Shown: positions 1 through 64,000 of the stretch, in pieces | How the letters are laid out: every line of letters starts with the position of its first letter | Numbering within the stretch: position 1 is the first letter of the stretch | NCBI RefSeq assembly: GCF_031769215.1 | Contig: NW_026782006.1 | Span: 806,001 to 870,000 of the forward strand | Length of the DNA stretch: 64,000 nucleotides | Source: Ylistrum balloti | Taxonomy: Eukaryota | Reading direction: 5' to 3' | The notes under the pieces: model-generated | Seen by the model: the letters and a program-made list of their open reading frames with translations, nothing else | Database searches by the model: none | What the model was told of the DNA's origin: nothing | Made by a program: the position numbers and the translations under genes

Positions 1-199
1 GTCATGACATTTGTATTGTATAACCATTTGAAGGTACTTTGATGACTTTGCTGGCAGGGTCAATTGGAAAGTTCATCTAGTGCTCTATGATTTTTTTTAT
101 TTTTTTTTTTTGTATAATTTGGTAGAAAAGGCAACATCTCAGCTTCTGTTGAATTCTTGTCTATGTAAATAATGTAATATCAGTTGGTATATGTATGTC

Positions 200-578
200 A
201 ACAACCTGATGTCAGTTGGTATGTAAACAATATGATGTCAGTTGTTATGGTAACAATATGATGTCAGTTGTTATGGTAACAATATGATGTCAGCTGGTAT
301 GGTAACAATATGATATCAGTTATTACGGTAACAATATGATGTCAGTTGGTATGGTAACAATATGGTGTCAGTTGTTATGGTTAAAATATGATGTCAGTTG
401 GTATAGTAACGGTATGATGTCAGTTGTTATGGTAACAATATGATGTCAGTTGGTATGGTAACAATATGATGTCAGTTGGTATGGTAACAATATGATGTCA
501 GTTGGTATGGTAACAATATGATGTCAGTTGGTATGGTAACAATGTGATGTTAATCTGTATGGTAACAATATGATGTAG
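200..578. repeat. 26-bp minisatellite (~14 copies), intronic
   Basis: Unit ATATGATGTCAGTTGGTATGGTAACA. Confidence 0.95.
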
Positions 579-714
579 TAATTGATTTGATAAATCTCCA
601 TGTTTCGTTTGTTTAGTATATGATGTTTCTAACCATAATGATATTTTTGTTGGAAGTTGACAATAAATTCTTTTGTTTGCTGACGGTGTACTTACTACAC
701 TATTTCTGTTGTAG

Positions 715-3700
715 TTTGACCAGGTGTTTGAGATGGCAGATGTTGCTGTGAAGAAGGTAGCTATGTTACGTGACTATCATCATAAGTCTTTCACCAAGCT
801 CAAGGAGATGTGCATGCAAGCTCAAATATTGGAATCAGGGGAGACAAGTCTGGAGGACTGTATCATTGCACTCAAACGCAACATAGGGGACGGGGCTGAA
901 CTTAAGGTAAATACTGTCACCCTCTAACACAACATAGGGGACAGGGCTGAACTGAAAGTAAATATGTCACCCTCTAACACAACATAGGGGACGTGGCTGA
1001 ACTTAAGGTAAATACTGTCACCCTCTAACACAACATAGGGGACAGGGCTGAACTTAAAGTAAATATGTCACCCTCTAACACAACATAGGGGACAGGGCTG
1101 AACTTAAGGTAAATAGTGTCACCCTCTAACACAACATAGGGGACAGGGCTGAACATAAGGTAAATAGTGTCACCCTCTAACACAACATAGGGGACAGGGC
1201 TGAACATAAGGTAAATAGTGTCACCCTCTAACACAACATAGGGGACGGGGCTGAACATAAGGTAAATATGTCACCCTCTAACACAACATAGGGGACAGGG
1301 CTGAACATGAGGTAAATACTGTCACCCTCTAACACAACATAGGGGACAGGGCTGAACATGAGGTAAATATGTCACCCTCTAACGCAACATAGGGGACAGG
1401 GCTGAACATAAGGTAAATACTGTCACCCTCTAACATAACATAGGGGACGGGGCTGAACTTAAGGTAAATAGTGTCACCCTCTAACACAACATAGGGGACA
1501 GGGCTGAACTTAAAGTAAATATGTCACCCTCTAACACAACATAGGGGACGGGGCTGAACATAAGGTAAATAGTGTCACCCTCTAATGCAACATAGGGGAC
1601 AGGGCTGAACATAAGGTAAATAGTGTCTTCCTCTAACACAACATAGGGGACGGGGCTGAACATAAGGTAAATATGTCACCCTCTAACACAACATAGGGGA
1701 CAGGGCTGAACATAAGGTAAATAGTGTCTTCCTCTAACACAACATAGGGGACAGGGCTGAACATAAGGTAAATACTGTCACCCTCTAACATAACATAGGG
1801 GACGGGGCTGAACTTAAGGTAAATAGTGTCACCCTCTAACACAACATAGGGGACAGGGCTGAACATAAGGTAAATATGTCACCCTCTGACATAACATAGG
1901 GGACAGGGCTGAACATAAGGTAAATAGTTTCACCCTCTAATGCAACATAGGGGACAGGGCTGAACTTAAAGTAAATATGTCACCCTCTAACATAACTTAG
2001 GGGACAGGGCTGAACATAAGGTAAATAGTTTCACCCTCTAACACAACATAGGGGACAGGGGACATAAGGGTGTCACCCTCTAACACAACATAGGGGACGG
2101 GGCTGAACATAAGGTAAATATGTCACCCTCTAACACAACATAGGGAACAGGGCTGAACATAAGGTAAATAGTGTCTTCCTCTAACACAACATAGGGGACA
2201 GGGCTGAACTTAAAGTAAAAAGTGTCACCCTCTAACACAACATAGGGGACAGGGCTGAACATAAGGTAAATATGTCACCCTCTGACATAACATAGGGGAC
2301 AGGGCTGAACATAAGGTAAATAGTTTCACCCTCTAATGCAACATAGGGGACAGGGCTGAACTTAAGGTAAATAGTGTCACCCTCTAACATAACTTAGGGG
2401 ACAGGGCTGAACTTAAAAGTAAAAATTGTCACCCTCTAACACAACATAGAGGACAGGGCTGAACTTAAAGTAAATATGTCACCCTCTAACATAACATAGA
2501 GGACAGGGCTGAACATAAGGTAAATAGTGTCACCCTCTAACACAACATAGGGGACAGGGCTGAACATAAGGTAAATAGTGTCACCCTCTAACACAACATA
2601 GGGGACAGGGCTGAACATAAGGTAAATAGTGTCACCCTCTAATGCAACATAGGGGACGGGGCTGAACTTGAAGTAAATACTGTCACCCTCTAACACAACA
2701 TAGGGGACAGGGCTGAACATAAGGTAAATAGTGTCACACTCTAACACATCATAGGGGACAGGGCTGAACATAAGGTAAATAGTGTCACCCTCTAACACAA
2801 CATAGGGGACAGGGCTGAACATAAGGTAAATAGTGTCACCCTCTAACACAACATAGGGGACAGGGCTGAACATAAGGTAAATAGTGTCACCCTCTAACAC
2901 AACATAGGGGACAGGGCTGAACATAAGGTAAATAGTTTCACCCTCTAACACAACATAGGGGACAGGGCTGAACTTAAAGTAAATATGTCACCCTCTAACA
3001 TAACATAGGGGACGGGGCTGAACTTGAAGTAAATACTGTCACCCTCTAACACAACATAGGGGACAGGGCTGAACTTAAAGTAAATATGTCACCCTCTGAC
3101 ATAACATAAGGGAAAGGGCTGAACTTAAAGGAAAATATGTCACCCTCTAACATAACATAGAGGACAGGGCTGAACATAAGGTAAATAGTGTCACCCTCTA
3201 ACACAACATAGGGGACGGGGCTGAACATAAGGTAAATAGTGTCACCCTCTAATGCAACATAGGGGACGGGGCTGAACATAAGGTAAATAGTGTCACCCTC
3301 TAATGCAACATAGGGGACGGGGCTGAACATAAGGTAAATAGTGTCACCCTCTAATGCAACATAGGAGACAGGGCTGAACTTAAAAAAAATATGTCACCCT
3401 TTATTACAGTAAAAGGGAAGGGATTGGAATGCAGACAGGATATGTATTTGTTCACATCTAAACTAGAGGGATGAAATCAATGTTAAAACACAACAGAGTT
3501 CAGTCAAGGGAAAGTAGAGAATATAGTATATTACCAATTTGACAGGAAGTGAAAACAAAACAATCTTTATGTATTTCATGAGAGGAGTATTCTTTCATTG
3601 AATTCATGAAAGATCAGAAGGATGAAGTTTGACTGTTAAATTTTTCTGTATCTTTATTGATCTTTAATTTCATTTTCTTGGTATGATTAAAATTTGGTGT

Positions 3701-4464
3701 TTCAGGTGAAAAAAGACGAAGATTTTTGTAAGCTAGAAATCATCTCAAAAGATGATGATTTTAAACCAGTGAAGAAAATGAGAGTTCTTATGAAACTCTT
3801 CCATAATGAGGTATGTTATCAGTTGACTAGTTAGCACTGTAATGTTAGGCATCTATCTACATCATGTTATTGTGATGCTGTAATCAGACACACAATACCT
3901 GTCATCAGTTGTCACTTTTCCTAAAATACTATGATCTACTTTTTACTGTAAAATCCAAAGAAATAAGATCTTAACCTCTTAGAGAGAGGATTACTGATGC
4001 ATTGGGTTGGAGAGTTTTGTTAGTACATTACAACTGGTAAACTGACTGATCCATTTATAATTTGATGTCAATAACTCACTGATTATTTTGTATAATATCT
4101 GGTCAGTTATATAGCTATTTGTAATTTGATGTGGATGACATACTTTTAGAAATGTGTTGAGACTTAATATGGTTCTTTCCTCATACAGTTTGCTAATGTG
4201 TGTAAGGCCATACTGAAGGAATGTCCTGTGATAGATTCCAACCTGCAGACAATGGATGCTCGCCTCAATACCATGTGTGATGAATGCTGGGATGCTGTTG
4301 CCATGGTAGACAATGTTCCACGAGGTCGAGCAGACATCAAAGAAATATCAGCAATCATTGAACAAAATCGTGCAAAAATGCAGCACGCATGTTTGGAATC
4401 ACGATCAGCTATTCAAATCGTTGAGGATTCCAAGAAGAAAATAAAAGCCGCATTTCTGTGGTAA
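715..4464 (+). CDS. 3' part of an uncharacterised, probably alpha-helical protein gene (5' exons lie upstream of the window); exons 715-906, 3706-3810, 4189-4464
   Basis: Canonical AG/GT junctions (gtag|TTTGAC..CTTAAG|gtaaat; ttcag|GTGAAA..AATGAG|gtatgt; atacag|TTTGCT..TGGTAA). All are phase 0 and join into one open frame FDQVFEMADVAVKK...AELK/VKKDEDFCKLE...LFHNE/FANVCKAILKEC...KIKAAFLW*. No family recognised; the first exon could instead start at the AG at 722-723. Confidence 0.75.
875..3400. repeat. 51-bp minisatellite (~49 copies) spanning the exon 715-906 donor site
   Basis: Unit AACACAACATAGGGGACAGGGCTGAACATAAGGTAAATAGTGTCACCCTCT. Confidence 0.97.
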
Positions 4465-5069
4465 TGCTGTCTGTGGTTAGCCATGTTTATGAGACTTGCT
4501 GATCATAGTCTCTGCCATCATGGAGAGATAGTTTTGAAACTTGTTTCTCCATACTTATTCTATGCAAATTAACTACTGTTAAATTTCACTATATAAGTCA
4601 ATATCCTAATGAGAAAGAGTTGGGCTCATTATATGTCAAATTTCCTTATGTTGTATCTGGTAATTTTGTTTTAATTAGAATATTCGGTTAAAATTGCTGA
4701 AGGGGTCAATTTGTAATACACAACAAGAGTATGATGATGCTCCTTAAGATAACAATGAAAATATCAACACTTGTATTGACTATAATTACAACTTCATGGC
4801 CCTGCTTACTTCTGAATGTATTCTAATGCTGAAAAAAAATTTATATAGTACATATTTATATATACCTCATGGTTAGATTTGAAATCAACTTGAGAAAATG
4901 TTGTGTTTTATTTACACTTACCATCTATTTTTAGACATTACAGAATTTCAAATTTGTCTATATCTTATGCATCTGAAACCCATCACAAACTTTTCATTAA
5001 AGTGTGATTACAAAATGTTATAAGCTGCGTAAACTTGACTTGAAAATGAAACAGATGTGATATCTTCTT

Positions 5070-5375
5070 TGTCATTTTGATTAAATGTCAGAATTTTATT
5101 TACACTGTACATGTTTATATGTAGGTAAGGAATGTCATTGTGATTAAATGTCAGAATTTTATTTACACTGTACATGTTTATATGTAGGTAAGGAATGTCA
5201 TTGTGATTAAATGTCAGAATTTTATTTACACTGTACATGTTTATATGTAGGTAAGGAATGTCATTGTGATTAAATGTCAGAATTTTATTTACACTGTTCA
5301 TGTTTATATGTAGGTAAGGAATGTCATTGTGATTAAATGTCAGAATTTTATTTACACTGTACATGTTTATAAGGA
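5070..5375. repeat. 63-bp tandem repeat (~4.5 copies)
   Basis: Unit TTAAATGTCAGAATTTTATTTACACTGTACATGTTTATATGTAGGTAAGGAATGTCATTGTGA. Confidence 0.95.
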
Positions 5376-7559
5376 ATGGATGTAATATTAGTTTTCTGTT
5401 TTTTGATACTTGTTGCGGATATATACAAATGTTAACCATATTGATTGCTATTTTCACTTTAACCTAAATAACACACAGGTTACTTAATATTACATGTAAA
5501 ACAAATCCTTCATTTTGTCAGTATTGTTACTATGGTAACAGTATTATATCATGATAGAGACCTTTTTTGTTTTATATTTAGAAGCTGGCCTTCTCTCTCA
5601 AGGTTTGTGCAATAGAAAACTGTTTTAAAGGTCAGCTAGGAGAAATAAAGAAGAATTTAGATAAAAACATGCTGTTCCACGATACAAGGGGTCTTACATG
5701 TAGCTTTCTTTTGATATGTAATCTATTATATGAATCTTAAGAGATTGTAGTTTCATAAATCACATATCAAATCAAAGATTTTTTAATCACAACATGATTG
5801 ATTATTTTGGTAAATATTGTAGAAAATGGACATTTCAATGTCAAATGGAAGTAATTATGGCTGTTTGATTTACACTGTTACATTTCCTTGCAGTCTATTA
5901 TCTATAAATCTAAAGTCACAAAAGGATATATTACATAAAATATAGTATGTGAAAACATCACATTGTTCACTGAATAACAAATAGCTAATCAGTCATGTGA
6001 TACCACACTTTGAGTTTAGCTATCTAGGCCTCCATTTCTACCATACAGGAGAAACCTTGATCACTTCAGTCAGTTGTTGTCTGGGGATGATGGTTTTAGC
6101 ACCAGCTGCTAGATTAAGTCTGATATTCCCAGTGATTATTGATACATGTAACTTCTGTCTAAATTAAAATGCCAGATGTGATATTAGCTTAATGTGAAAG
6201 CTATTGATGAACAGAAAAAGTTATAGAATTAACTGGACTTTAGGGTTTAATCTGAAAATATTCCGCCATAGATTTTGCTTAATCTGACAATAAATGAAAA
6301 TCTATCATGATTCTATTAATTTGAATTTAAAAAAATATGTTTTGATGTTTTTTCCACGTGTAAAAGCTGTATAGTACAATATATAATTTCACATATTATA
6401 AGATTGTTTAGGCAGAGAGCATCGTTTGGACAAAAGGTTTATTTTTATATTGAAGACTTGTAGGTTCAGAGTATATGATATCCTATCATTGATAACTAAA
6501 GACATGATATGAATATATATTCTCTATAACATCACCTGGCTGTACTTATCATAAATACTTACCTTGTTTGGTATTGTCTAAAATTACTTAGCGTGATACT
6601 CCTAGATAATCATCAGATCAAATACAGACACCAGTGGTGAAATGAGATAGATATTCCTATATTACTTTCACTTTACGTGTAGAAAATGGCAAAATTCTAC
6701 TTTCACTTTTTGAAATATGGAAGACAGTATATGGATGGATTTTTAATACTTCTACACATTTCATTACTGGTATATTCAGTTTAGTTGAAGTTCAGGTAAT
6801 CAAATTGTAATGAACACTGAGAACTAAATATTTTGATATACATATTTATATACCACTCTTTTCAACCTGCTATGTCTTCTTACCATTTCGTATGTTTTCT
6901 AACATTTCAAATATTTTTGTTGTTTCACATATTTTCGATAATTTCGTAGATTCATTAAATAATTTGTTTTTGTTTGTTTTCTATCATTTCGGTACTGTAT
7001 CCTATTATCTAGTTTAATTTGTCTGTAAGTATAACAGCTTACACCATACACAGTTATTAACAAATGATATATCTAAGTTTAAGACACGTCCAAATAAACG
7101 AAGCTGGTCTTCATGGATTCACATCACTCTTAATTATTTGTTCTCTTGTATTCATAGGTCTTACACATATATCTGATATATTGATATACTTGTCTTTTGC
7201 TGGCATTGTTTAATGTGAAGATTCATCATTTCTCATTTAAAATGCTGGAATTGGTCTTCAGATACAAATATATTAGTCATGTTTTAACAAAAATACCTTT
7301 AAGGAAATAATTATTTAAAACTTTCCTAAATCGTGACATTTGGTTCTAGGTATGCAAAGATTTTGATCAGTATATAAATATACACCCAATTTGAAAAACA
7401 CCATTCAGATAAGTATGGTCATGGACTCAGATGTGACTTTATGCCTGTGGTATGTTTTTTTTTCTACCATAAGATTCGTGTAAATTCTAAACATTCCAGA
7501 GTTCTTCCATTCCATTAGTTAAAATGTAATCATGGATAGTTTTATTATGGATGTCTTTA

Positions 7560-9760
7560 TTTATAACCAGCAGTCACATGAACATCACATTTCAAGTTTA
7601 AACTTTTTGAGTTTGGATCAGAAAAAAACCCAGCCGACATGCGGCCATCTCGGACATTGACAAGAAAATGTTTCTTGAAAAGAACTGTAGGAATCTTTCT
7701 CAGATATAATATGAAGTTTTCCTATGGTCCCTAGTTGGATTCTTATGATGTAAATTTGTAATCACTATTTCTTAAGAATCACTGGGTACATCTTTCCCAA
7801 TTTCATATTTATGTTTTGCTTGGTCCTTTGTGCCCATTTGATTTTAAGACTGAGCCTAAAAACAAATTGGTTGTCAAGCGACCATCTTGGATTTTTGTTG
7901 TTGAAGGTTTATTATCGCTTTTACCAAAAATGTAATGGATGGATCTTTCTCAAATTTCACATGTTGATTTCCTTTGGTCTTAGATGTACCCATTTGATTT
8001 TAATACTCATCAGAAAAAGAAAATGGCCGACCGGCGGCCATGTCGGATTTCAAGGGTGTAAAGGGTTTTTTTTTTTTTTTTTTGGCCCCTTCTTGTATCT
8101 ATTTGATTTATGGACTAATCATAAAAACAAAATGTTGGACAGACGGCCATCTTGGATTTGGACAATAAGGGGTCGTTATCGCTATTTCTTGAGAAATGCT
8201 GGATTTATCTCTCCAAAATTTCATGTATAGGGTTTCCTTAGTCCCTTGTTCTGTCTGTCTGATTTTAGAACTTATCAGGAAAATAAAATGCCCGGCAAGC
8301 GACCATCTTGGATTTTGAACAATAAAAGAAATATACTCGTTATTTCTTGAAACGTTTTGGATAGATCTTTCTCAAATTTAATATGTAACTTCCTTTTTTG
8401 TTTTGCCAATTTGATTTTATGACTAATCATAAAAACATGATGTCCGACAGGCGATCATCTTAGATTTTGATAAATGAAAGTTTGTTATTGCCATTTCTCC
8501 GGGACTCCAAAGAAGCACAGAATATGCTTGAGCTGATGAATATAATTCGTAACACATGTGTGGGAAGGCAATGCGTTGGCTGTTCACACTTCCAGCAGTG
8601 GGAATTGACTAACACTCAGGAGCGGCGACCGATGGTTCAGAAGGACGTACGGACATTAGAAGAGAAGAGACGGAAGCAGAAATCTGTTGAACTGAGTAAG
8701 CAGGGTTCATGGACGAAATGGAACCTCCAAGACAGAAAGCTTACATGGATGGAATCGTGGATGACGGAACCCGTTAGGATATCAGCTATGCTAAAATCAG
8801 TGTATGACACTCTTCCATCGCCCGTCAATCTGCACTCGAATTGCAGACTATGCAACCAGAGAAGGTCAATGTCTCACACATCCTGTCTGGATGCAAGGAA
8901 GCACTTCGGCAAGGAAAATACCGATGGAGACATGACAATGGACTTAGAGTATTGGCTGATATCCTGGAGACGGAAAGACGGAAGAAGAGGACAAATCGGC
9001 CAGCAGCACAGTCTGCTATTCGGTTTGTCAGGCAAGGTGAAAGAGGGAAAAGAAGGAAGAGAAACAATTATGCTATCTTGGATAAGCCTCAATCATGGGA
9101 GATGAAGGTGGGCTGGGACAGGAAGCTTGTCTTCCCGAATGTCGTGGAGACAACGCTTAGGCTTGGCATCGTGGTGTCATCGCAGCAGTCTTCATCGCAA
9201 TAGAGCTAACGGTGCTATGGGAAGTAGGTTGCGAAGAGGACCATGAAAAGTAGAAAACCAAGTATGAAGAGTTGATGGCGAAGTGTAGAGAGAAGGGATG
9301 GACTGTTTGGCTATTCCCAGTGGAGGTGGGCTGCACACACTAGGGACCACAGGAAAAGTTCGAAGTGCAGCCATCATATGTTTTTCACAAACTGCAGAGA
9401 AAGCATTGTGTTGGCTATGGCACTGACGAGACGAGCCGATTTGAAGCCAACATAGACGAGCAGTGGCTTGGTCACCACTGCTGACCCACCAGCCGGAGGA
9501 TGTTGGGGTTTAGGGTCGAAAAATCTGAAGAGGTCTGAATACTTCCTGATGACGTCTACAGAGTCTTCACAGCGGAAAGACACCAGTGACATGCTACACA
9601 CAAGGGATGATATGTAAGTTACCACGAGAAGTAATGTATATATCTTTCTCAATTTTCACATATGTATTTCCACTGGTCTCATGATATGCCCGTTTGACTT
9701 TTAGGACTGGTCAGAAGAACAAAATTGCTGACAGGCGACCATCGCGGATCTTGAAGTATG
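7560..9760. repeat. Degenerate ~130-160 bp repeat carrying GCGRCCATCTTGGATTT, interrupted by the LINE fragment
   Basis: Motif copies near 7641, 7878, 8033, 8143, 8298, 8450 and 9735, each followed by related TATCGCTATTTC / ATCTTTCTCAAATTT segments. Confidence 0.7.
8500..9635 (+). mobile_element. 5'-truncated, frameshifted 3' end of a restriction-like-endonuclease non-LTR retrotransposon (HERO/NeSL-like)
   Basis: Across frames: CRLCNQ..SHILSGCKEALRQGKYRWRHDNGL (CCHC zinc knuckle), WEMKVGWDRKLVFP..VETTLR, IELTVLWE..E.HEK*KTKYEELMAKCREKGWTVWLFPVEVGC and AEKALCWLW. These are typical C-terminal motifs of RLE-clade LINEs; the copy has frameshifts and an in-frame stop. Clade assignment is from memory. 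Confidence 0.8.
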
Positions 9761-10109
9761 ATATTATTATAGTTGTTTATTAAGAGTAATTTTCAAATTT
9801 TACCAAGAGCAAAAATCAGAAGAAAGAAAGAAAAGAATAGGAAGAAAACGACCGATTTTGGGTGCCATGATCCTTCTGGTATCTTCTGTTTAATATCTTA
9901 GATATATTTTGAATCTGTGATTTTTGTTTCGACATACACTTCGTCATTTTCCTATTTTTGCGATTCATTGAAGAAAACGAGAAAAAATATTGTCTGTATT
10001 GCGGTAGAATAAGTCTAGGAGAGATGTTTAAAGAATGTTTACACTTAAGTTCTGCTAATATGTATAAATTAATTGAAAGGACACCATATCAATCAACATA
10101 AGAAATATT

Positions 10110-10115
10110 TTTATT
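10110..10115 (-). promoter_or_regulatory. Candidate polyadenylation signal of gene A
   Basis: TTTATT on + (AATAAA on -) about 30 nt after the stop codon. Confidence 0.35.
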
Positions 10116-10146
10116 GTCAAAAGAAAAACACCTGTCCAGGTCAAAA

Positions 10147-13100
10147 TTAATGGTTGTAGCATCCTTGAAGATCAACCCGCATACAAGGCCTGTGGGAGCG
10201 ATTCCAGTTGGTAGGCACAAACCGGACATACCGTGCGTCGACAGGCTGGGCCAACGACGAAGTATACACACTGCCAGAATCACTGTATCCTGGGTAGATC
10301 TGTAAATTAATAATTAATTTGTCTTCTTGCTTGGGAGAGTATTATTAAGATTTTTATTTTGTTGCGAACACTTGCTTTATGAATAACACTAAAGTAATAC
10401 TTACGACTGATGCAGATGTACTGTTGCAAACGTATATATTGTATATCGGAAGTGATGTGGCTTGACTACTGATGTTGGTATCTTATTTGACGAATATCTT
10501 CCTAAGAAGTAAAGCCGTTGGTGCATTATGAATTCCACACCTTTTTCATTTTACAATATGGCGTTGTATGTGTTCGATACTAGTAGAATACCTGGTAGTT
10601 TCATTGTCATTCACCCTGATGTTTACATTACTTCATTGGATTGACAAAGAAGACTGTTCTGGTACACGTGGTCTTATTCTCCTTGTACAGTTTGCATTCG
10701 TGTAAATCTTTCGTTTATTGCACCAACTGACTCGGTAAAAACATTTAAAATTTCATTCTTTGACCTCGCTTCGTTGATTTTGAATCATCATATTCTTTAT
10801 CAACACACGCACCCTCACACACACGCACACATATGTATAAATAAATATATATATGAAAGCCCACATACTGGGAAAACTGCCATATGCCTTGCTAACTTGT
10901 GTTAAACCCCTTCTGAAACTGAGTCTGTCCTCCACCATATACACTTTATTTGGTATATGGCACAGAGCAGTTACTTTATTAAGAAATGGTATTAGCATCA
11001 TGACTTATTAACGTGATATGTACATTTTTCTGAAGCAACAGTCATACTGCAGCAGTTGTTTTGATTACCTAGGACTTGGTGAGAATATTTACTAGAAAGG
11101 TGATCTTCAAAATGATGCTGGTGATGCATTACTTATAGATTTACCTTTGGACTGACGCCGGAAGTGGTGTAGTTGGTGAAAGAATTGCCATCTACGCTAA
11201 ATTGTAAATAGAACGCTGTTGTGTAATAGTAGCTGGAACAACCTTGCATTTGCACGCCATTAATCTGTGTCACGTTTCCTGGTGGATCAGAATAGTTCAC
11301 TTGTGAGTCTAATCGTTCCTTTAGATACGTTTCTAAGCTCAAGTTCCGTTTGGATAGGCAAGTAATAATGACCAATATTCAAAATATGATATAGGTAAAG
11401 TTAAGTGTTTATTACGGAAGGTTAAGGTCATCATGCCCTGACTTCTAATCTGCGGTAAAGGTGAAGGCCGCATTAATTTTATATAATTTTAAATATTCAC
11501 TATATACCATTTTTACCAGCCTCATCCTGTAATGATCATGACTTACCTAGGTCGACCTGAAGCCATGACTCACTGTCCATTCCATACCATCCCGCTCCGT
11601 TCAACCGCCCATTGTATGCCAGGTAAGTACTGTAGGATTTGTATGCCGACATGTGCGCGTCAGGTACGACTTTTTGACGACTGTCCACTCCCAGACTGTT
11701 ACTTCTGCAGTCTTAAAAGTAAAATATTGTTTTTGTTTACGCAATAAGCGTTAAGATACGTTAGTATTTGGGAAAATGAACCTTATTGTATCCTCAATAC
11801 TTACAAAGATATTTGTTATTGCCGATGATACATAGAATATTTAACACGAATAATGAATCCTCAAGAAAACACTGCAAGAATCATTTCAGGTTAAAATGTT
11901 ACGACATTATTTCCTACTTAATTGTATTTTCTTTAAGGACAAATACAACATGTTACAAGATATTAGACAAAACCTACCCACGTTGCATGTTTTCCCTCCG
12001 TATGGGTGTATACAGGTGCACTGAATGTCGCTTATAACATCCTGACATATCCCTTCGTGTCTGCATGTTGTTCTCGTACATGAATTGCTACCTACATATT
12101 AACATTTTAGTGAAACATTGCTGTTTTAACTTACAACTGCTTAGTTCACTGACATAAGTATTACATGTGGATGTAAATGGTTTGCAGCAAGTATTCACGT
12201 CTTCTGCATTAACAGTAAAACTATTTAACGTAAATTGGAAGGATTAACCAAGATACTATGACGTATTCAGGGACGTTAATTACTTAAAGCTTGTATCAAT
12301 TTCATTTAGTTAAATTAATTTCGATACCCTACAAATGTAATGAAAACTTTATACTTGTACATTTTAATGTTTTGATACATAAGCATGTTGCCTTAAATAA
12401 GGGTTCAATCAAGCTATTGGTATAAGGAAAGGAATTTTAATTTGGAAACGTTAAAATGTTACTGCTGTTGAAGTTGTTTCGTTTTCACCGAATGACTGAC
12501 AAAAATAAACAGATAAGGATGCTAAATATTGAAGATATTAGATATAAGGAAAATTATTGCAACGTTTGATACACAATGAGAAAAAGAAGGTTGTGTAGTA
12601 TGTTACTCACCTCTAACTTTCATCTGCAGTACTTTGTCGGCGTATTTGCCTTGGTAATCAGTAGCCCGGATCGTGAAGGTGTACGTTGTGTCAGCATCAG
12701 GAGCAAGACCCTTTACCAGACCTAATGTGGAATCAAGTGCTACACCTGGGGGTAGAGCGCCTGCTACAACCGAATACGTTACCTGACCTCCTTCTGGGTC
12801 CTAAACACATCAAGTATATCAAAACAATGAACATTAACATGAAATGTTAATAAGAAGTGAGACTAAAAATACAAGCATTCGTCATGAAGGTACTTCATAT
12901 AAAGTGTTATCGTGTACAGGTATATGGCATGTCAACATTAATTAAACTCTAATTTTAATTAAATAAGGGCGAAATACGAACAAAAGATTTACACGGAAAC
13001 CATTGAAGAAGTAAGAGGTGAAGATATCACAAGATGTATTATCGTACATGTAAATGTTCGGTTTGGAAAGTCAGTCAACTTGCTTATAGAAATAAGAGGG

Positions 13101-16100
13101 TCATTACTCTAGTATACTAATTTTTAAGTACTTAAAGTAGCTATTAATTGATATTAGTATAATTATCATATCCTACACTTCACATTCGTTACTGATCATT
13201 TGTTTAATGACGGTAACACATTCTAATCACTATAACCAGGTAAGTAACATACGTCTCTGTTTAAACGTCTCGGATGACGATTTTAACTACAACGAAACTC
13301 TCCAACTTTAAACACTGTGTCATAAATACAGGATCTTGAACGACTTTCTATTCCATATGTTATTCATGAAATGCAGTTAACTTCTTTTTTAATTTAGCAA
13401 GCCAATGGCAAGCTTACAGGAAACAACATAACAAAATCATTGCGACAAGTGTCATAAATCGCATATCAAATAGAAACAAGTTTAAGATGCTTTTCATCAC
13501 GAGATATATTATTTAAGTAAACTTGAAATCATTTCAGTTCTATATCTGTTGTCTTTACAGTTCAAATCCAACATGAGATGATGTGACAGGACTTCATTAT
13601 ATATATCTGACGTCACAATAGACTTTACAAACGGTTTATATTCAGTGAATATACCCAGGAAATATTTTTGTGTATAATGCGTGTGTCACAGCCTATTGTG
13701 CCGTCAGGTCTAGATAAAGCAACGACATCACAAATATATAAAATTGGATTGTGACGTAACAATAATGACCTTAAATAGTAGAAATGCCTTTTTACTATAC
13801 TTGCATGAATAATCAACCATAAAAAATATCTTTAAGATGTGTTTTTACTTGATAATTATGTAGTTTATGAAGCAGGTCTTCATTTCTGAAAAATTTAGCT
13901 CGCCAAAGTTTCGCTTAAATTAAAAATTCTTATGCTGGTTTCATAAATGAGATATCAAATGGAAAGTTGTATATAAGCCTATAAATACAACATGGCTAAA
14001 TTCACTGAATAACAAGGCAATCATGATAATTTTCAGATCGGAATTGTAAGTCCTAGTTCGATCTCAGTTTTACAAAATTATGTTGGACACGAAAGTTTGC
14101 CTGGAAAGTCTCCACAAGTACAAGGTGGTATAAAGTGTCACAGACAAAAACAAATATAGGTAAAATAATGAAAAGGTTGGCAATGAATTACTAGAGCTTC
14201 CAACTGGACGAAAACTTTCTCTCCTCCATGGAAATCCCCGATATGTCCAAAAGGTGAATGTTCTGACCATACCGGTGGCTCACTCAGGATGATCTGCAAC
14301 ATCCACGAATTATGATATTATTAAATAAGATTTGTTTTACTGGGAAATGGCAAATCCTGTCTAAAATTATTCTCTTTTGTTTAACAGATATTTACGCTGA
14401 CCTCTACAAAGCAAGTCATATTTACATCACTGATAAAATCTCATCATATAGAAGAGGTTTTCGGTTTTCATATTTGGTATCCTGTTTTCAATAGTAGTAA
14501 TAGTAGCTCTATTATTCCCGTATTGAAAGATTTCATGAGTTGAGAAACTCATCATACATCAAAACGAATTGATAATTTTTTTTATCGTAAACTTTTTACA
14601 ATTAAGATAATTCCTATCTTGATTGCCTAAATTGATAAAAACGTCCTTACCTCGAACAGATAAAGCAAATCTTCTCCCTCAAAGTAAACTTTTCCGGTAT
14701 TGTTGACGCCGGGCAAGATTTCAATGTCGCCATTGTAACCAGACTTTAGTAGAACATAAAAAACGATGGGAGTGGCGAGAAAGATGATGGTAAAATAGTC
14801 ATACAAACACTAGAGTTTATACGGTAAAACAATGCAGTCAGAACTGTATGTAATGTTTAATGTATAGGTAATGTAATAATGTAGTCATAGTCACCAGAAA
14901 ATAAGACTACAATATTACATATCGAGAGATGTAACTTAATAATGTCAACTTATGTAGGAACAAACATTGGACACGGGGTTTTGGGGAGATGTAACTTAAT
15001 AATGTCAACTTATGTAGGAACAAACATTGGACATGGAGTTTATGGAGACTTAAAATAATAAATGTCGACTTATGTAGGAACAAACATTGGACATGGAGTT
15101 TATGGAGACTTAAAATAATAAATGTCGACTTATGCAGGAACAAACATTGGACATGGAGTTTATGGAGACTTAAAATAATAAAAATGTCGACTTATGTAGG
15201 AACAAACATTGGACATGGAGTTTATGGGGACTTGAAAATAATAAATGTCGACTTATGTAGGAACAAGCATTGGACATGGAGTTTATGGAGACTTGAAAAT
15301 AATAAATGTCGACTTATGTGGGAACAAACATCGAACGCGAGGTTTTGGGGAGATGTAACTTCAAAATGTCGACTTATACAGTGACAAACATTGAATAAGG
15401 GGTTTTGGGGGATATGTAACTTTTAAAAAAAGTCGGGGATGAGACATAATGTATAATACAGAGCAGGGTTACAGCATCCAATATGTTTAGGGAGGGGGTT
15501 ACTGTCACTTTCTCAGTTCCCATCCAAAGAATTTGATTATTCTACTCTTACAAGATCTTATTCTTCCAGCATGTATTGTGTGTATATTAATCAATTTTAT
15601 GAAAATATTTGTTATTTTATGGCTATTTTTAGTTTTCTATTCTTTTTTCAAATACTTTTATCACATGTGTTGCTATCATATTAATTAGCATAATAATTTC
15701 TGCATGACATCATTCCACATATATTGGCCCACTTACACCCTTACTTACCGACATAGTAAAGTTTCCATTATCTTTAGCGTGGACAGTGACACTCGGATAA
15801 TTCACTTGTAAAGGACTGTAAAACAAGTTCATTTCTTTAATAATATATTATCATATTGTGATGTGAATGCTGTTTCTTTAAGTATTACACCAAAATAGAA
15901 TGTTACGATTAAAATACAACACAATATACAGTTTTATAAAACATGTCTCGTATATGAACTAAATTTAGCTTTCATTGTTTTCAAATATGTAAGGTATGAT
16001 TTGATATATTAATTAATTAATGATCAAATTAAAAGCAAAATACATCTAGATACATTTTTACTAGTCATCCCAAATACGGTACTGTTTATTTGTTAACTTC

Positions 16101-16249
16101 ATGTATCATTCTTTAACCAGATAAGTTTAAGGTCGTAATATTTTTTATGATAAAAAACTTACATACTCTTCAGAAGCAGCTAAAACAGCAAGGGACTTCA
16201 GAAGAACCACCAGCGACAAAGTCTTGAACAGGTTGTACACGATCGCCAT
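10147..16249 (-). CDS. Paralogue A: secreted cubilin-NTD-like / He_PIG Ig-like / EGF / F5-8C (discoidin) protein, ~366 aa
   Basis: Exons 16249-16167 (signal peptide MAIVYNLFKTLSLVVLLKSLAVLAASE), 15815-15749, 14743-14651, 14293-14192, 12800-12611 (DPEGGQVTYSVVAGALPPGVALDSTLG..FTIRATD), 12091-11978 (6-Cys EGF), 11711-11547, 11278-11145, 10299-10147 (ARYVRFVP..PCMRVDLQGC*). All junctions GT-AG and phase-compatible; exon sizes match the paralogues. Confidence 0.88.
14925..15425. repeat. ~60-bp minisatellite (~8 copies) in intron 2 of A
   Basis: Unit GACTTATGTAGGAACAAACATTGGACATGGAGTTTATGGAGACTTAAAATAATAAATGTC. Confidence 0.93.
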
Positions 16250-17490
16250 CTTGAATTATAGTCACATTCAGCGTCGTTTTCCCCTGGAGACCCAAGATAC
16301 CGTTATCTCTAAGTAGCTGTATATATACCGTCTCAGTACATAAAGAATTAAAGATCCACGTCCAGATTTTCCTTTCAAAATAGATTTAATTAGGAAATGT
16401 AAACAGTATGAATATCCTTAACTAATTATTTTTATCATACATAATTTTATCTATTGACAAATGGAAGTTAAATAGATAGAGGAGTTAACGAGAATCTACA
16501 AAGGCGATAAGTTTGCTTTTTAGAAACTACCGAATTTGCTATTTCAAACAACATATGACACGTGGTTTCGGATGAAAGATTTATGGAAAAATCGTTTTTC
16601 AGTATTTGCACTTTTTTGATGGGATTATTTTTACTCGTATAAGGAAGATGATATAACAATACAAATTATAAGAAGTAAAAAATGTACTTTATGTGTACTT
16701 TTTATGCTAATATGGTGCTCAAAGGTATACGTGTTGATGGTGTGGCCTTTTTATCTAAGGTTACAAATAAGCCTGTGTCATCATGCATGTTTCTGTTGCA
16801 GCATTATTGCACCAAATTTGCATGTTTTGGGTTGGTCCTGGGCAAGCTGACCCAATTCCAACCGAAGACCAGAAACAGGGGCATTTATACATTAAAGGAT
16901 TTAATTTAAATCTATCTTTCTAGTGATTATCAGTACTGTTTGCCACATAATTCCTCTTTACACACAAAAAAACACGCACCTGTGGAATTCGACTTGAACA
17001 AATCTGAACATCCATGAAGGCGTCAAATAAATGTATTAATTCCAGTATCTCTAAAATGTGAAAGTCACCTTCACTGCACCCGTTATAGACAAAATTAATG
17101 TTTTGTTAAGTAAACATTTAATGCGATAAAAATAAACAAACGTTGCTTAACTGAACAAAAATCATCAGTTGAGCTTAAAGATAGAATTGCAAAATAAGAA
17201 GAAAACAAAATGGAAGAAAGAAAGAAAAACAAAAATATATAAATGATGCAACAAAATTATGATGCTGAGGCACTTAAGATTATTGTGTTATTTTGTTTTA
17301 CATGTATTTTAAAGTGTAAAAAAAATCTATGTACTTTTATATTGATGTCCATTTTCGGCGATCACTTTGTATTTAGTAGCAACAGAAGTCACGTGATATA
17401 TCAAGCCATGTATGTCAGCTAAACATTTCAGTAGATTGTACAAGGAAACTTATCGCTAGGTCCCAACACCACTCAACATCTCGAAACAAA
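16250..17490. promoter_or_regulatory. Putative bidirectional promoter region between divergent genes A and B
   Basis: Inferred from divergent start codons 1242 bp apart; a palindromic E-box (gTCACGTGAt) lies about 100 bp upstream of the B ATG. Confidence 0.5.
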
Positions 17491-20400
17491 ATGGCGGCTA
17501 TCAAAACAACGTGCCTCGTGCTGTGTTTCATTCCTTACACTATAGCAAGGTAATGTATATTGTTTTATTTTATTTATCGTTCAGAACATCTGGTTTACCT
17601 ATATTGTCGTGCAACAAGTCAGGTGAATAAAAAAAGAAAGAAGAAAAAATACAACATAATGTCATTTTAGAGCGACTTAGTTGTTAAAGTTGATAAGAAC
17701 CAATGAACAAACATGTATAACGTCGTCTTCGTTTCGAAGTAGCATACGATCGGCTAATTGTACTCAAAACCAAAGGCAATTCTCTAAACGGAACATCATT
17801 TGGAAGATATTTACTTTTAGTACTGAAAAGAATGAGTATAGTTTTCATGTACAGTTGTAAATGTACCATCTAAATCAAGTTTATCACTGTTTTCTAAATA
17901 TTGCTGTAAAATAGATATTAGTAACTTACGATAATGTTTCGACAGGTATATCCATTGCTGATCTAGACTGTACATAAATAGATGTTGAATGTCACTTGTG
18001 GATTTGTTTTCTCTGTGTTCAGAACATATTGCAATATGATACTTTGCTTTGTTTAAAAGTTTTTTTGAGATACAATACCCGAATGTGTTGGTGACAGCCG
18101 AGACGGGTGGTAACCTGACTGTTGAGGTAGGTGTATAGACACAGGCGAAATATAACCTTATCATATATACTTATAATACAGCTGTTTTAAAATGACAATA
18201 TGCAAGTGTCTCCATAGGAGTGATTTCTCTCGTTAATTCAAAATATATTTATCAGACTACATGCATCAGCATTTGGGTTTTTACCATTTCGAAAGTTCAT
18301 ACGATATCTATGCAATTTAATGATTATCATATGATATCTATGTAGTTTAATCATTCTAAAGAATGTTTTCACAACACGCAAATATATGAAGTGGTGAAAC
18401 AGTTAAGCAGATGACTCCGTTATTTTAAGTCCATCAAACCATTATCGTTATAAGATATCATTATACAGGCAGGACCACAAGGTGGGAATATCATAATGAA
18501 ACCCACTGGTAATGGAACAGTCTATATTGGTAAGACCGACATGCTGAAACTCTTTGAGGTAATTGTCTATATCATTTGAGTATACTTTATCATATCATGT
18601 ATGTAGAAAATTTAAGATAAAGATAAATGCTTCAAAATAAATTCGTAAAAACAACGAAACAATTTTTAAGATTAAATGTTCAATTTCACTGATTGTTACA
18701 CCATGCTGAACATAAAGCCTTGTAGAGGATCTTGTGACAATCTTTACATCATAACAATTAGGTGTATATAAAAGGTAGGTTATCACCTTTCATTTTATAA
18801 TTGGTAAATTATCATCTTTTCAGTTTATAATTGGTAGGTTATCACCTTTCAGTTTATAATTGGTAGGTTATCATCTTTTCATTTTATAATTGGTAGGTTA
18901 TCATCTTTTCAGTTTATAATTGGTATGTTATCACCTTTCATTTTATAATTGGTATGTTATCACCTTTCATTTTATAATTGGTAGGTTATCATCTTTTCAG
19001 TTTATAATTGGTAGGTTATCATCTTTTCAGTTTATAATTGGTAGGTTATCACATTTCAGTTAATAATTGGTAGGTTATCACTTTTTCATTTAATAATTGG
19101 TAGGTAATAACCTTTTCAGTTTATAATTGATAAGTTATCATCTTTCTGTATATAACAGACAGGTTATCACCTTTTTAGTTTATAATTGGTAGGTTATCAT
19201 CTTTTCAGTTTATAATTGGTAGATTATCATCTTTCCCTATATAACAGACAGGTTATTGCCTTTCAGATCGTCAACAGCATGCCTCCAGTGTGGGAACTGA
19301 ATGCTGTTCATGGTTCTCTGGGCACGTTTCTGGGAGGAGCTTCTATTTCACTGAATGTTGAAGCTGTGGTATGTTTGTCCTTCCCAAGATCGCCACTTCA
19401 GGAATAATTCATTGTTATGTTCTGTCTCTTTTTTCCGGTTTTATGTTCGACTTTGGTACAAAGTGTCACTGGTTTGGAACGGAAACATATACACACCTAA
19501 CATTCTTTCTGACGGAGCCTATGTACAAAATTAATCACGATTGATTTAATCATGGTTAAAGTCAGTCTCGATATCATATCTGGATTCAAATAGAACAAAT
19601 CAGTTATACAATCCAGTGTCGTTCCCTGTAGTATTTAATAATGAATTCTTATCAAAATGAATAATGTACATGCGATGTCTATGGAACACTACCCCTTTTA
19701 ATGAATTGCTCATCTTAATTAATGATAATCTCCATATTACGGGTCGAGAACGCAAACGCCATCGGAATAGAAATCATAATTGAATTTTAAAACTTTTTTT
19801 TCTATTAAATCAGTATTTTTCAAGGAAAATTTATCAAGAGTTTAAGAGATGGGCTTAACATATTTTATTGTAGGATCCTGAAGGAGGTTCATTAAAATAT
19901 GAGAAGGTCTCTGGTGCTTTGCCTCCTGGTGTTCATCTCAACAAAAACACTGGACAGATATCCGGTACAGCCCCGGATGTAGACGCTACCTATCAATTCG
20001 GTATCCGGGTAACAGACAAGCACGGAAAATATGCCGACAAAATTTTCTCTATAGACACTAGAGGTCTGTTTCTTGATTAAAACAAAAACAATTAAAATCA
20101 GAATGATTTATTGTACAACCACGTCTAACAGATCGTTTTTGTGTTATTTCTTACTTGTTAGGAAACATAGGCCTTTTGGTTGAAAATCGTTATTTTCTCT
20201 GTTATAATAGGTTTAAGATTTGTTTCTAGTGTAACATAATGTCTTTATTGATATTATTTCCATGTGATGTAATATTACTCAATGGATTCTATTTAAAAAT
20301 ATCCTTATCTATAACCTGATTTAATTTCACCTTTAACTTGTTGTTTGATAAATATATCTACACGTTCGTAATAGCTTGTGGTTTCTTTCAGATAACAACC

Positions 20401-21697
20401 AGTGCTTGAGTAACCCGTGTACTCATGGAGGAACATGTGTGGATGATATTGACCATTTCATTTGTACTTGTCAGCAACACTATGGCGGGAAGACATGTGC
20501 TACCAGTAAGTCTACAGCGTACCGTCTGTAAACTTGTTACAACCCACACTTCATGCTTGCTCGGAATTTAAGACTAGACGCACTGAGAAATTCAATTAAA
20601 TTCAAATGATTTAACGATTGTTCCATATCACAACTCATTAATTCAAACAAAATACAATGGTGTGTAATTTTACTATCACTTGAGAAATTAAAGTCTGTTG
20701 TTCAAATATCGGAGTATGTATACGTGTAAATATAAGTCTTGTTTGGGAAATAAACGTTTGCGTTTTAACACAAAAGCATGAAATAACATTGTATTATCTA
20801 TGTGTGACAGACTGTGCGAGTCATGCATTAGGTGTGGACCAGAGAAGTAAGACAATACCTGACGCACAGATGTCCGCTCACTACTCATACGGCGACCATC
20901 CAGCCTCCGACGGACGTCTAAACGCTCCTCAAGGCTGGATCGGACAGAACACAGCCTCTTGGCTACAGGTTAACTGATTTGTAACTTAGAAGATTGAACA
21001 AAGGACACAAAGAACAAGAGAAATATAGCATTAAAGAAACTACGTGCTGATATTTCTTCATTTTAGTACTCATTATTGTCAGTAGTGAATAATTTCAAAA
21101 GACCGGCAATCCTCGGAGACGTAGGTGTTTAAAAAGTAATTGGATTATCGCACATTTCATGTTGATTTCAATGTGTATGGTTAAACAATAAATGGTAGTT
21201 ATGATTCAGGTGGATCTTGGTGATGTCATGGAAGTACACGCAGTCGCTACCCAAGGGTACACATCGACTTACTACACGTCAGAGTACCAACTACTGTACA
21301 GTTCCGACGGGAACAGCTTTGTGAACACTAAGAATGGAACGGACAATATGGTAGGCTGATCACACTAAAATATATTGAACATTTCTATGTTGGTATTCTT
21401 GCCTGATCAGTGTTAAAGCCTAGCGAGGCAGATAGTTTGTAACACATATATGCATATTGGCAATATGCCAAATATCTATTAAATAGAAAGAATAATATAA
21501 ATGTTTCTTTCATCTATTTTTATGTTTTAAATTTTATCTCATTGTAGGTGTACAGCGGAAGTTCGAATGTCAACACCGTTACCAAACACGTGTTAACGTC
21601 TCCACTTCGGGCTCGCTTCATCAGATTCCAGCCTGTCACATTCAATAGTTATCCGGGCATGCGCGTTGAGGTTTACGGATGCGAGATTAATTCGTAG
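17491..21697 (+). CDS. Paralogue B: secreted cubilin-NTD-like / He_PIG Ig-like / EGF / F5-8C protein, ~356 aa
   Basis: Exons 17491-17549 (MAAIKTTCLVLCFIPYTIA), 18060-18126, 18469-18558, 19267-19368, 19874-20063, 20392-20505 (DNNQCLSNPCTHGGTCVDDIDHFICTC..C), 20811-20968, 21210-21350, 21548-21697 (RARFIRFQP..GMRVEVYGC). GT-AG junctions, continuous frame, AATAAA at 21754. Confidence 0.9.
18775..19266. repeat. ~29-30-bp minisatellite (~16 copies) ending at the acceptor of B exon 4
   Basis: Unit GGTTATCATCTTTTCAGTTTATAATTGGTA. Confidence 0.93.
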
Positions 21698-21753
21698 CCA
21701 ATGTCGATTCATTCATACAAATGATCTGTTATTTGTTTTAGTTGTAATATCAG

Positions 21754-21759
21754 AATAAA
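21754..21759 (+). promoter_or_regulatory. Candidate polyadenylation signal of gene B
   Basis: AATAAA 57 nt after the stop codon. Confidence 0.5.
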
Positions 21760-21899
21760 CGGAGTATGTTAAAATGATTGCATCCGCTGCATTTATTATG
21801 AATTTATAATAACATTGTATTAATATGAATTTACATTCATGAAAAAAAATACTTTCATTCTCAATACTTAAAGGCCCAGAGTGCTGTTGTTCAAATGAA

Positions 21900-23400
21900 T
21901 GATATTAACAAACTGTCAAGTTCAGATGGGTCAAACACGTTAAAATGGAAATTCAAAAGACTTCCTCTCATTAGCTAAAAGACCAAGAGTGTTTATATTG
22001 GGCTTGTTGGATTGAACTGCCACCGAATTTCTTAAAATAAATGACCTTGTCCCGCTTTCAAAGTCACAGGGCTCAAATGTGTTATTTTTGAAAATGACTT
22101 CTTTCCCCAACGTCACATGGTGCTCATATTGTTCAATTAGCATACTGGGATCAAGTATTGATTCAACAAGTCATAGGTCCTGTATCATGGTATTTGTGAA
22201 GTAGCATGTATATGGAATAGATTTCAAGTTTGTAGAAATTGACTTTATGAACCAACAAGTAGTCTTAGTATGCCACAGAACACGTGAACATTTAAAACAT
22301 GTTGGGTTTTATCATATATAGAAGTCTTTACAATAAGATGAAAAAGTAAGTGTTGCTGAATGATGTAGTTGTCCACCTTTCTATGTGCTGATATTCACTG
22401 TGTGAGAATTTCTCGCTGGCATACAGGACAAGGACTTCTACATATCCCTTTTAATGCTAGCTAATCGTGCTTCAATATTACAGTCTTTCCGGTAATCTTT
22501 CATAATAAAGAAGTGTGGAATCCATGCAATATTTTATTGCCTTATTGGTTACTTTCTCTACCCAACCTTTATCTGAGATCCTTATTTTAGTTTTTCAGTC
22601 CAGGTCACTAAGCCATAAGTTGATTGCACAGAATATTTATTTTGAAAAGCTCCGAAAGACTACTGATGATCAATAAGGTTCTCTCGCCAAGATCTTTTTA
22701 CTTACTGGGATTAACCAAAATTTTGTGCTTTTTCAGGAGTGTCCTTGTAATTCTTATTATTGCTTATATTTTGTCCTAGATTGGTTGGCTTTGAGTTTCC
22801 GGGATGATTATTATGTTGACGTGTATTTTGTTTCTTTAAAAATATTTGTTTTTTTTTTCAAACTGTGAATTCCGAGCTTCATAAACATCTCAAACGCCAG
22901 TATAATGTTTTCTTTATCTTGGCCTTAACGTATTCTTTTATGCTGACTTGTATTGTTTTGTACGAGAATTAATTGATCCATGATTTCTTGCCATTAAACA
23001 AAAGATGTGAGGGATGTTGATCAATGACGAATACATGAAAGGTTTGTATCTTTTACGATCTCATTTAAAATCGTTCCTTGTTTTATATAATTTTCTAGGT
23101 GTCAGATGCTCATCATCTTATTGATCTGGCTTTGATTTTGAGTACGTGATATTTCTCCGTTGTATATGATGTCCTCGTTTAAGAAGAACTTGCATTATCC
23201 TCCCAGGATACATGGCATTATTAGCACCGCAATTGTGCAAGGTTTACGTTTTTTTACCTCCTTTTCTCAATCACTTTTGCATTACAATTAAACTTTTGCT
23301 GACATGTTAAGATTCTGTTACGATTACGTAAGGCTGCTCTCGAAATCTTTTCCAAAGCTCAAACCCCATTTTTTGCACTATTAAATCAGTCTCACAGTGT
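21900..23400 (-). mobile_element. Possible highly decayed Penelope-like retroelement remnant
   Basis: Only scattered weak motifs on the minus strand: GKRFREQP (~23340) and SGTRSFILRNS (~22040, compare SGVNQMWILKNS). Motif spacing is imperfect. Confidence 0.3.
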
Positions 23401-25077
23401 TAATGTTTACGGGAAAAGTGGAATAATGATATCTTGATTTTATAACAATCGAAAAAGCTTCCTACCAATCTCTTACAAAACTCTGTTCGAAAGATATTTT
23501 TTCTGTACAAACAGTTTTTTTTTACATCAATCATAGGTGAACGGTGGTACAAATATATGTTTGTGAATCATACTTAAGTGTCTTTCGTAAAAATAGTCCT
23601 AATCATATTCGGAGGACTAAGTCATAAAAGCCGACGGAATCCCTTGTCGACAATATACACGACTGTGTCCCTCACTTGCTTTTGCTTTCATATGGGACTG
23701 AATTTATAGGAGAATATATCGAGTAACGGAGACTTCAATTTCACCTATTGATGATGTGTTGTGTTTCAGTTACAAGATATTTATTACTATGTATATTCGC
23801 ACAAGCACTCAAAATCATCGACATGACAGCCTCTTCTACACAAGCTGTGTACCTTCTTACAGAGAAATCAATTTGTTTTGCATTTCCATATTATTATTTT
23901 TTCCATTTCTGGATAGCAACGTGCTTGCATCCCCATCTATTATATTAAGATATTGCTATTTTGATATTCAAGGGCCAAAATTACGATTTTCGTTCAAGAT
24001 GTCGGCCACTTAAAGACATATTTACAATACAGGGTTTCGAAAGATGCAGGTTGATGAGGTTTATTGACGTCATAATGATCTCGTGAATATTCATTGTGTT
24101 TACTTGGGCAATACGAAAATGGACGTGTTTGATGCTCTTTAGTATTCGTGACGATTTCGTTGTTGTTTGCATTGTTCTCGTTCGGGAACGTGACATTACT
24201 CACTTGGATTGACCAATACTTATATGGCAGGTGTCGAAGATCAAGTTGGAGATACTTTCCCTTCTGGTCCTATTCTCCTTGTACTTTATCACGAGTCTCC
24301 GTGTAAATCTTTCTTTTCTGTTGTCTTGTCGCCATTTTTGTGGGGTTTTTTTTTATCTAATACTCTATATTTATATTTAAATACAAGCCGATATCAAATA
24401 GAGCTGAAACCTCATTATACTGACATCATATCTTATTTTCCCTACATCGTTCAATGAAATTAGGCATATCAAAACTTCATCTGTTTATTGCCAAGTGTAT
24501 TTTTTTATCTGAATTATGTCAGAGGACGCCCACCAAAATAATTACTTCACACGGAAATATATAAACTGATGTGGACTTAAAGTCTCTACTAATGCGTACC
24601 CAGCATCTCGTGTTCACCTCTTTTTTCCATAAAAAGAGGACTGAATAATTCATTATATATTGGTTACTCCTGGCTCCATTCCTTTGGTGCTATAATCACC
24701 AAACAGCATAAATAAATTTATCTGACTTCAATCCCATTATCATAACGTCACAGGTATTTAGTGGATGTGATAATAGCTTATCATGTCCTACATAATATAA
24801 GTGTCCTCATTAGCAAAAATAATTAAAACGCGTATGGCTGTGATGGAGGAGTGAAGCCGGATCTTTGTGTGGTAAAAGAAATATTCCATGAAAATATTAA
24901 ATATTTAACCACTTGTGAAATATCTGTACTGCTAAATAAGTTATCGAAGAAAACCTTTTAAAAAAAAGCTGGTATGAGATAAAGAATAAACTGTTCAAAG
25001 TTTTTGTATATTTGTTTATATTTGTGATAATGTCACATCACCTTTCCACATAAAACTCAGATTAAGACAGCAGAGAC

Positions 25078-28000
25078 CTAAAGCCAGCAGCCATACATTT
25101 CCACCTGAAAGCAGGGATGGTAACTTCTTTCGTAGGTCGTCGGGTGGATCCTGACAAAACGTGCTTCTAACGGTTCAGGCAACGTCTGGTATAATGCACT
25201 TATTGATCCCATAAAAGTCTGTAATGAATAAACTTAAACATGTATCGAGAAATCAATTGTGATTATAATGAGGCAAATACGATAATATATTTGTATTGTA
25301 TTGAATACGACGCAGCAATACATATTTAGTAAGAACCTCCTCCACTCAGATTTTCAATGTTAAAAATTAAGGAAAAACATTGTTAAATGACTTGTCTTTC
25401 ATTCAATGTTCTCATTGTATGATATCAGATTCGATGTAAGCGCCCTTGTCCATCCACCAGTTGGTTCGACTTCTTTTTCCGCACTATTTATAGAATAGAT
25501 GTATTCAGATGCCATCCAGGGTTTCATCGAAGAATCCTTAGGTCCTGTTACTTTCCAGTACTGCCTTTTAGTATTCATTATTAATTACTTATACCTACTT
25601 CGACTACACAATTTAATATCTTTTATCCCTCTGTAATTTTATAAATGTTCTTTATATGAGATAAACCTGTGTTATATGCAGAGATAATACATAAATCCTT
25701 CTTTCGTTTTCAAAGTTAGAGTCTTATTTGTTAAGGATTAGAACATTGCTGTGTGGGAAAAGATGGAATGTTGTTGCTATTGGAGAATGAATGATATTAT
25801 CAAGGTCAAATATGTGACCTTTAGTTGTTGAAGATTTAAGAGAAGAGACATTACTGCCTTTGCTACAGGGAAAACCATTGTTTCTAGATATTTGACAAAA
25901 TATTGACAAGAGAGAACATGCAAGTGAAAGCTTATTTAGTTTTAACAACAGAATATTTAAATGTACGTGAATAAATCCAAGGTTATATTGAAAAGTAATG
26001 GAAAGGTTATGTTGAAATGCAATGAAGAAGCTTATTGATTGTACACTGTGTGAAAATGTTAGGAAAATGAAACAAACATCAAACATTCCGATATTATCTA
26101 CTCACGTGCACAGTGGTGTTATTTACATCGTTGATAGAGTTGAAGGTGGTTCCGTCAGTACTGTAGGATAATGTATATGTTTTCGCAAAGAAGGTAGAAT
26201 TTGCCCCAGATGTTACTATTCGAAAGAGCTTTGCTAAGCCACCTGATAAAAGCAATAATAATCCATACCCTACTTTCCAGTTTGATTCTAGTTTATTGGA
26301 TATTTTACAAATATTATAGACAAATTTAAGTTTGTTCAATAAACCATTAACATATATAATAGAGTGCATAATATATATATAGTAATGATTTGGTAATGAT
26401 TTTGTATATGAAATTATATTAAATCAACTGTTGTGACGTCAGAAGATGATACTTAAATGATGCCACTGATTCGATGAATGCATTATGACGTCATCATGAA
26501 AATTATAGCAATAGAAATCTGTAAATCGTGAATTTGATGAAAAAACTTTGATTTCCATTTTGATTTTAAGTAATTGAAACAAAATGATCACTTCAGCTAA
26601 CCTCTAAAACCCTCTCAGACTTATCTAATAAATCCATATGGAACGCGGAAATTCAATCACGATCCGCTATCTAACAGCATGACGGTTGTAAAATGTTGGC
26701 AAATTATTAACATTACCTAGATCCACTTGTAACCAGGAGTTGGCGTTTTCACCACACCAATACTTTCCAGATTCTGACAAACGCCCGTCTGATGCCTGAG
26801 AGGTATATCGAGACAGGTAAGCGCTCAGCTGTGCGTCTGGGACTACAGAAGAGTTTGCTATTCCAAGAGCAGTCTTATTACACGCTAGGTAAAACAAAAA
26901 TTAAAATCAGCTGTTATATCTGTAGAGCATCGTTCTTATGTTTCATTATCAGATACTTGTAACTGGAAAGTAAGTCAACACAACAAAATGAACTATTTAT
27001 AGATACGGAGGCAATGACAGGACATACTCACTGACATCACAAGTCGGCCCGCCGTACTCCAATGGACAAGAACACGAGAATCCACGATGGGTATTAGTGT
27101 TGTTACACTGGCCATTGTTGTGACACATCTCTCGGAGACACTGATCGACCTCTGAGTAAAAGTCAACAAATCATATTTCACAATAATGGTGTTGTTGTTT
27201 AAACGTATTTATACATAAGCCGATAAAATGCTATTTTCATTCTGTATCAAAGGTAGGAAATAATGCTTGTGTACCTAAACTTTTTCTCAGTTTTTTAAAC
27301 GAAATAATTTATTTCAGGAACAGAATAGACAAGAAAACTGACAAAAAATACATTTTGTGTAAATACAACCACTCAATATTCTCCCGCCGATTAAAAGCCA
27401 ATGCATCAATAATGTATACACCTATCGATCTCCTCTAAATCCTTATAGCTTCATCTTAATATCTATTGTTAGTATCTACAGGTATATTGTCTCTATCTTG
27501 ATAACCATACCTAATGTTTCTACCTTAATAACCATACCTAATGTTTCTACCTTAATAACCATACCTTATATTTCTACCTTAATAAACTTATCTATTGTTT
27601 TTTCCTTGATATCCATACCTCATGTTTCTACCTTAATAACCATACTTAATGTTTCTACCTTAATTACCATACCTAATGTTTCTACCTTAATAACCATACT
27701 TAATGTTTCTACCTTAATTACCATACCTAATGTTTCTACCTTAATAAACCTACCTAATGTTTCTACCTTAATTACCATACCTAATGTTTCTACCTTAATA
27801 ACCATACCTTATATTTCTACCTTAATAAACTTATCTATTGTTTTTTCCTTGATAACCATACCTAATGTTTCTACCTTAATAACCATACCTAATGTTTCTA
27901 CCTTAATAACCATACCTTATATTTCTACCTTAATAAACTTATCTATTGTTTTTTCCTTGATATCCATACCTCATGTTTCTACCTTAATAACCATACTTAA

Positions 28001-31000
28001 TGTTTCTACCTTAATTACCATACCTAATGTTTCTACCTTAATAACCATACTTAATGTTTCTACCTTAATTACCATACCTAATGTTTCTACCTTAATAAAC
28101 CTACCTAATGTTTCTACCTTAATTACCATACCTAATGTTTCTACCTTAATAACCATACCTTATATTTCTACCTTAATAAACTTATCTATTGTTTTTTCCT
28201 TGATATCCATACCTCATGTTTCTACCTTAATAACCATACTTAATGTTTCTACCTTAATTACCATACTTAATGTTTCTACCTTAATAACCATACCTATTGT
28301 TTCTACCTTAATTACCATACCTAATGTTTCTACCTTAATTACCATACCTAATGTTTCTACCTTATTAACCCTACCTAATGTTTCTACCTTAATAACCCTA
28401 ACTAATGTTTCTACCTTAATTACCATACCTATTGTTTCTACCTTACTAACCCTACCTAATGTTTCTACCTTAATAACCCTAACTAATGTTTCTACCTTAA
28501 TTACCATACCTAATGTTTCTACCTTACTAACCCTAACTAATGTTTCTACCTTAATTACCATACCTAATGTTTCTACCTTAATTACCATACCTCATGTTTC
28601 TACCTTAATTACCATACCTAATGTTTCTACCTTAATAACCCTAACTAATGTTTCTACCTTAATTACCATACCTATTGTTTCTACCTTAATTACCATACCT
28701 CATGTTTCTACCTTAATTACCATACCTAATGTTTCTACCTTAATTACCATACCTAATGTTTCTACCTTAATTACCATACCTAATGTTTCTACCTTAATTA
28801 CCATACCTAATGTTTCTACCTTAATTACCATACCTCATGTTTCTACCTTAATAACCATACCTAATGTTTCTACCTTAATATCCACACCTAATATTTCTAC
28901 CTTAATAAACTTATCTATTGTTTTTTCCTTAATATCCATACCTCATGTTTCTACCTTAATAACCATACTTAATGTTTCTACCTTAATAAACCTACCTAAT
29001 GTTTCTACCTTAATTACCATACCTAATGTTTCTACCTTAATAACTCTACCTAATGTTTCTACCTTAATTACCATACCTAATGTTTCTACCTTAATTACCA
29101 TACCTAATGTTTCTACCTTAATAAACCTACCTAATGTTTCTACCTTAATTACCATACCTCATGTTTCTACCTTAATAACCCTACCTAACGTTTTCTACCT
29201 TAATAACCCTACCTAACGTTTTCTACCTTAATAACCCTACCTAACGTTTCTACCTTAATTACCATACCTAATGTCTCTACTTTGATTACCATACCTAATG
29301 TTTTTACCTTAACAACCATACCTAATGTTTCTACCTTAATTACCATACCTAATGTTTCTACCTCAATTACCATACCTCATGTTTCTACCTTAATAACCCT
29401 ACCTAACGTTTTCTACCTTAATAACCCTACCTAACGTTTCTACCTTAATTACCATACCTAATGTCTCTACTTTGATTACCATACCTAATATTTTTACCTT
29501 AACAACCATACCTAATATTTCTATCTTGAACACTGCATCGGCGTACTGGTCACTGGCATCGATAGCGCGGATAGTGAATGTGTAGATGGCGTCTTCATCC
29601 GGAGGAATACCTTGGATACGCCAGGGATTGCTCGCTATACTTAGACCAGTGGGGAAATTTCCGGCCACAAGTTCAAACCTGACATCCTGACTCTCTGGGT
29701 CCTGTGAAGACAGGAATGATGTTCTCAAACTCAAAAAGTGAGCAAATTTACATATCAATTATCCCCATTTAAAGTTTTCGTGTACAGTATATACGTATGT
29801 AACCAAAAAGGTTTCACTTTCCCAACATAGATTTGAGTCGGGATAATGCCGTTTTTTCATTTCTGGAAAAAATATCCCTTGTTTCTATGGCTTGATGTAA
29901 GGACTACTGCCAAAAATCAATCTTTACATTGCTGATGTTGATATCGTTTACGTGTTATTATTGTCATTTTTTATCGTATATATATTCATTTAGAAAATTT
30001 AAATGACTTGCAGTTTAGTTACCAACACTTCCAGGGGAATCATTATGTTACTGGCACCCTCAAACGTCCCTGAGTACCCGACATGTCCGTGGAAGTGCCA
30101 AATGGGCGGCATATTGTTGATGATCACTGGAAACAGCTGATGAACATTAAGAACCAGACGTATGAGCTTTCTATTTGCCCATCTTTGATACTTTAATAAG
30201 TTAATGACGACATCAATGAATCCTTGTGAACTATCTAATTTGGTACCGTTTATCATTATTTCATACACTTTCGCCCTTGAATATATATACACTTCAAGTT
30301 TAATTAAATTGACTAAAGATGGATTGATGTGATGAAGTGATTAATGTTACCTCCTTAAACATCTACTTATAAAACCGTTCAAATATATATATAATGAAGA
30401 ATATATTAATTATATTGCAGAAGATAAAACAAGTAATGTCTATATAGTATAAACAGAGATATGTGTGACATGGCCGTGACTAGCACGGTAAGGCCAGAGA
30501 TATGTGTGACATGGCCGTGACTAGCACGGTACAGCCAGAGATATGTGTGACATGGCCGTGACTAGCACGGTTCAGACAGATATATGTGACATGGCCGTGA
30601 CTAGCACGGTACAGACAGATATATGTGTGACATGGCCGTGACTAGCACGGTACAGCCAGAGATATATGTGACATGGTCGTGACTAGCACGGTACAGGCAG
30701 ATATATGTGTGACACGGCCGTGACTAGCACGGTACAGACAGAGATATGTGACATGGCCGTGACTAGCACGGTACAGCCAGAGATATGTGTGACATGGCCG
30801 AGACTAGCACGGTTCAGCCAGATATATGTGTGACAAGGCCGTGACTAGCACGGTACAGCCAGAGATATGTGTGACATGGCCGTGACTAGCACGGTTCAGA
30901 CAGATATATGTGACATGGCCGTGACTAGCACGGTACAGCCAGAGATATGTGTGACATGGCCGTGACTAGCACGGTTCAGCCAGATATATGTGTGACATGG

Positions 31001-32809
31001 CCGTGACTAGCACGGTACAGCCAGAGATATTTGTGACATGGTCGTGACTAGCACGGTACAGACAGAGATATGTGTGACATGGTCGTGACTAGCACGGTAC
31101 AGCCAGATATATGTGTGACATGGCCGTGACTAGCACGGTACAGCCAGATGTATGTGTGACATGACCGTGACTACTACGGTACAGCCAGAGATATGTGTGA
31201 CATGGCCGTGACTAGCACGGTTCAGACAGATATATGTGTGACATGGCCGTGACTAGCACGGTACAGCCAGATATATGTGTGACATGGCCGTGACTAACAC
31301 GGTACAGCCAGAGATATGTGTGACATGGCCGTGACTAGCACGGTACAGCCAGATATATGTGTGACATGGTCGTGACTAGCACGGTAAGGCCAGAGATATG
31401 TGTGACATGGCCGTGACTAGCATGGTACAGACAGATATATGTGTGACATGGCCGTGACTAGCACGGTACAGCCAGAGATATATGTGACATGGCCGTGACT
31501 AGCACGGTATATACACTATTATCGTCATCAAATTATAAAATAAATGTACACAAGTCGCCATCCTATATTTTCAGAATGTCAGGCTCTGATGTTAGAATTC
31601 TGCCATCATTAACGCATTCGGAATAACAATTATCAGCTTTACTAGACCGAGTTCAGTAGTGGTATACCTACATCTATAATCTCCAACACATCATAGCCAT
31701 CAAATAGAACTGTCCCTGATCCGTTCTTCACTGGCTGGATGTGGATGTCCCCATTCTCTCCAGACTAAAAAAATAATTAAATGATAACCATTGGTGTAAG
31801 ATTACTTATATTACAATATGAATTGTCATGCTTTCTTTAAACAAAACTGATAATATCCTAATTTATTTGATAAAGTGATTTTATCAGGGTATACTCTTCG
31901 CTATATCAACTAAGATAAATTTTATCAATGTAGATATTCGTATGTTTCTATCCATGGCCATTTATTTGTACATCACATTGTCTTTTCAGCGTTTATCGTG
32001 ATAGACACTTTCATTGATCCAGAATTTCCCTTACCTGTCCCAAAAGAGTTCCATTATCCTGGGCTGCTATAGCTACGTTTGGAAAGTCCAACTGAAGCAC
32101 ACTAATCACAGCCGTTGTAATGATATCATTTAGACATAACACGTTTACAATGTTTAAGGTACATCTATTTTTGATATAATATAACATATAATTCAATAAT
32201 ATCTTATATTACATTAGAGTGTGATATGCTTATATTTGCATAACAGGAAACGGAAATGAGTTGTCTAAATATGGTTTGGAACAAAATGATGTCATTCCGG
32301 GTGTGTCTTCCGTCACGTGTCACACACCTATGGGAAGTCAAATTGTGTCCGGGGGATCGATACCGCAGCCATTTTGTTACTTGCCTATGCTGATAGATTG
32401 TTTATAAAAGAGGAAAGGCATACTGTGAAATAATTAAGAAATAACGATATCGGTTACTTAGCAAATCAAAGTTATTTTACCATGTTAATGATATAATTCA
32501 ATATTTTAAAATTTTGATATAAAAACGAATTTGCACGATGTATGTTATTTCAAATCACCGTTACATTGTTCCTCATGAAGGTCAAGATGTCTTCTTGCCA
32601 TCATGTTATATCGACATTCCCTATGACGTCATTTCCGCCTAGAAAATGTGTTACATAGTTGTATGTCAATGTCACGTCAGTGAGCTGAATCCGGATGTAT
32701 AAAATGATAAAAAAAAACATACTTACTCGCCCGGAGTCCCGGCAATGGCTAAAGTAATTATACATGAAAATATGTATGTAAGTCTTAGATTCAATGTCAT
32801 ATCCGCCAT
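25078..32809 (-). CDS. Paralogue C: secreted cubilin-NTD-like / He_PIG Ig-like / EGF / F5-8C protein, ~370 aa
   Basis: Exons 32809-32727, 32101-32035, 31764-31672, 30136-30023 (acceptor uncertain, see findings), 29701-29512, 27151-27032 (EGF), 26884-26717, 26242-26106, 25218-25078 (EARFVRIHP..PCFQVEMYGCWL*). Phases match the paralogues. Confidence 0.85.
27497..29525. repeat. 27-bp minisatellite (~75 copies) starting at the donor of C exon 5
   Basis: Unit ACCATACCTAATGTTTCTACCTTAATT/A, with a 351-bp higher-order duplication. Confidence 0.97.
30453..31508. repeat. ~41-bp minisatellite (~25 copies) with an internal inverted repeat, intron 3 of C
   Basis: Unit GATATGTGTGACATGGCCGTGACTAGCACGGTACAGCCAGA. 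Confidence 0.97.
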
Positions 32810-34063
32810 ATCGTTCGTCAGATCAAGCTGAAGCTGAACATGACCATTATACCTGCATAGTTGTGTAGGCAGTGGTGGCACCAGCAGTTATGTGTCGGCT
32901 CTGGAATGTAAACACCGTAACCTTCAATAGGATTTACCTGAATTTACCCCCATTTGTTTCAGTGCTGGCGCTTACTATCACTGATTCCTTCAAATGTTTT
33001 ATAAAAGTAATCACAACTCGAGATAAAGACCCAAAATCATAACAGTGTTCCTTTTCCTCTATATTTCTCCTCAAGTTAAACTCATCCTCATCACTCATGG
33101 TGCCGTCATGTCGCATAGAAGAGTATAATAAACAATTCTACTTCTTTCTTTAATCAAAGGTTAAACTTATACTATAATCAGCCGGTTTGTTCAAGTAGTG
33201 TAAAAGTTTTAGATATTTACAAAACCAACAGAGATGGATTGATACTCGGTTAAGTTAAAATAAATATACCTAGCAACAATGCTAGATTCTTATTAAATAA
33301 GGCTAGAGTAAACGATGACGGCACATCACAAATTTTACAAAGGAAGGAATACGTGTGGTTACTCAGTATCAGTCTGTAGAATAAGTCCTATAGCATCTGT
33401 ATTAAAGGGTACTTATAGAAACGAGTGGAGTAACAATTAGTTTATCACGGTAGAGCTGGATTTCAAACATTCAAAGCTGACTTACAGGGCATACCGATAT
33501 CAAAGGGTGACTGGACAAAGTCTGACAAATATGGGCGCAAACTTTGTAAGCATCGGTAGCAAATAGTAAATAGAATATCCTTTAGTAGATAAAAAATGGG
33601 GTTATGTTATCTGTTTACACGCATTTATAATCGTTACCTTTCATTCAACAGTGCCATTAATTTGGTTTAATCAGCAATATGATAAAAAAACAACAGAAAC
33701 TGATGAAACACCAGGCAAACAGAAAAACATGTCTAGTCACAGAACAAACAAGGAATCACGCTACGTGTAACGGACATCTAAAACCAGGAAGTTCCAACGC
33801 GAGGCCCTTGTTTATCTATGTCCGTCATTGCTGTGTGTCCGTTGTTAGGTTACGTAGAATCCGAAGCACGATACAGGTGTAAATGACGCCCATGGATTAA
33901 CCTGCTATAGAACGATAAATGGATCAAATCTTCTCTCAAACTTAGGTCACCACTTAGCGTTGCTATGATAACACTGAAATCGAGCAATTGCCTCCTCCGC
34001 CAAAACCTGCCTGGGTAACTGTCTAAAGAAACAGTTTCCGGTGACTTAAGAAAGAAATCCATC
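32810..34063. promoter_or_regulatory. Putative bidirectional promoter region between divergent genes C and D
   Basis: Inferred from divergent start codons 1255 bp apart. Confidence 0.5.
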
Positions 34064-37000
34064 ATGGCGGCATTGTATGCAGTATTCATTTTATTGCCAA
34101 CAATTGTCACATCCAGGTGAGAGAATATCTCAGAAAATATTCAATGTATCGTTCCTGATATTCGAATGGCGTTGTCTGGTTAAAATGTGACCTTTATTTT
34201 ACAGTTTTTTCCAAGTAAACTATCCAAACGTAAATATATCGTCGGAACCGAACGGGGATTTGATCTTTGAGGTAAGTCTTGTTGTTTGCATTTCCTTTCC
34301 AAAATTCAGTTCCTTTTTCATTTGGTTCGACATTAAAATGTTTATCTATTATCAACAAAGTGAAAAAGAAATAATTAAATGCCAGGGATATATTTTGAGT
34401 TTGTCTAAGCTGTTCTAACATTTGAATATTAATTCGATTTGAGGTCAGTAGCAAGTGTTTCTCTGCTCTGCTTGTCAAAATGTTTGACGAATATCTCTCT
34501 CCTGTTATTGCTATCAATAATTCAATACATATCTGCATTTTTATCTTAAATCGATGTGAAACTTTCAGGCTGGCAAAGGGGGCGATGTCATTCTAAAGCC
34601 TGGTGCTGGAGGAACTGTCTACATAGCTGGCAGAGACCTGAGAAAATTTATCCAGGCATGTTGATTATAAAACCTTATCTTATACTTGTATAGGGGCAAT
34701 ATAATTTATCTGATCATTAAATTATTGGTTTTATCATGGGAGTGGTATGGAAGTTCGATGCTGTGATATAAAGCTTAGCTCGATAGTTGAGAAAATGTAT
34801 GATATATTGGATGTGTAATTCGAAATCAAGTGCGTTAATACATATTTCATTTATTTTTTCAGTTTTTGAAATATTCAGCTACACTCTCTAATAAAATGTT
34901 CAACATTTTTATAAACTTTACATTTAATTCAATAAAATTATTGAACGGAGTAGAAATATCACATCCATGTTTATGCTATATACAGAAAGTGAAAAGCCTG
35001 CCTCCTATATGGACAAAGCAGTCAGTTCACGGGTCTTTGGGTACGTTCAGCTCCGGTAACTCCATCTCTGTATCAGTGGAGGCAAAGGTATGTTTTCATT
35101 CGTAAAGTGTTCGCTGCTGTAATACATCTTGTAGAAATATAATGGTCAATTTGTAAATGAGATACCTACAATTATACAAGTTTGAAAGTATATGTTGAAA
35201 GCTTAGCTCCTCTGGAAAGTTATTCAGTACAAAAATGTTACAAGAATATCGATGTCTAGCTGTTGAAATTGTATCTATTCAACAGACATACGATACATTA
35301 ATACAAACTTACATGTTTAAAATGTGACTTTTTTAACCGTGGAAGGACCCGGATGGTCAAAGCATTGTGTATGAATTGGTGTCGGGTCATCTTCCTCCCG
35401 GAACTACACTGAATAACGCCACCGGAGTGATCTCTGGAAGTGCTCCCGATGTGGATGCTACCTACCACTTTGAAATTCGCGCCACTGACGTTCACGGGAA
35501 ATATGCTGACGGGTCCTTCAGCATCAGTATCCGAGGTTTGTTTCAGTTAACTTGATACCAACACATCAGAGACATGTGACAAAGGAAGATTTCAATTTAA
35601 AATGAAAACGAAATAAACGATATACCTGAATGAAACATATAAACTGACTCTATATATAGAGTATCCCATTTCGTTTAAAATGAACCTTTTTCATTTGAAA
35701 AAAATACTGAGGAGTAGCATACATCATAACACAAAACGCATATGACGCAATGAAGTTTAGGTGTCATGATGTAAACAACGGGAACCTACAATCAATCACT
35801 GCTCCGCTCTGTACCTAATATTTAATCAAGTTATTGGCATCTTTACACTGATAGTAAGGTAGTCAGGTGATCTATTAACAAGTATCTTTACACTAATAGA
35901 ATGGTAGTTATATTATCAATTAGCAAGTATCTTTACACTGATAGTATGGTAGTTATGTTATCAATTAGCAGGTATCTTTACACTGATAGTATGGTAGTTA
36001 TGTTATCAATTAGCAGGTATCTTTACACTGATAGTATGGTAGTTATGTTATCAATTAGCAGGTATCTTTACACTGATAGTATGGTAGTTATGTTATCAAT
36101 TAGCAGGTATCTTTACACTGATAGTATGGTAGTTATGTTATCAATTAGCAGGTATCTTTACACTGATAGTATTGTAGTTATGTTATCAATTAGCAGGTAT
36201 CTTTACACTGATAGTATGGTAGTTATGTTATCAATTAGCAGGTATCTTTACACTGATAGTATGGTAGTTATGTTATCAATTAGCAGGTATCTTTACACTG
36301 ATAGTATGGTAGTTATGTTATCAATTAGCAGGTATCTTTACACTGATAGTATGGTAGTTATGTTATCAATTAGCAGGTATCTTTACACTGATAGTATGGT
36401 AGTTATGTTATCAATTAGCAGGGATAGTATTGTAGTTATGTTATCAATTAGCAGGTATCTTTACACTGATAGTATGGTAGTTATGTTATCAATTAGCAGG
36501 TATCTTTACACTGATAGTATTGTAGTTATGTTATCAATTAGCAGGGATAGTATTGTAGTTATGTTATCAATTAGCAGGTATCTTTACACTGATAGTATGG
36601 TAGTTATGTTATCAATTAGCAGGTATCTTTACACTGATAGTATGGTAGTTATGTTATCAATTAGCAGGTATCTTTACACTGATAGTATGGTAGTTATGTT
36701 ATCAATTAGCAGGTATCTTTACACTGATAGTATTGTAGTTATGTTATCAATTAGCAGGGATAGTATTGTAGTTATGTTATCAATTAGCAGGTATCTTTAC
36801 ACTGATAGTATGGTAGTTATGTTATCAATTAGCAGGTATCTTTACACTGATAGTATGGTAGTTATGTTATCAATTAGCAGGTATCTTTACACTGATAGTA
36901 TGGTAGTTATGTTATCAATTAGCAGGTATCTTTACACTGATAGTATTGTAGTTATGTTATCAATTAGCAGGTATCTTTACACTGATAGTATGGTAGTTAT

Positions 37001-40000
37001 GTTATCAATTAGCAGGTATCTTTACACTGATAGTATGGTAGTTATGTTATCAATTAGCAGGTATCTTTACACTGATAGTATGGTAGTTATGTTATCAATT
37101 AGCAGGTATCTTTACACTGATAGTATTGTAGTTATGTTATCAATTAGCAGGTATCTTTACACTGATAGTATTGTAGTTATGTTATCAATTAGCAGGTATC
37201 TTTACACTGATAGTATTGTAGTTATGTTATCAATTAGCAGGTATCTTTACACTGATAGTATGGTAGTTATGTTATCAATTAGCAGGTATCTTTACACTGA
37301 TAGTATGGTAGTTATGTTATCAATTAGCAGGTATCTTTACACTGATAGTATGGTAGTTATGTTATCAATTAGCAGGTATCTTTACACTGATAGTATTGTA
37401 GTCGTGTGAAAAATTCGATTAATTATGCCAATTAAGTTTTAAATCATTTGTCTCGTCAGCTGTTGTTTCATTAACCTTACAGAACAAGACCAGTGTAAAA
37501 GTAATCCGTGTGAACATGGTGGAACATGCACGGATAACCTAAATGACTTTTCCTGTAAATGTACCCAGGCCTATGGTGGAGATCGGTGTGAAACACGTGA
37601 GTTACACAGTCTCAAACTAATTTTTCGATAGTTCGTTTTTTCAGGTGATTTTTCCGCTGAATATCAAATTAAATACGTTAATTTTTTAGTATGCTCTATG
37701 AACGCCTTTGGTGTGGACCAGAACGTTAAACTTATTCCCGACGCCCAGATTTCGGCTCACTTAACTTACAGCACGTACAACGCCCACGATGGTCGCCTCA
37801 ACTCGAACTCAGGGTGGATAGGGAATGGATCTGGGTCTTACTTACAGGTACGTATTGCTGTGATTAGGTACAATAATTCACTATAGAGTACACAAATAAC
37901 ATATCATTTCTCGACTAGAAAGAAAATACGAGTGGATAGAAAATAAAGTAGTAAAGACGTATAAATGAAAACATAATAATAGGGATCAAGTTATAAGAAG
38001 GTAACAGCGCCAGATAATGATAAATTAACAGTTCTGCTAACTGTTGGACTAAATTTCTCGTGTGACTTTCAATAACGGTAAGAAATACAAACATTTCCCG
38101 AAACTATTTCACTACAAGCCGTTATAACATTTCCCCGCGAAACTATTTCACTACAAGTCGTTTCCCCACGAAACTATTTCACTACAAGCCGTTATAACAT
38201 TTCCCCGTGAAACTATATCACTACAAGCCGTTATAACATTTCCCCACGAAAATATTTCACTACAAGCCGTTATAACGTTTCCCCGGGAAATTATTTCACT
38301 ACAAGCCGTTATAACATTTCCCCACGAAACTATTTCACTGCAAGCCGTTATAACATTTCCCAATGAAACTATTTCACTACAAGCCGTTTTAATATTTCCC
38401 AATGAAACTATTTCACTACAAGCCGTTATAACATTTCCCCGCGAAACTATTTCACTACAAGCCGTTATAACATTTCCCCGCGAAACTATTTCACTACAAG
38501 CCGTTATAACATTTCCCCGCGAAACTATTTCACTACAAGCCGTTTCCCCACGAAACTATTTCACTACAAGCCGTTATAACATTTCCCCGCGAAACTATTT
38601 CACTACAAGCCGTTATAACATTTCCCCGTAAAACTATTTCACTACCAGCCGTTATAACATTTCCCCGCGAAACTATTTCACTACAAGCCGTTATAACATT
38701 TCCCAATGAAACTATTTCACTACAAGCCGTTTCCCCGTGAAATTATTTTACTACAAGCCGTTTTAATATTTCCCCGTGAAACTATTTCACTACAAGCCGT
38801 TATAACATTTCCCCACGAAACTATTTCACTACAAGCCGTTATAACATTTCCCCGCGAAACTATTTCACTACAAGCCGTTATAACATTTCCCCGTGAAACT
38901 ATTTCACTACCAGCCGTTATAACATTTCCCCGCGAAACTATTTCACTACAAGCCGTTATAACATTTCCCAATGAAACTATTTCACTACAAGCCGTTTCCC
39001 CGTGAAATTATTTTACTACAAGCCGTTTTAATATTTCCCCGCGAAACTATTTCACTACAAGCCGTTATAACATTTCCCCACGAAACTATTTCACTACAAG
39101 CCGTTATAACATTTCCCAATGAAACTATTTCACTACAAGCCGTTATAACATTTCCCCGCGAAACTATTTCACTACAAGCCGTTATAACATTTCCCCGTGA
39201 AATTATTTCACTACAAGCCGTGAAACTATTTCACTACAAGCCGTTATAACATTTCCCAATGAAACTATTTCACTACAAGCCGTTATAACATTTCCCCGCG
39301 AAACTATTTCACTACAAGCCGTTATAACATTTCCCCGTGAAACTATTTCACTACAAGCCGTTATAACATTTCCCCACGAAACTATTTCACTACAAGCCGT
39401 TATAACATTTCCCCGCGAAACTATTTCACTACAAGCCGTTATAACATTTCCCCACGAAACTATTTCACTACAAGCCGTTATAACATTTCCCCGGGAAATT
39501 ATTTCACTACAAGCCGTTATAACATTTCCCCGTGAAACTATTTCACTACAAGCCGTTATAACATTTCCCCGTGAAACTATTTCACTACAAGCCGTTATAA
39601 CATTTCCCAATGAAACTATTTCACTACAAGCCGAAACTATTTCACTACAAGCCGTTATAACATTTCCCCGTGAAACTATTTCACTACAAGCCGTTATAAC
39701 ATTTCCCAATGAAACTATTTCACTACAAGCCGTTATAACATTTCCCCGCGAAACTATTTCACTACAAGCCGTTATAACATTTCCCCACGAAACTATTTCA
39801 CTACAAGCCGTTATAACATTTCCCAATGAAACTATTTCACTACAAGCCGTTATAACATTTCCCCGCGAAACTATTTCACTACAAGCCGTTATAACATTTC
39901 CCCGTGAAACTATTTCACTACAAGCCGTTTCCCCACGAAACTATTTCACTACCAGCCGTTATAACATTTCCCCGCGAAACTATTTCACTACAAGCCGTTA

Positions 40001-43000
40001 TAACATTTCCCAATGAAACTATTTCACTACAAGCCGTTATAACATTTCCCCGTGAAACTATTTCACTACAAGCCGTTATAACATGAAACTATTTCACTAC
40101 AAGCCGTTATACGAAACTATTTCACTACAAGCCGTTATAACATTTCCCCACGAAACTATTTCACTGCAAGCCGTTATAACATTTCCCCGTGAAACTATTT
40201 CACTACAAGCCGTTATAACATTTCCCCGTGAAACTATTTCACTACAAGCCGTTTCCCCACGAAACTATTTCACTACAAGCCGTTATAATTTTCCCAGCGA
40301 AACTATTTCACTACAAGCCGTTATAACATTTCCCCGCGAAAATATTTCACTACAAGCCGTTATAACGTTTCCCCGTGAAACTATTTCACTACAAGCCGTT
40401 ATAACATTTCCCAATGAAACTATTTCACTACAAGCCGTTATAACATTTCCCCACGAAACTATTTCACTACCAGCCGTAATAACATTTCCCCGTGAAACTA
40501 TTTCACTACCAGCCGTTATGAAACTATTTCACTAACGTTATAACATTTCCCAATGAAACTATTTCACTACAAGCCGTTATAACCCCGACGAAACTATTTC
40601 ACTACAAGCCGTTATAACATTTCCCGTTATAACATTTGAAACTATTTCACTACAAGCCGTTATAACAACGAAACTATTTCACTACAAGCCGTTATAACAT
40701 TTCACTACCCGTTATAACATTTCCCCACGAAACTATTTCACTACAAGCCGTTTCCCCACGAAACTATTTCACTACAAGCCGTTATAACGTTTCCCCGGGA
40801 AATTATTTCACTACAAGCCGTTATAACATTTCCCCGGGAAATTATTTCACTACAAGCCGTTATAACATTTCCCGACGAAACTATTTCACTGCAAGCCGTT
40901 ATAACATTTCCCAATGAAACTATTTCACTACAAGCCGTTATAACATTTCCCCACGAAACTATTTCACTACAAGCCGTTATAACATTTCCCAATGAAACTA
41001 TTTCACTACAAGCCGTTATAACATTTCCCTATTTCACTACAAGCCGTTATAAATTTCCCAATGAAACGCGAAACTATTTCACTACAAGCCGTTATAACAT
41101 TTCCCAAGCCATTATAACATTTCCCCGCGAAACTATTTCACTACAAGCCGTTATAACATTTCCCCGTGAAACTATTTCACTAAAAGCCGTTATAACATTT
41201 CCCGACGAAACTATTTCACTGCAAGCCGTTATAACATTTCCCCGCGAAACTATTTCACTACAAGCCGTAATAACATTTCCCCGTGAAACTATTTCACTAC
41301 AAGCCGTTATAACATTTCCCGACGAAACTATTTCACTACAAGCCGTTATAACATTTCCCAATGAAACTATTTCACTACAAGCCGTAATAACATTTCCCCG
41401 TGAAACTATTTCACTACAAGCCGTTATAACATTTCCCAATGAAACTATTTCACTACAAGCCGTTATAACATTTCCCGACGAAACTATTTCACTGCAAGCC
41501 GTTATAACATTTCCCAATGAAACTATTTCACTACAAGCCGTTATAACATTTCCCCCCCCCCAGGAAACTATTTCACTACAAGCCGTTATAACATTTCCCG
41601 ACGAAACTATTTCACTACAAGCCGTTATAACATTTCCCCCCCCAGGAAACTATTTCACTACAAGCCGTTATAACATTTCCCAACGAAACTATTTCACTAC
41701 AAGCCGTTATAACATTTCCCCGTGAAACTATTTCACTACAAGCCGTTTCCCCACGAAACTATTTCACTACAAGCCGTTATAACGTTTCCCAGCGAAACTA
41801 TTTCACTGCAAGCCGTTATAACATTTCCCAATGAAACTATTTCACTACAAGCCGTTATAACATTTCACTACCAGCCGTTATAACATTTCCCCGCGAAACT
41901 ATTTCACTACAAGCCGTTATAACATTTCCCAATGAAACTATTTCACTACAAGCCGTTATAACATTTCCCCCCCAGGAAACTATTTCACTACAAGCCGTTA
42001 TAACATTTCCCAATGAAACTATTTCACTACAAGCCGTTATAACATTTCCCCCCCCCCCAGGAAACTATTTCACTACAAGCCGTTATAACATTTCCCCCAA
42101 GGAAACTATTTCACTACAAGCCGTTATAACATTTCCCAATGAAACTATTTCACTACAAGCCGTTATAACATTTCCCAATGAAACTATTTCACTGCAAGCC
42201 GTTATAACATTTCCCCCCCAGGAAACTATTTCACTACAAGCCGTTATAACATTTCCCAATGAAACTATTTCACTACAAGCCGTTATAACATTTCCCGACG
42301 AAACTATTTCACTACAAGCCGTTATAACATTTCCCAATGAAACTATTTCACTGCAAGCCGTTATAACATTTCTCCACGAAACTATTTCACTACAAGCCGT
42401 TATAACATTTCCCAATGAAACTATTTCACTAAAAGCCGTTATAACGTTTCCCCGCGAAACTATTTCACTACAAGCCGTTATAACATTTCCCAATGAAACT
42501 ATATCACTACAAGCCGTTATAACATTTCCCCGCGAAACTATTTCACTGCAAGCCGTTATAACATTTCCCAATGAAACTATTTCACTACAAGCTGTTATAA
42601 CATTTCCCCGCGAAACTATTTCACTACAAGCCGTTATAACATTTCCCCACGAAACTATTTCACTACAAGCCGTTATAACATTTCCCCGCGAAACTATTTC
42701 ACTACAAGCCGTTATAACATTTCCCCCACGAAATTATTTCACTACAAGCCGTTATAACATTTCTCCGGGAAATTATTTCGCTACAAGCCATTATAACATT
42801 TCCCCGTGAAACTATTTCACTACAAGCCGTTATAACATTTCCACGCGAAGCTATTTCATTACAAGCCGTTTTAAATTGAAAACCAAATTTTGAATTTCTT
42901 TGACGCTAGATTGAATACTGATAAACGACGTGTATAATTCAGGTGGACCTCGGTAATGTGACCAGAGTGTTCGGCATAGCCACACAGAGCTACAGGTCGT

Positions 43001-43444
43001 CATCTTACTATACACTAACCTACCAAGTCACTTACAGTCGCGATGGCAACATCTTCACGAACGCAACTGGTGCCAGCGGAAATGTGAGTTGTTCCTTTCT
43101 TCAGCTTTGAAGTAACTTCACTGCGTTAAAATTATTTTTCTTTTTTTTCTAATTTGTTATAATCATCATTGAGGCTTACAATAATGTTATGATCGACATA
43201 CTGAAATAACTGGTTTAGAAATCCATACTTTTTGTACTAGAAATCATAAATATATAATCCAGATAAACAATAAATTAGATTCTATTTTAAATTGCAGATT
43301 TTTTCCGCGAGTGCGAGTTACGACAGCATAATTAAACATGACTTGATGACGCCAGTTGTTGCCCGATTTGTCCGCTTCTATCCAAGATTGTGGCACACAG
43401 GAGGCAAGCCTGGACTCAGAGTGGAGGTGTACGGCTGCTACTGA
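34064..43444 (+). CDS. Paralogue D: secreted cubilin-NTD-like / He_PIG Ig-like / EGF / F5-8C protein, ~352 aa
   Basis: Exons 34064-34116 (MAALYAVFILLPTIVTS), 34205-34271, 34569-34655 (GC donor), 34986-35087, 35346-35535, 37483-37596 (EGF), 37690-37847, 42943-43083, 43298-43444 (VARFVRFYP..GLRVEVYGCY*). AATAAA at 43458. Confidence 0.88.
35840..37400. repeat. 45-bp minisatellite (~34 copies), very homogeneous, intron 5 of D
   Basis: Unit GATAGTATGGTAGTTATGTTATCAATTAGCAGGTATCTTTACACT. Confidence 0.97.
38092..42872. repeat. 39-bp minisatellite (~4.8 kb), intron 7 of D
   Basis: Unit GAAACTATTTCACTACAAGCCGTTATAACATTTCCCCGC, with truncated units and variable C-runs. Confidence 0.97.
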
Positions 43445-43457
43445 AAAGTCCTTTATT

Positions 43458-43463
43458 AATAAA
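43458..43463 (+). promoter_or_regulatory. Candidate polyadenylation signal of gene D
   Basis: AATAAA just after the stop codon; very close, so a later signal may be the one used. Confidence 0.35.
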
Positions 43464-44729
43464 TTTCTATAAAAACATTCAGTCACTTGTGTTCAGTCAT
43501 ATATCCAACAACAAATGCCAGAGGAAATGGGGACCTGTTGTCGTATATTTATTAGTTCTCATGTTCTGAATGGTATTGATGTAAGCAGCGATTTGAAACC
43601 GTCTCCTTTATGTGCCATTGACAGCGACAATTCACTATTCGACCAGTCGACGAAACCGTGTATTCTTCTGGCAAATTGATGGGACGCATTTTCCATCTAA
43701 TTTGTTTCATATTCCTCCACTCAAAAAACTGTTGTCTAGACTCTGTCTTTAAAGGAAACAGACGTTTTTAGAAAACTCACAGAAATGCAGTTTTCAAAGA
43801 CTGCTTGTGCAGAAGATAAAATCTTGAATACTTTTATATTTCCATATTATCAATTTCATCATGATATCTGTTAGATCTTTGTCCCTTTTCTCTTCTCAAA
43901 ATCACTGTCAGAACAATTATGCACAACCAGGGAGTAAGACATTTTTTTATAAATACTAAAAGTGACAACAATAAGAAAAATAGGGAAAATGACACAATAA
44001 TTTTTTAAAACAGACTTAACCTTTATAATCCAAATATCTGCTGGTGTCGAACATAGATAATCCATCAAGTTCACAATGTACACAGAATCGATTCTGTAGA
44101 GGTTTGTTATGTTTCTGTATTGTGAAGCTCTTTTCAGTAGTTCACCGACGTAAATGTAAGATAAGAGTACCAGCAAATTTAAAAGTGGACAGTGGATGCC
44201 ATCTGGAAACAATGAAGTTAAAATTTGGCAGGCACACCTATAATCAAGTCTGTCGTCATCCCTGTATTTTATCAGGGAGATATCTTAGAAATTCCTAGAA
44301 ATGAAATAACGGTAACCTCTTTAGAGCCATTATTCAAAATGGCTACAATTGTCAGTGTAGCTGGAAATGTACCATACTCATTTAAAACACATACAGAACA
44401 GGTTCATGATCTTTAAATCAGATCCTTTCATGGTTCTCCAGAGATGAACAGAGTAAGAAAAAATACTCTGGACAGACTAAGACATATACTCACAATTACA
44501 ATATACTTTGGTCAAATGAAATAAACTGAATTCGAGTGCTTGTTACCTGATTGACAATATCAATCGGCCTGATTAAGTCCTTCAATTATTTTTCTCAAAT
44601 TTCAATTTATAGATCTTGTCATTATGTATATTTCCATGTGATATAAGAAGTATTTTTTTCGATGATTGTGATCTTTAACCTGTTTACCATATAGAGAGCA
44701 TGGTATTGCCTTGATTGACTGAACACATA

Positions 44730-46010
44730 GTAACTGTTAATTTAAGAATCATCCAAAATTTTAAGCTACGAGAGCCTTCCATGAATTGGCCTAAATATTT
44801 GAACCCGTTAGGTTCATCATTCAGAATTAACATCTTGAAATGTAAGAACTTTTTTTATTATATTTCGTGTGTACAAAAGAACTAGGATTTCTTGATTATG
44901 AGGGATTGCCTATCTATACGTTATGCAATCTTTCCTAAGAAGAAATACTGTCTAACGTGCGACAATATTGCAATAATTTAAATTGCCTTTTAATGATAAG
45001 GATACGGACCTCCACTGTTAATATTTCTCGGGAATCCGTGTAAACCCAGATTTGATAGTACATTTTGTATTTAGAATGGCAGTTCTCAGTTTTGACAAAG
45101 GCTCGGTTTAACAGCTAAACGAGCCCACAATAAAACGTTACATGGTTCCTGTGAAGCTTTTTGACAATCTTCAGCACAACTCTAAGCATTTCTTTAATAA
45201 GAACATTTGATATCTCCACTGTACATTACCATACCCCATTCCAAACAGAAAGAATACCTTCAGCTCTTGTTACGATAGCTTTCCAAGAAAGGTGGACGGT
45301 GGTACAAATATATGGTTGTGAACTATACTATTTTTCGTGAAATCAAAGAAGAAGTAAGAAGGCGAAATCTGGTTGACAACATCAGTTGAGTTTGAAGGCA
45401 AGACCGTATAACAGACTTTTGGCAAACCTTTGAAAACTAACTGTTCCCCTCTGTTGGTTGACTTATTTTTTATTTCATACGAGGCTGAATTTATCGAGGA
45501 ACTTATCAAAACAGGCAACAAATACTTTGCAAAGTCGATCAGTTTCACTTTCAGAGATATCAAAGACATCTTGTCTTTGAATCAGAAATTTATTGACCAC
45601 GTCCATCGTATCAACCCACCAGAATTGGAAATCGAGGACACAACAGACTCTTCTACAATAGCTTTCTTATCTCGATCTTTACCTACAATGAACCAACATG
45701 GACAGTTTGACATCAAACTGTATGATAAGCGTAATGATTTCAATTTCCCTCGAGTAAAATTTCCATTTCTGGATAGAAACATTCCTGCATCTAAACTATG
45801 GTGTACACATGTCGCAGTTGATTCGGCATGTTCCCATTATCAAGACGTTCGAGCAAGACGTTTTTACTGGCGGACAAACTCTCAACACATTGTTTCAAAA
45901 GATGCAGATTGATGGAAATAATGGGAAAGTTTTACGGTCGTCATAGTGATGTCAATGACAAATATTCTATTTCCTTGTATGATATGAAGCTGGACGTGTT
46001 TGGATTGACC
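44730..46010 (+). mobile_element. Decayed Penelope-like element reverse transcriptase remnant
   Basis: Ordered degenerate motifs: KLREPSMNW (44760), TFDIST..TIPH (45204), DNI..FEGKTV, TNCSPLLVDLFF.SYEAEFI, FR(D)IKDILSLN..F.DHV.RINPPELEIEDTTDS, KLYDKRNDFNFP.VKFPFLD.NIP, KFYGRHSD. The catalytic YIDD is degraded and there are many frameshifts. Confidence 0.8.
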
Positions 46011-46345
46011 AAGATTTACATGGCGTGTGTCATCGATAAAGCAAAAGACCTTTACTCTTGCGGAACACCCTGTCTTATTTTCTTGTACTTTTTCAGAATC
46101 TCCGAGTATATCTTTCTTTTGTTCATAGCTTGCCCTAGTTTCATTGAATTTAAGATTGGTTTATGGTTATGTTGACATGTTAGTCTTGATTCTTGAAGCA
46201 AACGACATCATTCGGGAGCACAAAGCATTCATTTTCCTAAATTTTATCCAACAAAAATCTATCTTTTAAAGTTCAAGTTGCTGAGCTATATAAACAACTA
46301 AAAACGAGACTCAATGAAGCATCCTTTGTTTTAATATAGAAACGA

Positions 46346-49300
46346 TCATTCAGACCCGTACACATGGCATCCGTAGACTTCCACTTTTAAACAAGGTCTT
46401 CTTGAATAAGAGGTGGGATGGAAACGAATAAATCTAGCAACTATGGGCGTTGGTAGATTTTGGAAGTACGGGCTTGATGAATATCTCGCAAGAAATGTCT
46501 GAAAGGTAATTAAATATACATACATAGTCATTGAATAAACGGTTCTCATCATTCAGCTCTTTAATCGTTGTATGAATAGGCTATGCCAATTACACTATAC
46601 TGTACCAATTAAACATTAACAAACAACTAGTCGTTTGGAAAACTTCAGTAGAAATTTCATTATGTGATAAATAACACTTGGTGTTCCAAAAGTCGCTCAC
46701 TATCATATACTGCTATATATAATTATGCGATCACGACCATTAATAACAGGTAACATCGTGACAATGTTTTAACTGCTTGTTGACATTAATTTCAGCAAAG
46801 AATTTCTAGAAGATCAGAAGATTGCTGACATACACAGAGAACATGACAACTTTCCGATTTTTTAAAATTACAAAATGAAGCTGAAATTATTGGGGTGATT
46901 TGAGAGGCAAACGGTAGCTACTCTCTAACCCATACCATGATATTTATATACATAGCTTTTTTGTGTAAATATCATCTTTATACGATAGGATGTACATAAA
47001 CATATAGGTAATGGTTAGGCTACTCTCTAACCTATTGTATTGAAATTTGTTCAGACACATATTATTGCTGCAGTACTCTCTGAACCATTAAATTCATCTC
47101 TTTTAACCACAACTTTCATTAGATAAATAAGAAGATAAAAAAGTAACGAGATTTGCACGCAGTTATAAATCGCCTCTATGTTCCAGATTGAAAGCGAAAT
47201 ACAAGATAGTGCACATCGGCATCTATATCAAAAAACCATTTCACCCGATTCTAATTTTCTTAAATCTCCTAAGTTTAAATCCTTTAAGTATCACTATGAG
47301 TCATAGTCAATAGTACCTATAGATACAAATCATCAATACAAATTCAGGATTAGATACAGTAAAGACAGAAACTAACTGCATCATACAGCTGTTTTGTCCT
47401 TCTAGTCAGTGATGCTGAGAGTCCAGATTTTGGTGTAGTTTAATTCATTATTTGGCTACACTACTGTGTTTAATCTAAAACGTGTATCGAAACGTGCCAT
47501 TGTTAAAGACATCTTCCCTATACATACATAATCATTTCCGTTCGTGCCGTTGATTTTCTGGAAGATGTTACCGTCAGTGCTGCAGGCTAGGGTGTAGGCT
47601 GTCGTGTACTGGGAACGAGAATAGCCTTGGGTCATCACTCTGTAGATCCTAGTCAGGTTACCTGTCGTGGTAATCGTAAATAATTTCTCTTTTACACTTA
47701 AAGGTGTATTCTTTCGTGCCACATTTTAATTCATTCGACCAGTTTAGAATGTACACAACTACTTGAAATCGACCTAAATGATCTCATATATGAAAATTAT
47801 GGAATTTATGGAAATATGAGACTGGTGCACTTCAACATCTAGATTTTGACTTTTCTTTCGATCACTTTGGATTTTCCTCAGTCTTCAATCTTCAGTGATT
47901 AAATATGCGAGTTATAAACATCTCGGACAATGGGAGATACTGTTCGTCAATAGTAATCCTCTTTTACAATATAATTACGAGGTGCAAGGGTATAGCATTT
48001 TACAGTCGAGGACATCTCCAATTCTGACCTGTAGTCAAAAGTATGAGTCTTGATTTTCACCCTCAAGATATAGTTTAGCTGCAAATCAATATATCTGTTT
48101 CATTTTTTTTAAACTGAGTCAATCATTGAATTTAACTTTGATAAAAGCAATTTGAACTTAAATATCAAGTTTATGTTATTAACAAAAAAACATATTTAAT
48201 TGAGTGTTTCGCACTAATCATCAGACTTCGTTCGCATTATCCACAGGGAAACTAAGTCCAGAAAGGTTTTATGAAATGCTGCTAGAGTTCCTACACAAAC
48301 ACGTCTAGTATTGATATTAATAATCAAATACAGATATAACATATCAATTATTGCAAAGTCGAATACAGTAAATACAATGGAAATATAAACCACTTTGGAT
48401 AAGAGGAAACGCGTGTCCAATTTAGGCGAAAACAAACATTCATGTTTTCAAATGGAATCAGCGGATCAGATCATACATCTATTGAAAAATTCAATTTACT
48501 GTGATGAAATAACCTTAAAACAATGCAACGTTTGTAAAATATTGAACTGAGTTTTTCCTCCATGTAACTTTTTAATTAATCTTATTTGAATACTGGAACG
48601 GTTCAGAAAACGTCATTGAAATAATTCAATATTAAAAAATACGAAATTGATTGAATTTTCGGGTAAGTGCACCTCCCAATCTGTTTTTGGACAGTCATCT
48701 AAAGTAGGTGTAGACTTATGTAGGAATAAGATATATTATCAACCAGATTATTTGAAGAAGGGAAACGTACACGAGACACATAAGTGATAGTATCTTTTAA
48801 AACAAATAATAAGTCAGGTAAAGTATGCCAAAGAATGAATCATAGGAATCATATAGCTGCGAAGTCCTTCTGGGATTCGTCGGTGATGCTAAGGGCCTAC
48901 ATTTTGAAGCCTATGCGGCGACGGAGAAAACTACAAACTGATCGAAATATTAAAATCTAGGTCGGTGCTCCCTAATGCAATAAATTTCATAATTTCCATT
49001 GAACTGTCTGAATATTTCAGAAGAATTTTAAGTACACCTGTTAACGTCGTCAGGTGGCGCGCTGTGGTAAAACATTCGCTTCTCACTTAGCCGTCCGGGG
49101 TACGACAGGGAGTCACCAGCACGATTGTGTGGGTTTCCACACAAGACCATATCCACAGATAGAATTAGGTCAAGCCACATAAGAAAAACGTTCTTTTTTG
49201 TGTGTATACAGTACCATGTTCTTTCTCTACTTACCTAAATCGATCTGGAGCCATGAGTTGGAGTCTTCTCCACACCATCCGTAGCCGCTGGCGGCGTATC

Positions 49301-52300
49301 TACCATTGGATGGCAAAAGCGTACTGTAGGTTTGGTAGGCAGTCATCTGAGCGTCGGGTATGGTGTACCGGTGCTGTACACCAACAGCCCGACTAGTACA
49401 TGCTAGAAAAAGAGGGAGAAAACGATATTTCTATCAAACATAGGAACTCTTCTTCGTTTGAAAATCTGAGTTTGAAACAGAAAAAGGATTTCTATGTCCA
49501 ATTCATTGTTTTAATGATGTGACGTATCACTATGTCACTGAACAAATTTCTTGCTAAATGATATACAGTATAATGTATCATACAACAGGATGATCAGACA
49601 CCAAACCAGACATAAAAGGTAGAACAATATGAACGTAAAGAGATGTACCATACCATTCACAAAAAAAAAAAAAAAAACCCTCGGATGAAAGGATGCAGCC
49701 CAAATTGACATCTCCGCAAAAGTGGTAATTTCAGAATATTCGGTAAAATAGTCTACATTACGTTTATTACAGACTATGCCTTTATAAGTCTGCCTCCCTA
49801 AAGTTTTGATATATACATATAATTTAAGATATTGAAAAGTTTGGTCTTGGAATGAAATCACAAAAGACAAAGTGAATACATGTAGGCGATGTCTCGTGGG
49901 AACTGATCTTTCTCGCTAAGTGTTTTATATGTAGAGTTAATTGACAAATCATCCAGCAACCCCATCCATCCAAAGTTTCGGAAATCCGCTCCCCCTTTTT
50001 CTACAAAAATCTTGACTCCAGTACTCACGCTGTTTTACATACCGTATTCACACTTTTGGCCTCCGAAGGTTATTGTACAGTTACAGGTAAACCCTGCCTT
50101 CGTATCCGTACACTCTCCGTTGTTTTGACAAGGATTCGACGTACAATGATCAAATTCTGAAATATAGATTCAATTTACTTATCGTTGAAAAAACAGCACG
50201 TAGTAACCACATCTTTAATTAACCATATTATTATACATGTATAAATTACCAAACACATAAATTGAAGATTTCTATTTTATCTGATAACAAAATAATTTTA
50301 CAGAAATAATCATTTTCCACCACAATATATTGTCATAACAGTAAAGACAAGATACATTATACCTAATGTTTCCATCCTGAAAACAGCATCGGCGTATTTA
50401 TTATGCGAGTCTAATGCACGGATTGTGAATGAGTAGCTATTGGTTTCATCAGGAACCTCGCCCACCACGTGACCGGTTGTGCCGTTCAGCTTGATACCTG
50501 GTGGAAGATCTCCGGCGACAAGCGCGAAGGTGATGGTACCGCCTTCTGGATCCTCAAAGCGAATTCATATTTGTGGTATTTGTAAGTTGCTTCTAACGGT
50601 TACATTGAAAATAATACAATTCTACGACCACGGTATGGGATCGCTAAACATATATCTGTGTTTACATTGAATGCTTCACATATTCATGATAGTCGGATGT
50701 TATTTTAGTAGAAGACATAAATTTTTTAGAAATCTAGCAATAAAATCTAGTCGAGGAATTCCGACCAGCTGTAGTATCTAGTGTACTAACGTCACATTCA
50801 CTTTTGTGTACTTTCAGTGTATTGTATAAGTAGTACCTCTGCTTCAAGTTTCAAGTCAACCTTCTCTTCTCCTTTAAAGGTGCCGAAGAATCCAACATGA
50901 GCATGCGCAGACCAAACAGGTGGTAAACTAGTAGCAATCTTAAACATTTAAAAAAATCCATTTAAACAACCACTTAAACACGGACAAAAAAAGTTTTTCT
51001 ATAGACGGTTTCATCCAAATTTAGCAGTGTGTTTACTATCAAAAAGGATGTTCCTCCCATTAAGTGAATTTTACAGTTTAACCATAACAAAATCTAGAAT
51101 AATTGTCCTGTACAAGTAAACATACAAAGCAGATCGTCATTGTCGAATTACAGAACAGCATACATAACAATGGGCCAGTCAGCGTGAACGGTCACCTGAC
51201 TATAAAGATCTATAAATAACAGTAACAGTGGTAGTGGGAACAATGATTAAAGGATTAAAACAAATATCATATTAACTATTTAGTTAATAAAAAATACCAA
51301 CACTGTTCCAGTTTAGCTCCCCTTCCCCCTTCACTGCTTAATGATGCCATTGGAAATGAAGAAGCAGTTTTGTGTTTTGATTTCGGAACGCCAATAAAAA
51401 TATGTAAATTTTATCAGAACTATGGCAGGATCAATCACTAAAATTTTTAGATCAATCTCACTTGTGGAACTTGAGGATTTTAAAAAAAAATATGTGTTGT
51501 TGAAGAAATGAAAGATTTTGCAAACATGTTACAAAATGCCTCCCATTGCTTCCATGTTGAACACCCTCTCATTATTCCTACCAATTTTCAGCTGAATAGT
51601 ATCAGTGGAACAGGAGAAGAAGTAAACAATTTTCAGACGGTGACTGACCCTTAAAATTAGACCAGTGGTTACATCTAAGGATCAATCCTGGCAAGTTCCA
51701 ACTGAATACTGCCGGTAGAACTGGACAGGAAGTTTAATATGTGAAGACTGGGAATCACCACCACTTAACTCACTTCATTTCTTGTTGGATATAGAGAATA
51801 TTCCGCAAAGTTACTAGACTCAGGTCAGTTGTGTGGTATGGTTGAGACCATCGATCTCGCGTACCACAAGTATGATACAGAGAAGATATATGAGCTCTGA
51901 GTACAATATATCACCTGGGAATGGATAAAGTAATATTACCTGGATAATGTGACGTAGGTCTACGTCCTCCAAGTACACAGAACCTCCATTTGGTCCGGGC
52001 AGTACGTGCAAGTCCTGGGTCATACGACCAGCCTGCCAACAAAGGATAGATTTAAAATGACCAGCCTGCCAACAAAGGATAGACTTACACTGACAAGCCT
52101 GCCAACAAAGGACAGACTTACAACGACAAGCCTGCCAACAATGGATAGACTTACAATGACCAGCCTGCCAACAAAGGATAGACTTACAACAAGCAGCCTG
52201 TCAACAAAGGATAGACTTACAACAACCAGCCTGCCAACAAAGGATAGATTTACAACAACCAGCCTGCCAACAAAGGATAGGCTTACAATGACCAGCCTGC

Positions 52301-55300
52301 CAACAAAGGATAGACTTACAACAACCACCTGCCAACAAAGGATAGACTTACAACAACCAGCCTGCCAACAAAGGATAGACTTACAACAACCAGCCTGCCA
52401 ACAAAGGATAGATGTACATCAACCAGCCTGTCAACAAAGGATAGATTTACAACAACCAGCCTGCCAACAAAGGATAGACTTACAACAACCAGCCTGCCAA
52501 CAAAGGATAGATGTACATCAACCAGCCTGTCAACAAAGGATAGACTTACAACAACCAGCCTGCCAACAAAGGATAGACTTACAACAACCAGCCTGCCAAC
52601 AAAGGATAGATGTACATCAACCAGCCTGCCAACAAAGGATAGATGTACATCAACCAGCCTGCCAACAAAGGATAGATGTACATCAACCAGCCTGTCAACA
52701 AAGGATAGACTTACAATGACCAGCCTGCCAACAAAGGATAGACTTACAACAAGCAGCCTGTCAACAAAGGATAGACTTACAACAACAAGCCTGCCAACAA
52801 AGGATAGACTTACAACAACCAGCCTGCCAACAAAGGATAGATGTACATCAACCAGCCTGCCAACAAAGGATAGATGTACATCAACCAGCCTGTCAACAAA
52901 GGATAGACTTACAATGACCAGCCTGCCAACAAAGGATAGACTTACAACAAGCAGCCTGTCAACAAAGGATAGACTTACAACAACCAGCCTGCCAACAAAG
53001 GATAGATTTACAACAACCAGCCTGCCAACAAAGGATAGATTTACAACAACCAGCCTGCCAACAAAGGATAGATTTACATCAACCAGCCTGCCAACAAAGG
53101 ATAGACTTACAACAACCAGCCTGCCAACAAAGGATAGATGTACATCAACCAGCCTGTCAACAAAGGATAGATGTACATCAACCAGCCTGTCAACAAAGGA
53201 TAGACTTACAATGACCAGCCTGCCAACAAAGGATAGACTTACAATGACCAGCCTGTCAACAAAGAATAGACTTACAACAACCAGCCTGCCAACAAAGGAT
53301 AGATTTACAACAACCAGCCTGCCAACAAAGGATAGGCTTACAATGACCAGCCTGCCAACAAAGGATAGACTTACAACAACCACCTGCCAACAAAGGATAG
53401 ACTTACAACAACCAGCCTGTCAACAAAGGATAGACTTACAACAACCAGCCTGCCAACAAAGGATAGATGTACATCAACCAGCCTGTCAACAAAGGATAGA
53501 CTTACAATGACCAGCCTGCCAACAAAGGATAGACTTACAACAAGCAGCCTGTCAACAAAGGATAGACTTACAACAACCAGCCTGCCAACAAAGGATAGAT
53601 TTACAACAACCAGCCTGCCAACAAAGGATAGGCTTACAATGACCAGCCTGCCAACAAAGGATAGACTTACAACAACCACCTGCCAACAAAGGATAGACTT
53701 ACAACAACCAGCCTGCCAACAAAGGATAGACTTACAACAACCACCTGCCAACAAAGGATAGACTTACAACAACCAGCCTGTCAACAAAGGATAGACTTAC
53801 AACAACCAGCCTGCCAACAAAGGATAGATGTACATCAACCAGCCTGTCAACAAAGGATAGACTTACAATGACCAGCCTGCCAACAAAGGATAGACTTACA
53901 ACAAGCAGCCTGTCAACAAAGGATAGACTTACAACAACCAGCCTGCCAACAAAGGATAGATTTACAACAACCAGCCTGCCAACAAAGGATAGGCTTACAA
54001 TGACCAGCCTGCCAACAAAGGATAGACTTACAACAACCACCTGCCAACAAAGGATAGACTTACAACAACCAGCCTGCCAACAAAGGATAGACTTACAACA
54101 ACCAGCCTGCCAACAAAGGATAGATTTACAACAACCAGCCTGCCAACAAAGGATAGATGTACATCAACCAGCCTGTCAACAAAGGATAGATTTACAACAA
54201 CCAGCCTGCCAACAAAGGATAGACTTACAATGACCAGCCTGCCAACAAAGAATAGATTTACCACAACCAGCCTGCCAACAAAGGATAGATTACAACAACC
54301 AGCCTACAACAACCAGCCTGCCAACAAAGGATAGACTTACAACAACCACCTGCCAACAAAGGATAGATTTACAACAACCAGCCTGTCAACAAAGGATAGA
54401 CTTACAACAACCAGCCTGCCAGCAAAGGATAGACTTACAATGACCAGCCTGCCAACACAGGATAGATGTACATCAACCAGCCTGCCTACAAAGGATAGAC
54501 TTACAATGACCAGCCTGCCAACAAAGGATAGACTTACAATGACCAGCCTGCCAACAAAGGATAGACTTACAACAACCAGCCTGCCAACAATGGATAGATT
54601 TACATCAACCAGCCTGTTAACAAAGGAAAGACTCTAGTGAGGATGTAGTTAACGTCTATATCTATACAAAGAATGTACACACACGTGAATCTTTTGTTTT
54701 TATTTAATTAGATATAAGCTTTCTTTTACCCTTTTTTATCAGAAGTATACTTGCTAGTATTCAATCCAATTAACAATTTGGCTTCAGAGTTTTCAATGTG
54801 CTTCTATAAATAGGCAAACATGTTTCCTTGTAGAATAAACATCGTGATTTATTGTACTATCCGATGATATCGATATAACGTAAAATATCGTAGGTCGTCA
54901 GGTTTGAGTTCAGTAACGTATTAATAAGGCACAATACACCTTGTTTATTGAATATCAAAATATTAGATGCTGACAGATACAACTAAGAAGCGTCCTGTTA
55001 TCGTAGATCGTAAAGTTATCCAATAACACCTCTGGGAGTCTGCAATGATTATAAGGAAGGTATTACGTTCAAGCATGTTGTTTCTGGTTATCTCTCTCGG
55101 GAAATTTCAGACATTCAAGTTACCTGTAAGGAAACGTTACCGTCATCCTGGGCCGCTACGACGACACTCGGGTATCTGATGTCGAAAACTCTGAAATGGG
55201 AAACCTTATTGTAGAACATGACAACTTGATGTCTAACATTCTGAAATGGGAAACCTTATTATAGAACATGACAACTTGATGTCTAACATTCTGAAATGGG

Positions 55301-58300
55301 AAACCTTATTATAGAACATGACAACTTGATGTCTAACATTCTGAAATGGGAAACCTTATTATAGAACATGACAACTTGATGTCTAACATTCTGAAATGGG
55401 AAACCTTATTATAGAACATGACAACTTGGTGTCTAACATTCTGAAATGGGAAACCTTATTATAGAACATGACAACTTGATGTCTAACATTCTGAAATGGG
55501 AAACCTTATTATAGAACATGACAACTTGGTGTCTAACATTCTGAAATGGAAACCTTATTATAGAACATGACAACTTGATGTCTAACATTCTGAAATGGAA
55601 AACCTCTGAAATAGGAAACTTTGTTGTAGAACATGACCACGTGATATCTAACATCCTGAAATGGGAAACCTTGTTGTAGAACATGACCACGTGATATCTA
55701 ACATCCTGAAATGGGAAACCTTGTTGTAGAACATGGCTACGTGATGTCAAACTCTCCGATATAGGAAATTTTTTTTATAAAGCATGACTACGTGGTGTCA
55801 AATACTGCGAAATGAGAAACATTGTAAATCACAAGTACGTGATGCCTAACTGTCCGAAATGGGAAACCTTAGTTCAGGGTAAAACCTTATCAAACAAACA
55901 AAAATGGGAAAGACTACTCCGATTACACAACCACCATTGTCATGGTCAGTTTATGTACATCTCACATTCAATATGGGGCTCCGTTTTAGTAATTCTTCAC
56001 AATGTGAAAAATTTGTTTTCGAATTACCCCTAAATATAAGTAAAGAAAATCAGACGATTCCATTGTTTTCCTTTCGATCCGCTGTCTCTGGCCAATTTCT
56101 CTCTCTGACACTTTCACTCTCACTTAGTACATCCAGGCATAACAGATATTTTGTTTATAATTGTTCTATTTACATAGTTTGAATTTTCGTTCTTGAAAAT
56201 TTAGTTTTAGAGTATCCAGAGTAAACACTGAAAAGCATTCTGTCGAAACGTGCTCTTTGGAGTACTTTTATCAGCTCTCGGGATGGCTTTGAGAAATACG
56301 TTGTGAAATATATCGAAAGGAGACAAAAGAAAATGAATCCGCAAATGACGTACAAGTACATTGTAGATTGTGGAGACATCTCGGTTCTTCTCTTCATTCA
56401 TTATTACTACGGCTTATATTTAAAGGAAAAACGAGTAAAGAAATATAGAAATAGTAAATAAATGTGTTCCTTTCCTAACACAGGCTGTACTGTAAAGCAC
56501 ACGTAATAGAACAGTTTCTGATGGAAAAACTTACGTCTCTTTTCTATTCATAGGAGGAATACAAAGATTGTACAAAAGACACACAAGTGAATAACACCTT
56601 TTAATACAAAGTTTGTACAAAAGACACACAAGTGAATAACACCTTTAAATACAAGGATTGTACGAAAGACACACAAGTAATTACCATTTTTCAATGGTCA
56701 AATATTAGATAGAGTAAAGAATAACAATGAATTCCACTGCATCATACTGCTGTTTCCTCCTTCCAGGACTCGTCAGTGAAGCTACATCATACTGCTGTTT
56801 CCTCCTTCCAGGACTCGTCAGTGATGCTACGTCATACTGCTGTTTCCTCCTTCCAGGACTCGTCAGTGATTCTACATCATACTGCTGTTTCCTCCTTCCA
56901 GGACTCGTCAGTGATTTTCCTGAATTTTGAAGCCTAGGAGGCGACTGAGGAAAATCTAAAGTGATTGAATTTTTTTCAAATCTAGACGGGTGCAGCAACC
57001 CCATAATTAAATAAATTGGCAGTAGGGGAAAGTGAAGGCCTATTACACATGTTGTCATTAAGCCTATTACACGACATGTTGTCAGTATGGCTACTACATG
57101 GACATGTTGTCAGTATGCCTATTACATGACACGTTGTCATTAAGCCTATTACATGACATGTTGCCATTATGCCTATTGCATGACATGTTGCCATTATGCC
57201 TATTGCATGACATGTTGTCAGTATGCCTATTATATGACATTTGTCAATAAGCCTATTACATGATATGTTGTCAGTATGCCTATTACATGGACACGTTGTC
57301 ATTAAGCCTATTACATGACACGTTGTCATTATGTCTATTACATGACACGTTGTCAGTATGCCTATTACATGGACACGTTGTCATTAAGCCTATTACATGA
57401 CATGATGTCTTTAAGCCTATTACATGACATGTTGTCAGTATGCCTATTACATGACATGTTGTCATTAAGCCTATTACATGAAATGTTGTCATTATTCATA
57501 TTTCATGACACGTTATCATTATGCCTGTTTTATGACACGTTGTCAGTATGCCTATTACAGGACACGTTGTCATTAAGCCTATTACAGGACATGATGTCTT
57601 TAAGCCTATTACATGGACACGTTGTCATTAAGCCTATTACATGACACGTTGTCATTAAGCCTATTACATGACATGTTGTCAGTATGGCTATTGCATGACA
57701 CGTTGTCATTAAGCCAATTATATGATATGTTGTCATAAAGCCTATTACATGACATGTTGTCATTATGTTTAGTACATGAAACGTTGTTGTGTATTACCTG
57801 ATATGTAGTCATTATGCCTATTACATGGACACGTTGTCAATAAGCCTATTACATGACACGTTGTCATTAAGCCTATTACATGACACGTTGTCATTATGTT
57901 TATTACATGACATGTTGTCAGTATGGCTATTACATGACACGTTGTCATTAAGGCTATTTCATGACATGTTGTCAGTATGGCTATTACATGACATGATGTC
58001 TTTAAGCCTATTACATGACATGTTGTCAGTATGCCTATTACATGACATGTTGTCATTAAGCCTATTACATTACACGTTGTTATTAAGCATATTACATGAC
58101 GCGTTGTCATTAAGCCTATTACATGACATGATGTCAGTATGCCTATTATATGACATTTGTCAATAAGCCTATTACATGATATGTTGTCAGTATGCCTATT
58201 ACATGGACACGTTGTCATTAAGCCTATTACATGACACGTTGTCATTAAGCCTATTACATGACACGTCATTAATCCTATTACATGACACGTTGTCATTTAG

Positions 58301-60508
58301 CCTAGTTCATGACATGTTGTCAGTATGCCTATTACATAACATGTTGTCATTAAGCCTATTACATGATATGTTGTTAGTATGGCTATTACATGACATGATG
58401 TCTTTAAGCCTATTACATGACATGTTGTCATTAAGCCTATTACATGGACACGATTGTCATTAAGCCTATTACATGACATGCCTTTAAGCCTATTACATGG
58501 ACACGTTGTTATTATGTCTATTACATGACATGTTGTCAGTATGGCTATTACATGACATGATGTCTTTAAGGCTATCACATGACATGTTGTCATTAAGCCT
58601 ATTACATCACACGTTGTCATTAAGCCTATTACATGAAACGTTGTTGTCTATTACATGACACGTTGTCATTTAGTCTATTACATGACATGATGTCTTTAAG
58701 CCTATTAAATGACATGTTGTCATTATGTCTATTACATGACATGTTGTCAGTATGGCTATTACATGACATGATGCATTTAAGCCTATTACATGATATGTTG
58801 TCATTATGCCAATTGCATGACACGTTGTCAGTATGCCTATTACATGACACGTTGTCATTAAGCCTATTACATGACACGTTGTAAGTATGCCTATTACATG
58901 ACAAGTTGTCATTAAGCCTATTACATGACATGTTGTCAGTATGCCTATTACATGACACGTTGTCATTAAGCCTATTACATGACACGTTGTTGTCCATTAC
59001 ATGACACGTTGTCATTAAGCCTATTATATGACATGTTGTCATTAAGTCTATTACATGACATGATGTCTTTAAGCCTATTAAATGACACGTTGTTATTAAG
59101 CCTATTACATGACGCGTTGTCATTAAGCCTATTACATGACATGTTGTCATTAAGCCTATTACATTACACGTTGTTATTAAGCATATTACATGACGCGTTG
59201 TCATTAAGTCTATTACATGACATGATGTCTTTAAGCCTATTAAATGACACGTTGTTATTAAGCCTATTACATGACGCGTTGTCATTAAGCCTATTACATG
59301 ACATGTTGTCATTAAGCCTATTACATGGACACGTTGTTATTAAGCCTATTACATGACGCGTTGTCATTAAGTCTATTACATGACATGATGTCTTTAAGCC
59401 TATTACATGACATGATGCCTTTAAGCCTATTAATGACATGTTGTCATTAAGCCCATTAGATGACACGTTGTCATTAAGCCTATTACATGATATGTTGTCA
59501 GTATGGCTATTACATGACATGATGTCTTTAAGCCTATTACATGATATGTTGTCAGTATGGCTATTACATGACATGATGTCTTTAAGCCTATTAAATGACA
59601 CGTTGTTATTAAACCTATTACATGACGCGTTGTCATTATGTCTATTACATGATATGTTGTCAGTATGGCTATTACATGACATGATGTCTTTAAGCCTATT
59701 ACATGACACGTTGTCATTAAGCCTATTACATGATATATTGTCATTATGTCTATTACATGACATGATGTCTATAAGCCTATTACATGACACGTTGTCATTA
59801 AGCCTATTACACGACACGTTGTCATTATGTCTATTACATGACATGTTGTCAGTATGGCTATTACATGACATGATGTCTTTAAGGCTATTACATGACATGT
59901 TGTCATTAAGCCTATTACATGACATGTTGTCAGTATGTCTATTACATGACATGTTGTCAGTATGCCTATTACATGACATGTTGTCATTAAGCCTATTACA
60001 TGGACACGTTGTTATTAAGCCTATTACATGACGCGTTGTCATTAAGTCTATTACATGACATGTTGTCAGTATGGCTATTACATGACTTGATGTCTTTAAG
60101 CCTATAACATGACATGATGCCTTTAAGCCTATTAATGACATGTTGTCATTAAGCCCATTACATGAAATGTTTGTCATTTTGCCTACAGGAATATTATCTG
60201 AATTGGGCATAATTACTTTAAACACTTGTCATCCGCTAATGAAAGGTTATTATAGAAACACAAGGTACTTACAAACAAACTACATAAGTACCTATAAAGA
60301 AGTTATTATTATCAACATCTCCTGTACTAATGTATTTTAAATCTATATGTTCGTTGATACACGTGTACAATATTAGAATATGATAATAAATATTTCCCTT
60401 ATTGATAAAACAAAGATCTATCAGGCCAGTCATCCTATCAATTTACAATATATAAACTTACCCATCATCTGCTGCAGTCGCTGTAACTAAAAGTAGTAAA
60501 ACAATCAT
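46346..60508 (-). CDS. Paralogue E: secreted cubilin-NTD-like / He_PIG Ig-like / EGF / F5-8C protein, ~355 aa
   Basis: Exons 60508-60462 (MIVLLLLVTATAADD), 55190-55124, 52032-51940, 50938-50837, 50552-50363, 50156-50043 (EGF), 49402-49235, 47661-47528, 46498-46346 (VARFIRFHP..PCLKVEVYGC). Phase-compatible; exon sizes 67/93/102/190/114 as in A. Exon 1 is the least certain because it lies 5.3 kb from exon 2. Confidence 0.85.
49053..49150 (+). mobile_element. Possible degenerate tRNA-derived SINE head in intron 7 of E
   Basis: GGTGGCGCGCTGTGGTAAAACATTCGCTTCTCAC resembles an A-box-containing tRNA 5' half; the B-box is poor and there is no complete cloverleaf. Confidence 0.3.
52025..54625. repeat. 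33-bp minisatellite (~79 copies) ending at the acceptor of E exon 3
   Basis: Unit AAAGGATAGACTTACAACAACCAGCCTGCCAAC. Confidence 0.97.
55188..55795. repeat. 50-bp minisatellite (~11-12 copies) ending at the acceptor of E exon 2
   Basis: Unit TCTGAAATGGGAAACCTTATTATAGAACATGACAACTTGATGTCTAACAT. Confidence 0.95.
56738..56915. repeat. 45-bp tandem repeat x4
   Basis: Unit CATCATACTGCTGTTTCCTCCTTCCAGGACTCGTCAGTGAWGCTA. Confidence 0.9.
57030..60170. repeat. ~27-bp degenerate minisatellite (~3.1 kb) with a hairpin core, intron 1 of E
   Basis: Unit CATTAAGCCTATTACATGACACGTTGT; the core ATGACA-cgt-TGTCAT is an inverted repeat. Confidence 0.95.
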
Positions 60509-60964
60509 TCTTCTCGGCGGTCAAAACAAGCACGTCTGTAAAACTTCCGGCAATTCTCCAGACCTGTCGTTATCCCCGCGATTTTATCCTCGATTTCTCT
60601 GTTGCATAGCAGTATAAGGATTCTAGTTAATGTCTGAGATCAGACGATTTAGACTGGTTCTCGGTTACATTGCTTGACATTAAATATACTGTGTTAGCTC
60701 AGACACAGGATTCTTAACTATGGTGTGTGACTTACGTAAACCAAACAATAGATATTTATATCAATGTTGACAAATGTCTCCCCTCTGACTAACTAACGGT
60801 TAAATTCCCTACCACATCAACTCTGTCTATGACAAACACCGATACTATCGTTACATTAGTAACAAGAATCCCATTTGACTCAGCTTCAGCAACATGTAAA
60901 AGTTTTTATACTGAAATGAAATATAAGAATACAAATGTCTCTAATGAATCTGAGGGTTTAACTA

Positions 60965-62330
60965 CAGACTGATAAATAGACCTTGTAAGAAGAGGAGGGC
61001 ACGGGTCACGGTATCCATGGTCTATGTACTACTGAGACCGATAAATAGACCTTGTTAGAAGAGGGGGACACGGGTCACGGTATCCATGGTCTATGTACTA
61101 CTGAGACCGATAAATAGACCTTGTTAGAAGAGGGGGACACGGGTCACGGTATCCATGGTCTATGTACTACTGAGACCGATAAATAGACCTTGTTAGAAGA
61201 GGAGGACACGGGTCACGGTATCCATGGTCTATGTACTACTGAGACCGATAAATAGACCTTGTTAGAAGAGGGGGACACGGGTCACGGTATCCGTGGTCTG
61301 TGTACTACTGAGACCGATAAATAGACCTTGTTAGAAGAGGAGGACACGGGTCACGGTATCCGTGGTCTATGTACTACTGAGACCGATAAATACATCTTGT
61401 TAGAAGAGGGGGACACGGGTCACGGTATCCGTGGTCTATGTACTACTGAGACCGATAAATAGACCTTGTTAGAAGAGGGGGACACGGGTCACCGTATCTG
61501 TGGTCTATGTACTACTGAGACCGATAAATACATCTTGTTAGAAGAGGGGGACACGGGTCACCGTATCCGTGGTCTGTGTACTTATGAGATCGATAAATAC
61601 ATCTTGTTAGAAGAGGAGGGCACGGGTCACCGTATCCGTGGTCTGTGTACTTTTGAGACCGGTAAATACATCATGTTAGAAGAGGAGGGCACGGGTCACC
61701 GTATCCGTGGTCTGTGTACTTTTGAGACCGGTAAATACATCATGTTAGAAGAGGAGGGCACGGGTCACCGTATCCGTGGTCTGTGTACTTTTGAGACCGG
61801 TAAATACATCATGTTAGAAGAGGAGGGCACGGGTCACTGTATCCGTGGTCTGTGTACTACTGAGACCGATAAATAGACCTTGTTAGAAGAGGAGGACACG
61901 GGTCACGGTATCCATGGTCTATGTACTACTGAGACCGATAAATAGACCTTGTAAGAAGAGGAGGGCACGGGTCACGGTATCCGTGGTCTATGTACTACTG
62001 AAACCGATCAATAGACCTTGTTAGAAGAGGAGGGCACGGGTCACGGTATCCGTGGTCTATGTACTACTGAAACCGATAATTGACCTTGTTAGAAGAGGAG
62101 GGCACGGGTCACGGTATCCATGGTCTATGTACTACTGAGACCGATAAATAGACCTTGTAAGAAGAGGAGGGCACGGGTCACGGTATCCGTGGTCTATGTA
62201 CTACTGAAACCGATCAATAGACCTTGTTAGAAGAGGAGGGCACGGGTCACGGTATCCGTGGTCTATGTACTACTGAAACCGATAATTGACCTTGTTAGAA
62301 GAGGAGGGCACGGGTCACGGTATCCATGAT
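60965..62330. repeat. 69-bp minisatellite (~20 copies) upstream of E
   Basis: Unit GATAAATAGACCTTGTTAGAAGAGGRGGACACGGGTCACGGTATCCRTGGTCTATGTACTACTGAGACC. Confidence 0.97.
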
Positions 62331-62344
62331 CCTTAACGAGGTTT

Positions 62345-63112
62345 TAGTTGAAGAGAGCAATCCCTGTCGAAATTTTAGTTGATGATAGATCGCTTACAGG
62401 GTTTCAGTTGAAGAGAGAGCTCTCTACCAAAGGTTCAATTGAATGAAGGGAGATTCCTGACAAAGGATCAATTGAAGAGAGATTTCTAACGTAGTTTTAG
62501 TTGAAGAGAGATTCCTGATAAAGGATTAATTGAAGAAAGATTCCTGACAAAGGATTAATTGAATGAAGAGAGATTTATAACAAAGGTTTAATTGAAGAGA
62601 TTTCTAACGTAGTTTTAGTTGAAGAGAGATTCCTGACAAAGGATTAACTGAATGAAGAGAGATTTCTAACAAAGGTTTAATTGAAGAGATTTCTAACGTA
62701 GTTTTAGTTGAAGAGAGATTCCTGACAAAGGATTAACTGAATGAAGAGAGATTTCTAACAAAGGTTTAATTGAAGAGATTTCTAACGTAGTTTTAGTTGA
62801 AGAGAGATTCCTGACAAAGGATTAACTGAATGAAGAGATATTTCTAACAAAGGTTTAATTGAAGAGATTTCTAACGTAGTTTTAGTTGAAGAGAGATTCC
62901 TGACAAAGGATTAATTGAATGAAGAGAGATTTCTAACAAAGGTTTAATTGAAGAGAGATTTCTAACGTAGTTTTAGTTGAAGAGAGATTCCTGACAAAGG
63001 ATTAATTGAATGAAGAGAGATTCCCGACAAAGGATTAATTGAATGAAGAGAGATTCCTAACAAAGGATTAATTGAAGAGAGATTTCTATGGTAGTTTTTA
63101 GTTGAAGAGAAT
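62345..63112. repeat. Composite AG-rich repeat with ~25-32 bp subunits and an 89-bp higher-order unit
   Basis: GAAGAGAGATTCCTGACAAAGGATTAA.. blocks recur at 62621, 62710, 62799 and 62888. Confidence 0.9.
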
Positions 63113-63169
63113 GATCAACAAGACCTTAAAAATGGTTTCAGCTGTAACATGTAAACAGCATAGGTGGCT

Positions 63170-63332
63170 GGAGAGATGTACCTGTTGCTTTTGTTGTAAG
63201 AAACACTTGGGGTTAGCGGGTGATGTAGAAAAGTATGTCTTGTCCTTGATTTCCGATTCTGGTGGGTTTATTCGATAGACATGGTCAATAAATGTCTTAC
63301 TACTCAATGAGACATCATCAAGATGATTGGGG
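63170..63332 (-). mobile_element. Short fragment of a Penelope-like RT from the same family
   Basis: LDDVSLSSKTFIDHVYRINPPESEIKDKT closely parallels DILSLNQKFIDHVHRINPPELEIEDTT at 45565-45650. Confidence 0.65.
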
Positions 63333-64000
63333 GATCTAACATAGGTAACTATATACCAATAGTCGGTTGAAGATCTAACATAGGTAATTATATACCAATA
63401 GTGTGTTGGTAGATCTAACATAGGTAACTATATACCAATAGTGTGTTGGTAGATCTAACATAGGTAACTATATACCAATAGTCTGTTGAAGATCTAACAT
63501 AGGTAACTATATATCAATAGTGTGTTGAAGATCTTACATAGGTAACTATACACCAATAGTGTGTTGGTAGATCTAACATAGGTAACTATATACCAATAGT
63601 GTGTTGGTAGATCTAACATAGGTAACTATATACCAATAGTGTGTTGGTAGATCTAACATAGGTAACTATATACAAATAGTGTGTTGGTAGATCTAACATA
63701 GGTAACTATATACCAATAGTGTGTTGGTAGATCTAACATAGGTAACTATATACCAATAGTGTGTTGAAGATCTAACATAGGTAACTATATACCAATAGTG
63801 TGTTGGTAGATCTAACATAGGTAACTATATACCAATAGTGTGTTGAAGATCTAACATAGGTAACTATATACCAATAGTGTGTTGAAGATCTAACATAGGT
63901 AACTATATACCAATAGTCTGTTGGTAGATCTAACATAGGTAAATATATACCAGTAGTCTGTTGGTAGATCTAACATAGGTAACTATATACCAATAGTGTG
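63333..64000. repeat. ~38-40-bp minisatellite running off the window end
   Basis: Unit GATCTAACATAGGTAACTATATACCAATAGTGTGTTGGTA, with a shorter ..GTTGAA variant. Confidence 0.97.

What the first reader, a model, noticed from the sequence alone, without database searches (positions are those of the whole stretch)
10147..60508. Five-gene family with an unusual architecture: cubilin-type N-terminal module + Ig(He_PIG) + EGF + discoidin
Exons 2-3 of all five genes give YP(N/S)V.V.A...G(N/D)L.(F/V).(A/S)G..G(D/N)I.(I/L).P...G.VY...DL. As I recall it, the human cubilin N-terminus reads [38 protein letters not shown], which aligns with this motif. In cubilin, three chains intertwine this segment into a beta-helix that docks on amnionless. 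Here it is followed not by a coiled coil and CUB domains but by an Ig-like domain, one EGF and one F5/8C domain, and there is no transmembrane segment. The inferred product is a secreted trimeric, multivalent discoidin-headed ligand binder (glycan, phospholipid or matrix; possibly immune, feeding or adhesive). Automated annotation would probably label these lactadherin/EDIL3-like and miss the N-terminal module.
Basis: partly seen in the sequence, partly recalled or inferred. Interest (0 to 1): 0.85.

Follow-up and report, generated by a model that had tools for sequence, protein, structure and literature searches.

The report
Scallop discoidin proteins with cubilin-like head
Five neighbouring scallop genes encode secreted proteins that end in a sugar- or lipid-binding discoidin domain and start with a short module that most probably folds like the three-chain beta-helix by which the vitamin B12 receptor cubilin forms trimers, a module not reported outside cubilin in the papers I searched.

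Summary
Five intact nine-exon genes lie at exactly the stated limits (10147-60508) on alternating strands. Each encodes a signal peptide, a ~52-residue Cys-free module (exons 2-3), He_PIG, one EGF and one F5/8C domain, with no transmembrane segment.

The cubilin reading is probable (~0.7) but not proven.
- Profile-profile comparison of the module with 21 vertebrate cubilin N-terminal exons gives 89-91% probability, P about 1e-6. Column shuffles reach only half that score.
- The module has three 11-residue repeats.
- AlphaFold models of single chains are open and almost strand-free. Their only structural matches are cubilin N-termini and phage/T6SS spike beta-helices. Every one of these matches is statistically weak.
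- Against: PDB-wide HMMER searches did not list cubilin, and a designer propeller blade scores nearly as well.

New here: relatives in marine metagenome and other assemblies keep the exon structure, four clades and conserved head-to-head pairs of the two subtypes. This hints at heterotrimers.

Trimer formation, amnionless docking and ligand are untested. A full-length database search could not be run, because a spliced protein has no reference. The scan had noted the head-to-head pairs before (s1-254171).

The parts
10147..16249 (-). Gene A (366 aa, nine exons, subtype I, A clade). Exons: 16167-16249 signal peptide; 15749-15815 and 14651-14743 N-terminal module; 14192-14293 and 12611-12800 He_PIG; 11978-12091 EGF; 11547-11711, 11145-11278 and 10147-10299 F5/8C.
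   Evidence: Model. Pfam hits on exons. Tree.
17491..21697 (+). Gene B (356 aa, subtype II, B clade). Exons: 17491-17549 signal peptide; 18060-18126 and 18469-18558 module; 19267-19368 and 19874-20063 He_PIG; 20392-20505 EGF; 20811-20968, 21210-21350 and 21548-21697 F5/8C.
   Evidence: Pfam. AlphaFold model of the module.
25078..32809 (-). Gene C (368 aa, subtype I, C/E clade, long branch). Exons: 32727-32809 signal peptide; 32035-32101 and 31668-31764 module; 30023-30126 and 29512-29701 He_PIG; 27032-27151 EGF; 26717-26884, 26106-26242 and 25078-25218 F5/8C.
   Evidence: Pfam.
34064..43444 (+). Gene D (352 aa, subtype II, D clade). Exons: 34064-34116 signal peptide; 34205-34271 and 34569-34655 module (exon 3 donor is GC); 34986-35087 and 35346-35535 He_PIG; 37483-37596 EGF; 37690-37847, 42943-43083 and 43298-43444 F5/8C.
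   Evidence: Pfam. AlphaFold model of the module.
46346..60508 (-). Gene E (355 aa, subtype I, C/E clade). Exons: 60462-60508 signal peptide; 55124-55190 and 51940-52032 module; 50837-50938 and 50363-50552 He_PIG; 50043-50156 EGF; 49235-49402, 47528-47661 and 46346-46498 F5/8C. Introns 1 and 2 are filled with minisatellites.
   Evidence: Pfam.
16250..17490 (.). 1.24-kb spacer between the start codons of the head-to-head pair A|B. I infer it to be a shared two-way promoter.
   Evidence: Coordinates. The same subtype pairing is seen in L003 and L013.
32810..34063 (.). 1.25-kb spacer between the start codons of the head-to-head pair C|D. I infer it to be a shared two-way promoter.
   Evidence: Coordinates. 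The same pairing (C/E clade with D clade) occurs in L004 and L011, where the start codons are 235 bp apart.

Best explanation
The five genes are two old subtypes of one family of secreted proteins.

Shown: after the signal peptide comes a ~52-residue Cys-free module. It is built from an N-terminal strand (YP-x-V-x-V-x-A) and three ~11-residue strand-turn units (G-N/D-L-x-hydrophobic; G-D/N-I-x-hydrophobic-x-P; G-T-V-Y-hydrophobic), followed by D-L and a short helix. A He_PIG Ig-like domain, one EGF and one discoidin (F5/8C) domain follow.

[quoted passage not shown] In the ER, three chains wind their three units around each other into a three-turn, three-sided intertwined beta-helix. An 11-residue unit is too short to close a turn on its own, so it would form one side of such a helix. 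The result would be an interlocked trimer with three He_PIG-EGF stalks, each tipped by a discoidin head. That makes a trivalent binder of a glycan, lipid or matrix ligand, comparable in logic to collectins or C1q.

The two subtypes are kept as head-to-head pairs in several genomes. Co-expression and mixed trimers are therefore likely, as with Drosophila Cubilin/Cubilin-2. It remains open whether the free end of the helix is capped by the family's own conserved N-terminal strand or by amnionless.
For: Architecture.

Sequence evidence:
- hhalign of the module alignment A6 against 21 vertebrate cubilin N-terminal exon ORFs (A9) gives probability 89%, P 2.4e-6, over 37 ungapped columns.
- Joined 16-sequence module alignment: 90.9%.
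- In 400 column shuffles of the cubilin alignment the top score is 16.6, against 30-34 for the real one.
- HMMER module profiles score the cubilin peptide 14.5-16 bits. None of 20,000 shuffles reaches that. The next real-protein hit in 546,000 residues scores 5.8 bits.
- Self-similarity peaks at an offset of 11 residues. MAFFT twice aligned unit 1 onto unit 2.

Structure evidence:
- AlphaFold single-chain models have pLDDT 68.5 and 77 (80-85 in the core) with almost no DSSP strands. That is an open chain, not a compact sheet.
- Foldseek over 350,542 PDB chains returns one hit only, 6gje_B cubilin.
- In the Foldseek searches of the AlphaFold DB fold clusters, four of the six rows listed fall at residues about 30-80 of short N-terminal proteins. 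They include A0A482XEF8 'Cubilin' [42-79] and a 163-aa protein [43-80] at 35% identity.
- VIA-align over 48,161 chains returns only a contractile-injection-system baseplate chain, the phiKZ central spike and a VgrG spike. The cubilin structure paper compares the cubilin helix with phage tail spikes and the T6SS spike (PMC6283879).

Other evidence:
- In the hhalign alignment the phase-0 intron that ends the module lies within one residue of the phase-0 intron that ends the cubilin beta-helix exon.
- The module exons are under purifying selection: pN 0.12-0.21 against pS 0.7-0.9.
- Subtype pairs are conserved in L003, L004, L011 and L013.
- Mixed cubilin trimers have a precedent in Drosophila (PMC8710305).
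Against: - PDB-wide HMMER searches with module profiles do not list cubilin at E<=10. They are led by designer beta-propellers (Bagel, Cake), then by actinohivin and uL2 at 13-16 bits.
- One propeller blade scores 9.7-13.5 bits and 71% in hhalign.
- The model of B's module has no Foldseek PDB hit.
- The family-invariant Pro and the G-T-V-Y motif are absent from cubilin.
- The metagenome-only profile is weaker: 9.6 bits and 69% in hhalign.
- There is no coiled coil after the module, unlike cubilin.
- The AlphaFold alignments were shallow and split by exon.
- No trimer could be modelled, and no expression or ligand data exist.
Confidence: 0.62

Rival explanations
1. The module is a single four-stranded beta-meander of the PQQ-like propeller-blade kind. 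It either packs against the He_PIG domain or assembles with other chains into a ring-shaped propeller hub.
For: The top PDB-wide HMMER hits are designer propellers built from an archaeal/bacterial cell-surface-protein blade. One blade scores 9-13.5 bits and aligns with the family-invariant P and G-T-(V/I)-Y. hhalign against one blade gives 71%, P 3.7e-5. RACK1 blades also appear at about 12 bits.
Against: - Neither AlphaFold model forms an antiparallel sheet; DSSP finds almost no strands.
- No propeller appears in any structural search.
- No PQQ or WD Pfam family hits the joined module even at E<=10.
- The blade scores drop when more family members are added (13.5 to 9.7 bits), while the cubilin score holds (15.9 to 15.1).
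- The strong E-values for the designer proteins come from summing many identical blades.
- A lone blade at the N-terminus of a secreted protein has no natural precedent that I know of (own knowledge).
Confidence: 0.12
2. The module is a trimeric or otherwise fibrous beta structure that arose independently. Its likeness to cubilin is convergence on the generic G-x-hydrophobic-x-hydrophobic strand-turn pattern, not common descent.
For: - Identity to cubilin is only 20-29% over about 38 residues.
- The match is sub-threshold in database-wide HMMER searches.
- Phage and secretion-system spikes match the models as well as cubilin does.
Against: - The alignment covers all three units and is ungapped over 37 columns.
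- The score is far above column shuffles.
- Both modules sit at the mature N-terminus.
- The intron phase is the same and the intron position nearly the same at the module's end.
- The AlphaFold DB hits that carry a telling name, or whose matched residues fit, are cubilin-type N-termini.
Confidence: 0.15
3. The module has no assembly role. It is a flexible, glycosylated N-terminal extension of monomeric EGF-discoidin proteins of the EDIL3/lactadherin kind.
For: - No Pfam family hits the module.
- Model confidence is moderate.
- N-glycosylation sequons lie inside the module.
Against: - Purifying selection on the module exons is as strong as on the He_PIG exon, at saturated synonymous divergence.
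- There are invariant positions and an 11-residue periodicity.
- Core pLDDT is 80-85.
Confidence: 0.08

Closest known systems
Cubilin N-terminal region (human residues ~41-81; PDB 6GJE, Larsen et al. 2018, PMC6283879)
   Same: - It lies at the mature N-terminus of a secreted chain.
- It has three ~11-residue strand-turn units with G-N-L, N-I and G-x-I cores, followed by D-L.
- hhalign probability is 89-91%.
- The cubilin chain of 6GJE is the only Foldseek PDB match to the model of D's module.
- A phase-0 intron follows at a nearly equivalent position.
- EGF is present downstream.
   Different: - The family has no coiled coil after the module, no CUB domains, and one EGF instead of eight.
- The family has a longer conserved N-terminal strand (F-F-x-V-x-Y-P-x-V).
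- It has an invariant Pro and G-T-V-Y that cubilin lacks.
- The module is split by an extra phase-0 intron.
- Amnionless docking is unknown.
Gp5/VgrG-type central spikes of phage tails, contractile injection systems and type VI secretion (6ORJ, 6SJL, 7AEF)
   Same: They were the only VIA-align matches to the two models. I take the matched stretches to be three-chain intertwined beta-helices (own knowledge for VgrG and gp5-type spikes; not checked for 7aef_q). The cubilin paper likens cubilin to phage tail spikes and the T6SS spike.
EDIL3 (Del-1) / MFGE8 (lactadherin)
   Same: They are secreted and carry EGF followed by a C-terminal F5/8C discoidin domain.
   Different: The vertebrate proteins have 2-3 EGF domains with an RGD motif and two discoidin domains, and no He_PIG or N-terminal assembly module (own knowledge). 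The scallop proteins have one EGF without RGD and one discoidin domain.
Drosophila Cubilin / Cubilin-2 mixed trimer on Amnionless (PMC8710305)
   Same: Two paralogous chains with cubilin-type N-termini work together in one complex. This is a precedent for the mixed trimers suggested by the conserved head-to-head subtype pairs.
   Different: Those are true cubilins with CUB domains. Pairing of the scallop subtypes is inferred from gene arrangement only.

Membership tests
Cubilin-type N-terminal intertwined beta-helix module | Profile similarity to cubilin residues ~45-80 | tested here: met
   hhalign of A6 against A9 gives 89%, P 2.4e-6. Joined profiles give 87-91%. Column shuffles reach at most 16.6, against 30-34 for the real alignment. 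HMMER gives 14.5-16 bits, and none of 20,000 shuffles reaches that.
Cubilin-type N-terminal intertwined beta-helix module | Cubilin recovered in an unbiased database-wide sequence search | tested here: not met
   PDB-wide hmmsearch with A3 and A6 lists designer propellers, actinohivin and uL2, but not 6gje_B at E<=10.
Cubilin-type N-terminal intertwined beta-helix module | Three short strand-turn repeats per chain, each too short to close a turn alone | tested here: met
   Self-similarity peaks at offset 11, with a second rise at 22-23. MAFFT superposes unit 1 on unit 2.
Cubilin-type N-terminal intertwined beta-helix module | Single-chain shape like the cubilin chain in 6GJE | tested here: inconclusive
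Cubilin-type N-terminal intertwined beta-helix module | Three chains interlock into one beta-helix | not testable with these tools
   Only single chains can be predicted here.
Cubilin-type N-terminal intertwined beta-helix module | Coiled coil following the helix | tested here: not met
   About eight residues after the D-L motif the He_PIG domain begins at P-P-V-W. AlphaFold predicts only a 5-residue helix.
Cubilin-type N-terminal intertwined beta-helix module | Docking on amnionless beta-helix 1 | not testable with these tools
   No amnionless sequence of this genome was available, and earlier notes on this genome do not mention one.
Cubilin (the receptor protein) | Eight EGF and 27 CUB domains | tested here: not met
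   One EGF, no CUB, 352-368 aa.
EDIL3/MFGE8 family | Several EGF domains with RGD, plus two tandem F5/8C domains | tested here: not met
   One EGF, no RGD, one F5/8C, and an extra He_PIG domain and N-terminal module.
PQQ-like beta-propeller blade | Four-stranded antiparallel sheet; match to PQQ or WD family profiles | tested here: not met
   No PQQ or WD Pfam hit at E<=10. The AlphaFold models have no sheet. The only support is per-blade similarity to designer propellers, 9-13.5 bits.
He_PIG (dystroglycan-type cadherin-like Ig), EGF, F5/8C | Pfam profile match above or near the curated cut-off | tested here: met
   He_PIG scores 25.8-44.9 bits in all five genes, on exon 5 alone. EGF scores 18.8-38.5 bits. 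F5_F8_type_C scores 18.5-29.4 bits per exon fragment.

The most novel reading that the evidence does not exclude
The family is a second class of cubam-type receptor. Mixed trimers of one subtype-I and subtype-II pair would dock through their cubilin-like beta-helix onto amnionless or an amnionless-like membrane protein. That would give molluscs membrane-anchored, endocytic, discoidin-headed receptors whose specificity is set by which gene pair is expressed.
Probability: 0.15. Interest if true: 0.85.

Novelty: new variant of a known kind. Interest (0 to 1): 0.62.

Why it matters

A separate, expanded animal family that joins this module to He_PIG, EGF and discoidin domains would have three consequences:
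- It would show that the module is a portable trimerising unit of animal extracellular proteins.
- It would give a compact (~50-residue) natural trimerisation tag.
- It would add a likely trivalent recognition molecule to mollusc biology.

The subtype pairs are kept head-to-head across genomes. That offers a directly testable case of gene arrangement encoding the make-up of a mixed oligomer.

Tried and rejected
- **Representative search with the exon-5 (He_PIG) profile.** The 150 best hits were all giant multi-repeat He_PIG proteins, with no family member.
- **The search for homologous proteins with the stop-free ORF around C exon 5.** It found nothing.
- **Looking for a long stop-free frame.** No frame around any exon exceeds 126 aa. 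A full-length (about 355 aa) query therefore could not be given by reference, and I did not type it. The family's names and range in protein databases remain unchecked.
- **The search for related loci with the exon-3 alignment.** It had no stretch conserved enough to search with.
- **Alignments A4 and A7.** They were discarded because MAFFT laid repeat unit 1 over unit 2.
- **Alignment A5.** I did not resend that row.
- **Exon-3 profile alone against PDB.** It returned no cubilin.
- **L011 2569-3075 against PDB.** It was blank, because the frame reads through an intron.
- **ESM Atlas with exon 5.** It returned only generic He_PIG clusters.
- **Pfam on other ORFs of the window.** Nothing was found.
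- **Literature searches.** I searched for this architecture and for a cubilin-like module outside cubilin. Nothing relevant turned up.
Full report
**What is there**

The window is AT-rich animal DNA. Earlier notes of this scan call the genome a scallop; I did not test that.

From six-frame segments, paralog-to-paralog BLAST and splice sites I built five complete gene models:
- A(-) 10147-16249
- B(+) 17491-21697
- C(-) 25078-32809
- D(+) 34064-43444
- E(-) 46346-60508

Each gene has nine exons. Most intron phases are shared: C intron 3 is phase 1 where the other four are phase 0, and intron 7 is phase 1 in A, C and E but phase 0 in B and D. All introns are GT-AG except one GC-AG donor in D.

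Exon 1 is a signal peptide. Exons 2 (67 nt) and 3 (87-97 nt) give a ~52-residue Cys-free module. Exons 4-5 are He_PIG, exon 6 is one EGF, and exons 7-9 are one F5/8C domain. Pfam confirms the three named domains on single exons of all five genes. No Pfam family covers the module, whether split or joined. There is no second hydrophobic segment. Many introns are filled with minisatellites.

**The family outside this window**

A scan of metagenome contigs with the exon-5 alignment gave 12 loci at 55-81% identity. A profile search of short database ORFs led to one more, on a 782-kb contig. All carry the same exons with canonical splice sites and the same phases around the module.

A maximum-likelihood tree gives four clades: A; C+E; B; D. 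B+D form a clade with 100/100 support.

The head-to-head arrangement is conserved:
- An A-clade gene faces a B-clade gene in the window and in L003. L013 likewise has a subtype-I gene facing a B-type gene; its genes were not in the tree, so I judge them by their exon sequences.
- A C/E-clade gene faces a D-clade gene in the window, L004 and L011.
- In L004 and L011 the two start codons are only 235 bp apart.

This agrees with the other first-stage note on this stretch (s1-254171). It points to shared regulation.

Between the window genes and these relatives, synonymous sites are saturated (pS 0.7-0.9). Non-synonymous differences in the module exons are 0.12-0.21, similar to the He_PIG exon. 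The module is therefore under purifying selection as strong as that on a recognised domain.

**Is the module cubilin-like? Sequence tests**

I verified a 61-residue extension in the same way.

HMMER profiles of the joined modules give these scores for the cubilin peptide:

| Profile | Bits |
|---|---|
| 5 window sequences | 16.0 |
| 16 sequences | 15.3 |
| Exon-split alignment A6 | 14.5 |
| Metagenome-only sequences | 9.6 |

- This corresponds to E about 0.07-0.2 at PDB size.
- None of 20,000 shuffles reaches these scores.
- The next real-protein hit in 546,000 residues scores 5.8 bits.

I then fetched 21 vertebrate cubilin N-terminal exon ORFs (alignment A9) and ran profile-profile comparisons:
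- hhalign gives 89% probability, P 2.4e-6, over 37 ungapped columns.
- The joined alignments give 87-91%.
- In 400 column shuffles of the cubilin alignment the top score is 16.6, against 30-34 for the real one.

The module also repeats itself with a period of 11 residues. MAFFT twice laid unit 1 on unit 2.

The cubilin ORFs part from the protein sequence right after C-L-H-Q. The beta-helix exon therefore ends there in phase 0. In the hhalign alignment this lies within one residue of the phase-0 end of module exon 3.

**Sequence evidence against**

PDB-wide hmmsearch with module profiles did not list cubilin at E<=10. HMMER's forward filter drops hits above roughly E 2, and the full 110-residue chain evidently falls below that line.

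The lists are led by designer propellers (Bagel, Cake). Their strong E-values come from summing identical blades. One blade scores 9.7-13.5 bits and 71% in hhalign, and it aligns with the family-invariant Pro and G-T-V-Y, which cubilin lacks. Actinohivin and uL2 reach about 16 bits. A score of about 15 bits is therefore not unique for this profile. On sequence alone, cubilin is the best single-unit match, but only by a modest margin.

**Structure tests**

AlphaFold2 models of the D and B modules used alignments A6 and A8 (26 rows each). Mean pLDDT is 68.5 and 77, and 80-85 in the core. DSSP finds almost no strands. The models are open chains, not a four-stranded blade.

Search results for the two models:

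| Search | Model of D's module | Model of B's module |
|---|---|---|
| Foldseek, 350,542 PDB chains | One hit only: 6gje_B (E 2.3, TM 0.52, rmsd 3.5 Å over 40 columns) | None |
| AlphaFold DB fold clusters | A 163-aa protein at [43-80], 35% identity | 'Cubilin' A0A482XEF8 at [42-79]; an 'EGF-like domain-containing protein' at [30-67] |

Every one of these scores is weak. Their agreement in kind is what counts. Most of them are cubilin N-termini or spike proteins of the kind built as three-chain beta-helices. The cubilin paper itself compares cubilin with such spikes.

6GJE was released in December 2018. By my own knowledge that is after the AlphaFold2 training cut-off, so the model is unlikely to be a memory of it.

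**Mechanism**

An 11-residue unit cannot close a beta-helix turn by itself. Three chains that each give one side per turn can. This is the cubilin solution.

I therefore read the proteins as interlocked trimers with three He_PIG-EGF stalks and three discoidin heads, acting as multivalent binders. I put the probability of this fold at about 0.7.

Mixed trimers of the paired subtypes are plausible, by analogy with Drosophila Cubilin/Cubilin-2. They are inferred only from gene arrangement.

The ligand, the tissue and any docking on amnionless are unknown.

**Limits**

A spliced protein has no reference in these tools, and no stop-free frame is long enough. No full-length database search was run for that reason. 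I cannot say how public databases name these proteins or how far the family extends beyond the unnamed marine contigs.

In the papers I could search I found no description of this architecture or of a cubilin-type module outside cubilin.

**Verdict**

I class it as a new variant of a known kind.

Noticed in passing
window 871-3400, 27488-29527, 30454-31509, 35839-37402, 38099-42874, 52027-54633, 57047-60185, 60966-62325: Very long minisatellite arrays (units of 27-69 nt, up to 117 copies) fill several introns of genes C, D and E and both ends of the window. Some give stop-free frames of 350-570 codons that mimic ORFs, and they cause the strong local GC skews.
   Followed up: partly
window 34655/34656 (gene D intron 3); L005 about 234: The donor of D intron 3 is GC rather than GT. 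The D-clade relative in L005 reads on with Ala after the same exon end, which suggests that the GC donor is conserved in this clade.
   Followed up: partly
window 55177-55768: A 50-nt tandem repeat starts inside exon 2 of gene E and copies its acceptor region ('...GGTTTCCCATTTCAG'). This creates a row of look-alike splice acceptors upstream of the real one.
   Followed up: no
L004 2329-2564; L011 721-956: In the metagenome relatives the two divergent start codons of a subtype pair are only 235 bp apart, against about 1.25 kb in the scallop. This is a very compact two-way promoter.
   Followed up: partly
genes A, C, E (exon 7/8 junction and exon 9): Subtype-I genes share an extra cysteine near the C-terminus of the discoidin domain (R/H-P-C) and a phase-1 intron after V-D-L-G. 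Subtype II has P-G at that place and a phase-0 intron five residues earlier.
   Followed up: partly
window 8467-9203: Overlapping ORFs of 212 and 120 codons have no Pfam match. They may be a remnant of a mobile element upstream of the cluster.
   Followed up: partly

What the first reader, a model, noticed from the sequence alone, without database searches (positions are those of the whole stretch)
16249..34064. Head-to-head two-subtype gene pairs with conserved spacing: a candidate heterotrimer system
Orientation alternates A(-) B(+) C(-) D(+) E(-). A/B start codons are 1242 bp apart and C/D 1255 bp apart, even though intron sizes vary widely. Each pair joins one minus-type gene (93-nt exon 3, late intron 7, extra Cys) with one plus-type gene (87-90-nt exon 3, early intron 7). 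The duplicated unit was therefore the pair, and its spacing was retained despite heavy protein divergence. With a putative trimerising N-terminus, this resembles the COL4A1/COL4A2 logic: two chains co-expressed from a bidirectional promoter and assembling as heterotrimers. The heterotrimer idea is inference.
Basis: partly seen in the sequence, partly recalled or inferred. Interest (0 to 1): 0.8.

Follow-up and report, generated by a model that had tools for sequence, protein, structure and literature searches.

The report
Anciently paired scallop lectin-like genes
Five related scallop genes for secreted Ig–EGF–discoidin proteins fall into two subtypes that sit head-to-head; such pairs also occur in other public assemblies, so the pairing is old and was probably copied as a unit, but the equal 1.25-kb spacing is not conserved and the heterotrimer idea is untested.

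Summary
The window carries five intact 9-exon paralogs (352-370 aa) in the order A(-) B(+) C(-) D(+) E(-). Each encodes a signal peptide, a 52-aa N-terminal module, He_PIG, EGF and a discoidin domain. The ATG distances are 1242 bp (A/B) and 1255 bp (C/D). Exon 3 is 93 nt in A, C, E and 90/87 nt in B/D. Intron 7 lies 7 nt earlier in B and D.

New evidence supports part of the interpretation. An A-type/B-type head-to-head pair exists in a second assembly, and a C/E-type/D-type pair in a third. The 9-sequence tree is mirrored: (A,sp2m)|(C,E,sp3m) and (B,sp2p)|(D,sp3p). AU tests reject the alternatives that break this pattern. This is what duplication of a pair as a unit predicts.

Other parts are not supported. 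ATG spacing in the other assemblies is 2977 bp and 241 bp, and the spacers share no sequence, so the near-equal spacing in the window looks coincidental. E has no partner. In a fourth assembly the C-type gene has no D-type gene upstream. The extra Cys and the 93-nt exon 3 are not universal. Co-expression could not be tested because no RNA runs were found. The N-terminus shows no detectable similarity to cubilin, and heterotrimer formation remains conjecture.

The parts
10147..16249 (-). Gene A, minus-type, 9 exons, 366 aa. Exons: 16249-16167, 15815-15749, 14743-14651, 14293-14192, 12800-12611, 12091-11978, 11711-11547, 11278-11145, 10299-10147.
   Evidence: Stop-free spliced CDS. It groups with the minus gene of the sp2 pair.
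16250..17490 (.). A/B head-to-head spacer. ATG to ATG is 1242 bp, 32% GC.
   Evidence: No similarity to the C/D spacer or to the sp2 spacer.
17491..21697 (+). Gene B, plus-type, 356 aa. Exons: 17491-17549, 18060-18126, 18469-18558, 19267-19368, 19874-20063, 20392-20505, 20811-20968, 21210-21350, 21548-21697.
   Evidence: Pfam: He_PIG 1.6e-11, EGF 1.3e-9, F5_F8_type_C 1.2e-6 on single exons. Orthologous exon fragments occur in many assemblies.
21698..25077 (.). B/C tail-to-tail spacer. It holds genome-wide repeats at about 21906-22358 and 23416-24321.
   Evidence: Contig depth is up to about 19,700 against a baseline of about 11. This explains the colinear blocks shared with 45290-46120.
25078..32809 (-). 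Gene C, minus-type, fast-evolving, 370 aa. Exons: 32809-32727, 32101-32035, 31764-31672, 30136-30023, 29701-29512, 27151-27032, 26884-26717, 26242-26106, 25218-25078.
   Evidence: Its ortholog in sp4 shares the 2-residue longer EGF loop and ..WCGEN.., and lies tail-to-tail with a B-type gene.
32810..34063 (.). C/D head-to-head spacer. ATG to ATG is 1255 bp, 38% GC.
34064..43444 (+). Gene D, plus-type, 352 aa. Exons: 34064-34116, 34205-34271, 34569-34655 (GC donor), 34986-35087, 35346-35535, 37483-37596, 37690-37847, 42943-43083, 43298-43444.
   Evidence: It groups with the sp3 plus gene at 97% support. D-type exon fragments occur in several assemblies.
46346..56361 (-). Gene E, minus-type, unpaired, 360 aa. 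Exons: 56361-56300 (candidate), 55190-55124, 52032-51940, 50938-50837, 50552-50363, 50156-50043, 49402-49235, 47661-47528, 46498-46346.
   Evidence: It is sister to C and groups with sp3m. There are no plus-type exons upstream of it.
56558..64000 (.). Region upstream of E, made almost entirely of minisatellite arrays. No partner gene.

Best explanation
This is a bivalve family of secreted proteins. Each member has a signal peptide, a roughly 52-aa N-terminal module, a He_PIG Ig-like domain, one EGF domain and one discoidin (F5/8 type C) domain.

The ancestral genomic state was a divergently transcribed pair of two paralogous subtypes. That pair was duplicated as a unit into an A/B-type pair and a C/E/D-type pair. 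This happened before the scallop split from the sources of at least two other public assemblies. Later changes were lineage-specific. In the scallop lineage they include the C/E duplication, which left E without a partner, and heavy minisatellite growth in introns.

Shown here: the gene structures, the domains, the two subtypes, the mirrored phylogeny, and head-to-head pairs in other assemblies.

Inferred: the pairs persist because the two genes share a bidirectional regulatory region and are co-expressed. This could be because their products act together, for example as a hetero-oligomeric extracellular lectin or adhesion complex.

The near-identity of the two ATG distances in this window (1242 and 1255 bp) is most likely coincidence.
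For: - Gene models and domains.
- Five-sequence tree: (A,(B,D)100,(C,E)100).
- sp2 (ENA ERZ25074796, 64 kb plus 9 kb examined): a single head-to-head pair with the same exon plan. The minus gene has a 93-nt exon 3 and a late intron 7. The plus gene has a 90-nt exon 3 and an early intron 7. ATG to ATG is 2977 bp.
- sp3 (Logan contigs L009-L016): a compact pair of a C/E-clade minus gene and a D-type plus gene, both with intact ORFs. ATG to ATG is 241 bp, and exon 2 to exon 2 is 671 bp.
- Nine-sequence ML tree: (A,sp2m) 98-99; ((B,sp2p) 95-98,(D,sp3p) 97) 100; (C,(E,sp3m)) 90-92.
- AU tests reject sp3m with A (p=0.005), sp3p outside B+D (p=0.004) and sp2m with C/E (p=0.007).
- Exon fragments of A-, B-, D- and E-type, and a C-like type, occur in other assemblies, so all lineages are old.
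- B/C tail-to-tail adjacency is conserved in sp4.
Against: - No expression data could be obtained, so co-regulation is untested.
- No conserved non-coding block was found in any spacer, within or between species.
- Spacer length ranges from 241 to 2977 bp.
- In sp4 the 4.5 kb upstream of the C-type gene holds the last exon of another minus-type gene in the same orientation and no D-type exons. The C/D pairing is therefore not universal.
- E has no partner.
- In the ML tree sp3m is sister to E, not to C+E. Positional and phylogenetic orthology then agree only if the non-rejected alternative trees (p=0.15 and p=0.09) are true.
- The source species of sp2, sp3 and sp4 are unknown.
- All models are predictions without RNA support. 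D exon 3 needs a GC donor and E exon 1 is uncertain.
Confidence: 0.62

Rival explanations
1. The two subtypes are obligate partners that assemble through the N-terminal module into heterotrimers (for example 2:1). Bidirectional promoters keep their stoichiometry, as for collagen IV chains or Drosophila Cubilin/Cubilin2.
For: - The genomic logic matches collagen IV (own knowledge): two subfamilies, head-to-head pairs, and co-duplication of the pair. This is now backed by the mirrored tree and by pairs in sp2 and sp3.
- The 241-bp ATG distance in sp3 is in the range of true bidirectional promoters.
- Obligate heterotrimers of paralogs joined by an N-terminal intertwined beta-helix are known: cubilin trimer PMC6283879, and Cubn/Cubn2 PMC8710305.
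Against: - Nothing shows that the N-terminus trimerises. Exons 2-4 have no Pfam match. An exon-3 profile and the 53-aa N-terminus of B find no cubilin or other trimeric beta-helix in the PDB at E<=10.
- The module is only about 52 aa and runs straight into the He_PIG domain, with no coiled coil.
- Apart from E (11) and sp2p (9), Cys counts after exon 1 are even, so no consistently unpaired Cys suggests an inter-chain disulfide.
- E is unpaired, and the C-type gene lacks a D-type gene upstream in sp4.
Confidence: 0.15
2. Neutral history. The alternating orientation is left over from inverted and tandem duplications, and the pairs persist only because nothing has broken them. There is no shared promoter and no functional coupling. 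The 1242/1255 match is chance.
For: - No conserved spacer sequence.
- Spacer length varies 12-fold between pairs.
- E is unpaired, and sp4 has C-type next to another minus-type gene.
- A second near-match of distances in the same window turned out to be meaningless. The first repeat block lies 1838 bp from the B stop codon and 1846 bp from the D stop codon.
Against: - Head-to-head linkage of one gene of each subtype survived in three genomes in which B versus sp2p is only 63% identical and A versus sp2m only 48%.
- Both members of the pair show congruent duplication history.
- In sp3 the pair is squeezed to 241 bp, which makes independent promoters unlikely.
Confidence: 0.2
3. The duplicated unit was the convergent pair [B+ C-], copied to [D+ E-]. 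The C/D head-to-head junction would then be a by-product of tandem duplication.
For: - In the five-sequence tree B pairs with D and C with E. A+C is rejected (p=0.019).
- Colinear non-coding blocks link 23535-24317 to 45290-46120, at the same offset from the B and D stop codons.
Against: - The blocks are high-copy repeats (depth 50 to about 19,700 against a baseline of 11), so they are not evidence of segmental homology.
- B is closer to sp2p than to D, and D is closer to sp3p, so B/D is an old split.
- In sp3 the D-type gene is head-to-head with a C/E-clade gene and is followed by an unrelated Peptidase_C78 ORF, not by a convergent family gene.
Confidence: 0.05

Closest known systems
Collagen IV gene pairs (COL4A1/A2, A3/A4, A5/A6)
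   Same: There are two paralogous subfamilies. Each locus joins one gene of each subfamily head-to-head across a short spacer. The pair was duplicated as a unit, which gives mirrored phylogenies. The collagen IV facts are from own knowledge.
   Different: There is no collagenous or NC1 domain. Co-expression and hetero-assembly are not shown. Spacer length is not conserved. One gene (E) is unpaired, and one relative lacks the C/D pairing.
Cubilin N-terminal intertwined beta-helix trimer, and Drosophila Cubilin/Cubilin2 obligate heterotrimers (PMC6283879, PMC8710305)
   Same: Both have a short N-terminal module rich in G-x-hydrophobic beta-strand motifs at the mature N-terminus of a secreted multidomain protein with EGF domains. 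Paralogs could in principle co-assemble.
   Different: No sequence similarity was detectable. There is no coiled coil after the module and there are no CUB domains. No amnionless-like partner was examined. Trimerisation is untested.
EGF-discoidin secreted proteins (MFGE8/lactadherin, EDIL3/Del-1)
   Same: Signal peptide, EGF and F5/8 type C discoidin domain, and no transmembrane segment.
   Different: There is one EGF and one discoidin domain rather than tandem C1-C2. There is an added He_PIG Ig-like domain and a novel N-terminal module. The genes are organised in pairs.
Divergent histone gene pairs (H2A-H2B, H3-H4)
   Same: The genes are divergently transcribed and their linkage is conserved. 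In histones this serves stoichiometric co-expression of partners in a complex (own knowledge).
   Different: The histone partners are not recent paralogs of one another in the same sense. Here function and co-expression are unknown.

Membership tests
Collagen-IV-type co-duplicated head-to-head pairs (genomic logic) | Head-to-head orientation of two paralogs across a short spacer | tested here: met
   A/B 1242 bp and C/D 1255 bp; sp2 2977 bp and sp3 241 bp.
Collagen-IV-type co-duplicated head-to-head pairs (genomic logic) | Each pair joins one member of each of two subfamilies | tested here: met
   The plus-type clade has 100% support. The intron-7 position separates the subtypes in the window, sp2 and sp3.
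Collagen-IV-type co-duplicated head-to-head pairs (genomic logic) | Mirrored phylogeny, meaning the pair was duplicated as a unit | tested here: met
   (A,sp2m)|(C,E,sp3m) and (B,sp2p)|(D,sp3p). AU tests reject the three alternatives that break congruence (p<=0.007).
Collagen-IV-type co-duplicated head-to-head pairs (genomic logic) | Shared bidirectional promoter and co-expression | not testable with these tools
   No RNA run holds the locus. No conserved spacer motif was found.
Collagen-IV-type co-duplicated head-to-head pairs (genomic logic) | Products co-assemble as heterotrimers | not testable with these tools
Collagen IV (protein family) | Gly-X-Y triple-helical domain and NC1 domain | tested here: not met
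   The translated models have no collagen repeat. Pfam finds only He_PIG, EGF and F5_F8_type_C.
Cubilin-type N-terminal trimerising beta-helix | Sequence similarity to cubilin residues 36-135 | tested here: not met
   An exon-3 profile and the 53-aa N-terminus of B give no cubilin hit against PDB chains at E<=10. The queries are short, so this is weak negative evidence.
Cubilin-type N-terminal trimerising beta-helix | Beta-helix followed by a trimeric coiled coil (PMC6283879) | tested here: not met
   The module (exons 2-3, about 52 aa) is followed at once by the first strand of He_PIG (exon 4 plus exon 5; one search matches profile positions 32-93, and one search gives the exon-4 alignment).
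EGF-discoidin secreted proteins (MFGE8/EDIL3-like) | EGF domain(s) followed by F5/8 type C domain(s) | tested here: met
   EGF 1.3e-9; F5_F8_type_C 1.2e-6 and 1.1e-3 on separate exons.
EGF-discoidin secreted proteins (MFGE8/EDIL3-like) | Tandem C1-C2 discoidin domains and no other domain types | tested here: not met
   There is a single discoidin domain, plus He_PIG (1.6e-11) and the N-terminal module.

The most novel reading that the evidence does not exclude
The two subtypes are obligate partners of a hetero-oligomeric (possibly heterotrimeric) extracellular discoidin lectin or adhesion complex. It would assemble through the short N-terminal beta-strand module. Its subunit stoichiometry would be maintained by bidirectional promoters that have been co-inherited and co-duplicated since before the compared bivalve lineages split. 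This would be a non-collagen counterpart of the collagen IV gene-pair system.
Probability: 0.15. Interest if true: 0.75.

Novelty: new member of a known kind. Interest (0 to 1): 0.5.

Why it matters
Conserved, co-duplicated head-to-head pairs of paralogs are rare. Where they have been studied (collagen IV, histones) they mark subunits that must be made together. This study defines an undescribed bivalve family of secreted He_PIG-EGF-discoidin proteins. Its two subtypes have stayed paired in at least three genomes, and the pair was duplicated as a unit. That gives a concrete, testable prediction of co-regulation and physical partnership for proteins of unknown function. It also provides a very compact natural bidirectional spacer (241 bp in one relative) for promoter work.

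Tried and rejected
1. The single search of protein representatives, run with the He_PIG exon profile, returned only giant multi-repeat He_PIG proteins. It gave no family members. The query was poorly chosen.
2. Full-length homologs could not be reached. A spliced protein has no reference, and the search for homologous proteins limits candidate length, so only exon-sized fragments were found. No source names or species were attached to them.
3. RNA evidence: the look-up of sequencing runs found only one DNA run, so neither splice sites nor co-expression could be checked.
4. Colinear non-coding blocks between the B/C and D/E tail-to-tail spacers first suggested a [B,C] to [D,E] segmental duplication. 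Read laying showed that they are high-copy repeats, so this was rejected.
5. Spacer footprinting, comparing A/B with C/D and both with the sp2 spacer, found nothing.
6. PDB sequence searches for cubilin or sarcoglycan-like similarity of the N-terminal module found nothing.
7. Walking 26 kb downstream of the sp2 plus gene found no C-type gene.
8. A look-up of P0207 failed. L017 starts inside the B-type gene, so it could not show a partner.
9. Literature and accession searches did not identify the family or the source species.
10. Structure prediction was not attempted. The relevant N-terminal region is spliced and could only have been typed in.


Full report
**What is in the window.** Self-comparison of all stop-to-stop ORFs showed five sets of paralogous exons on alternating strands. 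Using the paralog alignments, conserved intron phases and GT-AG sites, I built five 9-exon models. Each translates without an internal stop.

- A(-) 16249..10147, 366 aa
- B(+) 17491..21697, 356 aa
- C(-) 32809..25078, 370 aa
- D(+) 34064..43444, 352 aa
- E(-) about 56361..46346, 360 aa

Two caveats apply to the models. Exon 1 of E is only a candidate (MYLYVICGF..), and exon 3 of D needs a GC donor.

Pfam on single exons gives He_PIG (1.6e-11), EGF (1.3e-9) and F5_F8_type_C (1.2e-6 and 1.1e-3). Exon 1 is a hydrophobic signal-like peptide, and the proteins end just after the discoidin domain. They therefore look like secreted proteins. Exon 4 forms the first strand region of the He_PIG domain, because exon 5 matches profile positions 32-93. 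The unassigned N-terminal module is therefore only exons 2-3, about 52 aa. I did not test that.

- ATG distances are 1242 bp (A/B) and 1255 bp (C/D).
- Exon 3 is 93 nt in A, C and E, 90 nt in B and 87 nt in D.
- Intron 7 is phase 0 after ..WLQ in B and D. It is phase 1, 7 nt later, in A, C and E.
- A, C and E carry an extra Cys (..PC..) in the last exon.
- The wide range of intron sizes is due to minisatellites inside introns.
- A scan of the whole window with exon HMMs found no further family exons. E has no plus-type partner, and its upstream 7.6 kb is almost all satellite arrays.

**Phylogeny within the window.** The ML tree of the five proteins is (A,(B,D)100,(C,E)100). AU tests reject A+C (p=0.019) and A+E (p=0.009). 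Taken alone, however, it fits a [B,C] to [D,E] duplication as well as a head-to-head unit.

I found colinear non-coding blocks between the B/C and D/E tail-to-tail spacers that seemed to favour the [B,C] to [D,E] reading. Laying the contigs of the one available DNA run on that stretch showed depths of 50 to about 19,700 against a baseline of about 11. The blocks are dispersed repeats, so this evidence falls. It also shows that distances can match within about 10 bp in this window by accident. The first repeat block lies 1838 bp from the B stop codon and 1846 bp from the D stop codon.

**Relatives elsewhere.** Exon-sized ORF fragments of the He_PIG exon exist in many public assemblies. They sort into A-, B-, D- and E-types, a C-like type, and other minus-type groups. 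All the lineages are therefore old. Three sets of contigs gave genomic context.

- **sp2** (ENA ERZ25074796, contig of 943 kb; 64 kb merged plus 9 kb more examined). It has exactly one head-to-head pair. Exon lengths are [65,67,93,114,193,114,168,134,153] for the minus gene and [59,67,90,102,190,114,170,141,150] for the plus gene. ATG to ATG is 2977 bp. There is no other family exon within 5 kb on one side or 26 kb on the other.
- **sp3** (Logan contigs L009-L016, from several runs). It has a very compact head-to-head pair with intact ORFs. Exon lengths are [62,67,90,102,190,114,168,134,138] and [53,67,87,102,190,114,158,147,144]. ATG to ATG is 241 bp, and the two exon 2s are only 671 bp apart. 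The plus gene is followed by an unrelated Peptidase_C78 ORF.
- **sp4** (JGI and ENA contigs L017, L022-L025). This is the closest relative by exon identity. A C-type gene, which shares C's longer EGF loop and ..WCGEN.., lies tail-to-tail with a B-type gene 2.15 kb away, as in the window. The 4.5 kb upstream of its exon 2 holds the last exon of another minus-type gene in the same orientation, and no D-type exons.

**Nine-sequence tree.** The tree has three groups:

- (A,sp2m), support 98-99
- ((B,sp2p) 95-98, (D,sp3p) 97), support 100
- (C,(E,sp3m) 89-94), support 90-92

AU tests reject sp3m with A (p=0.005), sp3p outside B+D (p=0.004) and sp2m with C/E (p=0.007). The tests do not reject sp3m as sister to C+E (p=0.15) or to C (p=0.09).

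The sp2 pair is thus orthologous to A/B, and the sp3 pair is a C/E-clade gene with a D ortholog. The deep split in the minus subtype, A|(C,E), mirrors the deep split in the plus subtype, B|D. Both splits predate the divergence of the scallop lineage from sp2 and sp3. This is the pattern expected if a head-to-head pair was duplicated as a unit. E is best read as a later extra copy in the C/E lineage. sp3 has one C/E-clade gene, and nothing family-like follows its D-type gene.

**What is not supported.**

- Spacing is not conserved. The values are 241, 1242, 1255 and 2977 bp, and no spacer shares alignable sequence with any other. The near-equality in the window is best treated as coincidence.
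- Of the three subtype marks, only the intron-7 position holds everywhere it could be read. sp3m has a 90-nt exon 3, and sp2m and sp3m lack the extra Cys.
- The C/D pairing is absent from the sp4 contig.
- No RNA run holds the locus, so co-expression is untested.
- For the trimerising N-terminus I found no support. There is no Pfam match and no cubilin or other hit in PDB sequence searches with an exon-3 profile or with the 53-aa N-terminus of B. No coiled coil follows the module, whereas cubilin has a beta-helix plus coiled coil (PMC6283879).
- Obligate heterotrimers of paralogs joined by such a module do exist (Drosophila Cubn/Cubn2, PMC8710305). The idea is therefore legitimate, but here it is only an analogy.

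**Verdict.** The most likely account is an old, co-duplicated, divergently transcribed pair of two subtypes of a secreted He_PIG-EGF-discoidin protein. Shared regulation is a reasonable inference, especially given the 241-bp spacer in sp3. Hetero-oligomer formation is a testable conjecture, which I put at about 15% for heterotrimers specifically. The genomic logic is that of collagen IV gene pairs, but the proteins are unrelated to collagen. I class it as a new member of a known kind of arrangement, in a protein family for which my limited literature searches found no description.

**Limits.** All models are predictions without transcript support. The source species of sp2, sp3 and sp4 are unknown. 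Full-length database homologs and structure predictions could not be obtained, because spliced proteins cannot be passed by reference.

Noticed in passing
window 52027-54633, 55177-55768, 27488-29527: Three intronic minisatellite arrays start exactly at an exon border and repeat the splice site itself. The 33-bp unit in E intron 2 carries the exon-3 acceptor (TTGTTGGCAG|GCTGGT) plus a perfect GTAAGT. The 50-bp unit in E intron 1 repeats the exon-2 acceptor and the first exon bases. The 27-bp unit in C intron 5 repeats the exon-5 donor (TTAG|GTATGG) about 75 times. These amount to dozens of decoy splice sites next to real ones.
   Followed up: partly
window 21906-22358 and 23869-24321: These segments are high-copy dispersed repeats. 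Summed contig depth is up to about 474 and about 19,700 against a baseline of about 11 in the one DNA run. A related copy lies at 45290-46120, in the same orientation and at almost the same distance from the D stop codon as from the B stop codon.
   Followed up: yes
window 34655/34656: Exon 3 of gene D can only keep the reading frame with a GC donor (CAG|GCATGT). The sp3 ortholog uses a normal GT donor at this site. This needs RNA evidence. D could otherwise be mis-spliced or decaying.
   Followed up: partly
window 56558-64000 and 193-3400: Both ends of the window are almost entirely minisatellite arrays with units of 26-69 bp. One array has 117 copies of a 27-bp unit (57047-60185) and another has 50 copies of a 51-bp unit (871-3400).
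   Followed up: no
L022:857-982 and L023:7973-8110: In a closer relative (sp4) the order is B-type(+) then C-type(-) then another minus-type gene(-). No D-type gene lies in the 4.5 kb between the other minus-type gene's last exon and the C-type gene's exon 2. Cluster content therefore differs between species.
   Followed up: partly
L003:7957-8018 and 9043-9057 (sp2, intron 1 of the plus gene): Weak minus-strand matches to exon 2 (FNINY, SVTVHA, HAQDN) lie inside intron 1 of the sp2 plus gene. They may be remnants of a decayed minus-type exon, or chance.
   Followed up: no
window 21000-25500: The single DNA run that holds this locus differs from the window at roughly 1% of positions, for example 25 differences in a 2.5-kb piece. 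It is probably another individual or haplotype rather than the assembled one.
   Followed up: no
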